Below are positions 1-64,000 of a DNA stretch of 64,000 nt, piece by piece. The stretch is from Trueperaceae bacterium (GTDB lineage: Bacteria; Deinococcota; Deinococci; Deinococcales; Trueperaceae). Below the pieces are notes generated by a model. That model was not told the DNA's origin, ran no database searches, and saw only the letters and a list, made by a program, of their open reading frames with translations. The DNA lies in the NCBI GenBank assembly GCA_965215565.1, contig CBDCDZ010000004.1, positions 1,280,001 to 1,344,000 of the forward strand, in the 5' to 3' direction. Within the stretch, counting starts at the first letter, position 1. Each line of letters opens with the position of its first letter. Position numbers and translations under genes: made by a program.

Positions 1-191
1 ACAGTCCACCAGGTCGCCCTGCCCACTTACGACCGGCTCAAGCTGCGCCGACTCGTCCAAACATCCGAAAGGACGATGCGCGACGCCTGCTACACACGCA
101 AGGCGGATAGAAGATGAGTAGAAAAGCTTCCGGCACTAAGCGAGCCCCAAACTTCAACCGTGCGGCTTTAGAGGCACAAGCCGCGAGTTTA

Positions 192-448
192 TAGCAATTA
201 ACCTAAGTACTGATTGGAATAGCGCAAGTCTCAGCCGTAGCCATCCCGCTCTCAGGCAAAGCCTAGCGGGACGGCTTCGCCTGAGAGCGGGATTTCATTC
301 TCAAATGTGCGTGCTGCTTTCTGAAAGCCCGTAGGGACGAAGTTTTCGCAAAGCGAATGACGTAGTTTGCCGTTAAGCAACGGTGTTCTACATCGTGAGA
401 GCGTCTCTTCGCATAACTTCGTTCACTCAAACCAAATGATACTTGCTA
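192..448. repeat. MITE-like dispersed repeat, copy 1 (longest, with extra hairpin inserts)
   Basis: Starts TAGCAATTAACC and ends CAAACCAAATGATACTTGCTA. Near-identical to 3106-3302 apart from inserts. Confidence 0.9.
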
Positions 449-724
449 TAATTCCCTGGGCACTAGGCTTAGGGCACGACTTCGATATCGCTGCTGGCCT
501 GCAAGCTAGCATTGACGCTTGGTACCGAGTTGAACCCCGCTTGCCTCCCTTACACGAACGTCCCGATCCCATCGACTACGCCTTCATCTCCTACCTGCAA
601 AACCTCGACAATAAGGACATCCACCGTTTCCGCCACCTTCCAGACTCGCCCGACTTCCCCACTAGATACATCGTCGGCTTCCTAAGATGGGACACGACCC
701 CGAAAGAGCGTCGACCTTACATGC

Positions 725-960
725 TCACGGCTCACCTTTACGCCTCGAGTCTGTAACCCAACACTCGTCCGGGCATAGTAGACCTGGCGCTACCGGATGA
801 CTGGGGCGCGGCGGCGCACCTGCTACGACATCACGCCAGAACGACAGGGTGAGTACAAGTTGGTCTTCTAGGCATAGAGCAGGTGGTCTACCGCTTCGCT
901 TTTTGACGTCTTCTCTGTCTCTAAGTGCTTCTCGCATCTTCTTAAATGTCTGCTTCTTGA
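725..960 (-). pseudogene. IS5-family (IS702/ISL2-like) transposase N-terminal remnant
   Basis: KKRSGRPPALCLEDQLVLTLSFWR resembles the HTH_Tnp_4 motif GRP..L..EDQL.LTL.YWR. Truncated. Confidence 0.6.
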
Positions 961-1325
961 CGCCCAGCTTGTGACCGCAGGAAATCCTTTAGGGCGCTTG
1001 AACTTAGCTGAAGACAGGCTTAGGCTCCGTTTCGTTTGCTCGCGCATCTCTACAGTTTGACACAGCTTCTCCTATTTTCGCCGGAGGTCTAATCAAATGA
1101 CGCAGCGATAAGCCGTAGCTCAACCTCAAAAAGAAGCTATGCCCCGGCTCCCCGACGTAAGGCTTGGAGCGGAAGGGTAGAACTTGCACTTCAAGAAAGA
1201 TACCTCAAGATTGAGAAGGCTCTGTTTCCAGAATTTGGTATTTGTGGTAGTATAATAATATACATGAGTTGTAACGCAACCCTAAAAAACAGCAGTTTCT
1301 TAAATACTGTACATTGACTCTAAAT

Positions 1326-2321
1326 ATGACAATGGATGACATTAGACAACCCGTACAGGGTCTCCACCACATCACCGTCATGGCGAGTGACCCGCAACGC
1401 AACATCGACTTTTACACGCAGGTCTTAGGGCAGAGGATGGTCAAGACGACGGTCAATTTTGATGACCCCGGCACCTATCACCTCTACTATGGCGACGAAG
1501 TCGGCACGCCGGGTACGATCATGACCTTTTTCCCGTGGTTACACGCGATGAGAGGTGAGGTAGGCAATGGGGAGACGACGGCGGTGGCGTATGGGATTTC
1601 GGAGGATTCGCTCGAGTATTGGCAAACTAGACTCCACGAGCACGAGGTTGACTTCGAGACCATCACACGTTTCGGCAGCGACGGACTCAGCTTTGCAGAC
1701 CCCGACGGGCTGAGGCTCGAGCTTATCACCCAAGAGGGCGCGGATGTACCGCATTGGACAAATAGCCCTGTTCCGCAAGAACACGCCTTGACCGGCTTTC
1801 ACGGCGTGACGTTGTGGCTCTCGAGCAAGGACGCCACCGAAGACCTCTTGCTGAATCACCTGGGTTTTAGCAAAGTCGGCGAAGAGGATGATGCGGAGGG
1901 AAAGCGGACACGTTATGAGGGTGACGCAGATAGTGACTCAGGCGGTGTCGGGCTCTTTATCGACGTTGTGGAGCGCCCCGGCAAGTTTTCTGGACGCTCC
2001 GGCGCGGGCACGGTGCATCACATCGCGCTGCGCACGAGGAACGATACGGAGCAGCAAGCCTATCTAGACTACTTGCGCGAGCAGGGTCAGCATGTCACGC
2101 CCGTGCAGGACAGGCAGTACTTTCACTCCATCTACTTCCACGAACCCGGCGGCGTGCTCTTCGAAATTGCCACCGACGCGCCCGGCTTTCCCGACGACGA
2201 AGCGGTAGAGCGGTTGGGAAGCGAGCTTAAACTACCCGAGTGGCTCGAGCCCCACCGCGCCCAAATCGAAGCGAAACTGCCCGAGATTCGCAATCCCGAG
2301 TATGATGAGGTGACACCGTGA
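1326..2321 (+). CDS. Ring-cleaving dioxygenase / glyoxalase (MhqO-like, two VOC domains)
   Basis: GLHHIT, KTTVNFDDPGTYHLYYGD, GTVHHIA, DRQYFHSIYF.EPGGVLFEIATD motifs. Confidence 0.93.
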   Translation: MTMDDIRQPVQGLHHITVMASDPQRNIDFYTQVLGQRMVKTTVNFDDPGTYHLYYGDEVGTPGTIMTFFPWLHAMRGEVGNGETTAVAYGISEDSLEYWQTRLHEHEVDFETITRFGSDGLSFADPDGLRLELITQEGADVPHWTNSPVPQEHALTGFHGVTLWLSSKDATEDLLLNHLGFSKVGEEDDAEGKRTRYEGDADSDSGGVGLFIDVVERPGKFSGRSGAGTVHHIALRTRNDTEQQAYLDYLREQGQHVTPVQDRQYFHSIYFHEPGGVLFEIATDAPGFPDDEAVERLGSELKLPEWLEPHRAQIEAKLPEIRNPEYDEVTP

Positions 2322-2331
2322 AGGTCATCTT

Positions 2332-2976
2332 GTGAGTCAACTTCATGAACATCAAGAGGTTGTCAGGGCGGGCAAATCTTTAGAAGAGGCGGACGCTGCC
2401 ATTATTGTGATTCATGGGCGCGGCGCTACGGCGCAGAGCATGATTCCGCTGGCGCAAGCCCTAAACGCTGAACATCTAGCCATCCTCGCGCCCCAAGCCG
2501 CCAACTACGAATGGTATCCGCAACGCTTCACCGCGCCCAAAGCGCAGAACGAACCTTATTTGACTTCGGCGCTGAGCATGCTCACGCAGCTTGTCGCTAC
2601 CGTGAACGATGCAGGGATTGCCAAAGACCGCCTTATCCTCTCGGGCTTTTCGCAGGGCGCGTGTTTAACGAGTGAATTTGCGGCGCAGAACCCAGCGCGT
2701 TACGGCGGGCTGCTCATCTTTAGCGGTGGGTTAATTGGCGACGGACCGGAAGTATACGAAGAGAAGTACGGGGGCTCCTTGGAAAGTACACCTGTCTTCA
2801 GCGGCTGTAGCGACCGCGACCCGCACATCCCTCTTACGCGCGTGCAGGAGACGACGCGGCTTTTGACCTCTTTGGGAGCGGACGTGACCGAAAAGATTTA
2901 TCCCGCGATGGGGCACACCATCAACGAGGATGAGTTGGTGCGGGCTAGAGAGGTAGTGGGACGTTTACGTCGGTGA
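2332..2976 (+). CDS. Phospholipase/carboxylesterase (MhqD-like)
   Basis: IHGRG, GFSQG nucleophile, DPH and MGH. Usual partner of the upstream dioxygenase. Confidence 0.9.
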   Translation: MSQLHEHQEVVRAGKSLEEADAAIIVIHGRGATAQSMIPLAQALNAEHLAILAPQAANYEWYPQRFTAPKAQNEPYLTSALSMLTQLVATVNDAGIAKDRLILSGFSQGACLTSEFAAQNPARYGGLLIFSGGLIGDGPEVYEEKYGGSLESTPVFSGCSDRDPHIPLTRVQETTRLLTSLGADVTEKIYPAMGHTINEDELVRAREVVGRLRR

Positions 2977-3105
2977 AGAAGCGCGTCTCTTAAATCTCGA
3001 GAATGAGAGAGAGAATAGAGAATGAGGCGTGTGACCTTCTACCTTCTCAATTTTCTCTTCTTGTCTCGCGAAGAGGTTGAACACGCATAGAGCGCATACA
3101 CACTA

Positions 3106-3302
3106 TAGCAATTAACCTAAGTATTGATTGGAATAGCGCAAGTCTCAGCCTGCTAAGGCTAGCGGGATTTCATTCTCAAATGTGCGTGCTGCTTTCTGAA
3201 AGCCCGCAGGGACGAAGTTTTCGCAAAGCGAATGACGTAGTTTGCCGTTAGGCAACGGTGTTCTACATCGTGAGAGCGTCTCAAACCAAATGATACTTGC
3301 TA
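3106..3302. repeat. MITE-like dispersed repeat, copy 2
   Basis: TATAGCAA...TTGCTATA ends. Body shared with 192-448. Confidence 0.9.
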
Positions 3303-3316
3303 TATAATCTACAACG

Positions 3317-3766
3317 ATGCCGCCTTTCTCCACCAAGCTCGAGGACCAACTCTGCTTCGCGCTCTACACCACTTCAAACGCGCTCACAAGGTTTTACCGC
3401 CCGCACCTCGAGAGGTTGGGCCTCACCTATCCGCAGTACCTGGTGATGCTCGCACTCTGGGACGAGGACAACCGCATAGTCAAAGATTTAGGAGCGCGGC
3501 TCGGGCTCGATTCGGGGACGATGACGCCGCTGCTCAAACGCTTAGAAGGTGCTGGGCTCGTGCGCCGAGCGCGCGACGCGCAAGACGAGCGGCGCGTGAT
3601 GATTTCGCTGAGCGCACAAGGCAGCGCCCTAGCCGCGCAAGCTGCCGACTTGCCGACGACGATTGCTAAGGCGACGGGTCTGTCTACCGCTGAGATTGGA
3701 GCACTCGTCGAACAGTTGGAAACAGTGCGGCGCAACCTAAAGGTCGCCATATCTGACGAAGATTAA
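3317..3766 (+). CDS. MarR-family regulator (OhrR-like)
   Basis: LEDQLCFALY with the sensing Cys, LTYPQYLVM, LDSGTMTPLLKRLE, DERRV. Confidence 0.92.
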   Translation: MPPFSTKLEDQLCFALYTTSNALTRFYRPHLERLGLTYPQYLVMLALWDEDNRIVKDLGARLGLDSGTMTPLLKRLEGAGLVRRARDAQDERRVMISLSAQGSALAAQAADLPTTIAKATGLSTAEIGALVEQLETVRRNLKVAISDED

Positions 3767-3889
3767 AGCCTCTAGCGAAAGGTTGTGCACAAGTTAATTG
3801 TTCGCCAAACCAATGTTTGAAAGGTGGAGGCTGGGTATAAAAGGTCTACGTTCTTACATATGAAGAACCCAATTTCCGAGGAGGAATTC

Positions 3890-4720
3890 ATGCCCTATAT
3901 TCAAGTTGCCACCGAACGAGACCACCCCGTCAACGTCTACTTCCAAGATTACGGCGAAGGCCCGCCCGTCGTGCTCATTCACGGCTGGCCCCTCAGCCAC
4001 CGCATGTGGGAGTACCAGATCAACGCGCTGACCGAGGCGGGCTACCGCTGCGTCGCGCTCGATAGGCGCGGTTTCGGCGAATCGGACAAGCCCTGGGGCG
4101 GCTACGACTACGACACGATGGCGAACGACGTGCATGAAATGATCAAAGCGCTAGACCTGCAAGACGCAACCCTAGCGGGCTTCTCGATGGGCGGCGGCGA
4201 GGTGGCGCGTTACTTTGGTCAGTTCGGCGCGGACCGGGTTTCTAAAGCGATGCTAATTAGCGCGGTGACGCCCTACATGCTCCAGACGGACGACAACCCT
4301 GACGGCGTACCGCAAGAGGTATTCGACGAGTTCATGGAAAACGTCAAGAAAGACCGGATTGCCTTTTTGGACACCTTCGGCAAGCAGTTCGTCAACTATG
4401 ACGATGGCGACTCCATCAGTGACGACTTGCTTCACTACAACAAGATGATCGCCGCGTTCTGCTCGCCTAGAGCGATGCAGCGCTGCATCACCGCGTTCGG
4501 CACCACGGACTTTCGCCCCGACATGGAGAAGATCACGGTGCCGACGCTGATTGTTCACGGCGACGCCGATGAGATCGTCCCGATCGGTGTGAGCGCGAAG
4601 CAAGCTGCCGAGATGATCTCCAACAGCCGCTTAGAGGTCATCGAGGGTGCACCGCACGGGCTTCAGTACACGCATACCGAGAAGCTCAACGAGTTGATGT
4701 TGGACTTTTTGCGCTCTTAA
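3890..4720 (+). CDS. Alpha/beta hydrolase, non-heme haloperoxidase/arylesterase family
   Basis: LIHGWP, DRRGFG, GFSMGGGEV, HGDADEIVP, GAPHG. RBS GAGGAGG before ATG 3890. Confidence 0.92.
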   Translation: MPYIQVATERDHPVNVYFQDYGEGPPVVLIHGWPLSHRMWEYQINALTEAGYRCVALDRRGFGESDKPWGGYDYDTMANDVHEMIKALDLQDATLAGFSMGGGEVARYFGQFGADRVSKAMLISAVTPYMLQTDDNPDGVPQEVFDEFMENVKKDRIAFLDTFGKQFVNYDDGDSISDDLLHYNKMIAAFCSPRAMQRCITAFGTTDFRPDMEKITVPTLIVHGDADEIVPIGVSAKQAAEMISNSRLEVIEGAPHGLQYTHTEKLNELMLDFLRS

Positions 4721-4735
4721 AAATAGCGTTGTGTC

Positions 4736-4772
4736 AAGGAGCGAGGGATAGCTTATCCCTCGCTCCTTTTTA
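4736..4772 (+). terminator. Intrinsic terminator
   Basis: AAGGAGCGAGGGATA-gct-TATCCCTCGCTCCTT stem followed by a T run, after the hydrolase stop. Confidence 0.85.
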
Positions 4773-4881
4773 TCTTTTAAGCTCGAGCCATGCTCCAAAC
4801 CTACTCTGAAAAGTCTCTTGCATTTAGAGTATCTTATACTGGTAGACCCCGCTGAAAAAGTCACAGAAGGAGGCAAATGTT

Positions 4882-4909
4882 GTAGGGGTGATTCATGAAT
4901 CACCCCTAC
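4882..4909. repeat. Perfect 28-bp GTAG-type palindrome (REP-like)
   Basis: GTAGGGGTGATTCATGAATCACCCCTAC is its own reverse complement. Confidence 0.6.
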
Positions 4910-5248
4910 GCCGCGCACTCCCTCGCTAAGAAAAATGATTGCGACTTTTCTAAGGTGGTGGGGCAGTGTTACCCATTACAAATGAGAAAAATATCACTGC
5001 AAAGGAGGCAACGTTGTATATGAGAGCGTTTCTATTCGTACCGAACGTACCTCGTGCACACCCTGTCAAAACGCAACCCCTCGGTCACAAATAGCGTCTT
5101 CTTCATTCAGCATGTATAGAATAAGGTTCTGTTCGCTCTCTTCCTCGCACTCTTGCTACGCAAATTCTTCACGTAAAATGAACGCGCTACGCTCCGAGGA
5201 AGCTTTCGGCACACTGACACGACTCTCGAAAAAACGAAAGGGATACCC

Positions 5249-6007
5249 ATGAAAAGCACCGCCCTCGCCCTTCTCTCCGCCGCTTGCCTCCTACTCAGCG
5301 CTTGCGACGCCCGGACCGAATCCGAAGTGACGGTAGAGACGGGCGCGTCCGCCTCGGCAGATAACCTCAGCACCGAAACGCGCGACGTCAGAGACTTTAA
5401 CCGCGTGCGCTTAGAGACCTTGGGTGACCTGAATATCACACAAGGTGATGAGGTCAACGTGGTGCTCGAGCTGTCTCCCAAATACGAGGGCGTCATCGAG
5501 ACCGAGGTGCAGGGCGACACCCTCGTCATCAGCAGTAACCGGCGCAACATGACCCAAATCAACCGTGACGTGCTGCGCTACGACATCACCATGCCGGAGC
5601 TTGAAGCGGTGACGCTAGACGGCTCGGGCGATATGAACGTGGGCAGCTTCAGCGCAGAAGATATCCTCTTAGCGGTAGACGGCTCGGGCGACATCGTAGC
5701 GGAGGACTTGCAGGTGGAGAGGCTCGAGCTAGCCATTAGCGGCTCGGGCGACGCACGTTTAGCGGGGCGCACGGACACCTTTATAGCCGGCATCGACGGC
5801 TCCGGCGAGATAGACGCCCAGGGTCTCCAGGCGCAGGAGGTCAGGCTCGGCATTTCGGGCGCGGGCGAGGCGGAGGTTTGCGCGCTCGTGGCGCTGGACG
5901 TCAGCGTGTCGGGCAGCGGCGACATCACCTACTACGGCGAACCGAGCGAGCCGAGCGTCGACATCTCGGGCGCGGGCAATGTAGAGGCGGGCGGCGACTG
6001 CCCGTGA
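5249..6007 (+). CDS. Lipoprotein with head GIN (DUF2807) beta-helix domain
   Basis: Lipobox LLSAC and repeated xGSGD/SGAG units. Confidence 0.85.
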   Translation: MKSTALALLSAACLLLSACDARTESEVTVETGASASADNLSTETRDVRDFNRVRLETLGDLNITQGDEVNVVLELSPKYEGVIETEVQGDTLVISSNRRNMTQINRDVLRYDITMPELEAVTLDGSGDMNVGSFSAEDILLAVDGSGDIVAEDLQVERLELAISGSGDARLAGRTDTFIAGIDGSGEIDAQGLQAQEVRLGISGAGEAEVCALVALDVSVSGSGDITYYGEPSEPSVDISGAGNVEAGGDCP

Positions 6008-7191
6008 GCGACGCCGCGCAAGCCGCGCCGAGCCGTGCGCCCTCCACCCTCATCGCCCCGACGCAGCAAAAAGACCGCATCATCACCTTAGACGCTCTGC
6101 GCGGCTTCGCGCTTCTGGGTGTGCTCATTACGAACATGCTCCAAGGCTATTCGTTTGTCAATACGCGAGTGGATGAGATAGTCGCCACGCTCATTCGCGC
6201 TTTCGCCGAGGGGAGTTTCTTCCCGATGTTCTCCTTTTTATTCGGGCTCGGCTTCGCGCTGCAACTGCGCAAGGGTGAGGCTGCGTTGCCGCGCTTTCGG
6301 CGGCGCTTGACCGTCCTCTTAGGCATCGGTCTCATCCACCTGCTGCTCATCTGGTCAGGCGACATCTTGTTTATGTACGCGGTCTTGGGCTTCGTGCTGA
6401 TCCTCTTTCGCAACAAGAGTGAGCGCACGCTCGTCATCACTGCGTTGACGCTGTGGCTCGGTATGACGAGCGTCCTTTCGTTTCTCGGCGGCGACGACCT
6501 CTTACCGGCGGCGAAGCCTGCCGAGGGTATCGCGCCCGTAGGCGACACCTACCTCTCGGCGGTCGTGGGCAGGTTGGAATTTTTTCCCATCAATCTCCTC
6601 AACCTCTTTTTCACCGGTCTCATCGTCCTCGCGCTCTTCATCTTAGGCTACCTCATCGGGTGTAGAGGTGTGCGGGACGTGCTCTCAAACAAGCGGTTTC
6701 TACGCCGCGTTCTCCTTATTTCGCTTCTCATTGCCGCGCCCTTTACGCTCTGGTTCTTAGGAGCGATTCCCATCTTCGAAGGGGCGAGTTGGCTGTATGG
6801 GCTCGAGTACCTCTTCGCCGGCCCCTTCATCGCCTTCGCCTACCTCGCAGGCTTGTCGCTCTACGCGAAACCTCTTGACACCTTCTTGAGACCCTTCGTC
6901 CCCGTCGGGCAGATGGCTTTGAGCAACTACCTCGGGCAGTCTTTAATTTGCACGACACTCTTCTACCCTTACGCTTTTAACCTCTGGGGTTTGGGCGCAG
7001 CCGCGACCTTGCCTATCAGCTTAGCGATTTTTGGCTTTCAGATTATTTTCAGCGCGTGGTGGCTGAGGCGCTACCGCTTCGGCCCGGCGGAGTGGGTGTG
7101 GCGAAGCCTGACGTACGGGAAAGTACAACCGCTCCGCCGGAGCGCGGACAATATACAAAAGGTCAAGTCTCACAAAAACAAAACCACCTGA
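6004..7191 (+). CDS. DUF418 (YeiB-like) membrane protein
   Basis: RIITLDALRGFALLG, FSFLFG, GDIL..YA, GQMALSNYL.QS, GPAEWVWR. GTG 6004 overlaps the upstream stop. Confidence 0.9.
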   Translation: MSDAAQAAPSRAPSTLIAPTQQKDRIITLDALRGFALLGVLITNMLQGYSFVNTRVDEIVATLIRAFAEGSFFPMFSFLFGLGFALQLRKGEAALPRFRRRLTVLLGIGLIHLLLIWSGDILFMYAVLGFVLILFRNKSERTLVITALTLWLGMTSVLSFLGGDDLLPAAKPAEGIAPVGDTYLSAVVGRLEFFPINLLNLFFTGLIVLALFILGYLIGCRGVRDVLSNKRFLRRVLLISLLIAAPFTLWFLGAIPIFEGASWLYGLEYLFAGPFIAFAYLAGLSLYAKPLDTFLRPFVPVGQMALSNYLGQSLICTTLFYPYAFNLWGLGAAATLPISLAIFGFQIIFSAWWLRRYRFGPAEWVWRSLTYGKVQPLRRSADNIQKVKSHKNKTT

Positions 7192-7494
7192 GCACATTTC
7201 AGGATCGAAGTAAGGTCAACAGCAGCGTTTGAGACTGCGAAACGCGCCCATCAGCCATTGTAGTTATCTCTACAGGGTTACTCCGCTCAGATTAAACGGA
7301 TTTCAACGCTTAATATCTTAAATGTCTATTGCGGTAGCTTATTGCGAATTTGACGTAACCTTGCGAAGGGAAGGTAACCAAACATATGATTTTCATGATA
7401 TAAACGTGAGAAACTTCACTTTGTTTCACATGAATATCTATGTCACTCTTGAACGTGCTGTTGCAAAATCCCAATCTATCCAGGAGGATCGTCG

Positions 7495-9333
7495 ATGACG
7501 AAGCACTATCTCATTCACAGTCTACTCGTCTGCGCGCTGCTACTACTCACAGCCTGCGGTACCCCAGATTCCACAGAAACGCCTGAGACACCCTCGAACG
7601 AAGCTATCGTAGGGTTTGAAGAGCAAGAGGTCGTCTGGGAAGCGTGCGACCCGAGCATCTTCTTGGAAGACTGGCGCGAACTGCTCGCTACGCTGGGTGA
7701 TCGCCTTGAATGCGCTACGCTTAGCACCCCCCTGGATTGGGGCGAGCCCGAGCTAGACACGATCAATCTAGGCGTGCTGCGCGTCCGCGCAGGCAACGAC
7801 GCGGAGCGTAAAGGGGCTATTTTCCTCAATCCGGGTGGGCCAGGAGGGGACGGGCTCGAGGTCGGCGCGATCTTCGGACTTATCTTCGCCAGTAGCGATC
7901 TCGCGAGCGAGATAACTGCCGCATCGGACCTTTTGACTCAAGTCTCCGAGCAGTATGACGTGATAGGCTTCTCGCCGCGCGGCGTCGGCGGCTCCTTTCA
8001 GCTCTTTTGCGGCAGCAATGAACAGTATGTGGACGCCAACTTTTACACTGACCGTTCCGACGAAAACGTCCAAGCTCTCTTAGCTGGTGCGAAGCAAGAA
8101 GCTGACGCTTGCCTCAACACGCCGCTCTACAAGCACATTAGCACTGAACAGACGGCGCGAGATATGGACCTTATTCGTCAGGTGTTGGGTGACGACAAGC
8201 TCAACTACTTGGGTTACTCTTACGGCACTTGGTTGGGCTCTTGGTACGCCAAGCTCTTCCCTGAGCACGCAGGCAACATGGTTTTAGATGCAAACTTAGA
8301 TTTTTCTGCGGGCTGGCCCGAGGCGGAGCAGTTGGATTTTTTGGGATTCCAGCGTGCGTTCGAGGACGTAGCACTCGCCTACGCCGCCCGCAACGACGCG
8401 CTTTTCGAACTCGGCGCGACTCAAGAGGAAGTTTATGCGGTTTACGAGGGTCTACCTACAGAGATGAAAGAGGCGCTAAACGATATCGGTCTCATCAGTA
8501 CCCTCTACAGCTCGCAGCGTGTTCAAGAAACCGCAGCGAGTCTCATCGCGGCTGAGGGCGTGAGCACCGTGCTCAGCAGTCTCGAGACGTCCCCATCACC
8601 CGACGCGCCTGAGACCTACGGTGCGTTTTTAGAGGCGGTGGCAGCGTACACATATGTTAGCGACGAAGCGCTCAACGAGGAGGTCGTGAATCTCGCAGTC
8701 TCCCTGGCTGAGGTTTACCTCTTCTATCTGGACCCACCGCCCGAGCCTATCACGTTACTACCCGGCCACGCCGTTCTTCACGCGGTACATTGCAATGAGA
8801 GTGATTATAACAATGACCCTAACTACTGGATTCAGCAAGGCGATCAGTTGAACCAGCAGTATCCTCTTTTAGGTGGGAGAATCACTTTCCAAGTCTGTGC
8901 TTACTGGGATGAGCCCAACGCTCAAATGCCCGACGTGCCCGAGAACATACCCCCCGTTCTGATGGTGCAGACGGGGTTCGACGCCGCAACAGCTGTCGAG
9001 GGTGCGCGTAGAGGCTTTGAGTCGCTACCGAACGCGAAGCTTATCTACGTCGAAAATGAGATGACACACGCCATCTTTCCTTACAACACACCTTGTGTAG
9101 ATGAAAAAGTGGCCGCCTACCTGCTCGACGGCACCTTGCCGGAAGAGGATATCTCGAGCTGCGACGCTAAACCCCTCCCCGGCGAAGACCAAGTCTACCC
9201 GCCGGGCGGCGTGCCAAGCTTCGGCACGCAGAGCTTGAGCACGCAGGCAGCGGAGACATTCGAACCCAACCCACTCTACGACCTCGTCCATGAGATGATC
9301 CGCGAAAACGCCGCCGACTTCTTTGGTCACTAG
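7495..9333 (+). CDS. Lipoprotein tripeptidyl-peptidase-like alpha/beta hydrolase (TAP family)
   Basis: Lipobox LTAC, NPGGPG, PRGVG, ARDMD, GYSYGT, C-terminal TAP-like region. RBS AGGAGG. Confidence 0.88.
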   Translation: MTKHYLIHSLLVCALLLLTACGTPDSTETPETPSNEAIVGFEEQEVVWEACDPSIFLEDWRELLATLGDRLECATLSTPLDWGEPELDTINLGVLRVRAGNDAERKGAIFLNPGGPGGDGLEVGAIFGLIFASSDLASEITAASDLLTQVSEQYDVIGFSPRGVGGSFQLFCGSNEQYVDANFYTDRSDENVQALLAGAKQEADACLNTPLYKHISTEQTARDMDLIRQVLGDDKLNYLGYSYGTWLGSWYAKLFPEHAGNMVLDANLDFSAGWPEAEQLDFLGFQRAFEDVALAYAARNDALFELGATQEEVYAVYEGLPTEMKEALNDIGLISTLYSSQRVQETAASLIAAEGVSTVLSSLETSPSPDAPETYGAFLEAVAAYTYVSDEALNEEVVNLAVSLAEVYLFYLDPPPEPITLLPGHAVLHAVHCNESDYNNDPNYWIQQGDQLNQQYPLLGGRITFQVCAYWDEPNAQMPDVPENIPPVLMVQTGFDAATAVEGARRGFESLPNAKLIYVENEMTHAIFPYNTPCVDEKVAAYLLDGTLPEEDISSCDAKPLPGEDQVYPPGGVPSFGTQSLSTQAAETFEPNPLYDLVHEMIRENAADFFGH

Positions 9334-9348
9334 AACTTAGAAGTTGAT

Positions 9349-9382
9349 GAAGGGGCGCTCAGCAGTTTAGGGCGTCCCTTTC
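9349..9382 (+). terminator. Probable terminator hairpin
   Basis: AAGGGGCGCTC...GGGCGTCCCTTT directly after the stop. Confidence 0.55.
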
Positions 9383-9433
9383 ACGTCCGCGTTCTAACGT
9401 GAGACGTACCTCGGCGTACGTAGGAGTGTCATC

Positions 9434-9988
9434 TTGAAACGTATGAATTTGTTACTTATCCTCGCTATTGCTGCCTGCGCGCCCAGCATACAGGAGCGTG
9501 CGGAACCAGAGGGGACGGCGCAAATGCCCGCGCCTCAAGTCACTGAATTCAAAACACAACTCCTCGGCAACACCCTAAGCGTGCCTGGCACAAAGAGCAC
9601 CGTCGCCATAGACACGCCTTTTTTACAGGGCGAGCTGGCTCCTTTTGAAGCAGGGCAAGACAAGGGCACGGTGCGCCTCTTGTCACAGGGTATGCGCGTG
9701 AGACAAGGTGAACAGGCGTTCCTGGTCTTACCTGTCGAAATTTTGCGCGTATCCGGGGCGGGTGGACTCTACCTCATGCTTTTAGAGGAGGTAGGCGAAA
9801 CCTACACGCAGCGTGACGCTGAGCGTTTAGGTCAGCGGGTGAGCTTGCTCAGGTTAGAACTCGAGAACAACCTCATCACCGCCACCACCGTCGATTCGCG
9901 TCTCGGCAAAGCGCCTGACTTCGAGGTGACGCGGGGCGGCGTCAAGCGCTTTGAACTGCGGGAGGGTGAGTTGGTGGAGTCGAGCTAA
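9434..9988 (+). CDS. Hypothetical lipoprotein
   Basis: Signal peptide with AACA lipobox. RBS AGGAG. Confidence 0.65.
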   Translation: MKRMNLLLILAIAACAPSIQERAEPEGTAQMPAPQVTEFKTQLLGNTLSVPGTKSTVAIDTPFLQGELAPFEAGQDKGTVRLLSQGMRVRQGEQAFLVLPVEILRVSGAGGLYLMLLEEVGETYTQRDAERLGQRVSLLRLELENNLITATTVDSRLGKAPDFEVTRGGVKRFELREGELVESS

Positions 9989-10221
9989 GCGTCGTAGAAC
10001 CTTGTAAGAGCTACGCGCGAGCGTCCTCAACAGCGTTTCTCACCCCCAACAGCGGTAGGTTGAGTCGGTGTAGAGGGTGGGGACGGAGCGCTCGAGCCCC
10101 CTCTCAATCTCATCTCTCGAACCTTGTTTATAGCGAAGTTTATAGCGAACGAGAGCCGCGAATGAAACACCTCATAGACGCCCCCCTCCATATCCTCTAC
10201 CATGCGCGCTAGGAGGCAATT

Positions 10222-10575
10222 TTGAAGCGTCTAATCTCTCTACTCGCTCTCACGAGCACCCTCATTTTGAGCGCCTGCGATCCGGCTGTCCGGGTTGAAA
10301 ATAACGTTTTACCCACTCTCTACTCGACCAGCGTACCGCAGACCCAAGGCGAGCCCTTGGTCTTGCAGGGGCGCTACTTCGGCGGCGGTCAAAATAGCGA
10401 GAGCTACGTCATCTTGGGAGCCGACATCAGCGGTCAGGGCGGCGTCACCGTCAGACCTGACGACTGGAACGCCAAGCGCATCCGCGTCGACGTGCCCGAG
10501 GGCGCGGGTCCGGGTTACGTGTTCGTCGTCGCGAACGGCACCCGCAGCAACGGTCTACCTGCAAACCTTCGCTGA
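10222..10575 (+). CDS. Small lipoprotein, IPT/TIG-like domain
   Basis: Lipobox LSAC, L.G.YFG, W....I...VP..A..G.V.V...G..SN pattern. RBS AGGAGG. Confidence 0.75.
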   Translation: MKRLISLLALTSTLILSACDPAVRVENNVLPTLYSTSVPQTQGEPLVLQGRYFGGGQNSESYVILGADISGQGGVTVRPDDWNAKRIRVDVPEGAGPGYVFVVANGTRSNGLPANLR

Positions 10576-10703
10576 GCCGAAGACGAGACAATATGTAACG
10601 TTGAAGAGGTGGTCCAACCACCTCTTCTCTCTTTGATTTGCGCAGCTTTCGCGTAGCGAATGACAACGTTTTTGCTGCAAGCAAAACGGACTCGAGCGGT
10701 GTA

Positions 10704-10814
10704 TAGCGGTTATTAGAAGTATTAAATTGAAATAGCGCAGATATCATCCTACAATGTGCGTGCTAGTCGTTGTTCTATCATGTGAGATTGGCTCAAACCA
10801 GATGATACCTGCTA
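10704..10814. repeat. MITE-like repeat, short (about 111 bp) copy without cassettes
   Basis: TAGCGG start, AATAGCGCAGATATCAT...AATGTGCGTGC core, CTCAAACCAGATGATACCTGCTA end. Confidence 0.8.
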
Positions 10815-10874
10815 TAAACGTTTCCCCGAGCGCTTTTCTCGGTGATATGGGATGAAGCGGAATCCGTATCGGGT

Positions 10875-11030
10875 TAGCAGTTCCAAAACATACTGAGACA
10901 GATTACTGCAGGTCTCTGTCCGTAGGACTAGCGGGATTTCATCTCCGCAAGTGCGTGCCAGTTACGCAGTTTGCTGCCTAGCAACGGTAACTCGCATAGT
11001 GAGAATGTGAGAATGTCTCAAACCAGATGA
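10875..11030. repeat. MITE-like repeat copy whose right terminus is split by IS110 (remainder at 12157-12165)
   Basis: Runs TAGCAGTTCCAAAACATACTGAGAC...CTCAAACCAGATGA. The missing TACCTGCTA is found on the far side of the IS. Confidence 0.88.
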
Positions 11031-11046
11031 ACTTAGTATAGAGTTG

Positions 11047-11985
11047 TCAAGCCCCCTTCCACCTCTGTGGGTGCTGCTGAGTGACTTGCAGCATGAAACG
11101 AAAGAGTTCTCTTGCGAGATAGGTTTTGAGACTTCTTAGAGCAGCCCGGCGGGTCTTGCCTTGCTGCTGTTTCTTGTCGAGATAGGCTCTTGTCGGTTCG
11201 CTGTGGCGCAGTCTGACTTGGGCAATCATGTGAAAGGTGCGGTTGAGCCGACGGTTGCCGCCGATGTTGAGTTGCCTTCTCTTCTGACCACCAGAAGAGC
11301 GCTCGACAGGCGCACAACCTGAATACATGGCAAAGGCGTGTTGTGAACGAAAGCGTCGGATGTCACCTGCTTCAGCAAGTAGCGTGGCGGCGTGAACGAC
11401 GCCGACGCCAAAGACCTCTAAGAGTTCAGGCATCAGTTCGTCAACGAGGGCTTTCATCGCCTGCTCGAGCGTCTTGAGTTGTTCTTTAAGCACTGCAATA
11501 ACGGCTTCGACGGCTTGGCGAGCCACCTCTAGCTCAAGGCTCGCTAAGCTCAGCTTGTGCGCTGTAAGCTGTTTAGCTAGCGCTTCTCGGGTGCGGGTCA
11601 GATGTTTGAGGTCTTCAACCGCTTGCCGAGGTGCAAACGTAGTCAGCTCAGGATTAGCCAAAGCAGCCCGAGCTACGTTTTCAGCGTCTACCTCATCACT
11701 CTTCTTGCGTCCTCTTTTGCTGCGGTACTGACTCGTCAGACTCGGACTAATGTCCACAACCTTATGGTCCTGCCCGAGCAACGCTTGACTCAACCTCCGA
11801 GCAAAGGGGTTATTCGCCCCTTCAATAGCGCACCGCTGAACGTCATAGCGCTTTATCCAGTGCTCCAAAGTTGCCAAGCCCTCAGCCGTATTCGTAACGG
11901 TGCAGTGACCTAATACCTTGCCCTGTTTATCTAACGCTGCTGCGGTATGGCTCTGCGGATGTGGATCAACCCCTATAATGACCAT
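11047..11985 (-). CDS. IS110-family DEDD recombinase (transposase)
   Basis: IIGVDPH, AIEG, KSDEVDA (DEDD), coiled coil, GVG, FAMYSGCAP..RSSG (Tnp serine), GNRRL. RBS AAGGAGG. Confidence 0.96.
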   Translation of the reverse strand: MVIIGVDPHPQSHTAAALDKQGKVLGHCTVTNTAEGLATLEHWIKRYDVQRCAIEGANNPFARRLSQALLGQDHKVVDISPSLTSQYRSKRGRKKSDEVDAENVARAALANPELTTFAPRQAVEDLKHLTRTREALAKQLTAHKLSLASLELEVARQAVEAVIAVLKEQLKTLEQAMKALVDELMPELLEVFGVGVVHAATLLAEAGDIRRFRSQHAFAMYSGCAPVERSSGGQKRRQLNIGGNRRLNRTFHMIAQVRLRHSEPTRAYLDKKQQQGKTRRAALRSLKTYLARELFRFMLQVTQQHPQRWKGA

Positions 11986-11994
11986 ACAACCTCC

Positions 11995-12145
11995 TTAGGT
12001 TGCTGCTCACGGTAGCTGCTTATCCGTCTATGAGGCTACTAAGCGTCTTAGTATCAGGCAAGCTCCGTGTAGCTTAGTGAGCGAGGTGTGCAGTTCATCT
12101 GTTAGCCCTAAAGCTGATACTTGCTGGGCATCACCTCGCTTCTCT
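11995..12145 (-). ncRNA. Predicted IS110 bridge RNA (target-binding and donor-binding loops)
   Basis: Two stem-enclosed loops (12080-12140 and 12008-12069). Each holds two guides that match the insertion target or the circle junction. Exact RNA ends are unknown. Confidence 0.85.
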
Positions 12146-12185
12146 TAATATACGGATACCTGCTAAGGTGTTAGACTCAGGACTT

Positions 12186-13436
12186 ATGACCCTCCGAACT
12201 GCCAGAGGCACCTTTGATATTTTGCCCGAGGACCAACCTCGTTATAGGGCGCTCTACAGCGCGGCTGAGCGCGTGCTAGGGGGCGCGGGCGTTTTAGAAA
12301 TCGCTACGCCCATCTTCGAATATACCGAGGTCTTTACCAAGTCAGTCGGCGCGTCGTCGGACCTCGTGGTGCAAAAGGAGATGTACACCTTTGAGAAGGG
12401 CGAGCGCTCCTTGACCTTGCGTCCCGAATTTACGGCGGGCGTCCTGCGCGCCTATATCGAGAACGGGCTGAGTAGCCGCCGGACGCCTGTCAAGCTGTGG
12501 AGCAAGGGTCCGGTCTTTCGCGCCGAACGCCCTCAGCGCGGCAGGTTCCACCAGTTCCACCAGGTCAACTGTGAGTTGTTGGGGCTCGAGACGCCCCTCA
12601 TCGACGCCGAGGCGGTTGCGCTCCTCTACACGGTCCTGAGGGAATGTGGGCTCAGCGAACTGCGCGTCAAACTCGGCTCGGTAGGTGACCCCGAAGATAG
12701 GGCGCGCTACAACGATTACTTGAGAAACGAGCTTCGCGCGGCGGACCTTTCCGAAACCTCGCGAGAACGCCTGCGCCTCAACCCGATGCGCATTTTGGAC
12801 TCTAAAGACGAAAAGGACCAGGGCGTCATCCGCGATTTGAAACGTCCGCTGGACTTTCTCAACGAGGACGCTGCCGCGCACTTCGGGGCGGTCAAGGGCT
12901 ATTTGGAAGCGTGGCGTATTCCCTTCGACGTGGACGACAGCATCGTGCGCGGGCTCGACTACTACCGCCGCACCGCCTTTGAGATTCACCACGGCAGTAT
13001 CGGCGCGCAGTCCGCGCTCTGCGGCGGCGGACGTTACGACGGCCTAGTCGAGAGCATGGGCGGGCCGCCGACGCCCGGCGTCGGCTGGGCGTTCGGTGCG
13101 GAGCGCGTCTTGGACGCTATGAACGAAGAGAACGTCGCCCTCCCCGCTGCCCCGCGCCCCGCGCTCTTTCTCGTGCCGATGGACGAATTTGCTATAGGAG
13201 AGGTTGCGCAGACCGCGCTGCGCCTCCGCCCCACCTTTTGGGTTGAACATGCGTATACTAAGCGCAACCCCGGCAAGGGGCTTAAAGAGGCGGACCGCGC
13301 CGGGGCCCACTACGCCGCCCTGCGCGGCTCCAAAGAGCGCCAAGAAGGGGTTTACAGCGTGAAGCACCTGGGGTCGGGCGAGCAGACGCAGGTGCCAGAA
13401 GGTGAATTAGGGGCGTTCCTAAAAGCGCATACTTAA
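12186..13436 (+). CDS. hisS: Histidine--tRNA ligase
   Basis: RGTFD, KEMYTF, LRPEFTA, FRAERPQRGRF.QF.Q, VRGLDYY, GGGRYDGL. Confidence 0.97.
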   Translation: MTLRTARGTFDILPEDQPRYRALYSAAERVLGGAGVLEIATPIFEYTEVFTKSVGASSDLVVQKEMYTFEKGERSLTLRPEFTAGVLRAYIENGLSSRRTPVKLWSKGPVFRAERPQRGRFHQFHQVNCELLGLETPLIDAEAVALLYTVLRECGLSELRVKLGSVGDPEDRARYNDYLRNELRAADLSETSRERLRLNPMRILDSKDEKDQGVIRDLKRPLDFLNEDAAAHFGAVKGYLEAWRIPFDVDDSIVRGLDYYRRTAFEIHHGSIGAQSALCGGGRYDGLVESMGGPPTPGVGWAFGAERVLDAMNEENVALPAAPRPALFLVPMDEFAIGEVAQTALRLRPTFWVEHAYTKRNPGKGLKEADRAGAHYAALRGSKERQEGVYSVKHLGSGEQTQVPEGELGAFLKAHT

Positions 13437-13473
13437 AATAGAGGTTACTGAAAATAGAGGTTAATGAGGACTT

Positions 13474-15318
13474 ATGAAACGAACACACACCTGCGGCGAA
13501 CTGCGCCCCGAACATGCTGGACAAGAGGTCACGTTACAAGGTTGGGTCAACCGCCGCCGCGACTTGGGCGGGCTCATCTTTCTGGACTTGCGAGACCGTA
13601 CGGGTCTGGTGCAAATCGTTATCGACCCTGAGCAGGCAGAAGCGTTCGCCGTCGCCGAGAGGTTGCGCAGCGAATACATCGTCCAGATTCGCGGAGAGGT
13701 GCGGCTGCGCCCCGAAGACCAACGCAGCGAGCGCATGGCGACGGGCGAGGTGGAGGTGCTCGCCGGGAGCGTCACCCTCCTCTCCGAAGCGAAAACACCG
13801 CCCTTTCAGGTGGACGGCTCGGTGGACGCTTCTGAGGTCAACGAGGAGTTGCGCTTAAAGCACCGCTACCTCGATTTGCGCCGCCCCGAAGCGCTGAGCC
13901 CGCTCGTGTTGCGCCACAAGGTCTCTAAAGCGATTTGGGACTATCTGGACGCTCAGGGCTTCTTGCAGATTGAGACGCCACTGCTGACCCTCTCCACGCC
14001 GGAGGGCGCACGGGACTTCGTCGTCCCGGCGCGGCAACGCGCGGGCAGTTTCTACGCGCTGCCGCAGTCGCCGCAGCTCTTTAAGCAGATGCTGATGATG
14101 GCGGGCGCGGAGCGCTACTTTCAGATTGCGCGCTGCTTTCGCGACGAGGACTTGCGCGCGGACCGCCAGCCCGACTTTACGCAGCTCGACATCGAGATGT
14201 CGTTTGTGGACCAAGAGGACATCTTGGCGCTCAACGAGGCGCTCATGACGCACGTTGTTAAAGCCGCAACGGGGCGCGATATTACGATGCCCTTTCCGCG
14301 TCTAACCTATCAGGACGCCATGAACCGTTACGGCTCAGACAAGCCCGACGTGCGCTTTGGTTTAGAGATGACGGACGTATCCGACCTCTTCACAGGCACC
14401 GAGTTTCGCGGCTTCGCGTCCGCGCTGGACGCGGGCGGCGTCATCAAGGCGCTCGCTGTACGGGGTGAGCAGGCGCAAGGCTTGAGCCGCAAAGTTTTGG
14501 GTGAGTTGGAGAATCAAGCGAAGACCTACGGCGCGAAAGGGATGGCGTGGGTCAAGCGTAGCGGCGCACATAACCAGGGTGGCGTGAGCGGACCAATCGG
14601 GAAGTTTTTATCCGAGCAAGAGGTGGCGGGACTATTGGAGCACCTTCCCAACGAAAACGACACCCTGCTCCTCGTGGCGGACACCTGGCGCACCGCGTGC
14701 GAAGCTTTGGGCGCGGTGCGGCTCAAGCTGGGGCGTACCCTGTTTGTAGACGCGGGCTTGACGGAAGGTGAGGGGCTCGAGTTCCTCTGGGTGGTGGACT
14801 TTCCCCTTTTGGAGCGAGACGATGAAGGCGGCTACACCTACATGCACCACCCCTTCACCCAACCTCACGAAAAGGATTTGGAACGCTTGGAGGATGACCC
14901 CGCCAGCGTCCGCGCCTGGGCGTACGACCTCGTCTTGAACGGCTCGGAAGTCGGCGGCGGCTCGCTCCGTATCCACCGTTTAGAGGTGCAGAAGCGGATG
15001 TTCGAGGCGCTAGGTTTTAGTGAAGAGGAGGCGCAAGCCCGCTTCGGCTTCTTTTTGGACGCGCTCGAGTACGGCGCACCGCCGCACGGCGGCATCGCTT
15101 GGGGCTTGGACCGCTTGGTGATGCTCCTAGCAGGCGCGAGCAGCCTGCGCGACGTCATCGCCTTTCCTAAAAATCAGCGCGGCGCGGACCCCTTGACGGG
15201 CGCACCTGCCGCCTTGGATGAGGTGCAACTCGGTGAATTCCTACGTGTGCTGGACGAGGTAGACAACAAAAAGGTAGATAACAAAAAGGTAGACGAAGCA
15301 GACAAGGAGCCCGCATGA
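13474..15318 (+). CDS. aspS: Aspartate--tRNA ligase
   Basis: [64 protein letters not shown]. Confidence 0.97.
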
Positions 15319-16121
15319 TTCCGCTCATCCTCTTAGATTTAGACGGCACGCTCATCGGGGCGTCCGGGACGGTCAAGGACTGCGTGTGGAACGCTGCTGA
15401 GAGGGTGCGCGAGGCGGGCGTCAGGCTCGCGGTTTGCACGGGGCGTCCGTGCGGCGGCGTGGCGCAGAAGGTGGCGGCGCGGCTCGGTCCCTCGACGCCG
15501 CACATCTTTCAGAGCGGCGCGCTCATCACCTACGCCGACGGCGAGGCAGTGCAAGTTTACGCGCTCAAAGACGCAAATACGGAGCGCCTCATCGAGCACG
15601 CCAGAGACAACGGGCTCACTTTAGAGCTTTACTCGCCCAACGCGCTCTTCGTCGAGCGCAAAACGCCACTGAGCGAAGCGCACGCCAAGATGCTCGGCAT
15701 GAACGCCATCGTACGCGACCTCTTTGACGTAATGGAGAACGAGCCCGTGGTGCGCGCGCAGTGGGTCGTCTCGAGGGAAAAGGCTCCCATCGCCATGTCC
15801 CTAAAGCTCGAGACCGCCCAGTTCAGCCGCGCCACCTCGCCCGCGCAAGAGGGCACCTTTTTCATCAGTGTGACGCAGAAGGGCGTCTCGAAGGGCACGG
15901 CGGCGCGCCGGCTCGCCGAAGAACTCAAGGTGGACCTAAAGAACGTCATAGGCGTCGGCGATACCTCGGGGGACGAGCCGATGTTGGACGTCGTCGGGCA
16001 TCCCTTCATCATGGGAGGTGCCTCAAACGAACTCAGAGAGAAGTACGAGGCGTTGGACGACGTCGAGGCGTGCGGGGCGGTGGCGGCACTGGAAAGGGCG
16101 CTCGAGCTACCCGTCGCTTGA
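15315..16121 (+). CDS. Cof-type HAD-IIB hydrolase
   Basis: DLDGTL, CTGR, SKG, GD...D motifs. Confidence 0.9.
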
Positions 16122-16435
16122 CCTTCCGCAACGTTCGAAAGAGCGTTCCCCGCTGCCGAACGCTCCGTTTTCCAGTTCTATCCGAGAGGCAGCGCGAGTA
16201 CAGAGACTCTTTATTCAGCATCAGGGCAACTTATTTCATCACTCACGCAACACTGTAAAAAATCTCACATCAACGTCACAAGAGGTCCTTTCGCTCCGTA
16301 AGAGACGTTGCGGAGCCCTCTTTACGCGCCTTACTACACCTCTAGCCTTCTTTTCGGGGTATTTTTAACGCGCTTTATGCCGCGTTCTGTCCAAACCACG
16401 TTTCACCCCTCATCCGTCCCTGGACCCCACGCCTA

Positions 16436-17440
16436 ATGCCTCGCCGCGTCCTCCTCACGCTCGCCTCGTCACTGCTCCTCAGCGCGTTGGGCATCGGTCT
16501 CGTCGTCGTTCTGACGGGTGAACGGGGCAGCTTGGCGCAACTCGGCTCGCTGAGTTCACGCGCGCTCCTCTTGGGACTCGGCTCGCTCGCACTACACTAC
16601 CTCGCAGGCGGTGTGCGCCTGACGCTCTTGGCGCGCTTCTGCGGGACGCCCGTCTCGCTCCTAAGCGGGACGCGGGCGTTTATCTTAGGGCTCTTTTGCG
16701 CGGCGCTCACGCCGAGTGGCGGCGGCAACGCGCCCGCGATTGCCCTCTCCTTGCGGCGCGACGGTGTAAGCGGATCGCTCGCGTTAGCGCTCGCCATCTA
16801 CACGAGCGTGCTCGACATGCTCTTTTTCGCGTGGGCGGTGCCCGCCGCCGCGCTCGTTCTCGGACTGAGCGGTTCGCTGCCCCCGGCGCTTCTGTGGCTC
16901 AGCGTGCTTGCGACGCCCATCTGTCTGCTTCTCTGGTACGCCCTCTCCTTCGAACTGGGACGCTTTAAGCGGCTGCTCCTGCGCCTCTTCACGCTGCCGC
17001 TCCTCAAACGCTGGCAGCGCACCTCGAGCCGCTTCTTAAACCAACTCGACGAAACCTCGCAGTTCGTCGCGCGGCAACCTTTAGGGCGGCAGCTCAGTTT
17101 GCAGGGAGTCACGGCGCTGCTCCACTTGGTGCTCTACGCTATTTTCTTCTTCGTGGCGAACGATTTAGGTTTACAGGTTACGTTTGCCGAGACGCTCGCG
17201 CTGCTCCTGCTCGTCTCCGTGACCTCTTACGTCGTGCCGACGCCGGGCTCGAGCGGCTACCTAGAAATCGCGCTCGCTTACGCTTTCGCGGCGAACGGCG
17301 ACGCCGCGCTCGTCATTCCGGCGGTGCTCGCTTGGCGCGCTTTCAGTTTCTATCTGTCTATTGCGATAGGCGCAACCTTAGGGGGAGGCATTCTTATCAG
17401 AGAGATTGCAGCACGTCCAAAGGGAGAGGTTCGTGTCTAG
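16436..17440 (+). CDS. Lysylphosphatidylglycerol synthase TM / UPF0104 flippase-like membrane protein
   Basis: Multi-TM protein with TPSGGG, PTPGSSG..E and WR motifs. Confidence 0.8.
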   Translation: MPRRVLLTLASSLLLSALGIGLVVVLTGERGSLAQLGSLSSRALLLGLGSLALHYLAGGVRLTLLARFCGTPVSLLSGTRAFILGLFCAALTPSGGGNAPAIALSLRRDGVSGSLALALAIYTSVLDMLFFAWAVPAAALVLGLSGSLPPALLWLSVLATPICLLLWYALSFELGRFKRLLLRLFTLPLLKRWQRTSSRFLNQLDETSQFVARQPLGRQLSLQGVTALLHLVLYAIFFFVANDLGLQVTFAETLALLLLVSVTSYVVPTPGSSGYLEIALAYAFAANGDAALVIPAVLAWRAFSFYLSIAIGATLGGGILIREIAARPKGEVRV

Positions 17441-18788
17441 GTCAGCGCATGGACCCAAAGGCAGACTACCCGGAGGCACCTTACGCCTCGCCTTCGCAAC
17501 CATCGAGTATCCGCCCGACCCACTCAGCTCGGGCATCGGCACGTACACCCAGACCGTCGCGACGCAGCTCGCCGCGCGCGGACACCGCGTCTTCGTCGTA
17601 ACTAGAAACCACATCGGCGAAGGGAGCGTCACCGAGGAAAATGGCGTCACCGTCTACCGCCTGACGCCCAGACGCCCCACCCTGCCCGACAACTTGGGCA
17701 AAGCTCAACTCGCCCACCTCATCCTCTCAAACGCCGTGGACGAGGTGCACTACCGCCGCAACCTCGCCCGGACGCTCCACATGCTCGTTACGGAGGAGCG
17801 CGTGGACCTCATCGAAGCCGCCGACCACTTCGCCGAGCCGAACCTCTACCGCCCGGCGCGCCACCCCCACGTGCCCTTCGTCGTGCGACTCCACACGCCG
17901 ATGGCGTTCAGCGAGACGATTGACAAGAACATCTCCGAACCCGTGAGGCGTGGGGTGGGCTGGTTTGAGCGCAACCTCATGGAGCGGGCGACGCACTTGA
18001 GCGCTCCGAGCGAAAGCGCAGCAGAGGCGTTTTTAGGGATGTTTGGGCTCGAGCGCCCCGTTGCCGTCTTTCCCAATCCCACCTCTTATGAAATTCGTAA
18101 TGGGCACGGCAACGAGCAAGAGGATAACGACCCTAGCGTGCTCTTTGTCGGACGGGTAACACGCTGGAAGGGTGCGCACCTTCTTATGAAGGCGGTTCCT
18201 GCCGTGCTCGAGCAGGTGCCCAACGCGCGCTTTACTGTAGCGGGCTCAGCGCACGTGCCGACGAACGGGTTTCCCTCGACTGAGGCGTACCTTCTCTCGC
18301 TCGTACCCGAACAATACCAGAGCCGCATTACCTTTTTAGGGCGCGTACCTCACAAGCAACTTACCGAATATTACGAGCGTGCTACCGTCTGCGTCTTTCC
18401 TTCTCTATTCGAAGCGTTTGGCTACACCTGTTTAGAAGCCATGTCCCTTGGTAAAGCAGTTGTAGGAAGTCGAAACGGAGGCATGGCGGACCTTTTAGAA
18501 AATGGCAAAGCGGGTAAACTCTTCACCCCGCCCGACGTGGACGAACTCGCGCGGCACATCGTGACGCTCCTCCAGGATGACACTCTGCGAACCGAACTCG
18601 GCGCACGCGCTTTGGAACGTGTGAAAACGCACTACGCACCGGAGGTGGTGATGGCGCAGACTGAGGCGTTTTACCGTCAAACGGTAGCGGAGCGCGCAGG
18701 TGCGAGTCAAGAAACCTCGAGCCGTTCGGGTCAAAACGTGAGGCGCGGCGAAACAGGGTTCGAGGAAACCACCCTCGACAAGACGTAA
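17433..18788 (+). CDS. Glycosyltransferase family 4
   Basis: EYPP..GIGTY, LFVGR...KG, PSLFEAFGYTCLEAM. GTG overlaps the upstream stop. Confidence 0.92.
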   Translation: MSRSAHGPKGRLPGGTLRLAFATIEYPPDPLSSGIGTYTQTVATQLAARGHRVFVVTRNHIGEGSVTEENGVTVYRLTPRRPTLPDNLGKAQLAHLILSNAVDEVHYRRNLARTLHMLVTEERVDLIEAADHFAEPNLYRPARHPHVPFVVRLHTPMAFSETIDKNISEPVRRGVGWFERNLMERATHLSAPSESAAEAFLGMFGLERPVAVFPNPTSYEIRNGHGNEQEDNDPSVLFVGRVTRWKGAHLLMKAVPAVLEQVPNARFTVAGSAHVPTNGFPSTEAYLLSLVPEQYQSRITFLGRVPHKQLTEYYERATVCVFPSLFEAFGYTCLEAMSLGKAVVGSRNGGMADLLENGKAGKLFTPPDVDELARHIVTLLQDDTLRTELGARALERVKTHYAPEVVMAQTEAFYRQTVAERAGASQETSSRSGQNVRRGETGFEETTLDKT

Positions 18789-18880
18789 CCCAGATTAGCG
18801 CACCCGTAGCGAGACACGTTATGCTAGGCACGTTGGCGGGCGTGACCACCACCTCGCCGACGCCGCCAGGGAGCCTAACC

Positions 18881-19639
18881 ATGCCTTCGACTATCGACCG
18901 TCCTAAAGACCAACGCAGCGCCGTCCACGCCGACGCGCTCAGCAAGCGCTTTCACTTGGGGAGCGAAGTCGTGGACGCGCTTATCGAGGTTGACTTGAGC
19001 GTGCCCAAGGCTGAGTTTTTGGCGGTGATGGGTCCCTCGGGCAGCGGCAAGAGTACCTTATTACACATTTTAGGGCTTTTGGAAAAGCCCGACGCAGGCG
19101 AGGTCCGCTTGGACGGACAGGCGACGGGCGCTTTGGACGACGACGCCTTGACCAAAATCCGCCGCGAGCAACTTGGCTTCATCTTTCAAAACTTTGAACT
19201 CATCCCGAACTTGAGCGCGAAAGAGAACATCTTGCTGCCCGCTGAGGTGGCGGGCCGCAAGAAGGAAGCGGAGCGCAGGCTGCAGGATTTGGCGGCGCAG
19301 CTAGGTCTGGAGAGCCGCTTGAACCACCGTCCGAATCAACTTTCGGGCGGTCAGCAGCAGCGCGTGGCGATTGCGCGGGCGCTCATCAACGAGCCCGTCG
19401 TGATCTTGGCGGACGAGCCCACGGGCAACCTGGATACGAGTACGGGCAATGAGGTCTTGGACCTCTTACGGCGCGGCGTCCGGGAAGAGGGCTGGACCGT
19501 CATCATGGTCACGCACGATCCGAAAGCGGCGCTGTTTGCAGAGCGCATCATCTTCTTGCGCGATGGGCGCATCGTCGGCGAGACGCGCACGGACGAGGCG
19601 GAGGCGAGAACGCGCATCGAGGACTTCGTCGGCGTATAA
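18881..19639 (+). CDS. ABC transporter ATP-binding protein (LolD/MacB-like)
   Basis: GPSGSGKST, GFIFQ, LSGGQQQRVAIARAL, ADEPTGNLD, VTHD. Confidence 0.95.
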   Translation: MPSTIDRPKDQRSAVHADALSKRFHLGSEVVDALIEVDLSVPKAEFLAVMGPSGSGKSTLLHILGLLEKPDAGEVRLDGQATGALDDDALTKIRREQLGFIFQNFELIPNLSAKENILLPAEVAGRKKEAERRLQDLAAQLGLESRLNHRPNQLSGGQQQRVAIARALINEPVVILADEPTGNLDTSTGNEVLDLLRRGVREEGWTVIMVTHDPKAALFAERIIFLRDGRIVGETRTDEAEARTRIEDFVGV

Positions 19640-19684
19640 CTCACTTGGTTGAGATTCGTTGCGTTCAAGCTCGAGCCCATCTCC

Positions 19685-19875
19685 TAACGGTTCCACAACA
19701 CACTGAGACAAAGTGTCACAGGTACCATCTCAGAATGTACGTGCGAATTTCTGAAAGCTGCGCAGCAGTCTGAAAGCCCGCAGGGACGGAGTTTTCCGAT
19801 TACGTAGTTTTTGCGCAGCAAAAGGAAACGGTGCTTCGTGTAGTGAGAGCGTTTCCGACCAGATGATACCCACTA
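19685..19875. repeat. MITE-like repeat, diverged copy
   Basis: Contains CACTGAGAC, CTGAAAGCCCGCAGGGAC, GTGAGAGCG and ACCAGATGATACC, shared with other copies. Confidence 0.8.
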
Positions 19876-20075
19876 TCTAATATAATTTTTCGCACTGATA
19901 TGTAGCCTCATCTTCTTTTCGGGTTATACTCTTAAAGATATTTGGGGCACACTTTATATTCTTATGGCTTTCTCTATACGCTGTTTACCTCTCGATCCTA
20001 TCCGACCCTTCTTTTCGGCTCCGTGCGGCTTGATTCAAGGCGGTCAACCTCGTCAGTCTCACCTCGGGAGCGCGC

Positions 20076-22379
20076 ATGTTTAGAGCCATCGGACGTTTCT
20101 GCAGCGCCTATCCGCGCCTGGTCCTCCTCCTCTGGATACTCATGTTCGCGCTCGCCTTGCCGCTGGCGGGGCGCGTCGGCGAGGTGCTTACGCCGGACGC
20201 GGGCATCGCGCCCGAAAGCGAGGCGCAGCGCGTCGAGGGGACTGTAGCGGACAGCTTCGAGGCGCAGCGCTCGCAGGTCCTCCTCGTGGCGCGTTCAAAC
20301 GTGGAGGATGGCGCGGCGGGTGACGCTGAGGACGAACGCGCCGCGCAGAGCCGCGCGCTCGAGGACGCTTTAGACAGCGTCGCGGCGCTCCCCGGCGTCA
20401 AGGTGACCGACAGCCGCAGCAGCGGCGCGTTTCCCATCCCTACCTTGGAGGACGCAGGGGCGAGCGTCGCGCTCCTCGACCTCTCGGGTTCACAGGCGAA
20501 CTTAGGACACGTCGCGGCGCGGCTGCCGGAAGTGGCGGGGCTCGAGGTCTACCTCACCGCCAACTCGACGGTTGAACATGAGATTCGCGAGATCAGCGAG
20601 CGCGACGCGCTGAGAGCGGAGCGTTACGGCTTGCCGCTCAGCTTGGCAGTTTTAGCTGTCGCTTTCGGCGCGCTCGTCGCCGCGAGCTTGCCACTCGTCG
20701 TCGCGCTCTTCTCCGTCACGCTCTCATTCGCGTTTCTCTTTTTGCTCGGTCAGTTTTTTACGTTCGCCACTTTCGCGCAGATCATCGTGACGATGCTCGG
20801 GCTCGCCACGGGCATCGACTACGCGCTCCTCATCGTCAACCGCTTCCGCGAGGAACTTGGGCGCTCAGAAACCGCTAAGGACGCCGCCATCTTCACCACC
20901 GAAACGGCGGGCAAAGCCGTCGCCTTTAGCGGGCTCACTGTGCTCATTGCACTTTCAGCGCTGCTGGTGCCGCCCCTGCCCTTCGTGCGCTCGATGGGCG
21001 TCGCGAGTATCACCGTCATCCTATTCAGCATGGTGGTTTCGGTCACTGCGCTCCCTGCCGCGCTCACCTTGCTCGGGGCGCGGGTCAACGCGCTTAGGCT
21101 CACGCGCGTGAGCCCCGGCGTGAGGAGCCGCGCCTTTTGGGAGGCTCAGGCGCGGCGCGTGACGCACCGCCCGCTGCTCTGGAGCGTTTTGGGCGTCGCC
21201 GCGCTGCTCCTGATCAGCTTGCCCGCCAAGGAGATGCAGTTGGGCTTTTCGGGCGTGCGCGGGCTCACGCAGAATACCGACACGCGCAAGGCGCACGAAA
21301 TCTTGGACACCCTCGGCTTCAGCAGTTTATTACGCTCCTTCGACGTGCTCATCGACTTCGGCGAGACGGGTTTTTATCACCCTGAGTCGGTGCGCGGTAC
21401 GTCTAAGCTGACGCGGCAGGCCCTAGCTTTAGACGACGTCGACAAGGTCTACTCCCCTACGACGGCGGGGAGCTTCCCCGCGCTTCTCCTCAACAGCTAC
21501 TACGCCACGCAAGCAACGGCGCTGGCGAGCCCAGCCCGTGACCTCGTGAACGCCACGGTCAGCCAAGACGGTCGCTACGCTCTCGTGCGCGTCTTTCCGC
21601 CGAGCGGTATCGCGCCCGCCGAGAGCAACCGGCTCGCGGACACGCTGCGCCTCAGCGCCTACGAACTCGGTCTAGACGTCTCAGTTGGCGGTCCTTACGT
21701 CACGCAGCGCGAGTGGACGAGGACGCTCTACCGGACCTTTCCGTGGGCGCTCAGCCTCGTCTATCTAGCAACCTTCGTCCTCTTGGGACTCGCCTTTCGC
21801 TCGCTCCTCATCCCCATCAAGTCGATTGCGCTCAACACGCTCACCGTGGGCGCGGCGTTCGGCGCGATCACGCTGGTCTTTCAGTTCGGCTGGGGCGGCT
21901 CGCTTCTGGGGCTGGGGGGGGCGCTCGGCTTCGTCGAGTCGAGCGTGCCGATCTTTATCTTCGCCGTCGTCTTCGGTCTCAGCATGGACTACGAGGTCTT
22001 TTTAGTCTCGCGCATCGCCGAGAATCACCGGCGCGGTTTGAGCGACAAAGACGCCGTCGTGCGCGCTGTCGGCACGACGGGCGGCGTCATCACGAGCGCG
22101 GCGCTCATCATGGGCGTGGTCTTTTCGGTTTTTCTCTTCAGCGGCGTCGTTTTTATCAAGACGCTCAGCTTGGGGCTGCTTATAGCCGTGCTCTTAGACG
22201 CGACATTGGTGCGGCTCGTGCTCGTGCCCGCCGTAACGCTCCTCGCGGGAAGGTGGAACTGGTGGCTGCCGCGCCCCCTCGCGCGCTTAGCGGAGCGCAT
22301 CGACTTGAGCCACGATGCGCCGGAACGCGGTGCGTTAGGTCCTGATTCGTTGGGTCCCGAATCGCTGAGCCACGACTGA
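20076..22379 (+). CDS. MMPL-family (RND) membrane transporter
   Basis: GLATGIDYALLIVNRFREE, TAGKAVAFSG, FGLSMDYEVFLVSRI, LDATLVR..LVPA, GRWNWW. Confidence 0.94.
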   Translation: MFRAIGRFCSAYPRLVLLLWILMFALALPLAGRVGEVLTPDAGIAPESEAQRVEGTVADSFEAQRSQVLLVARSNVEDGAAGDAEDERAAQSRALEDALDSVAALPGVKVTDSRSSGAFPIPTLEDAGASVALLDLSGSQANLGHVAARLPEVAGLEVYLTANSTVEHEIREISERDALRAERYGLPLSLAVLAVAFGALVAASLPLVVALFSVTLSFAFLFLLGQFFTFATFAQIIVTMLGLATGIDYALLIVNRFREELGRSETAKDAAIFTTETAGKAVAFSGLTVLIALSALLVPPLPFVRSMGVASITVILFSMVVSVTALPAALTLLGARVNALRLTRVSPGVRSRAFWEAQARRVTHRPLLWSVLGVAALLLISLPAKEMQLGFSGVRGLTQNTDTRKAHEILDTLGFSSLLRSFDVLIDFGETGFYHPESVRGTSKLTRQALALDDVDKVYSPTTAGSFPALLLNSYYATQATALASPARDLVNATVSQDGRYALVRVFPPSGIAPAESNRLADTLRLSAYELGLDVSVGGPYVTQREWTRTLYRTFPWALSLVYLATFVLLGLAFRSLLIPIKSIALNTLTVGAAFGAITLVFQFGWGGSLLGLGGALGFVESSVPIFIFAVVFGLSMDYEVFLVSRIAENHRRGLSDKDAVVRAVGTTGGVITSAALIMGVVFSVFLFSGVVFIKTLSLGLLIAVLLDATLVRLVLVPAVTLLAGRWNWWLPRPLARLAERIDLSHDAPERGALGPDSLGPESLSHD

Positions 22380-22429
22380 TAGGGATTCTGATTGATTCGC
22401 TAACATAGCGAATCAATCAGAATCCCTAT
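22379..22429. terminator. Perfect 24-bp hairpin between convergent genes (probable bidirectional terminator)
   Basis: ATAGGGATTCTGATTGATTCGCTA-aca-TAGCGAATCAATCAGAATCCCTAT. Confidence 0.7.
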
Positions 22430-22435
22430 TAACCC

Positions 22436-23329
22436 CTAGCGCAAAAGCCCCGACACTAGACTTTGCGCCGCGAAATCCTGATCCAAAATACCCGGTAAGT
22501 CGAGCGCGAAGCCGCCCAAAATCGCGAACTCCAACCCCCGTCCTGTTTGTAACGTCGCCAGTTGCGAGGCGAGCGTGATCGGGTTGACGTCAATCTGCAA
22601 ACTGAGCGGCGCGCTTCCGCCCGCAGGTAGCGCCTGCGTCACGGCGCGTCCAACGCCGACACGCGCCCCGCCGAGTCTCATATCGAGTTCGGGCGCGCGG
22701 AAGACGTAACCGAGCGGTGTGGGGTTGGACAGCTCGAGTTCCACCCCAATCGTCGCCCTGGTGAGCCCGACGTCGCGCAGTCCTGAACGTTCAGGGACGA
22801 AACGAATGTCGGGCGCGGCCAAGCGAATCGGCTGCGTGATCGTCCCCGACACGAGCGTCGTACTCGGCAGCGTCTGGCGCGTCCCTAAAACCTCTACAGC
22901 AACAGTTCCGTCAAGCTGATAGCGCGTCGGCTCACCGATGATAAGCCCAGCTAAGTCCGCGAGCAGGCTGACACCTCTTTCCAACGGCACGTCCACCTCC
23001 AAAGGTAATTGGGTTGACCCATTCGCCGCCAATGTAAACCCTTCAGTAAAGCTACTTCTAACTGACCTCTTCCCGTTCACAAAGAGGTCGAAGTCCAGCC
23101 CTGCCAACGAAAATCCGAACGAGTTCGGATTCTGCACCTCTAGGTTGAACAAGAACGTCGCACTCGGCGAGCCCACGCCAGGTGGGTTGAGCCGCACCAG
23201 CCCCGAGTTTTGAGTGAGGAGTTTGAAGTTGGGCGCTCTGACAAAGTTATCTACACCAGGAACGCAAGCGTTGAGGAGGAGCGCGAGCAGAAGCAGCGCG
23301 ACGATTCGTAAGGTGCGAAGTCGTTTCAT
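22436..23329 (-). CDS. Lipoprotein with two LEA type 2 (WHy) domains
   Basis: Lipobox LNAC, two V.NPN/LSNPT motifs. Confidence 0.85.
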   Translation of the reverse strand: MKRLRTLRIVALLLLALLLNACVPGVDNFVRAPNFKLLTQNSGLVRLNPPGVGSPSATFLFNLEVQNPNSFGFSLAGLDFDLFVNGKRSVRSSFTEGFTLAANGSTQLPLEVDVPLERGVSLLADLAGLIIGEPTRYQLDGTVAVEVLGTRQTLPSTTLVSGTITQPIRLAAPDIRFVPERSGLRDVGLTRATIGVELELSNPTPLGYVFRAPELDMRLGGARVGVGRAVTQALPAGGSAPLSLQIDVNPITLASQLATLQTGRGLEFAILGGFALDLPGILDQDFAAQSLVSGLLR

Positions 23330-23897
23330 GCGCTCAGCTTAACTGAGGGGTTTTTCGCAGGGTTTGAAAAAGTTTACGTTGTGGTACCAAAGTGATTTAA
23401 GGGTGTCACAACGTGACATCCTTATACGCTCTATGTTCAGCTTGCTAACGCGCAGCGCGGGTAACTTCGAACGCTCACACACTGTGACACCCCCTTTTCA
23501 GTCTGGTATGACGTTGGGCTGAGGTTGAATATTGCTTTTGCACCGTCTTGAATTCGGCGAGCACCAAACTTGAAGAGGTTAGGGGCGTTGCAGCCTCGAG
23601 GTTCAAATTTATTAAACAAGAAGCAATATAATTTAGAAGTGCCTCTTGAGCTGTCTGCAATTTTTGCATTTTGTATGTTTTGTTGACAACATTGAGCCGC
23701 TTTCACCTTGACGCTCTTTCTCGAGACCTGGTATATTTGCACCTTACAGTGCGGATGAGTTCTGTTACTCCCGCTACAGTTAGAGAGGTCTACACAGCTT
23801 TACAGCGAAACTGACGTGCGCGTATAATGCCGCATATTCATAAGCTGAATAGTTTCTACTCGTCAACGCAGTCCAAAAGGTTTACTTTAGGAGGCAC

Positions 23898-24764
23898 ATG
23901 GCACGCACCGTTAAAGGCGGCTTGATTCAAGCGTCGAACCCCATCCCAGGTGACAAAGACCTTCAGAAGATAAAAAAAGCGATGCTGGATAAGCACATCC
24001 CGCTGATTGAAGAGGCCGGCGAACAGGGCGTCGAGGTCTTGTGCCTGCAAGAGATTTTCTACGGTCCCTACTTTTGCCCCTCCCAAGACAGCCGCTGGTA
24101 CACCACCGCCGAGCCTATTCCCGACGGCGAGACCACCCAGATGATGATGGAACTCGCCAAGCAGTACGGCATGGTTATCGTCGTACCCATCTACGAAGAG
24201 GAGATGACGGGCGTCTACTACAACACCGCCGCTGTGATTGACGCGGACGGCAAATACTTGGGTAAGTACCGCAAGACGCACATCCCGCAAGTGGCAGGTT
24301 TTTACGAGAAGTTCTTCTTCCGCCCCGGCAACTTGGGCTATCCCGTCTTCGACACGGCAGTCGGTAAAGTCGGCGTGTATATCTGCTATGACCGTCACTT
24401 TCCTGAGGGGGCTCGAGCCTTAGGGCTCAACGGCGCGGAAATCGTCTTCAACCCGAGCGCGACCGTTGCAGGACTCAGTGAGTATCTGTGGCGGCTCGAG
24501 CAGCCCGCCCACGCCGTCGCGAATGGCTACTTCGTCGGCGCAATCAACCGCGTCGGACACGAAGAGCCCTGGGACATCGGCGAGTTCTATGGTCAGAGCT
24601 ACTTTGTCAACCCGAGAGGTCAGTTCGTAGCCGAGGGCAGCCGCGACCAGGACGAACTCATCGTCGCGGATTTGGATATGTCGATGGTGCGCGAGGTGCG
24701 GGATTTGTGGCAGTTCTACAGGGACAGACGCCCGGAGACGTACGACGAATTGGTGGAGCTTTAG
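23898..24764 (+). CDS. Nitrilase-family beta-ureidopropionase (N-carbamoyl-beta-alanine amidohydrolase)
   Basis: E-K-C triad (LQE, YRKTHIP, ICYDRHFPE). First gene of the pyrimidine catabolic operon. Confidence 0.9.
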   Translation: MARTVKGGLIQASNPIPGDKDLQKIKKAMLDKHIPLIEEAGEQGVEVLCLQEIFYGPYFCPSQDSRWYTTAEPIPDGETTQMMMELAKQYGMVIVVPIYEEEMTGVYYNTAAVIDADGKYLGKYRKTHIPQVAGFYEKFFFRPGNLGYPVFDTAVGKVGVYICYDRHFPEGARALGLNGAEIVFNPSATVAGLSEYLWRLEQPAHAVANGYFVGAINRVGHEEPWDIGEFYGQSYFVNPRGQFVAEGSRDQDELIVADLDMSMVREVRDLWQFYRDRRPETYDELVEL

Positions 24765-24850
24765 GGAGCGGGTCAGCTAGTCAGCCAGTCAGCACTTCAG
24801 GTTTTTCCCTGACAAGCTGACTAGTTGAAATGCTGAGTTGCCTTTTCGCT

Positions 24851-25240
24851 ATGGACCTTTTACAGCAAGTAGAGAATGCGTTAGCCATTGAAGATGTCTC
24901 ACTTTCACTGACGTCAAAGAATCCAGATGCACTCGCTAGCTTTTACGCCTCTGTCTTCAAGGTTGAGTTTGCGACGCTCATGAGCTTGCGCGGCCCTGAA
25001 TACCATCACGGAAAGTTGGGGGTACTGAAGCTCATAATCAGATGTGATGAAGTTAGAGAAAGCAACGACGAATATGAAGGTGTAAGTCTAGCCTTCACGA
25101 TGAAAGGTATTGAGAAAGTGTACCGAAACGCGCTCGCTCACGGCGCAACACCTGTTGCGGAACCTGGCGAGTTCCTCTCCGCGCAGTTTCGTGACCCGGA
25201 CGGAAACCTGATAGAGATTGTAGAGGCGTTGCCCTTCTGA
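24851..25240 (+). CDS. VOC/glyoxalase-family protein
   Basis: FY..VF, LAF, GA, FRDPDGNLIEI. Confidence 0.8.
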   Translation: MDLLQQVENALAIEDVSLSLTSKNPDALASFYASVFKVEFATLMSLRGPEYHHGKLGVLKLIIRCDEVRESNDEYEGVSLAFTMKGIEKVYRNALAHGATPVAEPGEFLSAQFRDPDGNLIEIVEALPF

Positions 25241-26607
25241 TGAATAGCACTCCTTTAGACCTCACCGATTTAGAAACCCGCTTCACCGAACTCAAACCGC
25301 CGATGTCTAAAAATGAGGCTCGAGTCGAAGCCAACCGCTGCTTGTACTGCTTCGACGCGCCTTGCATCACCGCCTGCCCGACCTCGATTGACGTGCCGAC
25401 CTTCATCCGCAAAATCTCCACGGATAATGTTCTGGGCGCGGCGACGACCATCTTGGAAGCCAACCTCATGGGTGCGAGTTGCAGCCGCGTCTGCCCTGTC
25501 GAAGAACTCTGCGAGGGCGCGTGCGTGTTGACAAGCGAACATAAACCCATTGAGATTGGACGCTTGCAGCGCTACGCGATGGACTACATTTACGAGAAAG
25601 GCAAAGTTCCTTTCAAACCTGCGGAGAAGAACAGTAAAAAAGTCGCCATCGTCGGCGCGGGACCCGCTGGGCTCACCTGCGCGGGCGAACTCGCCAAGTT
25701 CGGTTATGACGCTACCGTCTTCGAAAAGAACGATTTACCGGGTGGGCTCTCTACCTATGGCATCGTAGTGATGCGCGAACCGATTCGCGTGGCGCTGCAA
25801 GAGGTTGAATTTGTCAAGAAGCTGGGCGTTGAGGTTAAGACGGGTGTCGCCATTGGGCAAGACATCTCCGCCGATGACCTCTTGAATGACTACGACGCGG
25901 TTTTCATCGGGGCGGGGATGGGCAAGGTTCCGAACTTAGGCATCCCTGGTGAAGATTTGGAAGGCGTCACCGAAGCCCTTTCTTTTATCGCAGAAACCAA
26001 GCTCGCAGAAAAAGAGGGTTTGGACCAACTTAAAAATCTTCCTATCGGTCAAGAGGTTGCGGTTATTGGCGCAGGCAATACGGCGATTGACGCGGCGACG
26101 ATTGCGAAGAGGTTAGGCGCGGAGCGCGTCACTATCGTCTACCGCCGCAGCGAGTTGGAGATGCCTGCGTATACCTTTGAATACGACTTCATCAAGAATG
26201 AGGGCGTCGAGTTTAGGTTTTTGAATCAGCCGCTCGAGATTCAAGGCGAAAACGGCGCAGTCACAGGTCTCAAATGTATCCGCATGGAACTAGGCGAGCC
26301 TGACACGGATGGACGCCGCCGCCCAACTCCGATTGAAGGTAGCGAGTGGGTTTTACCTTGTGACCATGTGATTAAAGCCATCGGACAGGAGAAGCTCACA
26401 CCTCTTCATGAGGCGTTTGGGCTCGAGACCCAAAGTGGCTACATCAAGGTAGACGAAACGCTCCGAACCTCTAAACCCCACGTCTTCGCGGGCGGCGACT
26501 GCATCCGTTTAGAAGGCGACGCGATGACGGTAACAGCGACGGAGGACGGCAAGATTGCAGCGCGGTCTATTCATCAAATGTTGAGCGAAAGTATTTCCAG
26601 TGATTAG
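25240..26607 (+). CDS. preT: Dihydropyrimidine dehydrogenase subunit A (NAD(P)/FAD, Fe-S)
   Basis: RCLYC.DAPC..ACP, CSRVCP.EELCE..C, GAGPAG, GAGNTAID. Adjacent to preA. Confidence 0.88.
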   Translation: MNSTPLDLTDLETRFTELKPPMSKNEARVEANRCLYCFDAPCITACPTSIDVPTFIRKISTDNVLGAATTILEANLMGASCSRVCPVEELCEGACVLTSEHKPIEIGRLQRYAMDYIYEKGKVPFKPAEKNSKKVAIVGAGPAGLTCAGELAKFGYDATVFEKNDLPGGLSTYGIVVMREPIRVALQEVEFVKKLGVEVKTGVAIGQDISADDLLNDYDAVFIGAGMGKVPNLGIPGEDLEGVTEALSFIAETKLAEKEGLDQLKNLPIGQEVAVIGAGNTAIDAATIAKRLGAERVTIVYRRSELEMPAYTFEYDFIKNEGVEFRFLNQPLEIQGENGAVTGLKCIRMELGEPDTDGRRRPTPIEGSEWVLPCDHVIKAIGQEKLTPLHEAFGLETQSGYIKVDETLRTSKPHVFAGGDCIRLEGDAMTVTATEDGKIAARSIHQMLSESISSD

Positions 26608-26677
26608 AGAGGGAAGGTTAAAGAGGAAAGAGAAAAGAAGGACCTACTTTAACCTTTTCTCTTTCCTCTTTTCTCTT
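26606..26677. repeat. Purine/pyrimidine 7-mer-based hairpin, inverted copy of 28463-28535
   Basis: 26606-26640 is the reverse complement of 28501-28535 with about 2 mismatches. Confidence 0.75.
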
Positions 26678-26696
26678 CAAGCTGGAGGCGTCACGA

Positions 26697-28052
26697 ATGG
26701 CTGATCTAAGCATCAACTTCGCAGGTATCAAGAGCCCTAACCCCTTCTGGCTCGCCTCCGCCCCGCCGACGAACACCGCCTATCAAGTCAACAAAGCGTT
26801 CGAGTACGGCTGGGGCGGCGCGGTTTGGAAGACCATTGGAGAGCCCGTTTTGAACGTCTCCTCGCGCTACGGCGGCTTTGAGTACAGCGGCAACAAGCTC
26901 GTGGCGATTAACAACGTTGAACTCATCTCAGATAGACCTTTAGAAACAAATTTACGAGAAATCAAAGAGGTCAAAGAACTCTGGTCAGACCGCGCCGTCA
27001 TCGCCTCGGCAATGGTGGCGTCCGAGCCGAAGGCGTGGCACGATATTATTCAGAAGATCGAGGACACAGGCGCGGACGGTATCGAACTCAACTACGGCTG
27101 CCCGCACGGGATGAGCGAGCGCGGCATGGGCGCGGCGGTAGGGCAGGTGCCGGAATATTGCTCGATGATTACGGAGTGGGTGACGGACGTGGCGAGCATC
27201 CCTGTGATCGTCAAGCTCACGCCGAACGTCACCGACATCGGCAAGCCTGCGCAGGCTGCCGTAAAGGGTAAGGCGGACGCGCTCTCACTGATTAACACCA
27301 TCAATTCCATCGTCGGGGTGAATTTAGACAGTTTTCAGCTCGAGCCCAACATCGGCGGCAAAGGCTCGCACGGGGGCTACGCGGGTCCGGCGGTGAAACC
27401 CGTCGCCTTGCACCTCTTGTCCGTCGTGGCAAATGACGAAGAGGTCCAGCGGGCGAACTTGCCCATCTCTGGTATGGGCGGCATCCAGACCTGGCGCGAC
27501 GCGGCAGAATTTCTTCTTTTAGGCGCGACGAGTTTGCAAGTGTGTACGGCGGTCATGCACTACGGCTTTCGCATCATTGAAGATTTGACGGATGGGCTCT
27601 CGAACTGGCTAGACGAGAAAGGCGCGGCGTCCATCAATGAGATTATCGGGGCGTCGGTGCCGAGGGTAAGCAGCTTCGGTGACTTCGACCTCAGCTATAA
27701 AGTCGTCGCCCGCATCAACCCTGAGACCTGTATCAACTGCAACCTCTGTTACGTCGCCTGCGATGAGGGTGCGCACCAGTGCATCGACCTGACGGTAGAC
27801 GGCGCGAAAATCGACCCCGCGACCTACACCGGCAGCGTCAAGCCGCAGCCCGTCGTGCGCGAAGAGGATTGTGTTGGATGTAACCTCTGCTCGCTGGTCT
27901 GTCCGGTGGATGAATGCATCTCGATGGTGGAGATGCCGCCGGAGCATGAAAGTGTCACTTGGAATGAGTTAAGCACGAATAAGCCGGAGGTGACGCGGGA
28001 TTGGGAGGCGATGGAGCGGTATCGGGAAGAGGTTGGAATTGATATTCATTAG
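26697..28052 (+). CDS. preA: NAD-dependent dihydropyrimidine dehydrogenase subunit PreA
   Basis: NPFWLASAPPT, ELNYGCPHGM.ERGMG.AVGQ.PE, KLTPN, two C-terminal 4Fe-4S motifs. Confidence 0.95.
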   Translation: MADLSINFAGIKSPNPFWLASAPPTNTAYQVNKAFEYGWGGAVWKTIGEPVLNVSSRYGGFEYSGNKLVAINNVELISDRPLETNLREIKEVKELWSDRAVIASAMVASEPKAWHDIIQKIEDTGADGIELNYGCPHGMSERGMGAAVGQVPEYCSMITEWVTDVASIPVIVKLTPNVTDIGKPAQAAVKGKADALSLINTINSIVGVNLDSFQLEPNIGGKGSHGGYAGPAVKPVALHLLSVVANDEEVQRANLPISGMGGIQTWRDAAEFLLLGATSLQVCTAVMHYGFRIIEDLTDGLSNWLDEKGAASINEIIGASVPRVSSFGDFDLSYKVVARINPETCINCNLCYVACDEGAHQCIDLTVDGAKIDPATYTGSVKPQPVVREEDCVGCNLCSLVCPVDECISMVEMPPEHESVTWNELSTNKPEVTRDWEAMERYREEVGIDIH

Positions 28053-28073
28053 GACTGAGAGAAAAGGGTAAAG

Positions 28074-28478
28074 ATGAAAGAGGAAAGAGATGAGACAAAA
28101 GAAAAAGTCAATCGTTTCGAGGACCTGGTAGCGTGGCAGAAGGCTCGAGCTTTGACCAAATCGGTGTATCAAGTCACGAAAAGAGGCGAATTCGCTAAAG
28201 ACTTTGGGCTGACAAATCAGATACAGCGAGCTGCCGTTTCAGTTATGTCGAATATCGCCGAAGGATTTGAACGTGGACGCCGCACCGAATTTCATCAGTT
28301 TTTGTCCATCGCTAAATCTTCTTGTGGAGAGGTAAGATCGCAACTTTATGTTGCTTTCGATGTTGGCTATCTGCAAAAGCCAACCTTCAACGCCCTCTTA
28401 ACCCAAGCTGAAGAGGTTTCACGGGTTGTAGGCGGACTAAAAACCGCTGTCCAAAAACAAAAAGTGAGAGGAAAATGA
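28074..28478 (+). CDS. Four-helix-bundle protein (23S rRNA IVS protein/bAvd family)
   Basis: [47 protein letters not shown]. Confidence 0.93.
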
Positions 28479-28556
28479 AGAGAAGAGGTTAAAGTGGGTT
28501 CTTCTTTTCTCTTTCCTCTTTAACCTTTTCTCTCTTTTACCCTACAGGAGGACACT

Positions 28557-29930
28557 TTGAGCTTGCTCATCCGCAACGCCGACATCATCACCGCCGACTC
28601 GCGTACGACGGCCGACATCTACTGCGAAGGCGAAACCGTCACCCGCATCGGTCAGAACTTGGACGCTTCCGCCGATGAGGTCATCGACGCCTCTGGCAAA
28701 CTCGTCTTCCCCGGCTTCATCGACCCCCACGTCCACATCTACCTGCCCTTCATGAGCACCTACGCCAAAGATTCCCACGCGACGGGCAGCCGCGCCGCGC
28801 TCATGGGCGGTACGACGACCTTTATCGAGATGTGTGCGCCGAATAAGGGCGAAGACCTTTTGGAGGGTTACGAGCTGTGGAAGGGTAAAGCCGAGGGCGA
28901 GAGCGCCTGCGACTACACCTTTCACATGGGCGTGCCTAAGTTCGACGAGAAGAGCGAGGGGCAACTTCGTGAAATCGTCGCGGACGGTATTTCATCCTTT
29001 AAGGTCTTTTTAGCGTACAAGGGCTTTTTCGGCGTGAATGACGAAGAGCTTTTCAAAACGCTAACGCTGGCAAAAGAACTCGGCGTCATCGTCACGGCGC
29101 ACTGCGAGAACCCTGAACTCGTCGCGCAGCTTCAAGCGAAGCTCTTAGCAGAGGGCAAGACCGGACCCGGCTACCACGAGCCGAGCCGCCCCGAGTGGGT
29201 GGAGGCGGACGGGACGCATCACTTCGCGACCTTTTTGGAGGCGACGGGCGCGAAGGGTTATGTCGTTCACCTCTCGTGTGCGCCCGCCCTGAAAGCGGCG
29301 CTAGACGCGAAAGCTCGAGGCGTAGACCTCTCCATCGAAGCGGTCATCCCGCACCTCTTGTTGGATAAAACGCTCGCCGAGCAGGACGGGTTAGAGGGCG
29401 CGAAGTACGTCATGTCGCCGCCCTTGCGGAAGAAGTCAAATCAAAAGGTCTTGTGGGATGCGCTGGCGCAAGGGTTTATTGACACGGTAGGCACAGATCA
29501 CTGCCCCTTTGATACCGAGCAAAAAGAGATGGGGTTAGACGACTTCACTAAGATTCCTAATGGGATTCCCGCGTTAGAGGACCGCGTCAGGCTCCTCTAC
29601 ACCTACGGCGTGAGTCGCGGCGACTTGGACGTGCACCGCTTCGTAGAGGCAGCCTCAACCAAAGCCGCCAAGCTCTTCGGGCTCTTTCCGCGTAAGGGAA
29701 CGGTTGCGGTGGGGAGTGACGCCGACTTGGTGATTTATGACCCGAATGCAAAAGGTACGATTTCAGCTCAGAATCAAACGATGAACGTCAACTACAGCGG
29801 ATTTGAAGGGACGGAAGTTGATGGGCGCGTCGAGACAGTGACGGTAAGAGGTAAGGTGCAAGTTAAAGAGGGTGAGTTCGTTGGTGAGCAGGGGTGGGGA
29901 ACGCTACTGAGACGAGAGGCGGGTGCTTAG
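28557..29930 (+). CDS. hydA: Dihydropyrimidinase
   Basis: PGFIDPHVH, GGTTT, SFKVFLAY, HCEN, VVHLS, MSPPLR, TDHCPF, IPNG. RBS AGGAGG with TTG start. Confidence 0.95.
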   Translation: MSLLIRNADIITADSRTTADIYCEGETVTRIGQNLDASADEVIDASGKLVFPGFIDPHVHIYLPFMSTYAKDSHATGSRAALMGGTTTFIEMCAPNKGEDLLEGYELWKGKAEGESACDYTFHMGVPKFDEKSEGQLREIVADGISSFKVFLAYKGFFGVNDEELFKTLTLAKELGVIVTAHCENPELVAQLQAKLLAEGKTGPGYHEPSRPEWVEADGTHHFATFLEATGAKGYVVHLSCAPALKAALDAKARGVDLSIEAVIPHLLLDKTLAEQDGLEGAKYVMSPPLRKKSNQKVLWDALAQGFIDTVGTDHCPFDTEQKEMGLDDFTKIPNGIPALEDRVRLLYTYGVSRGDLDVHRFVEAASTKAAKLFGLFPRKGTVAVGSDADLVIYDPNAKGTISAQNQTMNVNYSGFEGTEVDGRVETVTVRGKVQVKEGEFVGEQGWGTLLRREAGA

Positions 29931-30604
29931 GTGTTGACTTTCACTTCTAACCTCTCCACAAACCTCTCGTGTGCTTCGCTTTGCAGGGCGTTTTGCAACG
30001 TCGTCATCACCGCTTGCATATCATCCTCGAGTAGCGCATCCACCTGGAGCACCAGCCCCGGAAAGGTGCGACTTTCTAAGGTTCCATCTTGGGGCTCGAG
30101 CCTCACATACCGTCCTTCGTTCAAAACAAACCAGTCAAACGCCCTCTCTTCCACGCGCCACACCAGATACTCTTTCACGGCGTTGCGGCGGTACGCATGA
30201 AGTTTGTCGTGCAAATCGTAGGAGGCGGTGCTTGAAGCGATTTCGACCACCAACTCGGGTGGACCTTCGATATAGTCGTCCGCGCTTACCGAAGAGGTTC
30301 CGCCAACCGCTGGCTCGAGCCTTAGAAGCGCATCGGGTTGGGGTTCGTTGTCCATGTCAAGGCGAACGGTTGCATCATTGCCAAAGGCAACAAAGGGCGT
30401 TTGCAATTTATAGGTTCCTAGCCACATGATGATATTCGCGTGAGGTTCACTATGCTTGTTGAAACGAACAGGAGACGGCATGTAGACAACCCCTTCGATG
30501 AGTTCGGCTTTTTCAAGGCGCGGCATAGCGTGGTAGCGCCGCTCGAACTCCGCACGGGTGAGCCTGTCGCCGTTCGCCAGTATGGGAATATTTGCTACGA
30601 CCAT
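29927..30604 (-). CDS. Uma2-family PD-(D/E)xK endonuclease, antisense inside the operon
   Basis: LANGDRLTR.EFERRY, ELIEG.V, EPQPD, PELVVEI.SS, EYLVW. Confidence 0.92.
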   Translation of the reverse strand: MVVANIPILANGDRLTRAEFERRYHAMPRLEKAELIEGVVYMPSPVRFNKHSEPHANIIMWLGTYKLQTPFVAFGNDATVRLDMDNEPQPDALLRLEPAVGGTSSVSADDYIEGPPELVVEIASSTASYDLHDKLHAYRRNAVKEYLVWRVEERAFDWFVLNEGRYVRLEPQDGTLESRTFPGLVLQVDALLEDDMQAVMTTLQNALQSEAHERFVERLEVKVNT

Positions 30605-30644
30605 GTACGTATTTTACGACATTTCGAATCTATGAGGTATCCGC

Positions 30645-31439
30645 TTGATTGCCACTAAACCCAAGAAAGACGTTCAAACTGTCATCAGTATCCGCGACCT
30701 CAACATGGTTTATACAGGGCGCGGTACGGAAACCGTCGCGCTCAAAAACGCGAACTTAGAAATCAAAGAGGGCGAATTCATCTCGCTGATTGGTCCGTCG
30801 GGCTGTGGAAAGACAACGCTTCTGCGCCTCATCGCTGACCTCATCCAGCCGACTTCGGGCGAGATTACGGTGGCGGACAAAACGCCGAGAGAAGCGCGGG
30901 AAAGTCGCGAATACGGTTACGTCTTCCAAGCCCCGGTGCTCTACGACTGGCGCACGGTGCTCAAAAATGTGACGTTACCGCTCGAGATTATGAACTTCTC
31001 CAAAGCGGAGCGCAAAGAGCGGGCGGCGAACCTCTTAGAAATGGTGGGTCTCCAAGACTTCCACAACCAATACCCCTGGCAGCTTTCGGGCGGGATGCAG
31101 CAGCGCGTTTCGATTGCTCGGGCGCTCGCCTTTGACCCCAAACTCCTCTTGATGGATGAACCGTTTGGCGCGTTAGACGAAATCACCAGGGAGCAGATGA
31201 ACCATGAACTCTTAACCATCTGGCAGGAGACGAAAAAGACCGTCGTCTTCGTCACCCACTCCATCGCCGAAGCCGTCTTCCTCTCCTCGCGCATCATCGT
31301 GATGACGCCGCGCCCCGGTAAGATTGAAAAGGTCATCCCGGTAGACTTGCCTTATCCGCGTGATAACGATACGCGGGAGTCAAAAGCGTTTTTTGACCTG
31401 GCGACTGAGGTGCGCGAATCGCTCCGAGGGGTTCACTGA
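30645..31439 (+). CDS. ABC transporter ATP-binding protein (NitT/TauT family)
   Basis: GPSGCGKTT, LSGGMQQR, MDEPFGALDEITR, VTHS. Confidence 0.95.
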   Translation: MIATKPKKDVQTVISIRDLNMVYTGRGTETVALKNANLEIKEGEFISLIGPSGCGKTTLLRLIADLIQPTSGEITVADKTPREARESREYGYVFQAPVLYDWRTVLKNVTLPLEIMNFSKAERKERAANLLEMVGLQDFHNQYPWQLSGGMQQRVSIARALAFDPKLLLMDEPFGALDEITREQMNHELLTIWQETKKTVVFVTHSIAEAVFLSSRIIVMTPRPGKIEKVIPVDLPYPRDNDTRESKAFFDLATEVRESLRGVH

Positions 31440-32806
31440 TGCAGGGGAAGAGGTCAGCGGAGGCTCGAGAAGACACTTTTCTCACCTCTCTCTTCAACCT
31501 TCTTCCTTCGTTCAAATCTTACCTCCCCGTTCTCACCGTCCTCGCGCTGCTCATCCTCTTAGGCTATCCGCTCGCGCTCGTATTTGGGCTACCGCTCGCC
31601 TACCGCGACATGCAAGACATCAGGAAATGGGAGAAGGAGACCGTTACACAGAATCAATCTCTTCAGGGAGAAGTCAATGGTGAAAACCGCGTCTTCACTT
31701 TTCCTGCTGACAACCTTGTAGAAAACGACGGAGACCGCACGCTGTTTGTGGGCAATACACTCCTCGAGTACGACAACGAACGACCCGAAGAGCGGGTAGA
31801 TGGCGAAACGCGCACCTTTACCTTTGAGAGTGAAGCGGGACTCGTGACGTTGGACGGAAGGTTGATGGAAGAAGGCGAGGACTTCTCTCGAGCCGGAAAC
31901 ACCCTCACCTTTTCACGTGCGCCGCCGCGCAACGCGCAGCTTAGGCAGTATCCAGACTACGCGGTGACGAACCCGGCGGAGGGAGAGGTCACGTTGGCGG
32001 GGGCTCCAGCGGTGGGCTCGAGCCTCACCACTACGAACTACACTTTCTACGCGAGACCGAGTTGTGGGGATAATGTGCTCGAGTGCTTCTTCGCGCTGCC
32101 GCAGCACCCCGTCCCTTTCCCTCATTGGATTGCGGCGGGCGTCGCACCCTTTTTCAGTAAATATCCTTTTACGGACGAACGCAACGTTGTAAGAGCGACG
32201 CTTTATACGGCGCTGGGGACATTGGCGGCGTTGGCGTTGGGTGGAGCGGTTGGGATTGTTCTCGCGGTGCTCTTTGTATTGCTGAGGCCGCTCGAGCGTG
32301 CTCTCCTCCCTTGGGTCATCGCCTCGCAGACCGTCCCCATCATCGCGCTCGTGCCCGTGCTGCTCCTCGTGTTGGGCAACTTCGGCATTACCATTCAGAC
32401 GAGTATTCTGCCGACTGCGATCATCGGCGCGTACATCGCATTCTTTCCCGTCGTCGTCGGAACGGTAAAAGGTTTGCGTTCGGTGGACCCACTCGCTTTA
32501 GACCTCATGCGCTCCTATGCCGCCTCGCCGCGTCAAGTTTTTATGAAAGTGCGCTTTCCCGCTGCTGCGCCCTTCTTCTTTACCTCTCTCAAGTTGGGGA
32601 CCGCCGCCGCGCTTGTCGGCGCACTCGTCGCGGAGACCGAATCGAACAATCGGCGCGGGTTGGGCTTTCAAATTTTGGGTCAAGTTCAGTCGGGCAACGT
32701 CGCGGACGTGTGGATTTTGCTCCTTATCTCGGCGCTTCTGGGTGTTGGACTGGTGGCGCTTGTCGGCTTGGTGCAGCGATTGATTGCACCCTGGGAGCGG
32801 ACGTGA
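31439..32806 (+). CDS. ABC permease (NitT/TauT) with large extracytoplasmic insert
   Basis: C-terminal SQTVPIIAL.P, FFPV..GL, RFP...P.FF..LK, ALVAE. About 170 aa soluble insert after the N-terminal TM segment. Confidence 0.85.
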   Translation: MQGKRSAEAREDTFLTSLFNLLPSFKSYLPVLTVLALLILLGYPLALVFGLPLAYRDMQDIRKWEKETVTQNQSLQGEVNGENRVFTFPADNLVENDGDRTLFVGNTLLEYDNERPEERVDGETRTFTFESEAGLVTLDGRLMEEGEDFSRAGNTLTFSRAPPRNAQLRQYPDYAVTNPAEGEVTLAGAPAVGSSLTTTNYTFYARPSCGDNVLECFFALPQHPVPFPHWIAAGVAPFFSKYPFTDERNVVRATLYTALGTLAALALGGAVGIVLAVLFVLLRPLERALLPWVIASQTVPIIALVPVLLLVLGNFGITIQTSILPTAIIGAYIAFFPVVVGTVKGLRSVDPLALDLMRSYAASPRQVFMKVRFPAAAPFFFTSLKLGTAAALVGALVAETESNNRRGLGFQILGQVQSGNVADVWILLLISALLGVGLVALVGLVQRLIAPWERT

Positions 32807-33918
32807 CCTCTTCCGTAAAGCCGATTTGGACGGCGCTCGCCGCGTCACTTATTGTGCTCATTGGACTCTTCGGACCTCTTAGCAGTGAGGTGAGTGCGTT
32901 CAGCGTCACGCTGCTCGTTCTCGGACTTCTCTCGCTCACCAGCGCAATAGTTGGACGCTTCTGGTTCGCGGTTACGCTCGTGCCCAGCGGACTTCTCGGT
33001 GCATTCGTTACCGTTCTCTCGCTCATGCAAGCAGGCGGTGAAGGTGCGTGGGGTTTCTGGTCACTCCTCTGGGGCTTCCTCTTCGTCGCCATATTCGGTG
33101 TCGGGCGGGTCAGTACGGATGAGACGACCTCTTCCCTCGAGACCCGCTTCAAGACACTTCTACCTTCCGCCTCCGTCCCCTTCTTGTTCCTCCTCGTCTG
33201 GCAGGGTTTAGTCATCGGTTACGGCGTGCCGAAAGGCATATTTCCCAGCGTCGTGGACGTGTGGCGCTCACTCGCGGCGTCGTTCAACGTGCTCCTCTCG
33301 GACGCTTACGTGACCTTTATTAAAGAGGTCTTGCTCGGTTCCTTAATCGGACTCACGGCAGGCTTTCTAGCAGGCGTCGGCATCGCTTTTAGCACCTTTT
33401 TGCGACGCGGCTTTTTACCTCTGGCGGCGGCGTTTGGCGCTGTGCCTATCGTCGGGCTCGCGCCTGTGTTGGGGCGGGCGTTCGGGGTGGATTGGGAGTC
33501 GAAAGCGGCGGTCGTCGTTATCGTGACCTTTTTTCCAGTCGTACTCAACACGGTGCAGGGGCTCGTGTCGGTGGACGCTTTGAAGCTCGAGCTTCTCCGC
33601 GCCTACGCCGCCACGCCAAGAGAAGTGTTCTTCAAACTCCGCTTGCCGAACGCGCTCCCTTACCTCTTCAACGCGCTCAAGCTCGCCGCCGTTCTAGCCG
33701 TCATCAGCGTCATCGTTGCCGAGTTTTTAATTCCGGGTCCGCCCGAGGGGTTGGGACAGCGGATTTCACTTTCAGCAAGACGCGGCGCGTACGACGTGGT
33801 GTTTGCGGCGATTTTGGTCTCGAGCGTCATCTCTATTGCCATCTATGGAGCGCTCGCTTGGTTAGAAAGACGCCTGACGGGTTGGCATCCGTCGTTCAGG
33901 GAAGGGGGACAGAAGTAG
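32803..33918 (+). CDS. ABC permease (NitT/TauT)
   Basis: VPIVGLAP, FFPVVLNT..GL, LRLPNALPYLF.ALK, IVAEF. GTG overlaps the upstream stop. Confidence 0.9.
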   Translation: MTSSVKPIWTALAASLIVLIGLFGPLSSEVSAFSVTLLVLGLLSLTSAIVGRFWFAVTLVPSGLLGAFVTVLSLMQAGGEGAWGFWSLLWGFLFVAIFGVGRVSTDETTSSLETRFKTLLPSASVPFLFLLVWQGLVIGYGVPKGIFPSVVDVWRSLAASFNVLLSDAYVTFIKEVLLGSLIGLTAGFLAGVGIAFSTFLRRGFLPLAAAFGAVPIVGLAPVLGRAFGVDWESKAAVVVIVTFFPVVLNTVQGLVSVDALKLELLRAYAATPREVFFKLRLPNALPYLFNALKLAAVLAVISVIVAEFLIPGPPEGLGQRISLSARRGAYDVVFAAILVSSVISIAIYGALAWLERRLTGWHPSFREGGQK

Positions 33919-33990
33919 GAAGCAAGAAGTAAGAAGTTGGAATTTGATCATCAAAGCACCTCTTTCGCGTCATCTCACTGGAGGAAACAC

Positions 33991-35040
33991 ATGAAAAGAA
34001 TTTTGTTCACCCTTGCCGCGCTTCTCTTCTCCACCACCTTTGCCCAAGACCTCATCCCCGTGACCTTTCAGTCGAAGTGGTTTCCGCAGGCGCAGTTTGC
34101 GGGCTACTTCGTAGCGATTGACCAGGGGTTTTATGAAGAGGAAGGCTTGGAGGTCACGGTCTTGGACGGCGGCAACGTCAACCCGACGGTGCAAGTTGCC
34201 TCGGGCAACGCCGACTTCGGGACGGACTGGATTGCGAACATGTTGGTGCAGCGCGAGCAAGGTCTCGAAGTGGTCCAAATCGCGCAGATTTATCAGGACT
34301 CGGGCTACCGGATGGTCGCGCTGCAAGACTCGGGCATCGAGACGTTTACTGATCTAGCAGGTCGGCGTGTGGGTGTGTGGGGCTTCGGCAACGAGTTCGT
34401 TGCGCAAGCCGCTTTTGACGTGGAGGGCTTGACCAGTGACCTTGACCCGACGACGAGCAACCCGGACGTGAACGCGGTTATCTACGCCTTCGACCCCGCG
34501 CTCGTCTTTCCCAACGAAGTCGAGGTGGCGTCCGTCATGACCTACAACGAACTCAACCAGGTTGTCGGGCTAGGCTACGAACTGGACGGTTTGAACATCT
34601 TGGACCCTGCCGACATTGACGCGGAGCTGTTAGAAGACCTCATCTTCACGACGCCAGAACTTTTGGAGACCGAAGACTTCAAAGGCTCGGGCGTCTCAGG
34701 GCAAGAGGTCGCGGAGCGGTTCTTGCGGGCGACGATTCGCGGCTGGGAATACGCGGTGGAGAATCCGGCGGAAGCCGTTGAAATCGTGCTCGGTTACTGC
34801 GGCGATACGTGTGCGGGGTCGGGGAGCACCTCGAGACCCGAAATCCACCAGTCCTGGCAGATGGACCAAGTTGCGCAACTCGTCAGACCGAGTGAGGATA
34901 CCGAAATCGGTGCGCTCAGCGAAGAGGCGTTTAATGAGTCGGTTGAGCTACTTGTCCGAGTCGGCTTGATTAACGAAGCGCTCTCCTATGACGAGATTGT
35001 AGACCCTAGCGTCTACGAGGCGGTGAGCGGCGCAGAGTAG
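33991..35040 (+). CDS. ABC substrate-binding protein (NMT1/THI5-like), probably pyrimidine
   Basis: Signal peptide, KW.PQAQFAGY.VA, MTYNE. RBS GGAGG. Confidence 0.9.
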   Translation: MKRILFTLAALLFSTTFAQDLIPVTFQSKWFPQAQFAGYFVAIDQGFYEEEGLEVTVLDGGNVNPTVQVASGNADFGTDWIANMLVQREQGLEVVQIAQIYQDSGYRMVALQDSGIETFTDLAGRRVGVWGFGNEFVAQAAFDVEGLTSDLDPTTSNPDVNAVIYAFDPALVFPNEVEVASVMTYNELNQVVGLGYELDGLNILDPADIDAELLEDLIFTTPELLETEDFKGSGVSGQEVAERFLRATIRGWEYAVENPAEAVEIVLGYCGDTCAGSGSTSRPEIHQSWQMDQVAQLVRPSEDTEIGALSEEAFNESVELLVRVGLINEALSYDEIVDPSVYEAVSGAE

Positions 35041-35137
35041 GCAGCGCAGACGGTTGAGGCGTACACTGGGTGTGCGCCTTACTTTTATCTTGAACGTGGA
35101 GAAGAACATAGAGACGCTCGAGCCAAAGGAGAGCACG

Positions 35138-36445
35138 ATGATTTCCACCAAGGACCGCACCCAAGAACTCCTAGACCGCCAAAAAGACTACCTCTTCCCC
35201 ATTCAGAGCAAAATGCTCCTCTACGGCGACGAACCCTTAGCCGTCTCGCACGCCAAAGACCAATTTGTGTGGGACGTGGAGGGCAACAAATATCTCGACT
35301 TCTTCGGCGGCATCCTCACGGTCTCGGTAGGTCACGCCAACGAAGAGGTCACAGCGGCGGTCATCGAGCAACTTCTCCGCGTGCAGCACACCTCGACGCT
35401 CTACATCAACGAAATCACCATTAAAGTGGCGGAGAAGATCGCCAAGCTCACGCCCGGACGCTTGCAGCACTGCTTCTTCACGAGCAGCGGCACGGAAGCG
35501 GACGAAACTGCGATTTTGGCGGCGCGGATGTACACGGGCAACACCGATATCATCGCGCTAAGGCACGCCTACAGCGGGCGCTCAGCGAGCATGATGAGCA
35601 TGACCGCGCACGGCACCTGGCGCTTGGGCGGCGTGTTCGACGGTGCGATTAAGCACGTCAAGAACCCTTATGTTTACCGGATGCCCGCAGGGATGAACGA
35701 GGAGCAGTTTTTAGACTTCTTAGTAGATGACCTTAAAGAGATGATTGCGACGTGCACGAGCGGTAAAATTGCGGCGTTCATGGCGGAGCCGATTCAGGGC
35801 GTGGGCGGCTTTGTGGTTGCGCCGCAGGATTACTTTCAGCGCATCCTACCTGTGGTGAGAGAGGCGGGCGGGCTGCTCATTATAGACGAGGTGCAAACAG
35901 GTTGGGGGCGTACAGGTAAGTACATGTGCGGCATCGAGCATTGGGGCGTCGAGCCCGACATCATGACCTTTGCGAAAGGGATCGCCAACGGTGCGCCGGT
36001 GGGTTGCACGATTGCGACGCCCGAAGTGGCGGAAGCGGTGAATGGTCTCACCCTAGCGACGTTTGGTGGCAACCCGGTAGCGATGGCGCAGGCGTGCGCA
36101 ACGATTGAATATATCGAAGAAAACAGGCTCTGGGAAAACGCAGAGGTGCAAGGGGCGAAGCTGCGTGAACGCATGGAGGAGATGCAGAGCCGCTATCCCT
36201 TCTTGGGCGACGTGCGCGGGATGGGGCTCATGCAAGCCTTTGAAATTGTCAAGCCGGATGGGAAGGAGCCGGATAGTGCGCGGACGGCGGCGCTGGTGAA
36301 TGCGGCGCGGAAGCAGGGGCTGTTAATTGGTAAAGGCGGACTTTACAGCAACGTGATTCGGATTGCGCCGCATCTCAATGTTTCAGATAAAGACATGGAC
36401 AAGGGTTGTGAGTTGATGGAGGCGGCGCTTGAAGAGGTGGTGTAA
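35138..36445 (+). CDS. Class III aminotransferase (AGXT2-like, probable beta-alanine transaminase)
   Basis: YLDFFGGI, SGTEADE, AEPIQGVGG, DEVQTGWGRTG, AKGIANG, TFGGNP. Operon context. Confidence 0.88.
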   Translation: MISTKDRTQELLDRQKDYLFPIQSKMLLYGDEPLAVSHAKDQFVWDVEGNKYLDFFGGILTVSVGHANEEVTAAVIEQLLRVQHTSTLYINEITIKVAEKIAKLTPGRLQHCFFTSSGTEADETAILAARMYTGNTDIIALRHAYSGRSASMMSMTAHGTWRLGGVFDGAIKHVKNPYVYRMPAGMNEEQFLDFLVDDLKEMIATCTSGKIAAFMAEPIQGVGGFVVAPQDYFQRILPVVREAGGLLIIDEVQTGWGRTGKYMCGIEHWGVEPDIMTFAKGIANGAPVGCTIATPEVAEAVNGLTLATFGGNPVAMAQACATIEYIEENRLWENAEVQGAKLRERMEEMQSRYPFLGDVRGMGLMQAFEIVKPDGKEPDSARTAALVNAARKQGLLIGKGGLYSNVIRIAPHLNVSDKDMDKGCELMEAALEEVV

Positions 36446-36475
36446 GGGGTAGGGGCTTAGGCGAGGCTTGAGCCC

Positions 36476-36706
36476 CTAAGCCGCTCTTAAAAGCACCTCT
36501 TGAACACTAAGCGGAAGCTCAACGCTCATAAAGTACGCTTTAGGATAGAGGTAATCCTCGCTTGACTCATCAACCATGCGCAGGAGCTGATGCTTCGCAG
36601 CTTCATCGTCGGGAAGGCGCTGATAAATTTTGCGAACCTCGAGCGACGCAGAGTAGCCTTAGTTCTGAATACAGATCACAAATGCTGTTTCGGTCTCTAA
36701 TTTCAT
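36476..36706 (-). pseudogene. Small conserved hypothetical gene with internal stop
   Basis: Reads MKLETETAFVICIQN*GYSASLEVRKIYQRLPD...VDESSEDYLYP with TAA at 36659-36661. Confidence 0.6.
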
Positions 36707-36720
36707 CTCTACAGTTTAAT

Positions 36721-36945
36721 CTAAAAAGCGTTTGATCTTAAAAGCACCCCTTCAGACCATTCTAGCGCTTCCGCTTCACGCGCCCCGTCCTCAGCCATCT
36801 GTTTATAAGCTGCGTCCAAGTCACTAAATAGAACGTGAGGGCGCACCAAAGATTCGGTAAACTGACCTATCTTGCCTTGACCTACCTGAGCGTAGAGACC
36901 TTCGTAAACCTGTTCATCAATCGTAATCGTCAGCTTCTTTTGCAT
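36721..36945 (-). CDS. Putative addiction-module antitoxin (orphan)
   Basis: KKLTITIDEQVY, LVRPHV, LDAAY..MA.D..RE.EALEW pattern. TAGAAT 6 nt upstream of ATG. Confidence 0.65.
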   Translation of the reverse strand: MQKKLTITIDEQVYEGLYAQVGQGKIGQFTESLVRPHVLFSDLDAAYKQMAEDGAREAEALEWSEGVLLRSNAF

Positions 36946-37094
36946 ATACGTATTCTACACGCACCGCTCTGTTTCATCACGTTTTGGTTTAACCCTAGAC
37001 AACCTGTTAGACTACACTGCTTTGCCCTATGTGGCGTAAAGGTAGACTTTATAGAATGAGTGAAGACGAAAGTATCGGGAAGTCAGGAGAAGAG

Positions 37095-38627
37095 ATGCAA
37101 ACAGAGATATTAGAACGGCAAGATGTAAGCGCCAAGTTCAAGGTGGACGTGCCCGCCGAAGAGGTCAATAAGGCGTACAGCACCATCCTTCGCAGCTTAG
37201 CACGGCAGGTCAAGGTGCCTGGCTTTCGCCCCGGCAAAGCGCCTAGAGGTGTGATCGAGGCGCGGGTCGGTAAGGACGCCGTCGCGCAAGAGGTCCGCGA
37301 CGCTCTAGTTGAGACCTACTATCCGCAAGCGGCGCAGGAGCTAGAACTGAACCCCGTCAGCGCCAACTTCCACGCGCATGAGCCTGTCGAAAACGAGGAC
37401 TACACGTTCGAAGTTGAGGTCGAACTCTATCCCGAGGTGACGCTGCCCAAGATTGAGGACATCGTCATCGACACGGAGGGCGTGCCCGTCACCGACGAGA
37501 TGGTCGCGGAGACAGTCGAGAATTTGCAGAGCGAAAACGCGACGCTCGTCCCGGTAGAGCGTCCTGCTGAAGCGGGCGACTATCTAACCGTCGAATCGCT
37601 CGGTGAAACCGCAGGCTCCACCATGCCGATTGACTTAGAGCGCGTGGGCGACACCCTCGCGGAGCAGTTCTACGGCAAGTTGATCGGCGACGAAGTTGCC
37701 TTGAAGTTGGACGTGCCGACGCCGCCTGAGATGGAAGAGGACGAAGAGGGCGTAGCGGAAGGTGAGTCCGAAGAGGATGCACAAGAGGTTGCGGCGGATT
37801 CGGGTCAAGACCTCTCGGAAGCTGAAGGCTCGAGCGAAGACGCCCAAACCGAAGAAGTCACGGAGGAGACCGAAGAGGATGCGGACGAACTCACCGTCCT
37901 CAACGTCGTTATTCGCGACATCAAAGCCAAAGAGAAGCCCGAGCCCGACAACGAGTTCGCGCAGACGCTCGGCTTTGGTACCTGGGAAGAAGCCGAGGCG
38001 CAAATTCGCAGGAGCCTCCAGGCGCAGATGGACCAAGAGATTTTCTCTGAGCAGCAAGAGGAGTTTATCGGCAAACTCGTTGAGGAGACCGAGCTTAGCC
38101 TCCCGCAGAGTTTAGTCAACCGCCGCAAGCGCAACCTCTTGGAGAATTTGGCGCAGGATTTGCAGGGGCGCGGCATGAACATGCAGACATATTTACAGAG
38201 CCTGGAGGAGGCCGACAAGCGCCAGGAGTTCGAGGACGAGTTGGACGAAGCGGCGACGACGGGCGTGAAGCGTGACTTGGTGCTGGAAAAGCTCCTAGAG
38301 GTGCGCGGCACGCAAGTCACGAGCGAAGAGCTAGACGCCGCGCTGACCTACATGGCGCAGCGCCAGCAGAGCAACGTCGCGAAGCTCAGGCAGGAACTCG
38401 GGCGCGAAGGAGTGGAGAACTACCGCTTCTTGCTCGCGCGGGACAAAGCGGTGCGCGAGAGCGTGCGCGAGCTTTTAGGCGAAGAGTCCGAGGACGAGGC
38501 GCTGCCGGGTGAATCAGAAGACACCGAGACCGCCGCGGCGAGCGCGGACGCGGATACAGAGACAGCGGAGGCGGACGTGAATGCGAATGAATCTACCGAG
38601 CCTCGAGCCGCTGAATCTACCGAGTAG
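37095..38627 (+). CDS. tig: Trigger factor
   Basis: VPGFRPGKAP ribosome-binding motif. Lies upstream of clpPX. Confidence 0.95.
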   Translation: MQTEILERQDVSAKFKVDVPAEEVNKAYSTILRSLARQVKVPGFRPGKAPRGVIEARVGKDAVAQEVRDALVETYYPQAAQELELNPVSANFHAHEPVENEDYTFEVEVELYPEVTLPKIEDIVIDTEGVPVTDEMVAETVENLQSENATLVPVERPAEAGDYLTVESLGETAGSTMPIDLERVGDTLAEQFYGKLIGDEVALKLDVPTPPEMEEDEEGVAEGESEEDAQEVAADSGQDLSEAEGSSEDAQTEEVTEETEEDADELTVLNVVIRDIKAKEKPEPDNEFAQTLGFGTWEEAEAQIRRSLQAQMDQEIFSEQQEEFIGKLVEETELSLPQSLVNRRKRNLLENLAQDLQGRGMNMQTYLQSLEEADKRQEFEDELDEAATTGVKRDLVLEKLLEVRGTQVTSEELDAALTYMAQRQQSNVAKLRQELGREGVENYRFLLARDKAVRESVRELLGEESEDEALPGESEDTETAAASADADTETAEADVNANESTEPRAAESTE

Positions 38628-38782
38628 GTGCAGCTCTCAAAACCGCTGAGCTTATGTCACGCAGATATTATCCTCGAACGTGTGGGCTAAAGGATGGTCT
38701 ACCTGAGTGAGAGCGTCTCTTCGCCTAGCGGGCCAGTGGGAGCTTTGCGGCTGCGGTCCACGCGACAGTAACTCCGTACGCC

Positions 38783-38893
38783 TAGCACTTCCAAAACATA
38801 CTGAGACGGAGCGCCGCAGATATCATCTCCGAATGTGCGCGATAGACAGCGTTTTTTACAGTGAGAGCGTCTCAAACCAGATGATACCTGCTA
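38783..38893. repeat. MITE-like repeat, short copy
   Basis: TAGCACTTCCAAAACATACTGAGAC...GTGAGAGCGTCTCAAACCAGATGATACCTGCTA. Confidence 0.88.
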
Positions 38894-38987
38894 ACCGTAA
38901 CCAGACAACACCTGCTGTCTCTTACGTGACCCTGATAACGGCAACGGAACGCAGGGACGTGAATACTAACAATAGTGATATTTTATA

Positions 38988-39156
38988 TAGCGAGTACGCT
39001 TGGAGCCGAAACGGTTATCATTCACCATGAGACCGAAATGACACTTTCTGCAAGCTGCGTAGCAGACGAAGTTTTGGCAACGCCAAAGGTTTTACCTGAA
39101 GTGCGCGCTATATACCTTATCGACTCGTATCGTCCCCAACTAAACGATACCTGCTA
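38988..39156. repeat. Degenerate MITE-like copy directly upstream of clpP
   Basis: TAGCGAGTA...GATACCTGCTA ends. Contains GAAGTTTTGGCAACGCCAAAGGT, also at 59235-59257. Confidence 0.65.
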
Positions 39157-39171
39157 CAGAAGGAGCGATTT

Positions 39172-39795
39172 ATGTCCCTAGTCCCCTACGTCATCGAGCA
39201 GACCGGGCGCGGCGAGCGCATGTATGACGTCTACAGCCGCCTCATGAAAGAGCGCATCATCTTTCTAGGCACGCCCATTAACTCCGAAGTTGCCAACGTC
39301 ATCGTCGCGCAGCTTCTCCTCTTAGACGCGCAAAACCCCGAGCAAGACATTCAGATTTACATCAACTCGCCCGGCGGCGAGGTCTACGCGGGCCTCGCAA
39401 TCTACGACACCATGCAGCTCGTCTCCGCGCCGATCAGCACCATCTGCGTGGGCATCGCCATGTCGATGGGCTCCGTGATTCTCATGGCGGGCGAGAAGGG
39501 CAAGCGCTTGGCGCTGCCGAACTCGAGGGTCATGATCCACCAGGGCTCGTCGGGCTTTCGCGGCAACACCCCGGACGTCGAGGTGCAAGCCAACGAAATC
39601 CTCTTCTTGCGCGACACGATGCTGAACCTCTACGAGGAGCACACGGGGCTCGACAAGGAAAAGATCAAAAAGGACATGGAGCGCGACTACTTCATGTCGC
39701 CGGGCGAGGCGAAAGACTACGGGCTTATAGACCGCGTCGTCTCGCCGCGTGAAAACGTGCGCATCGGCGCGAGTCAGCTCAGTGAGGACGAATAG
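39172..39795 (+). CDS. clpP: ATP-dependent Clp protease proteolytic subunit
   Basis: YDVYSRL, YINSPGG, AMSMG, MIHQ, ERDYFMS. Confidence 0.97.
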
Positions 39796-39796
39796 G

Positions 39797-40996
39797 ATGC
39801 CGCAGGCACGCTGCAACTTCTGCGGGCGCACCCACGCCGAGGTCAAGCATTTGGTCGCCGCCGAAAATGGCATGACACACATCTGTAACGACTGTGTCGG
39901 GCGCATCTCAGACGTGCTCGCGAAGGCGAAGACGCAGCCCGCACCTCTTCTGCGGTTGCCAACGCCCAGAGAGGTCAAGCATCATCTAGACGCTTACGTG
40001 ATCGAGCAAGAGGAAGCGAAGAAAACCCTCGCGGTGGCTGTTTTCAACCACTACCGCCGCTTGCAACACCCGGACGCCGAGTTGCAAAAAGCCAACATCT
40101 TGCTGCTCGGACCGAGCGGCACGGGCAAGACGCTCCTAGCCCAGACCTTAGCAGACACCTTGCAAGTCCCCTTCGCCATCGCGGACGCCACCACGCTTAC
40201 CGAAGCGGGCTACGTCGGCGACGACGTGGAAAACATCATTCTGCGGCTTTTGCAAACGGCGGACTACAACGTCGAGGCGGCGGAGCGGGGCATCATCTAC
40301 ATCGACGAGATCGACAAGATCGCCCGCAAAAGCGAAGGGACGAGCATTACGAGAGATGTCTCGGGCGAAGGGGTGCAGCAGGCGCTTCTCAAGATCATCG
40401 AAGGCACCGTGACGCACGTGCCGCCGCAAGGGGGGCGCAAGCACCCGCACCAAGAACTCATCGCGGTGGACACCTCGAACATCCTCTTTATCTGCGGCGG
40501 CGCGTTCGAGGGCATCGAGGACATCATCCGCAACCGCGTGGACGTGTCGCGCGTCGGTTTTACGCATAGCGACATCATGGAGCAGCAGAGCAACTTAGCC
40601 GCCCAAGTCTCCCCCGAAGACCTCATGCACTTCGGGCTCATCCCCGAACTCATCGGGCGTTTGGCGATCACCGCGACCTTAGAGGACCTGAGCGTCGAGG
40701 CGCTCGTGGACGTGCTCACAAAGCCGCGCAACGCTTTAACCAAGCAATTTAGAGAGCTGTTTCGGCTCGAGAACGTCGACCTCAGCTTCAATGAAGACGC
40801 GCTTAAAGAGGTGGCGAGACGCGCCAAAGCGAGAGGTACGGGCGCACGCGGGCTGCGCTCCGTGCTGGAAAAGAACCTCTTGGAAGTCATGTACGAGGTG
40901 CCAGGTAGCGATATCTCGGCGCTGAACATCAATTTGGATAACCTGGATGACCCGGACAGAATCTTGACGCAGGCGCAGCGGCAGAAAACAGCGTAA
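39797..40996 (+). CDS. clpX: Clp protease ATP-binding subunit ClpX
   Basis: C4 zinc finger, [42 protein letters not shown]. Confidence 0.97.
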
Positions 40997-41128
40997 AGGC
41001 GAGCAATGAGGTAAAAGAGAAAAGTTAAAAGCCCTTGACTTTCACTTTTCTCTTGGTCCTTTTCTCTTTTCTCTAAAAACAGCGACGTACTACCTCCGCA
41101 AAGGCACACTACTCGGTTAAACTACCCT

Positions 41129-41410
41129 ATGTTCTCGTTCCTCCGCAGAAATCCCAACTTCAAAAACGAAGGCAACTTTTTATTGGCTAGGGTGCGCACC
41201 TCGAGAAACGGCGAGGTCATCCCCGTCAGGTTGTCTAAGTCGAGTGAGATGAGCGCGCAGCCGGGGGGCGGCTACTTTGTGCGCAAGGTGCTGATCGGCT
41301 CGAGCAGCCTGGATGAAGCCGTGCTAGAGGTCTCTTTGAGCCGTAGTCACCGCATCAAAAACGCAACCGTAGACGGCGGTGAACTTATCCCCATCAAAGA
41401 ATGGGAGTGA
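41129..41410 (+). CDS. Conserved hypothetical protein
   Basis: Compact ORF with leaderless -10 (TAAACT). Overlaps the next gene. Confidence 0.65.
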   Translation: MFSFLRRNPNFKNEGNFLLARVRTSRNGEVIPVRLSKSSEMSAQPGGGYFVRKVLIGSSSLDEAVLEVSLSRSHRIKNATVDGGELIPIKEWE

Positions 41411-41850
41411 GCCTGCGGGTTATCTGCCGCCTCGCCATTTTGCACGGCGACCTCTTGCTACTCGTCCGAAACGAGGGTCTCCCCTACTGGTATCCGCCCG
41501 GCGGCGGTTGGGAAGCGGGCGAGACATTGCCGGAATGCGGGGCGCGTGAGGTCTTCGAGGAAACGCAGCTACGTGTAGAGGTAGGCGAACTTCTTTTCGT
41601 GCAGGAATTCTACGGCGAAGGCAAGCACGAACGCTCCTTAGAACTCACCTTCTTTGCCAGTTTAATCGGGGAAGAGAGCGAACCGAGCATTCCTGAGCAG
41701 GAGCATCTAGCCGAGGCACGGTGGTTTAGCCGCGACGAGGCGCAAAGCGTCACCGTCTATCCGCCGCAACTGAAAGAGGTGTGGACGCAGGAACGTAGAA
41801 ATCCTTACATCGGCTTCGCTGCGGGCGAATCGCAAGGGCGCGAACAGTGA
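41401..41850 (+). CDS. NUDIX hydrolase
   Basis: PGGGWEAGETLPECGAREVFEET Nudix box. Confidence 0.9.
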   Translation: MGVSLRVICRLAILHGDLLLLVRNEGLPYWYPPGGGWEAGETLPECGAREVFEETQLRVEVGELLFVQEFYGEGKHERSLELTFFASLIGEESEPSIPEQEHLAEARWFSRDEAQSVTVYPPQLKEVWTQERRNPYIGFAAGESQGREQ

Positions 41851-41954
41851 GCCTTTATCTTCCTCTGTTAGACTCGAGCGCTTTCAGCGTCTGAACTGAA
41901 ACAAACTTCGCGCGTATCCTCCCGCAAGGATACCTGCACACAAGGAGATTCACC

Positions 41955-42491
41955 ATGATTCACCCCTGGCACGATATCCCCCTGGGCGACAACGCACCTA
42001 AAGAGGTCCGCGCTGTGATTGAGGTTCCGGGCGGCGACACGACGAAGTACGAACTTGACCCCGAACTGGGCATCATCAGCGTAGACCGCGTGCTTCACCC
42101 GCCCATCCCCTACCCGACGAACTACGGTTTTTTGCCACAGACGCTGGACGACGACGGCGACCCCATCGACGTATTGGTCATGATGCAAAACGCTGTTATT
42201 CCCCTCAGCGTGCTGCGTGTGCGCCCTATCGGAATTTTCAAGATGAAGGACAACGACGAGACCGACGACAAGCTTATCTGCGTCCATATCGACGATCCTA
42301 TGTACAGCGACTACGAAGAGGTTAGCGACCTACCCCGCTACGAGCGCGACGAACTCAAATGGTTCTTTAATTCTTACAAAGACGCGATGCAAAAAGGTGT
42401 TGACGTCGAGGACTTTCAAGGTAGAGAGGCCGCGCAAGAGGCGATTGAGCGCTGCCGCAAGCTCTACAAGGAGAAGTTCGGGGACAAGTAA
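41955..42491 (+). CDS. ppa: Inorganic pyrophosphatase (family I)
   Basis: HPWHD, KYE.D, DR, YP.NYGF.PQT..DDGDP.DV, DDK. Confidence 0.95.
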   Translation: MIHPWHDIPLGDNAPKEVRAVIEVPGGDTTKYELDPELGIISVDRVLHPPIPYPTNYGFLPQTLDDDGDPIDVLVMMQNAVIPLSVLRVRPIGIFKMKDNDETDDKLICVHIDDPMYSDYEEVSDLPRYERDELKWFFNSYKDAMQKGVDVEDFQGREAAQEAIERCRKLYKEKFGDK

Positions 42492-42499
42492 AAACTCAA

Positions 42500-42880
42500 C
42501 TACTGCGCGCTCACCAGGTCCGGGCGGAGCTTGACCGCTTCGCGCAGATAGATGTGCTTCATCTCCTTTTGGCTCTTGCGCGTGTTGACCTGCATCATCA
42601 CGCGCACCGCCAGAGGCAGGCGGTTTGGCACAGGAATTTCTTGGTTACAGATTAAGGGCACCATGTTCATGCCGAGCCGCCGCGCCGCCTCAGCGGGAAA
42701 GGTACTGCAGAGGTCAGGCGTCGTCGTAAAGAAGATCGAAGCGATAGGCTCGAACTCAGTGACGCCGTTTTCGCGCAGCATGGTCTCTAAAAGCTCCCCG
42801 GTCGCCTCTAAAATAAGCTCCGGCTCGTCGCGCGCCACCGTCGTCGCCCCGCGAATCCCTCTTACCCAGTAGTGCTCCAT
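42500..42880 (-). CDS. aroH: Chorismate mutase, AroH class
   Basis: VRGIRGATT, FTTTPDL..FPA..AR, HIYL..A..LRPDL. Confidence 0.95.
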   Translation of the reverse strand: MEHYWVRGIRGATTVARDEPELILEATGELLETMLRENGVTEFEPIASIFFTTTPDLCSTFPAEAARRLGMNMVPLICNQEIPVPNRLPLAVRVMMQVNTRKSQKEMKHIYLREAVKLRPDLVSAQ

Positions 42881-43195
42881 AAGGGTAGTGTAGCAAGTTA
42901 TTGGTAGAGAGATAAGCGGTAAGGCGAAGAGAGCAATGAGTTAAAAGCAATCCAGTTGTACCCGAAGGGCACAGGGCTGGTTATGTAATCCAGTCAAGCT
43001 GGTGGCTTTAGCTTCCGCTTACAAAGTTTTCGCAAAGGCGAAAGGAACGAACGGTCTTGCGAAGCAAACGAACGGTGAGCAACGAGTGAAAAGCTTTTGA
43101 CTTTAACTTTCAACTCATTGCTCGTTGCTCGATACTCTTGTTTACCTTTGTGCGTACACCGCGCTCTAAAAATAGTTCACGGTCTATAATGAGCT

Positions 43196-44392
43196 ATGAC
43201 AACCACACTTCGAAATGTTGAAAACAACCTCTGGTTCGAGCTAGACGCCGACCAGAAAGCGCTGATCGGCGCGCTCAAAGATTTTTTGAATCACGAAGTC
43301 GCGCCGGGCGCGTTGGAGCGCGACAAGTCGGGGGAGTTTCCCCTCGAGATCGTTAAACAGCTCGGCGAACTCGGCGTGATGGGGATGCAAGTCCCTGAGC
43401 AGTACGGCGGCTCCGCGCTAGATACTGAGACGATGGCGCGCATCATCGAAGAGATTGCCGCTGTGGACGGCTCGCTCTGCTTGAGCGTCGCCTCGCACAA
43501 CTCGCTCTGCACCGGGCATATTCAAATTGCCGGTAGTGACGCACAAAAAAGCGACTTTCTACCCGCCTTAGCGAGCGCAGAAAAACTCGGCGCGTGGGGG
43601 CTCACCGAGCCTGGCTCCGGCTCGGACGCGGCAGGGATGAAGACCAAAGCCGAGGACATGGGCGATCACTTCGTCCTTAACGGCTCGAAGATTTTTATCA
43701 CACAGGGCACGGTGGGGGGCACTTACGTAATTCTCGCCCGCACCGACGCGGCGGCGGAAGGGCGTTCGCCCTCAAGTGGCATCAGCGCGTTCGTCTTTGA
43801 CGGCGAGTCGACGGGGTTGATTCGGGGCAAGCCGGAGGAGAAGCTGGGTCTCCACTCCTCTGACACAACACCGCTCACGTTCGAGAACCTCGAGGTTCCC
43901 GCTGAAAACCTGCTCGGCGCACGTGGTCAAGCATTTAAGGACGTAATGGAGGTCTTGAACGGCGGGCGCATCGGCATCGGCGCGATGGGCATTGGGCTCG
44001 GGCGCGGCGCGCTGGAAATCGCTTCGAAGTACGCCTTAGAGCGCGAGCAGTTCGGTAAGCCTATTGCGGACAATCAAGGTATCAGCTTTAAGATTGCGGA
44101 GATGGCAACGGAACTCGAGGCGGCGCGGCTTTTGGTGTTGAAAGCGGCGGCGATGAAAGACGCGGGCAAGGACTACGCGATGGCGGCGTCGATGGCGAAG
44201 CTCAAGGGGAGCACCGCCGGGGTCAAGGCGTGCGACTACGCGATTCAGATTTTAGGCGGCTACGGCTACATCAAGGAGTACCACGTCGAACGGATGTGGC
44301 GCGACGCGCGGCTCACACGTATCGGTGAGGGCACCGATGAGATTCAGCATTTGATTATCTCGAGGGCGTATCTGTCGCAATTCCGCACATAA
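43196..44392 (+). CDS. Acyl-CoA dehydrogenase
   Basis: [41 protein letters not shown]. Confidence 0.95.
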
Positions 44393-44466
44393 GAGAGTAC
44401 GGAGAGCAGTTCCGCAGAGTAGCGAGCAATGAGTCTAAAGGTTTTCACTCATTGCTTTTAACTTCC

Positions 44467-47205
44467 TTACAACACCGCAATCCCCTCAATGTACCCAATC
44501 CGAATCTCAGAACTCCCCTTCTTACCCGGTGTACTCGCCCGCACGTAGGGCGTCGAGCCCGAATACGTCACCGACTCGGGGATGACCTTTTCCGTGACGC
44601 GCTTACCCTTGACTTTTTTGTCGTAGCCGTAGCGGTTGTAGTTCGTCTTTTCGTGGTGGTAGCGCAGCTCGAGCTGCCGCCCCTGCGCAATGGCCGCCTC
44701 GATGAGTTCGCGCATCTTGCGGGTGTTGAGCCCGGTCTGCATGGCGCTGCTGTCGATGACCTGCGGTTTCACGTCCGCTTTGAAGCGTTCGGCGGGCTCT
44801 ATGCCAAGCTCGGAGAGGTGTTGCTCGAGCCGCTCCTCATGCCCCTCTTGAACCAAGAAGCTCGTTGCGTTGATAGAGGTGCTCAAGTGCGGCGCAATTT
44901 TGGGGTGCTTAGCGAGCGCCGCCGCGCTCGGGTGCTGAAAGACGCGAATCGTCGCGACGGTAGGGGCGGCGCTCTGGCCACTCCACACGTTGATGAGCGC
45001 TTCTAGCTGCGGCGGCAGACCGCCTTGCGCCCGTTCGGTAAGCGCGTCGCGGGCGGCTTGGGTGAGCGCGCCAGCGCGAACCTTGTCCACGTCGAGGTGG
45101 TACCCTTTTTCGTCTTGGGTAGCGAGTTGCGCTAAGACAGCGCGCCCTGCCAAGTCGGTGGCACCCTCCAACTTGAAGTGTCCCGAAGGCAGAAAACGCA
45201 GGGTGCGGCTCGGTGCATGGCCGTAGTGGTGGCGCACCTTGACTTTAGGCGGTTGTGCGCCTTTTTCCAGTAAGACGAAGCGTTCAGCCACGGGTCTCGC
45301 CCCTCGTCCCTGCAACTTTTTCAACGCGGTGTCTCGCTCTTTTTGGCTCGCGTATTCGAGTAGCCGCACGTCCTCTCTCACCTGCAAACGCTCGCGGCGC
45401 GACGCCCAGTCGCGCAAACTCTGTGTGACGTTGTCGGGGACGCCCATGCTGTGCTCGTTCAAGAGGTCGAGTAAGCCTCTTAGGTCTAGTCCGGTCTCGA
45501 GGGCGCGGTAGAGGCTCCCTCGGCTCAGCGTGTAGCTCGCCGTTTGCGCGTCCACGCGGGTCATTGCGGCGCAACTGAGCGCGGTCATCGCGGCGGGCGT
45601 GAGCTTGTCCAGATAGACTAAAATGTCGAAGTTCGGCTGAATCAGCAAACTGGGCTCGCTGGGTTTGCCCGTCTCGGGCTCGAGCCCTCCACGAAGCTGC
45701 GCTTCGGGCAGCGTCGTGACCTCTTGCAAGGCTCGCCCACGCTGGAACCATTCGAGACCTGACGCGGGCGCGACTGCGTGCCTGTACCCGGTGTCCTCTT
45801 TGTAGAGCGACGACGCCGGTACGATCTCGCCATTAACCATCACCTTGACGCCGTCTCGAGCTTTCTTCTCGGGTTGACTCACCCCTTTCAACTCCACTAT
45901 TCCTACCAAGCCTAGTTCGTGAAACGCGCTTTGCAGCACGCTGGCGAACCAAGCGGGGCGCTCAGGCTCGGCGTCGTCACCCCAACGCGGAGCCCTAGCT
46001 ACATACCTGAGCGTCCGCGTCCACAGTTCTTCCAGCGCCGCGTCCATCTTCATAGGTCGCTCCGGCAACACTTCCAGACTCTCTAAAAGCGCCCGCTTCG
46101 CCACCTCTTTGGAGACCAGGTCGGACGCGCCCGAGCCCCAAGCGCTGTCCGCTTCGGGGAGTTGCAAGTAGGCGTCCACCACGAAGCTGTAGGTGAGCGC
46201 TAAGGGCGCGCTTCTAAGCGCGTGGAGGCGCATGGGGTTGACGCGCCAGGGGTCTTTGCTGGACTCGCTCGTAGGCGGATCGAAGAGCCCCAGCGTTACG
46301 CCTAAATGCAGCAGCGTTTCGACGCGCCCTTCTAAGTTTGGACTGCGTTTCGCTAAACGCTTGAGCAGCGTTTTACTGACCGTGCCGCGCTGGGTGATCG
46401 GCACGCCGCCCTCTTCGGTGGTAAGAGACAAGAGGTCGAACAGCTCGAGCAACGTCCGCGCTGGATGCACCGCCGTGGGCGTGACGCCCTCGAGGGGTTT
46501 TAGGGCGAGCGGTTGCGGCTCCGGGGGCGGCTCATCCGTCAGGTGCTCCAAGATGCGCGGGTCTGCAAGCAAAACGTCGTCTTCGGGGCTGCTCTCGCTC
46601 CCGTAGAACTGATAGCGCAAAAACCACGAGGCGAGGTTGCTCGTGGGGATGAGCAGCCCGTCGCGAATCAGCACGCCTAGATACTCGAGCCCCAAAGCAC
46701 TGTTAAGTTGTTGCTTGTAGACGCTGCCGCTACCCACTCGCTTATTTGGCGTTAGGCCGCGCAAGGCAGCGTAGATGATGAGTGACCAACCGTCCGCCGC
46801 GCCGCCGCGCCGCTTGACTTCGCCTAAAAGGGTACGCTCAAGCGGGCTGAGCGCGGCTACCATCTGTTTCAGCGCTGCGGGCTTACTAAGCGCCTGTTTG
46901 ACAGCTTTCTTACTCTCCGCCATGCGACTCGCGTTCGCCCCTTCGTTGAAGCGTTTAGCGACCTGCTTGAGTTGGTCGGCGTTCATATATTGCAACATGG
47001 GCTCTAACCCCACGCCTTCGCTCACAGGTATCGACGCTGCGCCGGGTGACGAAGTGAGCGTCACCTTATCGAGCCCCGAGGTGCCGACGCTTACACCCAA
47101 CATGCGAAGTTTCTCGAGCAGTTCTGATGAAATCCCTTCGTCCGTCTCCAACTCACGCTCGCCGCTCAACTCACTGAGCAGTTCTAACAAGCTACCTCTC
47201 GCCAC
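44467..47205 (-). CDS. XPB-associated protein (Helicase_C_3 domain) with C-terminal WYL-like domain
   Basis: LIQPNFDI...YTLSRGSLYRALETG...L..L..HS..VP.NV...LRDW, and C-terminal RELIEAAIAQGRQLELRY. Confidence 0.75.
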   Translation of the reverse strand: MARGSLLELLSELSGERELETDEGISSELLEKLRMLGVSVGTSGLDKVTLTSSPGAASIPVSEGVGLEPMLQYMNADQLKQVAKRFNEGANASRMAESKKAVKQALSKPAALKQMVAALSPLERTLLGEVKRRGGAADGWSLIIYAALRGLTPNKRVGSGSVYKQQLNSALGLEYLGVLIRDGLLIPTSNLASWFLRYQFYGSESSPEDDVLLADPRILEHLTDEPPPEPQPLALKPLEGVTPTAVHPARTLLELFDLLSLTTEEGGVPITQRGTVSKTLLKRLAKRSPNLEGRVETLLHLGVTLGLFDPPTSESSKDPWRVNPMRLHALRSAPLALTYSFVVDAYLQLPEADSAWGSGASDLVSKEVAKRALLESLEVLPERPMKMDAALEELWTRTLRYVARAPRWGDDAEPERPAWFASVLQSAFHELGLVGIVELKGVSQPEKKARDGVKVMVNGEIVPASSLYKEDTGYRHAVAPASGLEWFQRGRALQEVTTLPEAQLRGGLEPETGKPSEPSLLIQPNFDILVYLDKLTPAAMTALSCAAMTRVDAQTASYTLSRGSLYRALETGLDLRGLLDLLNEHSMGVPDNVTQSLRDWASRRERLQVREDVRLLEYASQKERDTALKKLQGRGARPVAERFVLLEKGAQPPKVKVRHHYGHAPSRTLRFLPSGHFKLEGATDLAGRAVLAQLATQDEKGYHLDVDKVRAGALTQAARDALTERAQGGLPPQLEALINVWSGQSAAPTVATIRVFQHPSAAALAKHPKIAPHLSTSINATSFLVQEGHEERLEQHLSELGIEPAERFKADVKPQVIDSSAMQTGLNTRKMRELIEAAIAQGRQLELRYHHEKTNYNRYGYDKKVKGKRVTEKVIPESVTYSGSTPYVRASTPGKKGSSEIRIGYIEGIAVL

Positions 47206-47207
47206 GC

Positions 47208-47471
47208 TCAGCCCTCGACTTTAGGCGTATGCCCCGCCTTGAGCAGCGCCTTGAGAAAACTCTGGTGATGCTGGGGTAGCACAACCGCTTCGGTAGGCGA
47301 GAGCCGCGCTAAGATAAAATCTTTCAGGCGGGCGTCGGCTTGTAGAGCGCTCAACTCCGCCTCGTCTGAGACCTCGACGAGCGTCAAACCCTCGTGCAGC
47401 GCAACTTCTTTGGGAGCGGGGAGGGGCTCGAGCGAATCAAACTTGAGATTTCGTCTAGGTTTAGCGGACAT
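47208..47471 (-). CDS. Small hypothetical protein in the XPB module
   Basis: RBS AAGGAG. Ends RLSPT...LLKAGHTP, like the tails of XPB partner proteins. Confidence 0.65.
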   Translation of the reverse strand: MSAKPRRNLKFDSLEPLPAPKEVALHEGLTLVEVSDEAELSALQADARLKDFILARLSPTEAVVLPQHHQSFLKALLKAGHTPKVEG

Positions 47472-47589
47472 GAAAACTCCTTTAAGTAAAAAGCAACGAG
47501 CAATGAGTTGAAAGTGTAAAAGCGTTTTGGTTTTCACTCATTGCTCGGTACTCATTGCTCCCTATCTTTCACTACTTGGTACTCATCCT

Positions 47590-49308
47590 TTAGTTCAGCG
47601 TGCTCGCATCCCTTACTTCCGGCTCCAACCACTCCGCCTCGTCCATAATCCTATACCCGTAGCCCTGCTCGGTCAAAAAGAGCTGCCTATGGTGCGCGAA
47701 GTCCTCCTCTTTGGTCTCGCGGGTGACGAGGCTGTAGAAGTAAGCGCTGACACCCGCACGTTTCGGGCGCAGCACGCGCCCCAAGCGTTGCGCCTCCTCC
47801 TGGCGTGAGCCGAACGCGCCCGAGACCTGAATCATCACCTGCGCGTCGGGCAAGTCGAGCGCGAAATTGCCGACTCTGGATAAGACGAGCGTCTTCACGC
47901 CGCCCTCCCTAAAGGCGGCGAAGAGCCGCTCGCGTTCGCTCTGCGGGGTTTCGCCCGTGATGAGCGGCGCGTCTAGGTCATTCGCGATGAGTTCTAACTG
48001 GTGCAGATACTGTCCGATTACCAGGCTCGGCTCACCTCGGTGATGGTCTAAAATCGTTTCGACCAGCTCGCGTTTACGCGGGTTCTCGGCGGCGATGCGG
48101 AACTTCAGCGCGGGCTCTGAGACCGCGTAGCTGAGCCGCTCTTCTTCGGACAGTCTGAGTCGCACCTCGCAGCACTGTGCGTTGGCGATCCAGCCGCTTT
48201 GCTCGAGGTCTTTCCACGGCACGTCAAAGCGTTTCGGACCGATGAGCGAGAACACGTCCCCCTCGCGCCCGTCCTCGCGAATCAGCGTCGCGGTGAGCCC
48301 CAAACGCCGCCGCGCTTGCACCTCGGCGGTGAGGCGGAACACGGGCGCGGGCAAGAGGTGGACCTCGTCGTACACGATGAGCCCCCAGTCCTGCTCGCGA
48401 AAGAGCTGCATGTGCGGGTAGACCGCTTCGGTCTCCTCTTCGCCCTTTTTGCGCCTTTTGCGCGTAGTGAGCATCTGATAGGTGCAGAGCGTGACCGGAC
48501 CCAGCTTCTTCGCGTTGGGGCGGTACTCCGCGACGTCCTCATGCGTGAGTGTGGTTTTGTCTAGCAGCTCGCGCCCCCACTGGCTGACGCTGGTGCGGTT
48601 CGTCGTCAGGATGAGCGTGCGCTGACCGACCCTGGTCATAGCGACGAGACCCACGACGGTCTTGCCCGCGCCGGGTGGCAAGACGATGACGCCGGAGCCG
48701 CCCTGCCGGGAGCCCCCGAGATAGAAGGCTTCCGCCGCGTCCTCTTGATAAGAACGCACCTGCAAGGTGTCGGCTAAAGCGACGGAAAGCTCTAACCCGT
48801 CACGGTAGCCCGCCAAGTCCTCGACGGGCCAGCCGACCTCTAAGAGCGCCTGCTTAATTAAACCCCGGTGCGCCAGCGGCACGGCGAAGGTCTGCTTGCC
48901 AAGGCGTTCGCCTAAAAGCGGGGTGACCTTGCGCTGTTTGGAGATCTCCAAGAGCAGCGCTTCGTCGCCGGGTTGGACCTCTAACCCGAGCCCCGCCCCC
49001 ACTTCCATGAGCCGCAGCCGTCCCCAGCGCCCAACGAGTTCCCGAACGTCCGTGATCACGTTTTCAGGGACGGGAAACTTGCTAAACGAGGTAAGCGCCG
49101 CCACCATCGTCTCGCTTTTTTGCCCACTGCTCGCGGCGTTCCATAAGGAGAGCGGCGTGAGCCTGTAGGTGTGCAGGTGTTCGGGGCTTTTCTCCAACTC
49201 GGCGAAGGGCGAAATCGCCGCCCTCGCCTCCTCTGCACGCGCATTGAAGGTCTCGAGGTAGATAGAGCGGTCCGCTTGCACGATGAGGGGGTTGGCAGCG
49301 TCGAACAT
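47590..49308 (-). CDS. DNA repair helicase XPB (Ssl2/Rad25-like)
   Basis: NPLIVQAD, FAELEKSPEHLHTY, GAGKT, DEVH, GLTATLIREDG (RED motif), SRQEEAQRLGR. Confidence 0.95.
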   Translation of the reverse strand: MFDAANPLIVQADRSIYLETFNARAEEARAAISPFAELEKSPEHLHTYRLTPLSLWNAASSGQKSETMVAALTSFSKFPVPENVITDVRELVGRWGRLRLMEVGAGLGLEVQPGDEALLLEISKQRKVTPLLGERLGKQTFAVPLAHRGLIKQALLEVGWPVEDLAGYRDGLELSVALADTLQVRSYQEDAAEAFYLGGSRQGGSGVIVLPPGAGKTVVGLVAMTRVGQRTLILTTNRTSVSQWGRELLDKTTLTHEDVAEYRPNAKKLGPVTLCTYQMLTTRKRRKKGEEETEAVYPHMQLFREQDWGLIVYDEVHLLPAPVFRLTAEVQARRRLGLTATLIREDGREGDVFSLIGPKRFDVPWKDLEQSGWIANAQCCEVRLRLSEEERLSYAVSEPALKFRIAAENPRKRELVETILDHHRGEPSLVIGQYLHQLELIANDLDAPLITGETPQSERERLFAAFREGGVKTLVLSRVGNFALDLPDAQVMIQVSGAFGSRQEEAQRLGRVLRPKRAGVSAYFYSLVTRETKEEDFAHHRQLFLTEQGYGYRIMDEAEWLEPEVRDASTLN

Positions 49309-49373
49309 CTCTTTAGCTTATTCGCTTAGGAAATGAGGTGCAACCTCGAGCGAACTGCGCTAGGATAGAGGGT

Positions 49374-49571
49374 GTGAAACGTGCTCTACTCAGTCGCATC
49401 ACGACTGACCCTGAAATCTGTCACGGCAAAGGGTGTATCCGAGAACTTAGATATTCGGTGGAGATGATTCTCGAGCTTCTCACGAGCGGTGTGACGTGGG
49501 ATGAGTTAGAGGATTACGAAGGCTTGGAGCGTGCGGATTTGCAAGCGGTTTCAGCTTCAGCGACCTCTTGA
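49374..49571 (+). pseudogene. DUF433 antitoxin-like gene, probably degenerate
   Basis: RITTDPEICHGK.CIR..R..VE.ILE.L..G. No intact toxin follows. Confidence 0.65.
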
Positions 49572-49752
49572 TACATTGACTCGCTAAACTTTGGGGAGCG
49601 GCGCGTAAGCTTGTGCGTGAGCGCGAACTCCGTAGGGGCTACCGAGCCCTCGCGAAAGAGATGGCGCAGCAACCCGACCCCTTCATTGACTCTGGTTTGG
49701 AAGAGACGCTAAGGCTGATAGACGAGGGGTAAAGGGCGGTCTCGAGACCGCC

Positions 49753-50730
49753 CTAACTCAGTTTGTGCAAGGTTCTCGCCAAGCCTTCTTGCCACGACAC
49801 CTTCGGCACATACCCAAGCTCTTTTTTCGCATTCTCAATAGAAAAGTGAACATCTTGCCGCATGAGCCGCGCCCTATAGCGGGTGAGCGGCGGCTCCCTT
49901 TGCGGCGCAACCTTCGCGTAAAGCGTTTCCACCACGCTGGAAAGAGGTTCGACGATACTCCCCGGCAGATTGAGGCGCGGTTTGGGTGCGTCCAAGAGGT
50001 TGGAGAGTTCGGTGAACAGCGCGCGCCAAGTCGGGGCTCCTTCGTCCGCGATAAGGTAGGTTCGCCCTGCGGCTGCGGGCGCGGACCCCGCTAAAACGAG
50101 TCCTTGCACCAGGTTCTCGGCGTACGCCGTGTTGAACACGGACGTGCCCCCGTCCACAAGAGGTAGCGTGCCGCGTCTAACCTCTCGCACAACCCTCAGA
50201 AAATTCGGGTCCCTCGTTCCGAAGGGCCACAGTCCGGGGCGGATGACAACGACTTCCAAATCTGATTTTATTGCCACATCTTCAGCTAGAACTTTTGAGT
50301 GGGCGTAGGCGTTGATGCTGCCGTCCCTAGGCAACGTGCGCGTATCTGCCTCCCTAAAACCCGTGTAGGGATGGACGGCGATGCTCGAGACCAACACCAA
50401 CCTCTTGACCTTTGACCTTTCAGCCTCTTTGAGTAGGTATTCTGTCCCCGAAACGTTCGTCTGGTAGAACCCCTCCCATGCACCCCAGTCCGCAACTTTG
50501 GCGGCGGCGTGAAAGACGACGTCAACCTCTTTGCAAACACCGCTTAGGCTCTCGGGTTGGGTGAGGTTGGCGCTTGTCAGCTCGAGCTTGGGATGCTCCA
50601 AAACTGCACCTAAGTTGTCTAGCCTCCCCCACGGACTCACCAGCGCGCGCACCGCCCAGCCTTCAGCCAGTAACCTCTCCGTAAGGTGACTGCCGATAAA
50701 GCCGTGCGCCCCGGTGACGAGCGCCTTCAC
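49753..50730 (-). CDS. NAD-dependent epimerase/dehydratase (extended SDR), candidate ceramide/ketosphinganine reductase
   Basis: VTGAHGFIG, HAAA, VSS, YAHSK. Coupled to the GNAT/CPBP genes. Confidence 0.85.
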   Translation of the reverse strand: MKALVTGAHGFIGSHLTERLLAEGWAVRALVSPWGRLDNLGAVLEHPKLELTSANLTQPESLSGVCKEVDVVFHAAAKVADWGAWEGFYQTNVSGTEYLLKEAERSKVKRLVLVSSIAVHPYTGFREADTRTLPRDGSINAYAHSKVLAEDVAIKSDLEVVVIRPGLWPFGTRDPNFLRVVREVRRGTLPLVDGGTSVFNTAYAENLVQGLVLAGSAPAAAGRTYLIADEGAPTWRALFTELSNLLDAPKPRLNLPGSIVEPLSSVVETLYAKVAPQREPPLTRYRARLMRQDVHFSIENAKKELGYVPKVSWQEGLARTLHKLS

Positions 50731-51443
50731 GGAAAGAGCGCGCCTTGACGCGCGAGGATGAACACGTCGGTGCTGAGCCCGATGACGAGGTGGAGGATGA
50801 CGGGATAGAGGAGCGACCTACCTCTCAGCGCTAAGACGGCGAAGAGGAGTCCGGCGGGCAGCGCGGCGAAGGTCTCGGCGGGCGGCTTGCCTAAGTGAAC
50901 CAGCGTCGAGGCGAGGGCTTGCGTCCAGATGGCGGCGGAGAGACCCCACACAGGCTCGATGACACGGAGCATGAAGCCTCGGTAGAAGAACTCGAACGAC
51001 ACGTAGTAGAGCCCGTAGAGGAACACCCAGGACAAGAGGTTGAAGGGCGACGCGCCGACCCACGCCCCCGCCCAGGGATAAGTGAGTTGCAGTGATGGGT
51101 CCGTGCTGCCGAGCGCCATTATGACAACCGCGACGAGCGAGGCGACGAGCGTGACGCTCACGCCGAAGCGCCAGTTGCCGAGCCCGAGCCCAACCTTGCG
51201 TAGTGAATCGCCCAAGCCCAGCATGAGCCCGGCGGGTAGCAAGAGCAGAAAGACGAGCGCCGTGCCTATGTTGAAGAGCGCGGTGGGCAAGGTGCGCGGT
51301 GTGTCTCGGAGGAGCTGCGGACCGGGACTGCCGAGATACCAGTAGGCGATCTGCAAAAGCGCCGCCATCAGGAGGTAGAGCGCGAGTTTGCTCCTGAACA
51401 GCGCGGCTAAGTCCGCGAAGAGGAGGCGCAACGAGGTCATCAT
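50727..51443 (-). CDS. CPBP (Abi/CAAX protease-like) intramembrane protein
   Basis: EFFYRGF, H.GKP..E, H motifs. Multi-TM. Confidence 0.85.
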   Translation of the reverse strand: MMTSLRLLFADLAALFRSKLALYLLMAALLQIAYWYLGSPGPQLLRDTPRTLPTALFNIGTALVFLLLLPAGLMLGLGDSLRKVGLGLGNWRFGVSVTLVASLVAVVIMALGSTDPSLQLTYPWAGAWVGASPFNLLSWVFLYGLYYVSFEFFYRGFMLRVIEPVWGLSAAIWTQALASTLVHLGKPPAETFAALPAGLLFAVLALRGRSLLYPVILHLVIGLSTDVFILARQGALFP

Positions 51444-51450
51444 AAAACGT

Positions 51451-52566
51451 CTATAAAGTCTTCTGGTAGATGCGGTAGGTTTTGTAAAGCGCTGCGCCCG
51501 CCGCTGCGATGCCCTTGTTCATCTCCTCGTTGTCCTCTAAAATCCAGGAGCACTCGCCGCGCATATAGCCCTTGGCGCGGCTGCGCCTAATCACCTCGTC
51601 GATGAGCACTAACTCCAACCCCTTGCGCCGGTGCTCCGGCACGACGCCGAGAATCGGCAGGCGCGCCTGCGTGAGGATGCGCTTGCGGCGCAAGTAGTGG
51701 ATGAACCCGAAGGGCAAGAGCCGCCCGTTCATCTTCTTAAAAACTTGGTTGAGGTCGGGCAAGACGAGCGCCAAGCCCGCCATTTCGCCGTTCATCTCTA
51801 AAAAAATCACCACGTCGGGGTCTACGATGAGCTTGAGTTCCGCCGCGAGATGGTCAAATTCGGCGTCGGTGTACTTGACGAAGCCCCAGTTGTTCTCCCA
51901 AACCTCATTGTAAAAGTGCTTGACGACGCCCAGTTCGGAGTCGAAGTTGCCCTTGATGTCGGGCGTACGAATAGTGGGCGCGTAGCGCTTCTTGACTCGC
52001 TCGGCGAGGCGGTGAAGCCTGGTGTAGTCGCTCGTTTCGTGGTCAAAAAACCAGGCGTAGAGGTCTTTGGCTTTAGCGTAGCCTGCCCCTTCGACGTAGC
52101 GCGGGTACTCCGGCGGGTTGCTCGGCATCATCACGTAGGGGTCGGTGTCGAAAGCGTCGATCTGAAAGCCCGCGCCGTCGTTCATCGAAGGGTTCGCGGG
52201 ACCGCGCAAGGTGTCCCTGCCGAGTTTTTTCGCCCACGTCTCCGCGTGGTCCAAGAGGTCCTTGGCCACCCCTTCGTCCGCCGCCTCGAGAAAGCCAAAA
52301 AACGCTAGGTTGTCTCCGTGCGTTCGGTTGTGCAGTTCATCGTCGATCGCCGCGATGCGCCCGACAACCTTACCGCCGCGCTCCGCCAAGAAGAGGTCCA
52401 TGCGGGCGTGTTCGTAAAAAGGATTTTTCTTAGGGTTAAAACGTTCCCACTCGCCCATGCGGAGCGGCGGAACCCAGTACGGATCGTCCTTATATTTTTG
52501 ATACGGATAGTCGATGAAGCGTCGCAGCTCGCGCCTCGAGCCGACGGGCGTGATAACGGAGGTCAT
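51451..52566 (-). CDS. GNAT-fold protein, bacterial ceramide synthase (bCerS)-like
   Basis: FIDYP...Y..DPYWVPPL, NPF, GRIAA, FFGF.E, GP.N, NP..Y, W..NWGF, GRLLPFG, SWILEDN..M. Next to SPT. Confidence 0.8.
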   Translation of the reverse strand: MTSVITPVGSRRELRRFIDYPYQKYKDDPYWVPPLRMGEWERFNPKKNPFYEHARMDLFLAERGGKVVGRIAAIDDELHNRTHGDNLAFFGFLEAADEGVAKDLLDHAETWAKKLGRDTLRGPANPSMNDGAGFQIDAFDTDPYVMMPSNPPEYPRYVEGAGYAKAKDLYAWFFDHETSDYTRLHRLAERVKKRYAPTIRTPDIKGNFDSELGVVKHFYNEVWENNWGFVKYTDAEFDHLAAELKLIVDPDVVIFLEMNGEMAGLALVLPDLNQVFKKMNGRLLPFGFIHYLRRKRILTQARLPILGVVPEHRRKGLELVLIDEVIRRSRAKGYMRGECSWILEDNEEMNKGIAAAGAALYKTYRIYQKTL

Positions 52567-52632
52567 ATGGACGCAAGCATACCGCATGGGGTTGGGGGTG
52601 TCGCGCGCCGCTCGAGCACGGGACATGAGCGC

Positions 52633-52663
52633 AAAAAAAGGGATGAGGTCAGAGCCTCATCCC
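52633..52663 (-). terminator. Intrinsic terminator after the SPT-like gene
   Basis: Minus strand GGGATGAGG-ctctga-CCTCATCCC followed by TTTTTTT. Confidence 0.8.
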
Positions 52664-52744
52664 GCACGCTTACACTGTCTTTTCTGAGCCACAAGGCTCG
52701 AGTCGCCCCAATCAGCAGCGTTCTACTGCCAATTTCAACGAAAC

Positions 52745-54082
52745 TCAGACAATAACGCCCAAACGCCTACCGACGTCCGAGAACGCCTCTAACAACCTGT
52801 CGAGTTGCTCGTCGGTGTGGTTCGCGTTGACGCTGGTGCGAATGATGCTCTGCCCAGCAGGAACGCCGGGCGGGAGCGCGGGCGTCGTGTAGACGCCCTC
52901 TTCCCACAACCCTTTCCAGAACATCATCGTCAGGTCGTCCTCACCGATGAGCACGGGCACGATGGGCGTTTCTGAGCCCATTGTGTCGAAGCCGAGCGTG
53001 TCCATGCCGCGCTTTAAGCGCGCCACGTTGCGCCAGAGCTTAGCGCGGTGCTGCGGCTCGTCACGCATGATGTGGAGCGCTTGCAGCGCCGCCGCCATCT
53101 GCATCGCGGGCAGCGCCGCCGTGAAGATAAAGGGGCGCGCCTTGTGCTTGACCCAGTTGACCACCTCGCGGGGTCCCGCCATGAAGCCACCCACCGAGGC
53201 GAACGACTTGGAGAACGTACCGATGACGAGGTCAACCTCGTCCTCTAAGCCGAAGTGCTCCGCTGTGCCGCGTCCGTTCGCGCCCAGCACACCCGTCGCG
53301 TGAGCGTCGTCCACGACGATGCGCGCGCCGTAGCGCTTTGCCAGCTTGACCAGCCCCGGCAAGTTGGCGATGTGACCGCTCATCGAGAAGACTCCGTCGG
53401 TGACGATCATGCGTCCACCCGGTTTGTCGGCGTCTTTTTGCAGGAGCCGCTCTAAGTCCTCTAGGCTGTTGTGCTCGTACTTGCGGAGCGTGCCGAACGA
53501 GAGCCGCGCGCCGTCATACAAACAGGCGTGGTTCTCGCGGTCGAAGTAGAGGATGTCCTGGCGTCCGGTCACCGCGCTCAGCACTGCGAGCGAGCCCAGG
53601 TAGCCCGCGCTGAAGGTAAGCGCTGAGCCCGCGCCGAAGAAGTCCGCGAGCTGACGCTCCAACTCCTCGTGGAGCGTCAGGGTACCGGTGAGAAAGCGCG
53701 AGCCTGTACAGCTCGTGCCGAAGTCGCCGAGCGCCTCTTTCGCCGCCTCTTTGAGCCGCGCGTCCTGGGTGAGCCCTAAGTAGTCGTTCGAGCCCGTGAT
53801 GACCATCTCGCGCCCGTCCACGATAACGGTGCCACCCTGCTGCGACGCGATCGCTTTGAAGTAGGGGTGCATCCCCGCCTCCGCCGCTTCGTCCGCACGG
53901 GTAAAGTTATACGCCTTGCTGAAAATGTCGGCGGCGCGCTCGGCGGGCCTATCCAAAACGCTGCTGCGCGCCGTACTCCCTTGTACGTTCGCCCTTGCAG
54001 GTTTTTTTACGGTCGATTTTACAGATGGCTTCACGCTCGTTTTCGCATCTGTATTCAGTATGTTATCCACAGCGTCTGACAA
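52745..54082 (-). CDS. Alpha-oxoamine synthase, serine palmitoyltransferase-like
   Basis: GSNDYLGL, GTSCTGSRFL.GT, NHA, DGVFSM, DDAH, GTFSKS (PLP Lys). Likely TTG start at 54082 after GGAGG. Confidence 0.8.
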   Translation of the reverse strand: MSDAVDNILNTDAKTSVKPSVKSTVKKPARANVQGSTARSSVLDRPAERAADIFSKAYNFTRADEAAEAGMHPYFKAIASQQGGTVIVDGREMVITGSNDYLGLTQDARLKEAAKEALGDFGTSCTGSRFLTGTLTLHEELERQLADFFGAGSALTFSAGYLGSLAVLSAVTGRQDILYFDRENHACLYDGARLSFGTLRKYEHNSLEDLERLLQKDADKPGGRMIVTDGVFSMSGHIANLPGLVKLAKRYGARIVVDDAHATGVLGANGRGTAEHFGLEDEVDLVIGTFSKSFASVGGFMAGPREVVNWVKHKARPFIFTAALPAMQMAAALQALHIMRDEPQHRAKLWRNVARLKRGMDTLGFDTMGSETPIVPVLIGEDDLTMMFWKGLWEEGVYTTPALPPGVPAGQSIIRTSVNANHTDEQLDRLLEAFSDVGRRLGVIV

Positions 54083-54324
54083 AAGACCCTCCAACTCACG
54101 TCCTAAGCAACGATGCGCCACTCTAACATGGGTTTGCCCGGCGCGCTCTACTTCGGTGAATCTGAGCGCGTAGGCGTGTGCATAATGAGTCGCGAATGAG
54201 TGTATAAAGATAAATCGGAACCTGAGTCTGTGCGCCAACCGCAGTTTGAGCCGTCGCTCAAGTTCCGCACCATAGTTGCCCATCCTACCTCGTATCACTC
54301 TGGCGTAAAGGGCTTGGGCAACAT

Positions 54325-55475
54325 GAGGTTGCACGAAAAGTCGGTTGAGTAGAAGAGAGGGGTAAGAATGGTTTACGACGAACAACCCTTACCCCAAAGC
54401 GAGTTTACTGGATAGACGTTGCCCTAAGTGCGAGATAAGGAAGCCTGAGAGTGGCAACGGCAGGGCGGCCTGCCCGTAACGCGGCTACCGCATCAGGAAA
54501 CACCGAGATGTAAACGGTATACGTGAAGAGAAAGTGTTGCGTGTGCGCTGTCAGCGGTGCAAAGGCAGCTTGGGGTGTGTTTACCCAGAGGGTGTCATGC
54601 GCTATAAGTGGTACAGCCGAAAGGTGGAGGGTATCTTTGCCATCTTAGATGTGCATCAGGTTGATGAAAGCTGCGCTGCTGAGGTAGCCGAGCACTTAGG
54701 TTATCCAATTCAGAGCGAAACTCGCGCCTCATGGCAAGGGACACGCGCTCTAAGAGCCGAGCGGCTAGAAGAGAAACAGGCAAAGCCCACTAAGCTCAAA
54801 GCCGCGAGCATAGACGAATTCAAACTAGGCGAGTGGTGGATGTACACGCTTACTGATGTTAAATCTCAAGCCGTTATGGACTACCGCCTATGCGAGAACC
54901 GTGATGAAGAGGTGGTTCGTGAGCTTATCGCTGCACACAACCCTAAGCTGATCATCAGTGATGGGTGTAAGAGCATCCAAGCGGCGTGTGAATACTTCGC
55001 TGACAAGCCGCATGGACGCTGTTGGTTTCACATCATCGAAGAGGTCTTGAAGCAGTTCCCCAAGAGAGAGCGTGAACTCGTGGCGCTTGATCTGCGTTTC
55101 TTGTATACCTGCACGAACCTCAAAGATGCAAGGTGGTTTCTAGGCGTCCTCACCGCTCGCTACGGCGCAACCCAGCTCGAGCCGCTACTGAATGCCTGGA
55201 CGCAGCTTGAATTCTACTGGCAGTACAAGGCGATGCCCTTGACCAACAACGCTTCGGAAACCCTTTATAGCGCTCTATGGTCAAGAAACAAAAAGCGCGT
55301 TGTCAAAGCCTTCCACCGCGCTTTGGACTGGTTCAAAGAAGCCCGCTATAGATGGCATCATCACCTCATTCGCAACAAGTCTCCCTGGCAACGCTTCACC
55401 GGACAACCCAGCAAGCCCTGGCTCAAAGCGCTCCTCACTCCTCTGAACTACTCAACCGACTTTTAGGGGTGTCTC
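54325..55475 (+). mobile_element. Insertion sequence with a Mutator-like (IS256/ISH6-type) DDE transposase
   Basis: 17-bp perfect IR AAAAGTCGGTTGAGTAG (54336-54352 / 55448-55464). Both putative ends begin GAG. No TSD seen. Confidence 0.8.
54366..55466 (+). pseudogene. DDE transposase with in-frame stop in the N-terminal zinc-finger region
   Basis: CPKC (54420) and CQRC are in frame but separated by TAA at 54477. SIDE, IISDG, CWFH, TNNASE motifs. Confidence 0.7.
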
Positions 55476-55651
55476 GAATCTCCGGCGTTTTATGGGGCGG
55501 TTCTGACAACACATTTGTATTCAGCCCTATGTCTGGTATTGAGAGAGATTTTGGTAAACCTTTCACGGTAAAATAGTACGGAGTTGTTGAACAGCTCCCT
55601 TCGGTCCGATGGTCAATTTATTGGGTCTTCGTAAACAAGTAAGGAGTCACC

Positions 55652-56083
55652 ATGCTAAAGTTTCTCTTACCACTTATTCTTCTGCTCGCACTTAGTGCTT
55701 GCGATGGCGGCCGTACAGTACGTGAAGTAGGCCTCATTAGCTCTTATGGAGCTACAGAAGAGGTCATCCTCGCGCCTGATACAGTTCAGGCAGGTGAAAC
55801 GTTTACAGTCACCGTTCAAACCTACGGGAATGGTTGCGTAGAAGCCGACGATGTGGAAGTTGCGATTACAGACAACTTAGCCATACTTACGCCCTATGGC
55901 CTTATTTCAATTCCTGGCAGAAATGAGGCCTGCCCAGAAGTTGAAAGACGACCCGAACACACTTCTCAAATCGTCTTCGAAGAGCCGGGTTCGGCAACGT
56001 TGAGGGTAAGGGGGATGCTAAAAGACAACGCTAACCCCGAGGGCGTGATGACGACTATCGAAAGGACTATTCAAGTGCAGTAA
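55652..56083 (+). CDS. Hypothetical lipoprotein (paralog 1)
   Basis: Lipobox LSAC. Shares TYG.GC and PGRNEACP with the next gene. RBS AAGGAG. Confidence 0.8.
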   Translation: MLKFLLPLILLLALSACDGGRTVREVGLISSYGATEEVILAPDTVQAGETFTVTVQTYGNGCVEADDVEVAITDNLAILTPYGLISIPGRNEACPEVERRPEHTSQIVFEEPGSATLRVRGMLKDNANPEGVMTTIERTIQVQ

Positions 56084-56131
56084 GCTGAGTAGTTTTGCGC
56101 AGCGCTAAGCTTTCGAAAGGGTGTGAAATCC

Positions 56132-56575
56132 ATGAAACGCTGGCTCCTTCTTTTCTTAATCCTGTTGCTCGCCGCTTGCGACGGCAGCCGCGTGGAACGC
56201 GAAATAGGTATTATCGAATCTGACACCTCTTTAGGAGAGGAAGTCATCTCGGCTCCTATGACGGTTCAAGCTAGCGTACCTTTCGAAGTTATAGTGCGAA
56301 CCTATGGTGGTGGTTGCATAGAACCTGACGGGTTAGAAGTCGAGATAGAGGGAAATGTAGCCGTTCTTGTTCCCTATGACCTCTACATCACACCCGGCAG
56401 GAACGAAGCTTGCCCCCTCATTTTTGAAGCCGAGCCCCACGCTGCACAGTTGACATTCAATGAGTCAGGCTCAGCAACGATCAGAGTCAGTGGGCGCAGT
56501 GAGAGCAACACAGATGTGACAGGAGGCGCGACGTATGGTCAAGCGGTTTTCGAGAAAACAATTACCGTAAAGTAA
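56132..56575 (+). CDS. Hypothetical lipoprotein (paralog 2)
   Basis: Lipobox LAAC, TYGGGC, PGRNEACP. Confidence 0.8.
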   Translation: MKRWLLLFLILLLAACDGSRVEREIGIIESDTSLGEEVISAPMTVQASVPFEVIVRTYGGGCIEPDGLEVEIEGNVAVLVPYDLYITPGRNEACPLIFEAEPHAAQLTFNESGSATIRVSGRSESNTDVTGGATYGQAVFEKTITVK

Positions 56576-56655
56576 AACAGACTAAGCACGAGGAAGAGGT
56601 AGTGGACACGGCCCCCCTACCTCTTCCCCTTTTCACGGGCTGTTACAATACCCCC

Positions 56656-57729
56656 ATGAGCGTCCGCCCCGAAGTCCTAGCCGCCCCTGCGTATCACTTT
56701 TCCGCCAAACCCTACACGGTCAAGCTCGATCAAAACGAGTCGCCTTACGACTTGCCCAGTGAGCTTAAACGAGAGGTGTTGACGCGGTTAGAGCGCGTGC
56801 CCGCCAACCGCTACCCCGAACTCGCGGGCGAGTCGCTCCGCGCCGCCTTAGCGCAGCGGCACGGCTGGGATGAAGCGGGCGTCGTCGTGGGGGGCGGCTC
56901 GAACACGCTGGTTCAGGCGTTCGTCATCGCGTGCGGGCTAGGGCGGCGCGTCTTGAGCGTCACGCCGACCTTTTCTGTCTACAGCTTGTGCGCGAACCTC
57001 TTGAACGCCGAGCTTACTGAGGTGCCTTTAGGGGAGGATTTTGCGCTGCCCACCGAGGCACTTAAAGCGGAACTGCAAAGAGGTCAGGGCGTCCTCTTTC
57101 TCGCGGTCCCCGCCGCGCCGACAGGCAACGTGTTCGTTAGAGCGGACCTCGAAGACCTCATCCGGGCGGCTGCGCCGAACTGGACGGTGGTTTTGGACGA
57201 GGCGTACTGTCAGTTCTCTCAAACGGACCTCTCTCACTTCGTGCGCACCTATCCGCACGTCGCCTGTTTGCGCACCTTGAGTAAAGCGTTTGGGATGGGC
57301 GGCGTACGCTTAGGCTTCGCGCTCGCGCAGCCCGCGTTGGCGGAGCAACTGCAGAAGGTGATCATGCCCTTTTCCGTTTCGTCACTGCAACTGGCAGTGG
57401 GTCTCACCGCGCTGGCGCACCCTGACTTCGTGGCGGCTCGAGTGACGGAAACACTGCGGGAGCGGGAGAAACTCGCTTCAGGTTTACGAGCACTCAACCT
57501 CCAAGTCTTCCCTTCCGAGGCGAATTTCCTGCTCTTCCGCGTGACGGACGCGCCCTCCTTTTACGAGGCGCTTTTAGCGCGGGGCGTGCTGATTCGGCGG
57601 CAGGACCACCTGCGTGGTCTCCACGGCTGTCTACGCGTGTCGGTAGGGACTCCGCAGGAGAACGCGGTGTTTTTAGAGGCGGCGAGGGATGTTCTTTCGA
57701 AACAGGTGCAAGAGGTTTCAGGTGGCTAG
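56656..57729 (+). CDS. hisC: Histidinol-phosphate aminotransferase
   Basis: KLDQNESP, NRYP, PTG, DEAY, RTLSKAFG..G.RLG. Adjacent to hisB/hisH. Confidence 0.93.
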   Translation: MSVRPEVLAAPAYHFSAKPYTVKLDQNESPYDLPSELKREVLTRLERVPANRYPELAGESLRAALAQRHGWDEAGVVVGGGSNTLVQAFVIACGLGRRVLSVTPTFSVYSLCANLLNAELTEVPLGEDFALPTEALKAELQRGQGVLFLAVPAAPTGNVFVRADLEDLIRAAAPNWTVVLDEAYCQFSQTDLSHFVRTYPHVACLRTLSKAFGMGGVRLGFALAQPALAEQLQKVIMPFSVSSLQLAVGLTALAHPDFVAARVTETLREREKLASGLRALNLQVFPSEANFLLFRVTDAPSFYEALLARGVLIRRQDHLRGLHGCLRVSVGTPQENAVFLEAARDVLSKQVQEVSGG

Positions 57730-58306
57730 AGAAGCGAGCATTAGAAGGGAAACGAAGGAAACGCGGCTCGAGGTCTCCCTCAACCTAGATGAGGGGGCGA
57801 GCGGGGGCGCGAACACGGGTCACGGCTTTTTGAACCACATGTTAGACCAACTCATCCGCCACGGCGACTTCGCACTTACGGTGCGTGGAGAGGGCGATTT
57901 GGAGGTGGACGTGCACCACTTGGCGGAGGACACGGGCATCACTTTGGGGCAGGCTTTTCGCGCTGCACTCGGCGAGCGGCGCGGCATCGAGCGTTACGCG
58001 GACGCCTTTGTGCCGATGGATGAGACGTTGGCGCACGTCGTCTTGGACTTTTCGGGGCGTCCCTACCTCGACTTCGAGCCCGCGGGCTTCGAGGGCGACG
58101 CGAACGGCTTCAACGTTCACCACCTACGCGAGCTGCTGCGCGGCTTCTGCGCCCACGCGGGCGTGACGATGCACGTGCGGGTACTCTCGGGTGTAGAGGT
58201 GCACCACGTGAGTGAGGCAATTTTCAAGGCGTTTGCCAGGGCGCTCCGCGAGGCGGTGCGCGTGACCTCGGAGACACTGCCCTCGACGAAAGGGGTACTC
58301 GAGTGA
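57722..58306 (+). CDS. hisB: Imidazoleglycerol-phosphate dehydratase
   Basis: R.TKET, HML, D.HH..ED.GI, PMDE, HH..EA.FKA, PSTKG. Confidence 0.96.
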   Translation: MAREASIRRETKETRLEVSLNLDEGASGGANTGHGFLNHMLDQLIRHGDFALTVRGEGDLEVDVHHLAEDTGITLGQAFRAALGERRGIERYADAFVPMDETLAHVVLDFSGRPYLDFEPAGFEGDANGFNVHHLRELLRGFCAHAGVTMHVRVLSGVEVHHVSEAIFKAFARALREAVRVTSETLPSTKGVLE

Positions 58307-58995
58307 CCTCTGCGTCCACACCCGAGACCGCCCTTCCGAAAACCGTCCTCATCGACTACGGCGCGGGCAACCTCCACAGCGTCCACAAGGCGCTCCTGCG
58401 TGCGGGGCTGAGCGTCACGCTCACCGGTGATCCTGACGAGGCGGCGAACGCGGACGCGCTCGTGCTGCCCGGTCAAGGGCACTTTCGTCAGGTGATGGAG
58501 GCGTTCTTGGCGTCCGGCTTCGAGCCTGTTGTGCGGCGTCACCTCGCCCAAGAAAAGCCCTTTCTAGGCATCTGCGTCGGCTTGCAGCTCCTGATGGAGC
58601 GCTCCGAAGAAGCGCCGGGCGTGGCAGGGCTGGGCGCGCTGAAAGGTGAGGTCAAGCGTTTTGACGACTCGAGCGTCAGCGTGCCCCAGATGGGCTGGAA
58701 CCAAATCTACCCGTACGGCGCTCCGCCCCTCTTAGAAGGCGTCCCTGCGGGCGCGTTCGTGTACTTCGCGAACTCGTACTACGTAGAATTTTCTGGGGAG
58801 ATAGACGCCATACCCGGCGCGACGACGCAGCACGGCGCGGTGACGTTTAAGAGCGCCGTGTCGCGGGGGCACGTGCACGCCGCACAGTTTCACCCCGAGA
58901 AGAGCCAGCACGTGGGGCTGCGCGTGCTGGAAAACTTCCGCAGGCTCGTCCACGCACATGTAGGTATGTCAGCAAATAACACCGTTTCCAGTTGA
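58303..58995 (+). CDS. hisH: Imidazole glycerol phosphate synthase glutaminase subunit
   Basis: DYGAGNL.SV, LPGQG, GICVG.Q, QMGWN, QFHPEKS. Confidence 0.96.
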   Translation: MTSASTPETALPKTVLIDYGAGNLHSVHKALLRAGLSVTLTGDPDEAANADALVLPGQGHFRQVMEAFLASGFEPVVRRHLAQEKPFLGICVGLQLLMERSEEAPGVAGLGALKGEVKRFDDSSVSVPQMGWNQIYPYGAPPLLEGVPAGAFVYFANSYYVEFSGEIDAIPGATTQHGAVTFKSAVSRGHVHAAQFHPEKSQHVGLRVLENFRRLVHAHVGMSANNTVSS

Positions 58996-59149
58996 TTCCC
59001 GTAGAAATTAACCCGAGCGTAACGAGTAAAAAGAGCTACGGATTCCGGTGAGCTTCACGGCGCACTTCCGCCTTTCGCATTTGCGAAAACGTTGTAACCG
59101 CAGAAGCGCGTAGTGTTTGCTGGTTGTGAAGTTTCATAACGCCCCTTAT

Positions 59150-59372
59150 TAGCAGGTATCATCTGGTCAGCTACACTCTCAGCGATGAGAACATCGTTCA
59201 GCACGCAACATACTGAGACGGATGAGCGCTTACGGAAGTTTTGGCAACGCCAAAGGTCTCAGCGAAGCTAGCGGGATTTCATCACCGAATGTGCGTGCTA
59301 GTTAGGCACTTTTCGTAAAGCGAAACGTCGTTTTATCTAGTGGGCGTGTCTCAAACCAGATGATACCTGCTA
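59150..59372. repeat. MITE-like repeat copy with perfect 18-bp terminal inverted repeats
   Basis: TAGCAGGTATCATCTGGT (59150-59167) / ACCAGATGATACCTGCTA (59355-59372). Confidence 0.9.
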
Positions 59373-59445
59373 CCAATAGCGCCAGAAACCTTACACCTGA
59401 GACGCCCGTACACCTTCCCATCCGAGAGCTTGGTATAGTAGCCGC

Positions 59446-60099
59446 GTGCTGCGTTTTCTCTCCCTCGCGCTTCTCGCGCTTCTCGCGCCCGTTCACGCCC
59501 AGAGCGCTCAGCCCTGGACGCTGCAAACGGCTGCGTTCAGCGACGCGGCGCGAGCAGATGTCGCCGTGAGGGGGTTGCGTCAAGCGGGCTTCGACGCCTA
59601 CAGCGAGCGCGCTCAAGAGGTGACGCGCGTGCGCGTAGGCTGCTTTTTAGATAGGGAGAGCGCCGAGGTTGTCGCTGTGCACTTAGCGCGGCGCACCGAG
59701 GGGCGAGCGCAGATTGTGGCGCTCAACCGCGCGGCTGTGAGCGTCGGTCCGACGTTCTGCGTTCGGCGCGAGGCGGGGTTTACGCTGCCTGCGCGCTGGG
59801 GCGTTGCAGAGACGACACCTGACACCATCACCTTTTGGGTCAACGCCGCCGGCCCGCGCGCTCTGCGCTTCGACGGGCGCGCGTGGCGCATCCGCCAGAG
59901 CGCACCCCTACGGGGCGCGTCCGAACGCGCTGAGGTTCAGACTGCGCAAGCCGCGCCGGTCCGCGCAGGCTCGCTGTTCGTCGGCTTCGGGCGCACGCTC
60001 TGGCGCTCGCCCGCGCGGTCCTCGCCGCAGACGTTCGTCGTGCAGGACGCAGAGGCTATTTCCACGCTCACTCTGATTCCTTTTGACGAGGTCGACTAG
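59446..60099 (+). CDS. Secreted SPOR-domain protein
   Basis: Signal peptide, LQ.AAF....A......L...GF.AY, RVRVGCF..R..A. Confidence 0.7.
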   Translation: MLRFLSLALLALLAPVHAQSAQPWTLQTAAFSDAARADVAVRGLRQAGFDAYSERAQEVTRVRVGCFLDRESAEVVAVHLARRTEGRAQIVALNRAAVSVGPTFCVRREAGFTLPARWGVAETTPDTITFWVNAAGPRALRFDGRAWRIRQSAPLRGASERAEVQTAQAAPVRAGSLFVGFGRTLWRSPARSSPQTFVVQDAEAISTLTLIPFDEVD

Positions 60100-61032
60100 A
60101 TGAGGTTCGTCATCTTGACGGGGCTCTCGGGCGCGGGCAAAGCGACGGGGCTCGCCGCTCTAGAGGACATCGGCTACTTCACGGCGGACAACCTGCCGCC
60201 GATGCTCTGGGGCGAGTTGCTGGCGCAAGCGCGCGAGGCGAGCGGCAAAACAGCGCAGGACAAAGTCGTCGTAGGCATCGACGTGCGCACGCGGGACTTC
60301 CTGGACGACGTGCCGCGCGCGCTGGAGCAGCTCAAAGCGCAGGGTATTATCCCCGAGGTCATCTTTTTGGACGCTTCGGATGAGGTCTTAGTCAAACGCT
60401 ACAACCTGACGCGGCGCACGCACCCACTCGGGCAAGCGCCTCTGGGGTCAGATATCGCACAAGAGCGCGAAGTTTTGGGTGGCCTACGCGCCCTGGCAGA
60501 TTTCGTCCTCGACACGTCGCACTTCTCCGCCCGAGAGTTGACTGAGGAGCTGTGGACGCGCTTTGGCGACGAGCGGCGCTTTCGGCTGCGGCTCGTCTCG
60601 TTCGGCTTCAAGCGCGGCGCGCCCATCGACGCGGACAACATCTTCGATTTGCGCTCCCTACCCAATCCCTACTACGACCCCGCGCTGCGCCCTTTAGATG
60701 GACGCGACGAGCGCGTCAAAAACTACGTCTTTACGAGCGAAGGGTTGGCGTTCTACACCGAGCTGCGCGAGTTCGTGCGGCTTTTGGCGTCGCGAGCGGT
60801 CTCAGCGGGGCGCTCGAGCTACACCGTCGCCCTGGGCTGCACGGGCGGTCAGCACCGCTCGGTAGCGCTGACCGAGCGCCTGACCCACGACCTCGCCGAG
60901 ACGTTCGCTACCTACGCCGACCACCGCGACGTCGTCGTCGCGCTCGCCGAACATGGTCACGGCGCGAACCAACCTGCTGAGGGTGCACCTGCTCAAAAGG
61001 ACTCACAGGAGGACGCCCGTGGCGCGTCTTGA
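60100..61032 (+). CDS. rapZ: RNase adapter RapZ/YvcJ
   Basis: TGLSGAGK, DNLP, D.R, RR.HPL, SFGFK.G, D.R.LPNP, GCTGGQHRSV. Confidence 0.95.
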   Translation: MRFVILTGLSGAGKATGLAALEDIGYFTADNLPPMLWGELLAQAREASGKTAQDKVVVGIDVRTRDFLDDVPRALEQLKAQGIIPEVIFLDASDEVLVKRYNLTRRTHPLGQAPLGSDIAQEREVLGGLRALADFVLDTSHFSARELTEELWTRFGDERRFRLRLVSFGFKRGAPIDADNIFDLRSLPNPYYDPALRPLDGRDERVKNYVFTSEGLAFYTELREFVRLLASRAVSAGRSSYTVALGCTGGQHRSVALTERLTHDLAETFATYADHRDVVVALAEHGHGANQPAEGAPAQKDSQEDARGAS

Positions 61033-62338
61033 GCGCTTGCGCCGCATCAGCAACGTCCGCTACTGGCTCACGCCGGGCATGGGCGTCAAGCGTCACGTCT
61101 TCGTGGCGGCTTTGGGCACGCTGCTGCTCGTCATAGGCGTGATCAGCAGCGTCCTCTGGATACGCCACGCGGAAGACTACCTCCTCTTCGGGGCGCTGGA
61201 GCAGCGCTTAGCGAGCCGCATGTGGGAGGTGTGGGGCGGCTGGCTCTCCTTACTGACGCTCATGGGTGGGCTCAGCGTCGCGGTGTGGGCGGTGGGGCGC
61301 TTGAACCGCTCACTCTTGTCCAACTGGATGCCGCGCCCCAAAGATGCCGCCGTGCTGCTCCACCAACGGGTCTCACTAGCGAGAGGTCCGCGCATCGTCG
61401 CCTTGGGGGGCGGCACGGGTCTGTCCAACCTCTTGCGCGGTCTCAGGGAGTACACCTCGAACATCACCGCCGTCGTGTCGGTCAGTGATGACGGCGGCTC
61501 CTCGGGGCGACTGCGCGACGCCTTCGGCATCCCCGCGCCGGGCGATCTGACGGACTGCTTGGCGGCGCTCTCCGACAACGAGTCACAGGTCAGCCGACTC
61601 TTGGAGTACCGTTTCGAGCGCGGCGCGGAGCTAGAGGGACACACCTTCGGCAATCTCTTCATCACCACGCTGACCGAAGTCGAGGGCGACTTCGCGCGGG
61701 CGATTCGCGTCCTTAACGCGCTCCTCAACCTCTGCGGCGCGGTCTACCCGATCACCACAGACCCCACGTCGCTCAAGGTGATCAAATGCTCGGGCGAAGA
61801 GGTGGTGGGCGAGAGCAAGGTGAGCGCGGTGCCGGGTCCGGTGGCGCGCGTGCTGCTCGAGCCCCCAGACCCCGCCATCGTCCCCGACGTCGCGCAAGCG
61901 CTCGCGAACGCCGATCTCGTCGTTCTGGGGCCAGGCAGCCTCTTCACGAGCACCTTGCCGCCCCTGCTCGTACCGGGCGCGAAGCGCGCTCTTTTGGAGA
62001 CGCGCGCGCCCATCGTCTACCTCTGCAACGTGATGACCGAGCCCGGCGAGACGGACGGCTTCAGCGCCTGGGACCACGTCGCAGCGATCCACCAGCATCT
62101 GGGGCGCTACCCCGATCAGGTGCTGCTCAACAGCAGCGCAGTGGATAAAGCGCGCCGCGAGCGCTACAGGGTGCTGGGCGCAGAAGCTGTCCGGGTGGAC
62201 CTCGCCCCTTTCAAAAAGGCGGGCGTCGCAGTGAGCACCTTAGAGCTGCTCGGGTCTGGACCTCAGGTGCAGCACGACGCGGCGCGGCTCGCCGCTTGGC
62301 TGAACTCCTTCGCGCGCTTTTCGAAGGTGGGGGCTTGA
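61019..62338 (+). CDS. yvcK: YvcK/GlmR (CofD-like) gluconeogenesis factor
   Basis: GGGTGL, DDGGSSGRLR, PGD, GHTFGNL, GPGSLFTS, N.MTEPGET. Confidence 0.92.
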   Translation: MARLERLRRISNVRYWLTPGMGVKRHVFVAALGTLLLVIGVISSVLWIRHAEDYLLFGALEQRLASRMWEVWGGWLSLLTLMGGLSVAVWAVGRLNRSLLSNWMPRPKDAAVLLHQRVSLARGPRIVALGGGTGLSNLLRGLREYTSNITAVVSVSDDGGSSGRLRDAFGIPAPGDLTDCLAALSDNESQVSRLLEYRFERGAELEGHTFGNLFITTLTEVEGDFARAIRVLNALLNLCGAVYPITTDPTSLKVIKCSGEEVVGESKVSAVPGPVARVLLEPPDPAIVPDVAQALANADLVVLGPGSLFTSTLPPLLVPGAKRALLETRAPIVYLCNVMTEPGETDGFSAWDHVAAIHQHLGRYPDQVLLNSSAVDKARRERYRVLGAEAVRVDLAPFKKAGVAVSTLELLGSGPQVQHDAARLAAWLNSFARFSKVGA

Positions 62339-63531
62339 TGGCTAGAGGGAGCCGGAGTATGCGGCGGCTCACGCTCTGGCTGTTCACACTGTCCGCACTC
62401 TCGCCCGTCGCCTTCGCCAACCTCTTATCCCTCACGGACCCGCTCGGCGACGCCGTGGGTGACGGCAGCCTCGCGTCGCCCACGGCTGAGCGCTTTAGCG
62501 GCGCGTTCGACGTGCGCGAGCTGCGCGTGTTGGACGAAGAGACCTTGACGGTTCAGCTCGAGCTTGCCGGGCTCGCGGCGCAAGGCGCTGGTGGCGGGGG
62601 CGACAGCGGGGTAGGTCAGCCGATCATCGAGGTTTACTTAGACAGCGAGCCGGGCGGCGAGGAGACCCTGCTACCCGGCTCGGGGATGCAGCTCGCGCAA
62701 GGCGGCTGGAACGTCGCCTTCCAAATCGCGGGCGGCCACCTCAGGGTGTTCGCTGCGGGTGACGACGCGGACCCCACCGGTAGCGACGGACCCACCGACG
62801 TCACCACGTCACTCGGCGCACGCTTAGCGCGAGAGGGCGACACGCTCACGGTTAGGACGCGCTTAGAGACCCCGGCGCGCTTTAGCCTCTACGGGCTCGT
62901 AGGCAGTTACGACCCCTTCAGCACTACGGGTTGGCGCAGCGTCTCGCCCGAGCCGTCGCCTTGGCACTTCTCGAGCCCCACCCAAACCCGCCCTGTCCTC
63001 GACGTGATGGCGGACGAGCCCGCCTTACAAGCCAGGGCGATCCGTAGCGGTCTACTCCCCGAAATCCGCACCTCGTTTCAGCAGGCGCGCTGGCTCTTCA
63101 TCGCCGCTGCCGGCACGCTCTTCGCCCTCTTCGGCGTTGCGCTGCGCCTCTTCGCTTCCACGCCGCGCGACCCTGAGCCAGCGCTCGCTCCCGCAAGCGA
63201 ACTTGCACCGAGCAAGCCCGTCATCTCCTACGGGGCTAGGGAGGCGGGCGAGCGAGCGCAGATTCTGCGCAGCATCGACTTCGAAACGCTGCAAAAGGGG
63301 AAGTGGCTCGAGCCTCTAGATGCAGACACGCCTCTCCACCGCTCGACTCGAGTCGGTCAGCGCCCCGCGTCAGAGGTTGGCGAAGAGGAATCCGAACGGA
63401 CACACTCAGCCGTACCCAGCGTGCCAAAGCCAGAGGCGGAAGTCACGTCGGGGGCGAGCGCCTCTAAATCGAGGATACCCAAGTTGGATAAACAAGACGG
63501 ACGTCTGAGCCGCGCCGACAATGGAGATTAG
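62338..63531 (+). CDS. Glucodextranase DOMON-like domain membrane-anchored protein
   Basis: Signal peptide, DP.GD..GDG....PT, I.VYLD, LLPGSG, YDPF...GWR. TM segment then low-complexity tail. Confidence 0.7.
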   Translation: MARGSRSMRRLTLWLFTLSALSPVAFANLLSLTDPLGDAVGDGSLASPTAERFSGAFDVRELRVLDEETLTVQLELAGLAAQGAGGGGDSGVGQPIIEVYLDSEPGGEETLLPGSGMQLAQGGWNVAFQIAGGHLRVFAAGDDADPTGSDGPTDVTTSLGARLAREGDTLTVRTRLETPARFSLYGLVGSYDPFSTTGWRSVSPEPSPWHFSSPTQTRPVLDVMADEPALQARAIRSGLLPEIRTSFQQARWLFIAAAGTLFALFGVALRLFASTPRDPEPALAPASELAPSKPVISYGAREAGERAQILRSIDFETLQKGKWLEPLDADTPLHRSTRVGQRPASEVGEEESERTHSAVPSVPKPEAEVTSGASASKSRIPKLDKQDGRLSRADNGD

Positions 63532-63538
63532 AAGGCGG

Positions 63539-64000
63539 TCAGCTCAGACCCGTCGGCGTCAGCGCCTCCTCGAGCCGCCCGATCGCAAAGTCCACGACGA
63601 GCGCCAAGAGCGCCACAGGCACCGCGCCTTCTAGCACGTACGCTAGGTTGCGGTTCGTCAGACCTGCGATGATCGGCACGCCCAACCCGCCGGTGCCGAT
63701 GATGGGCGCAACCGTCGCCGTACCGATGGTGTAGATCGCGCTGACGCGCACGCCCGCCAGTATCACGCGCAGCGCCAGCGGCAGTTCTAGGCGAAAGAGC
63801 CGCTCCCACGGTCCCATCCCCATCCCTTTAGCAGCTTCTTGCAAGGTAGTCGGGACGGCCTCTAAACCTGCGATGGTATTTCTCGTCACGGGTAAGAGCC
63901 CATAAGCGACGAGCGCGATGAGCGTCGGGCGCAGACCGAAGCCGAAAAAGGGCAGCGCGAGGGCCAAGACAGCGATGGGCGGGAAGGTCTGACCTACCGA
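63539..64000 (-). CDS. Osmoprotectant (glycine betaine/choline) ABC permease, partial at window edge
   Basis: GQTFPP.AVLAL, YGLLP..RNT..GL, EAA.GMGM, ELPLA, GGLG. Confidence 0.9.
   Translation of the reverse strand, partial: SVGQTFPPIAVLALALPFFGFGLRPTLIALVAYGLLPVTRNTIAGLEAVPTTLQEAAKGMGMGPWERLFRLELPLALRVILAGVRVSAIYTIGTATVAPIIGTGGLGVPIIAGLTNRNLAYVLEGAVPVALLALVVDFAIGRLEEALTPTGLS

Follow-up and report, generated by a model that had tools for sequence, protein, structure and literature searches.

Small dispersed repeats (SDRs) of cyanobacteria were reportedly described by Elhai and colleagues in 2008 as dispersed repeats of 21-27 nt that carry compensatory changes and are nested in themselves and in minitransposons. 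Elements of the IS200/IS605 and IS91 types move by single-strand transposition, which leaves no target duplication, involves strand-specific hairpins and places the insertion beside a fixed base. SDR5 has a length of 21 nt and SDR function "remains unknown" (PMC13756078), SDR5 is located between bases 3 and 4 of HIP1 (PMC4390886) and, among HIP1-rich genomes, SDRs are reported from Nostocaceae only (PMC5861425). In the REP/REPIN repeats and their TnpA-REP (RAYT), base pairing to nucleotides on the 5' side of the hairpin determines where the cut is made, pairing between guide and cleavage site being a hallmark of Y1 (PMC8266576).

The window analysed here, a 64,000-nt stretch of a Trueperaceae genome, contains copies of a MITE with a 111-bp backbone that carry short cassettes at up to four slots (A-D). 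Four insert families, X, D, Y and Z, were recognized, which nest in one another and also enter other repeats. These cassettes work like the cyanobacterial SDRs, outside cyanobacteria and without HIP1. The SDR kind of element is already known; the cassettes are an apparently new Deinococcota variant of it. The features of the window are the following (a bar marks the insertion point).

192..448, plus strand: MITE, 111-bp backbone whose slots B, C and D hold 147 nt of inserts
230..294, plus strand: slot B, three nested Y (Y within a reverse-strand Y within Y), the innermost at 251-271
318..379, plus strand: slot C, X with a Z (320-336) at TT|ACG, followed by a tandem second X (358-379)
405..425, minus strand: slot D, 21-nt D cassette of SDR5-like design (TG, 9-nt GAA hairpin, 1 nt, 9-nt GAA hairpin)
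3106..3302, plus strand: MITE, slot B holding Y (3144-3169) and slot C holding X/Z/X (3193-3254)
10704..10814, plus strand: bare 111-bp MITE, every slot empty
10875..11030, plus strand: MITE with Y (10914-10938) and X (10962-10983)
11031..12156, minus strand: IS110-family element in the MITE terminal repeat (NF033542, 171 bits, cut-off 140), context outside the cassette system
19685..19875, plus strand: MITE with an 80-nt stack at slot C, in which one X carries two Z (19750-19768, 19769-19785) and, in its loop, another X (19800-19822)
38783..38893, plus strand: bare 111-bp MITE
39045..39086, plus strand: X that contains Z (39047-39065), in slot A of a divergent MITE copy that ends near 39156
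43019..43041, plus strand: X cassette outside the MITE, within a heptamer-repeat hairpin family
59071..59095, minus strand: X-like cassette in a different repeat, of a type nested elsewhere in the loop of X
59207..59372, plus strand: MITE with slots A, B and C occupied by X (59230-59253), Y (59258-59278) and X (59302-59324), respectively

The genome has no fewer than 290 full-length MITE copies, and 137 of them carry 21-25-nt inserts at the four slots. As proposed in the initial annotation, the cassettes are discrete and occupy fixed slots: in 360 MITE copies aligned genome-wide, inserts pile up at backbone columns ~35, 40-43, 61-63 and 88, and their lengths peak at 21-25 nt and at sums of these. 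All strings quoted in that annotation are present (3142-3165, 10911-10934, 59255-59274, 3242, 10971, 19809, 339, 3215, 43024 and 59071-59090) at the positions given and the observation is confirmed; a fourth slot (D, 405-425) and family Z had been overlooked. The host element resembles IS630-type, TA-bounded MITEs in its imperfect 25-nt terminal repeats and TA ends (TA at the end of 280/290 copies and at the start of 214/290), whereas the cassettes themselves lack terminal repeats and duplications. An autonomous partner with the same ends was not found in the genome, which has only IS630 remnants with other ends. The MITE is missing from matching sites in relatives (present/absent pairs, G001/G002), as is the entire copy at 3106..3302 from the matching site of a related strain's contig; empty-site twins of the MITE (1/290) are too few to judge TA target duplication. 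The right terminal repeat of the copy at 10875..11030 is interrupted by the IS110 element, with the rest at 12157-12165, and the left end of the copy at 59207..59372 is overwritten by an inverted MITE piece (59149-59207).

X, D and Z are each built of a tandem pair of mini-hairpins whose loops are GNA or GNNA, and Y of a single longer bulged stem; the families differ in their 5' starts (TT in X, TG in D, CTC or TTC in Y, TC in Z). In D, TG precedes two 9-nt GNA-triloop hairpins, and the inserts seen in filled/empty twins measure 21 nt, or 22 where a tetraloop is present; the loops are GNA in 98/98, by selection. The layout of X is shifted by one base relative to D and its second stem is longer. 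A small AC-GNA-GT hairpin, unnoticed before, precedes each X core (first loop GNA in 130/144 and GNAA in 14/144), and the second and third cassette types, formerly taken as separate, each have it and both belong to X. GNRA loops are common in Y, the non-GNRA ones including GCTA, GTCA, GACA, GCCA and GTTA; many Y loops are not GNA. The chromosome contains 70 twin 9-nt GNA hairpins, compared with 4 in a Markov-3 control and 8 when the loop is reversed; the X pattern was found 111 times and its reversed counterpart 0 times. The stems had been described as covarying, which was evaluated on cores chosen by conserved flanks only and compared with 1000 half-swaps: covariation is strong in Y (at least 3 bp in 29/32 distinct cores, the observed mean being reached by 0/1000 half-swaps) and modest in the second stem of X (11/15 cores; 22/1000), and is not significant in the first stem of D in a narrow set of 5 cores (106/1000). 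The structure is strand-specific and some stems include G-T pairs. No Rfam match reached the gathering score in the window, and ViennaRNA energies did not separate DNA from RNA folding. GCGNAGC and GCGNNAGC are very stable as DNA and far less as RNA, and mini-hairpins withstand exonucleases and have little affinity for SSB (PMC13037366). The GNA/GNNA loops point to folded single-stranded DNA as the probable substrate.

Insertion of X and D takes place without duplication, directly 5' of an A at 186 of the 190 sites that have an empty twin. For X, 103 simple inserts with exact empty twins fall into 14 unrelated context clusters, with A next at 100/103 sites and G at -2 in 10/14 clusters. For D, 87 of 105 starts have an exact empty twin, evidencing precise insertion in 4 unrelated clusters, all of them at |AC (GAG|ACA, GAT|ACC, GCT|ACA and TAG|ACG). 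Y had been read as inserted at CGCA|GATATCAT; instead it replaces one A after GCAGRT, and its targets are an inner slot and the MITE terminal repeat, which have GCAGRT|A|TCA in common, as well as its own reverse strand.

A D-derived pattern placed in a split HIP1 (GCG|ATCGC) recovered Nostocales SDR5 (76 of the 80 loci listed are from Nostocales), with all four free positions paired in 105/127 matches vs ~0.5 expected, and the likeness to SDRs put forward in the initial annotation thus holds at the level of architecture. SDR5 and D are both 21 nt long, insert precisely and free of duplication 5' of A, and have the layout TN, 9-nt GNA hairpin, 1 nt, 9-nt GNA hairpin (derived for SDR5 from the Nostocales copies); one first hairpin, AGC-GAA-GCT, is identical across the two lineages, 21 nt being too short to tell homology from convergence. 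The size, compensatory changes and nesting said to characterize the SDR class are all found in the cassettes. SDR5 lies in HIP1, whereas D lies at |AC sites, starts with TG and belongs to another phylum, in a genome with 41 HIP1 in 4.39 Mb that adds the companion families X, Z and Y, the latter with its bulged single stem and replaced base. D behaves like SDR5 without being SDR5. No twin hairpins were detected in a 50-kb piece of a Nostoc plasmid.

Base 2 of the element is complementary to base 2 of the target in three 21-nt families, namely TG|AC (90/93), a Nostocales TA|AT family (100/127) and Nostocales TT|AA, where a hand count gave 116/150 among the rows listed, with inferred ends and AA as a putative target. 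There are exceptions (TG|AG, 6/38 in G001/G002; 25 TT|AT in Nostocales) and the rule fails for X. This complementarity may reflect pairing between element and target.

Among the 251 Deinococcota searched, cassettes are limited to few genera, the carriers including G000, G001, G002 and G066. The X, D and Y patterns occur 2, 0 and 0 times in the 2.34 Mb of the outgroup G005 vs 157, 83 and 106 times in G000, and the MITE copies of the outgroup genus are all bare. Pattern excesses in G050 and G292 were dropped, as the matches do not pair, and D-pattern matches in metagenomes (17 singletons with unpaired first stems) were read as chance. The occurrence of cassettes within coding sequence, contemplated earlier, was not borne out: no genuine copies were found there and the matches look like chance.

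No enzyme tracks the cassettes: two of three carriers lack a reverse transcriptase (RT), and a RAYT fits only in part. RVT_1 matched G001 only (a multicopy RT) among G000, G001, G002, G005, G050 and G066. Homologs of an intact RAYT (C4:3590035-3590553) occur in G001, G020 and two Nostocales; it was not found in the carriers G002 and G066 and is present in the non-carriers G014 and G018. It has its own GTAG-type REP, and the RAYTs of the genome have their own palindromes. The cassettes share with REP/REPIN the small size of single-stranded DNA hairpins and the many intergenic copies, but REPs have a GTAG foot and one long palindrome, and their cognate tnpA-REP is flanked by the repeat, whereas the cassettes have two tiny hairpins, no GTAG foot and no clustering around a tnpA gene. 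NF047646 and PF01797 gave no match in G002, the PF01797 profile also missing the intact RAYT spotted by eye, as did a motif scan for HUH proteins. Neither IS200 TnpA nor Y2 was matched in the genus's three carriers, the Y2_Tnp control being silent and the PF01797 negatives weak. A Y1 domain in a restriction-modification protein was discarded (not found in G001/G002, present in G014/G018), and no paralog family adjoins the cassettes. Subtraction of the proteome against G005, of which 52% was covered, left 952 candidates, of which at most 281, of low GC, were read by eye.

Based on the available evidence, it seems somewhat probable that each cassette is a mobile element in its own right, 21-25 nt long and of the SDR kind, which is recognized as folded single-stranded DNA and moved in trans by an enzyme that cuts and joins single strands. 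In this model the cassette would be recognized through its twin mini-hairpins (X, D, Z) or bulged stem (Y), excised or copied as one unit and, with no duplication, inserted precisely on the 5' side of an A within a short target; the candidate enzyme would most likely be HUH/Y1-like. The absence of duplication, strand-specific hairpins and fixed adjoining base are as in IS200/IS605 and IS91; the cassettes differ in being only 21-25 nt long and devoid of coding capacity. The target would often be the GN|A loop of another mini-hairpin, leading to nesting; X ends in A and would restore its own target, leading to tandems; and the MITE would supply several targets and multiply filled copies by its own transposition. 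Two features of Y, the replaced base and the many loops that are not GNA, speak against this mechanism.

Derivation of the short copies by deletion from a single long MITE ancestor agrees with the co-occurrence of B, C and D above independence (24 BCD copies). Of the 16 possible slot combinations, however, 14 are represented in the 290 copies, the backbone tree calls for 19 parsimony changes for 21 filled copies at slot A (58/75 at B, 49/76 at C and 47/61 at D), and a single gain would require 93-111 precise losses per slot. Cassettes also lie outside the MITE and in opposite orientations, and in other genera different families occupy the same slot. Since gains are scattered on the tree, outgroup copies are bare and target sites are unrelated, this explanation is excluded with hardly any residual doubt, and the earlier proposal of tiny independently mobile elements is supported (X in 14 and D in 4 unrelated contexts). 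Backbones 98-100% alike differ by one cassette only, those at least 97% alike hold different variants, and the same cassette sequence occurs in backbones just 59-80% alike; the matching sites of G001/G002 yielded no clear-cut example of a resident MITE that is filled in one genome and empty in the other. A few rare insertions followed by gene conversion or homing between MITE copies through their common backbone would account for variants being largely slot-specific and partly tied to backbone subfamilies (0.83-0.88 vs 0.75-0.77) and for one slot each supplying 55/103 X and 55/87 D twins. Such ties, together with fewer changes at slots C and D than with shuffled labels, indicate that much cassette spread took place via MITE amplification; in G066 the cassettes are mostly of a single amplified subfamily. 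Conversion is nevertheless unlikely: mismatches 1-5 nt from slots C and D show no excess (0.109 vs 0.117; 0.019 vs 0.058), hence no co-converted flank, X occurs in 14 contexts, many of them singletons, with two X sequences in 3 unrelated contexts each, and conversion exerts no selection for stems.

Even without a dedicated enzyme, nuclease-resistant mini-hairpin oligos from repair or replication could be captured at nicks by host ligase or topoisomerase, which would suit both their resistance and the lack of a candidate tracking the carriers; the fixed length and ends and the strict 5'-of-A geometry point to a specific factor, and the restriction to few genera a patchily distributed one, which makes host capture rather improbable. 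Mobility through RNA, with a small structured RNA inserted by reverse splicing or in an RT-templated manner, would be compatible with the strand-specific structure, the G-T pairs, the GNRA loops of Y and the multicopy RT of G001. It fits less well, as GNA triloops and GNYA loops on stems of 2-3 bp are more in keeping with DNA; with no RVT_1 match in G000, G002 and G066 and no Rfam match, we regard it as quite improbable. Movement of folded single-stranded DNA by an enzyme in trans is the reading retained here. A broader and doubtful possibility is that Nostocales SDRs and Deinococcota cassettes form one minimal class of single-stranded mobile DNA of about 21 nt, with the twin GNA mini-hairpins as the signal bound by the enzyme, the first two bases as a guide that selects the target by pairing, and a common enzyme.

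The mode of movement of 21-nt SDRs has been open since 2008, and a second, distant lineage with close negatives makes gene profiling for the enzyme possible, while ~300 paralogous MITE copies provide base-exact filled and empty sites. Three rules can be tested: GNA loops are of the DNA type, insertion occurs 5' of A, and position 2 of the element pairs with position 2 of the target. If confirmed, enzymatic joining of a short folded oligonucleotide scar-free into a chosen site would represent new biochemistry, and a single class with a common enzyme would constitute the smallest programmable, scar-free DNA insertion system known.

The source genome (G000; Trueperaceae bacterium, GCA_965215565.1; 4.49 Mb, chromosome GC 58%) holds 360 aligned places of a 111-bp MITE with imperfect terminal repeats TAGCAG...CTGCTA, of which 290 pass a strict full-length filter; TA stands at the end of the element in 280 of these and at its start in 214. 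An entire copy (window 3107-3312) is skipped in a contig of a related strain, copies seen in two carriers of the same genus (G001 and G002) are missing at the matching G000 sites, and DNA matches were detected in 6 of the 41 genomes searched. A partner transposase for this MITE was looked for and not found, so the label "IS630-type" rests on the TA ends. Inserts concentrate at four columns of the MITE backbone (slots A-D), with lengths of 21-25 nt and sums thereof; 137 of the 290 copies are filled, in 13 slot combinations, and 153 are bare. A second MITE of 103-104 nt lies in slot C near position 3659042 of contig CBDCDZ010000004.1 (C4) and in one further copy.

All strings quoted in the initial annotation occur where it placed them. 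Of its three cassette types, the second and third proved to be a single family (X), and the first is a bulged stem (Y). Family X (21-24 nt) reads T, TAC-GNA-GTT, T, a second stem-loop and A; family D, on the opposite strand, is TG followed by two 9-nt GNA hairpins separated by one base; family Z, also a twin hairpin, inserts into X at TT|ACG, and a 27-nt hairpin (E) was found inserted in Y. Twin 9-nt GNA hairpins number 70; a Markov-3 control gave 4, and reversing the loop gave 8. The proposed covariation of the stems was evaluated in cores picked by flanks alone, with 1000 half-swaps whose counts are not probabilities because cassette copies are related. It was strong for Y (at least 3 bp in 29/32 cores; observed level reached by 0/1000 half-swaps), modest for the second stem of X (11/15 cores; 22/1000) and not significant for the first stem of D (narrow set, n = 5; 106/1000). 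Among 32 D sequences from a broader set filtered for pairing, the second pair was A-T in 17, G-C in 14 and C-G in 1.

Matching sequences without the cassette (empty twins) were detected within G000 for 133/224 X, 87/105 D, 80/138 Y and 25/73 Z starts, lists that contain chance matches. An A lies directly 3' of 100/103 simple X inserts. These inserts group by context into 14 clusters, one of them probably due to chance, and ten of the 14 have G at -2; in several cases X has entered the GN|A loop of a further mini-hairpin. Likewise, A follows 86/87 D inserts; all four D clusters read |AC, and they include the MITE terminal repeat, as well as the left end in opposite orientation. X and D insert without target duplication. 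At Y insertions, a single A of the motif GCAGRT|A|TCA, which occurs both in slot B and in the terminal repeat, is replaced; Y is also found inserted in its own reverse strand. The search for cassettes in coding sequences, suggested at the outset, yielded matches that look like chance, and genuine copies sit in non-coding repeats.

Heptamer tandem repeats that form long hairpins lie in about 105 intergenic regions of G000 (including window 42900-43140), and X is often found inside these hairpins. Together with two REP-like families and CRISPR repeats, they make up a cyanobacteria-like repeat landscape. Contig C3 consists of about two repeats of an 11-kb unit and is probably the concatemeric assembly of a plasmid or satellite. 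An IS110 element (window 11031-12156; about 9 copies in G000) is inserted at GA|T of the MITE terminal repeat, at most 1 base from where D and Y insert. Short stretches in the non-coding end of this IS110 element match the two halves of the terminal repeat and are likely bridge-RNA target guides.

An origin of the bare copies by deletion out of one long ancestor is highly improbable. On a rough backbone tree built on 106 columns, slots A/B/C/D required 19/58/49/47 changes for 21/75/76/61 filled copies, against means of 20.6/66.7/67.7/56.3 under shuffled labels, and a single gain per slot would demand 93-111 losses. Slots C and D showed fewer changes than any of 200 shuffles, hence some of the cassette spread reflects inheritance through MITE copying. 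Backbones only 59-80% alike carry identical cassettes and near-identical backbones carry different variants; the mismatch level is not raised beside slots C and D (slot B, 0.060 vs 0.031). In the outgroup genus G005 (2.34 Mb scanned) MITE copies are bare, and X/D/Y pattern counts are 2/0/0. These results speak for repeated gain rather than loss, in line with the independent mobility initially suggested.

X pattern matches number 111, 62 and 88 in G000, G001 and G002 and 0-3 in each of 118 other genomes of the family. Across 251 Deinococcota the D layout matched 103/53/36 times in these carriers (controls 10/13/9), most other genomes being near control level. All 20 sites fetched from G066, a carrier of another genus, contain a D-type 21-mer: 17 of them are at slot C within a single subfamily, one follows a rearranged end, and the remaining two lie close to slot D and have different stems. 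In G020 (9% contaminated; loci L205-L207) a different 18-nt hairpin occupies slot C in 3/6 copies, and a related hairpin was found near slot D. In another Deinococcota genome (G284), the twin-hairpin pattern matched 2 times forward but 163 times in its reversed control form, indicating an abundant repeat.

The D layout placed in the cyanobacterial octamer HIP1, split before its A, was scanned against GTDB. At least 125 loci were retrieved; among the matches listed, 76/80 titles were Nostocales and all four free positions were paired in 105/127, with about 0.5 expected. In three Nostocales genomes, copy numbers were 43, 4 and 12, with none in the controls. On omitting HIP1, a second twin-GNA family emerged in the SDR-rich Nostocales genomes G304 (99 copies) and G306 (127), with controls of 0 and 2. 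These 21-mers start with TT, followed by AA, outside HIP1, their ends being inferred; they are possibly SDR4 or SDR6. The Nostocaceae small dispersed repeat SDR5 is reported to be 21 nt long (PMC13756078), precisely inserted between HIP1 bases 3 and 4 (PMC4390886) and not observed outside Nostocaceae among HIP1-rich genomes (PMC5861425). D shares the SDR5 design but not the HIP1 target, and is therefore a variant rather than a member. The GNA reading of SDR5 may already be in the original SDR paper; a literature search of partial coverage turned up no description of comparable elements beyond the cyanobacteria.

The cassette loops are GNA or GNNA, GNYA forms included, on stems of 2-3 bp mostly closed by C-G. 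According to PMC13037366, GCGNAGC melts at 70-76 C as DNA versus 39 C for r(GCGAAAGC). Matches to reverse transcriptases were not detected in G000, G002 or G066, and computed folding energies fail to discriminate DNA from RNA. Loop types and the lack of reverse transcriptase matches indirectly favor single-stranded DNA as the substrate. In three families, element base 2 is complementary to target base 2: TG|AC in 90/93 cases in G000 and 31/38 TG rows in G001/G002; TA|AT in 100/127 matches listed, with the target fixed by the search pattern; and TT|AA in 116/150 rows among the matches listed, a hand count with AT excluded by the pattern and ends inferred. X does not obey this complementarity. 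On the basis of these three families, it can be hypothesized that base-2 pairing is a targeting rule; Y1 enzymes pick cut sites by pairing of this type (PMC8266576; family overview, PMC6006769).

Two Y1-related loci of G000 were considered as mobilizing enzymes:
C4:3590035-3590553 (L308:635-1153), minus strand: intact single-copy RAYT (TnpA-REP transposase-like protein) flanked by mutS and mutL, whose coding sequence overlaps the start of mutL
C4:3784707-3788666 (L005), minus strand: 1319-aa restriction-modification protein with an in-frame HUH-Y1 domain

The RAYT, missed by a Pfam Y1_Tnp search, scores 73 bits against NF047646 (cut-off 80) and contains its own GTAG-type, double-foot REP within the gene. 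Among 21 genomes searched, homologs occur in six (G001, with 78% identity, G020, G018, G014, G304 and G306) and were not found in G002, G066, G305 or a further 12 members of the family; that the RAYT is the cassette enzyme seems rather improbable. The HUH-Y1 domain was discarded in this role, as its occurrence does not track the carriers. In-frame copies of the abundant AACAAGGGG...CCCCTTGTT palindrome come after this domain, which is probably the transposase of that palindrome family. No mobilizing enzyme for the cassettes was found among the candidates examined, with proteome subtraction against G005 half complete.

Altogether, the cassettes are genuine micro-elements, gained independently, that function in the manner of cyanobacterial SDRs. 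Elements of this kind were already known; a second lineage and the rules found here make their mechanism testable.

Follow-up and report, generated by a model that had tools for sequence, protein, structure and literature searches.

Background

IS621 uses REPs as its natural target and has a bridge RNA of 177 nt; elements of the IS1111 group have subterminal inverted repeats and encode the guide RNA downstream of the gene. The bridge-RNA layout has already been published for IS110 elements (PMC11208160, PMC11208158), and there are earlier published reports of IS110-family elements aimed at REPs, or at inverted repeats belonging to other transposons.

The closest described systems are IS621 and IS622 (ISCro4), from E. 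coli and Citrobacter, which, like the element reported here, have a DEDD plus Tnp-Ser recombinase (PMC11208160, PMC11208158, bioRxiv 10.1101/2025.05.14.653916). IS621/ISCro4 and the present IS also have the following in common. The left end, lying upstream of the gene, encodes the RNA (a predicted one in the present IS), with two internal loops and the guides ordered LTG, RTG, LDG, RDG. The LTG reads like the top strand and extends over the core, and the RTG complements the core and the right target. The handshake dinucleotides, 3' of the RTG and the RDG, fit the non-cognate DNA but do not fit the cognate DNA. The 2-bp core is duplicated, and a promoter is split across the right and left ends. 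The natural target in both cases is a repeated host sequence.

Two other systems are similar in part. ISPpu9/ISPpu10 of Pseudomonas putida (PMC12288879, bioRxiv 10.64898/2026.03.19.712850) reportedly occur likewise as several identical IS110-family copies in one repeated intergenic sequence; their target is a REP, whereas the present IS targets a MITE that has inverted ends and is flanked by 3-bp duplications. IS4321/IS5075 are likewise IS110-family elements that insert into a terminal inverted repeat belonging to a different transposable element, according to Partridge and Hall (2003).

The element and its copies

The IS110-group element occupies positions 11031-12154 (1,124 bp) of the window, i.e., of the whole 64-kb stretch of DNA that was analysed, and GA (TC in IS orientation) is duplicated on both sides of it. 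The flanks on the plus strand read CCAGAT-GA on one side and GA-TACCTGCTA on the other, and the IS termini are TC-CGTATA... (left) and ...TATACTAAGT-TC (right). The left end, 12154..11986, is non-coding over 169 nt. The element and its surroundings comprise the following features.

10875..11028, plus strand: body of the host MITE carrying the IS, left end TAGCAGTTCCA... (sequence and family consensus)
11029..11030, minus strand: core dinucleotide at the right-end junction, GA on the plus strand and hence TC when read in IS orientation, the same in 7/7 copies
11031..11046, minus strand: IS right end with the left donor ...TATACTAAGT, consisting of the 16 nt that follow the stop codon
11047..11985, minus strand: recombinase gene, 312 aa, DEDD RuvC-like and Tnp domains (ORF, Pfam and structure-chain matches)
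12155..12156, minus strand: core dinucleotide at the left-end junction (junction sequence in the copies)
12157..12165, plus strand: final 9 nt at the right terminus of the MITE, TACCTGCTA, equal to the left target in IS orientation and identical in 7/7 copies

The first-pass annotation had placed GA at 11029-30 and 12155-56, had given the target in IS orientation as TAGCAGGTA-TC-ATCTGG and had assigned the 312-aa protein to IS110. The junctions and the target are read from the sequence as it described them, every coordinate and string that it gave is found there, and the assignment agrees with both IS110 Pfam domains and with IS621 and ISCro4 as the nearest structures.

The N-terminal DEDD RuvC-like domain is PF01548 (E 6.4e-22, residues 4-149) and the C-terminal Tnp domain is PF02371 (E 1.3e-20, residues 188-268). 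The nearest solved structures are IS621 (8wt6, E 2.9e-16 by phmmer) and ISCro4 (9t56, E 2.7e-14). The recombinase is nevertheless distant from IS621, the phmmer match covering residues 30-294, and it is 312 aa long as compared with the 328-residue IS621 chain. D7, E55, D97, D100 and S231 are invariant in an alignment of four orthologues (A1); E55, D97 and D100 line up with the IS621 chain, and S231-G232 lines up with the S-G of its catalytic-serine loop. D7 we presume to be a DEDD residue, from the Pfam match and the known motif. Relatives abound in metagenomes: of 8,000 candidates scored, 223 proteins reach E <= 1e-20. Searching genome contigs with the single recombinase protein found no relative, and searching them with alignment A1 found 8 loci.

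A nucleotide search of the genome gave seven full-length copies of the IS, all listed at 100% identity, with the recombinase ORF intact and identical in each. The first-pass annotation had suggested collecting all copies and comparing their flanks; the target is the same, TAGCAGGTA-TC-ATCTGG, in 7/7, the IS junctions are identical in 7/7, and the right flanks are seven different sequences. Joining the flanks of the IS restores the sequence of 209 exact empty 17-mers. As is typical of the IS110 group, the IS lacks terminal inverted repeats, and a 2-bp core at both junctions and site-specific insertion are seen in all seven copies. Besides these, the genome contains a single decayed copy and two very short remnants of the IS left end, in which about 14 and about 27 nt of it survive; the same search found no orphan bridge-RNA genes, only these two remnants. 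The sole copy in a sister genome (G002) is interrupted shortly after the start codon. In the window the IS accounts for a 1.1-kb interruption directly upstream of hisS.

The element does not have the traits of the IS1111 group (seekRNA type): there are just 16 nt past the stop codon, and the predicted structured RNA sits on the upstream side of the gene. IS4321/IS5075, which we take to be of the IS1111 group, where the inverted repeats are subterminal and the opposite end carries the guide RNA, differ from the present IS with its 169-nt left end and its 16 nt after the stop codon.

The targeted repeat

The target of the IS is the right end of the host MITE. The repeat had been called MITE-like on first reading, and it does have short terminal inverted repeats (TAGCAG... 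and ...CTGCTA) and 3-bp target-site duplications: among the 205 copies with both ends found, the 3-bp flanks are identical in 154, as compared with 19 at 2 bp and 4 at 4 bp. Most common is a length of 111 bp (73 copies), besides which there are longer modular classes. The family is short, non-coding and multi-copy, with inverted ends and target-site duplications, as expected of MITEs, and the analysis identifies it as an abundant one in this genome. The host copy in the window would measure 165 bp without the IS, and its own 3-bp flanks differ (GGT/AGG).

The 17-mer of the repeat terminus, CCAGATGATACCTGCTA, occurs in the 4.49-Mb genome 209 times exactly; 86 more occurrences have one mismatch and 90 have two. 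The exact 14-mer target is empty at 234 places, four of them in the window, as compared with 0 for the reversed control pattern; together with the seven occupied sites this makes 241. The simple screen for an autonomous parent of the MITE, in which a left MITE end was paired with a right one at a distance of 400-4,000 bp, gave 31 pairs, with one candidate followed, and identified no parent. The candidate interval measures 1,184 bp and contains a 327-aa ORF, which proved to be a gene of a PLP-dependent enzyme (PF00291) and not of a transposase.

The predicted bridge RNA

The predicted fold of the 169-nt left end has a free energy of -57.6 kcal/mol (z = -3.70), and 0/200 shuffles fold equally well. 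The consensus that RNAalifold computes for 23 left ends consists of two stem-loops, with compensatory change in 23/28 pairs; in the consensus stems 94.5% of cells are paired vs 79.1% in shuffles (0/500 as high), and sliding one strand by 1-3 columns leaves at most 10 pairs with compensatory change. Elements of the IS110 group have a structured non-coding RNA with two loops, which their left end encodes upstream of the gene, and such an RNA is predicted here. The Rfam scan of 10500-12700 at E <= 1 found no matching family. The sequencing runs listed for this stretch were two of DNA type, both from one study. The parts of the two loops are as follows.

12080..12140, minus strand: target-binding loop, loop 1 (guides, fold, covariation)
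12140-12132 / 12088-12080, minus strand: outer stem of loop 1, 9 perfect pairs
12125..12116, minus strand: LTG AGCAAGTATC, 9/10 to the left target and core
within 12115..12104, minus strand: apical stem of loop 1 (fold)
12101..12095, minus strand: RTG CAGATGA, 7/7, complements the core and right target
12094..12093, minus strand: handshake dinucleotide AC of loop 1, complements the donor
12008..12069, minus strand: donor-binding loop, loop 2 (guides, fold, covariation)
12069-12058 / 12019-12008, minus strand: outer stem of loop 2, pairs with two bulges
12054..12047, minus strand: LDG ATACTAAG, 8/8 to the left donor
between LDG and RDG, minus strand: apical stem GCU/AGC of loop 2 (fold)
12030..12023, minus strand: RDG TAGACGGA, 7/8, complements the core and right donor
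12022..12021, minus strand: handshake dinucleotide UA of loop 2, complements the target

The first-pass annotation had read the LTG/RTG and LDG/RDG layout of IS110 bridge RNAs here, with 9/10 and 7/7 matches in loop 1 and 8/8 and 7/8 in loop 2; the counts for both loops were reproduced, and the layout stands with both handshake dinucleotides included. AC (12094..12093) is complementary to the donor GT and not to the target TA, and UA (12022..12021) is complementary to the target TA and not to the donor GT. The LTG (..UC), RTG (GA..) and RDG (..GGA) all span the core.

As a chance control, the left end was shuffled 20,000 times with dinucleotides preserved. Shuffles matching equally well or better numbered 194 for the LTG, 308 for the RTG, 218 for the LDG and 1,285 for the RDG; the LTG and RTG matches occurred together in 3/20,000, and all four together in 0/20,000.

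The single LTG mismatch, RNA A against G in the target top strand, is at the same base in 7/7 copies and in the G002 orthologue. This is the fourth LTG base, which in IS621 is the position of a natural G-T pair. The mismatch is tolerated at all seven occupied sites; none of the seven insertions lies in the LTG-perfect variant (52 variant sites, or 2 fully matching sites), a result compatible with chance. The mismatch might act as an inherent restraint on insertion, or might be the price of keeping two MITE subfamilies reachable.

The LDG matches the 8/8 upstream donor bases and none of donor position 7 and the two core bases (AUACUAAG-ACG vs donor ATACTAAG-TTC, 0/2 core bases paired). In more distant orthologues, e.g., G001 and L034, it pairs with the first core base. 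The pairing of the RDG beyond the core-proximal bases is weak; the RDG pairing of IS621 is likewise described as discontiguous.

A sigma-70-type promoter at the RE-LE junction, another trait of the IS110 group, is found in silico: TTGACA, an 18-nt spacer and TATATT.

11045..11050, minus strand: -35 hexamer TTGACA, overlapping the TGA stop codon, 14 nt from the core
12147..12152, minus strand: -10 hexamer TATATT, 18 nt from the right-end TTGACA only in the circle

The -35 hexamer is exactly 14 nt from the core in 14/20 loci examined, the present IS counted. In the integrated copy TATATT pairs only with the weak flank hexamer CTAACA (9/12 matches).

Guides and flanks in orthologues

Covariation of the guides with target and donor, which had been proposed as a check of the initial reading, was computed on the unique guide-site pairs out of 37 orthologous loci, with the guides taken as columns of a MAFFT alignment and the IS boundaries placed by motif search; the guides vary with their own flanks. 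None of 10,000 permutations, which ignore kinship among orthologues, reaches the cognate score for LTG-LT (5.54/8 vs 2.80/8 non-cognate), RTG-RT (4.40/5 vs 1.55/5), LDG-LD (7.62/9 vs 5.99/9) or RDG-RD (3.12/5 vs 2.01/5). The RTG-RT pairs are perfect in 11/20. Under the same permutations, with kinship again ignored, the handshake guide of the donor loop scores 1.36/2 against the target vs 0.60/2 non-cognate (reached in 77/10,000), and that of the target loop is weaker (1.00/2 vs 0.48/2, reached in 529/10,000). In 11/11 unique pairs, the handshake guide of the donor loop begins with a base complementary to target position 7.

Two orthologues serve as examples of retargeting: G039 has the LTG AGGTAGCATC and the RTG GACCAGA with the flanks AGGTAGCA-TC-TGGTC/T, and G001 has the RTG AATGTGA with the flank TC-ACATT. 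The LTG match is poor (3-4 of 8) at the orthologue sites L050, L051, L052, L053, L017, L035, L036 and L057. The present IS uses the first TC of TAGCAGGTA-TC-A-TC-TGG, and the guides of orthologues in two other genera specify a TC that lies three bases beyond it; every one of these guide sets also matches a multi-copy motif in its own genome.

Discussion

We believe it very probable that this IS110-group element picks its insertion site by means of a bridge RNA that its own left end encodes. The analysis demonstrates the anatomy of the element, the constancy of its site, the covariation of guides and stems, and the split promoter; the RNA itself, the circle, catalysis and programmability we infer by analogy with IS621.

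In the cycle that we propose, excision of the IS as a circle would bring the right-end TTGACA and the left-end TATATT 18 nt apart to form a strong promoter. Transcription would start near 12141-12139 and give an RNA of ~133 nt (12140..12008), running on into the recombinase mRNA. The LDG and RDG in loop 2 would hold the joined IS ends, and a tetrameric DEDD/Ser recombinase would swap strands at the TC core. After top-strand exchange, AC 3' of the RTG would pair with donor positions 6-7 (GT), and UA 3' of the RDG with target positions 6-7 (TA). The product would be an IS with a TC copy on either side, lying 9 bp within the MITE's right inverted repeat.

It may be supposed instead that the recombinase recognises the MITE terminus itself, as a DNA sequence or a hairpin, the left end being only a promoter and 5' leader with incidental matches. 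A structural cue is conceivable, the target belonging to an inverted repeat; a 2026 preprint reportedly gives a combined sequence-and-structure logic for ISPpu10, and the LTG is imperfect in all seven copies. However, the guides vary with the flanks in orthologues on quite different targets, the four guide matches never occurred jointly in the 20,000 shuffles, and the stems framing the guides show compensatory change, so that direct recognition appears to us highly improbable.

We see equally little chance that the IS is a recent fossil, its copies having spread by duplication of MITE plus IS or by homologous recombination among MITEs, with no ongoing RNA-guided transposition. The near-identical 60-nt left flanks in two pairs of copies speak for such a history, as do the decayed copy with the two remnants and the disruption of the G002 orthologue. 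Against it, the right flanks diverge immediately past the 9-nt MITE end, so that the DNA beyond differs at each of the seven copies, all of which have open and identical ORFs; the IS-bearing MITE bodies differ in length (111, 130, 132, 165 and 197 bp, by subtraction); and the MITE's own 3-bp duplication is intact in 4/6 IS-bearing MITEs with both ends found. It follows from these intact duplications that each IS entered a separate, pre-existing MITE. Returning to RNA-guided insertion, the seven copies listed at 100% identity suggest that the IS is active now.

The present IS differs from IS621 in its core (TC here vs CT), in the length of its RTG (7 nt vs 4 nt in the wild type) and in the reach of its LDG, which excludes donor position 7 and the core, while that of IS621 extends only to the first core base. 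It also has no 5' stem-loop ahead of the target loop, unlike IS621, and for this reason the RNA is predicted at ~133 nt. The 312-aa protein, the short predicted RNA lacking a 5' stem-loop, and the LDG off the core would together mark a compact lineage. It is tempting to propose that this lineage diversified in Trueperaceae beside one repeat family, its guides shifting along a shared terminal motif and not to new targets; we regard this as possible but doubtful.

The element is a clear new example of the mechanism described in 2024; the mechanism itself is not new, and the understanding of how IS110 elements work is unchanged. Our literature search found no paper linking Trueperaceae with IS110. 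The bridge-recombinase field gains one more natural orthologue, well characterised in silico; the genome sequence directly gives its target, donor, TC core, 7-nt RTG and both handshake dinucleotides. The related elements that shifted register on related repeat motifs also offer a natural experiment on guide evolution.

One further feature adjoins the ATG of the recombinase gene.

11986..12003, minus strand: hairpin around the ribosome-binding site AAGGAGG (11996..11990), from the MFE fold

This predicted hairpin may have a regulatory role, and a CACC...GGTG arrangement resembling it is seen in orthologues.

The element and its predicted guide RNA

The insertion sequence is 1,124 bp long (11031-12154) and has GA, the core on the plus strand, on either side (11029-30 and 12155-56). 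The strings and coordinates of the first-pass annotation were read back against the window sequence, and all were right. The element consists of the following parts.

12154..11986, minus strand: non-coding left end, 169 nt
11985..11047, minus strand: recombinase ORF, 312 aa
After the ORF, minus strand: right end, 16 nt

The recombinase contains the domains DEDD_Tnp_IS110 (PF01548; residues 4-149, E 6.4e-22) and Transposase_20 (PF02371; residues 188-268, E 1.3e-20). The only solved relatives found by sequence are the recombinases of IS621, the E. coli model system (8wt6, E 2.9e-16), and of its Citrobacter relative ISCro4 (9t56, E 2.7e-14). Residues S231-G232 align to the IS621 serine loop, and D7, E55, D97, D100 and S231 are unchanged across four orthologues with 47-75% identity to the recombinase. 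Judged by its sequence, the element belongs to the IS110 group of bridge-RNA recombinases. Relatives are numerous: of the 8,000 scored candidates, 223 proteins had E <= 1e-20.

The left end has a predicted fold of -57.6 kcal/mol (z = -3.70), and 0 of 200 shuffles were as low. RNAalifold, applied to 23 left ends, gives two stem-loops, each with an outer stem, a guide-bearing internal loop and a 3-bp apical stem. Compensatory changes are found in 23 of its 28 pairs, paired cells amount to 94.5% versus 79.1% in shuffles, the covariation score is 0.503 versus 0.199, and on all five measures the observed values were unmatched (0/500 shuffles). When one strand was slid by 1-3 columns, at most 10 pairs had double changes, in a control that favours the structure, since the latter was derived from the same sequences. 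No Rfam family matched.

The four guides, written as RNA, are as follows.

12125..12116, minus strand: left target guide (LTG), AGCAAGUAUC, 9/10 to left target and core
12101..12095, minus strand: right target guide (RTG), CAGAUGA, 7/7 to the complement of core and right target
12054..12047, minus strand: left donor guide (LDG), AUACUAAG, 8/8 to left donor
12030..12023, minus strand: right donor guide (RDG), UAGACGGA, 7/8 to the complement of core and right donor

These match counts, proposed earlier, are borne out on the sequence. When the left end was shuffled 20,000 times with its dinucleotides preserved, equally good matches arose 194 times for LTG, 308 for RTG, 218 for LDG and 1,285 for RDG; all four together never did. 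The proposed likeness to IS621 also holds: in strand logic, order and inclusion of the core, the guides agree with the definition in PMC11208160. The element further has handshake guides, as defined in PMC11208158, which the first-pass annotation did not mention. The dinucleotide AC directly 3' of RTG is complementary to donor positions 6-7 (GT), not to the target TA; the UA directly 3' of RDG is complementary to target positions 6-7 (TA), not to the donor GT.

Insertion sites and the host repeat

The source genome (4.49 Mb in 4 contigs, 58% G+C) contains seven full-length copies, each listed at 100% identity. The prediction that their flanks are always the repeat terminus was checked and holds for 7/7: one side reads ...CTCAAACCAGAT-GA and the other GA-TACCTGCTA, and past the 9 nt of the latter the seven flanks are mutually unrelated. 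In the element's orientation the target is AGCAGGTA-TC-ATCTG, and the joined ends read ATACTAAGT-TC-CGTATA. The unsplit 17-mer CCAGATGATACCTGCTA is present in 209 exact copies, with 86 more that have one mismatch and 90 that have two. A count of the 14-mer target GCAGGTATCATCTG gave 234, against 0 for the reversed control pattern. Inside the window there are four empty targets, the one at 10799-10812 lying some 220 bp away from the occupied site.

10797-10813, 38878-38891, 59152-59165, 59357-59370: examples of the MITE terminus in the window

Aligned with one another, 70 of the 209 exact 17-mer sites yield a consensus roughly 115 bp long, from TAGCAGTTCCAC... to ...CCAGATGATACCTGCTA. A left end, sought within 300 nt of the 295 sites with at most one mismatch, was found at 205. 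The commonest length is 111 bp (73 copies), with longer, modular classes near 132, 153-163, 174-188 and 199-207 bp. The flanks are identical at 3 bases in 154 of the 205 copies, at 2 bases in 19 and at 4 bases in 4. Considering these flanks and the end sequences (TAGCAG...CTGCTA), the repeat, whose family is abundant genome-wide, has short inverted ends and 3-bp target-site duplications, and its earlier description as MITE-like is therefore justified. A second subfamily ends in CCAAATGATACTTGCTA. A simple screen of the source genome found no autonomous parent of the MITE.

The element sits 9 bp inside the right MITE end. Both MITE ends were found for 6 of the 7 occupied repeats, whose bodies vary in length, and the 3-bp duplication of the MITE itself is intact in 4 of these 6; each insertion therefore entered a separate, complete MITE.

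12168-13436, plus strand: hisS ORF, probable ATG at 12186

The occupied MITE ends about 20-30 nt ahead of the likely hisS start (within 12157-12190), so the 1.1-kb insertion parts hisS from its former upstream DNA. A simple scan gave no outward plus-strand promoter.

Two MITEs of the source genome (C4:3341776-3341813 and C4:160146-160183) retain only the last ~14-27 nt of the element's left end beside TACCTGCTA, with the remaining element and part of the MITE lost at short shared sequences. Such loci resemble what deletion would leave of old insertions into the same target. A decayed copy with an internal deletion (C4:3452692-3453285; 83% identity over the matched part) has an intact right-end junction and is followed by a second copy of the ~70 bp of MITE sequence that also precedes it. 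The sole copy in the sister species (G002:C2, upstream of 567375) is a 92%-identical orthologue with the same guides and target, its reading frame broken by roughly 90-100 nt of foreign sequence directly past the start codon. The MITE terminal motif also forms short tandem arrays (C4:179849-179946, period ~27 bp; C4:1994337-1994450, ~23 bp), much as in the related genome G048, where the arrays have a period of 21-33 bp; every unit could serve as a target for the element.

Guide covariation among orthologues

Relatives came from 81 related genomes (7 with a match, the source genome included), a search of genome contigs (8 loci) and metagenome contigs (23 loci); 37 loci were used. Left out were six more source-genome copies (L014, L021, L024, L027-L029) identical to the window copy L026, the duplicates L032 and L033 (of L017 and L018), and the partial L018, L020, L023 and L031. 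Boundaries were placed by motif search, and guide columns were read off a MAFFT alignment; gapped or incomplete pairs were removed, core positions were excluded and the rest was reduced to unique guide-site pairs.

Mean matches of guides to cognate and non-cognate sites
LTG and left target: 28 unique pairs, 5.54/8 versus 2.80/8
RTG and right target: 20 unique pairs (11 perfect, 18 with at most one mismatch), 4.40/5 versus 1.55/5
LDG and left donor: 13 unique pairs, 7.62/9 versus 5.99/9
RDG and right donor: 17 unique pairs, 3.12/5 versus 2.01/5

The expected covariation of guides with target and donor was thus obtained in all four pairings, the observed mean being reached in 0 of 10,000 permutations each time, with permutations that ignore relatedness among orthologues. 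Against the guide reading, eight orthologue sites match their own LTG at just 3-4 of 8 bases. The donor-loop handshake guide is complementary to target positions 6-7 at 1.36/2 versus 0.60/2 (77/10,000 permutations), its first base being complementary in 11/11 pairs; the target-loop one is weaker (1.00/2 versus 0.48/2; 529/10,000). Neither handshake guide paired with its cognate DNA above background in the orthologue set.

The earlier interpretation, an RNA-guided recombinase which uses a mobile repeat as its multi-copy target, is supported wherever sequence data can test it. The IS110 family is already known to target repeats or the ends of other transposons; the element, a good candidate orthologue, illustrates the mechanism neatly in nature but does not represent a new kind of system. 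In the literature searched, we found no paper on IS110 together with Truepera, and the cluster may already be catalogued in the supplements of the 2024 and 2025 papers.

Predicted promoter

11050..11045, minus strand: -35 hexamer TTGACA, overlapping the stop codon, 14 nt from the core
12152..12147, minus strand: -10 hexamer TATATT, 2 nt inside the left end

Once the ends are joined through one core copy, the two hexamers are spaced by 18 nt, the arrangement described as a split promoter for IS621 in PMC11208158. Of 20 loci examined, 14, among them the window copy, have the -35 hexamer at a distance of exactly 14 nt from the core. When the element is integrated, the only partner of the -10 hexamer is a weak flank hexamer (9/12 matches). 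The predicted split promoter fits the weak RNA expression from integrated IS621 loci that PMC13626964 reports. With a start about 7 nt beyond the -10 hexamer, transcription would begin at the foot of the target-loop stem, and the RNA would therefore have no 5' stem-loop; the two loops together span 12140..12008 (133 nt). A predicted hairpin (12003..11986) encloses the ribosome-binding site and may have a regulatory role.

Differences from IS621

The core is TC in 36 of the 37 loci (L041 has GT at the aligned LTG core positions), whereas that of IS621 is CT. In the clade of the window element LDG ends short of donor position 7 and the core, while in more distant orthologues it pairs the first core base, as is described for IS621 (PMC11208158). 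LTG has A where all seven targets and that of the sister-species orthologue have G. The mismatch falls on base four of the 9-nt LTG, a position at which the IS621 structure (PMC11208158) shows a non-canonical G-T pair. The CCAAATGATACTTGCTA subfamily (52 exact 14-mers of that type in the source genome) matches LTG perfectly and would give a G-T pair opposite RTG; it contains 0 insertions, which with only 7 events proves nothing.

The register differs among relatives as well. The guides of the orthologue in G039 specify AGGTAGCA-TC-TGGTC and those of the orthologue in G048 AGGTATCA-TC-TCGTC, both using a TC 3 nt downstream of that used by the window element. The own flanks in G039 read as a variant of the same repeat end. 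Each motif is multi-copy in its own genome: when one mismatch is allowed, G039 has 25 matches; G048 has at least 54 exact ones, and 122 when one mismatch is allowed, part of the G048 matches lying in short tandem arrays. The reversed controls gave 0.

The source genome has a second, distantly related IS110 element (C4:421041-421967), 56% identical at the protein level, that carries a TAA stop in frame. It has a two-loop left end of its own, and its target, TTGGTCCA-TC-CGCTA, differs from that of the window element; its guides match this target at 6/8 (LTG) and just 2/5 (RTG). In two orthologues (L037 and L041) the left-end tip is duplicated (TCCGTAT... twice, 12 and 47 nt apart), perhaps left by an aberrant recombination event at the donor end.
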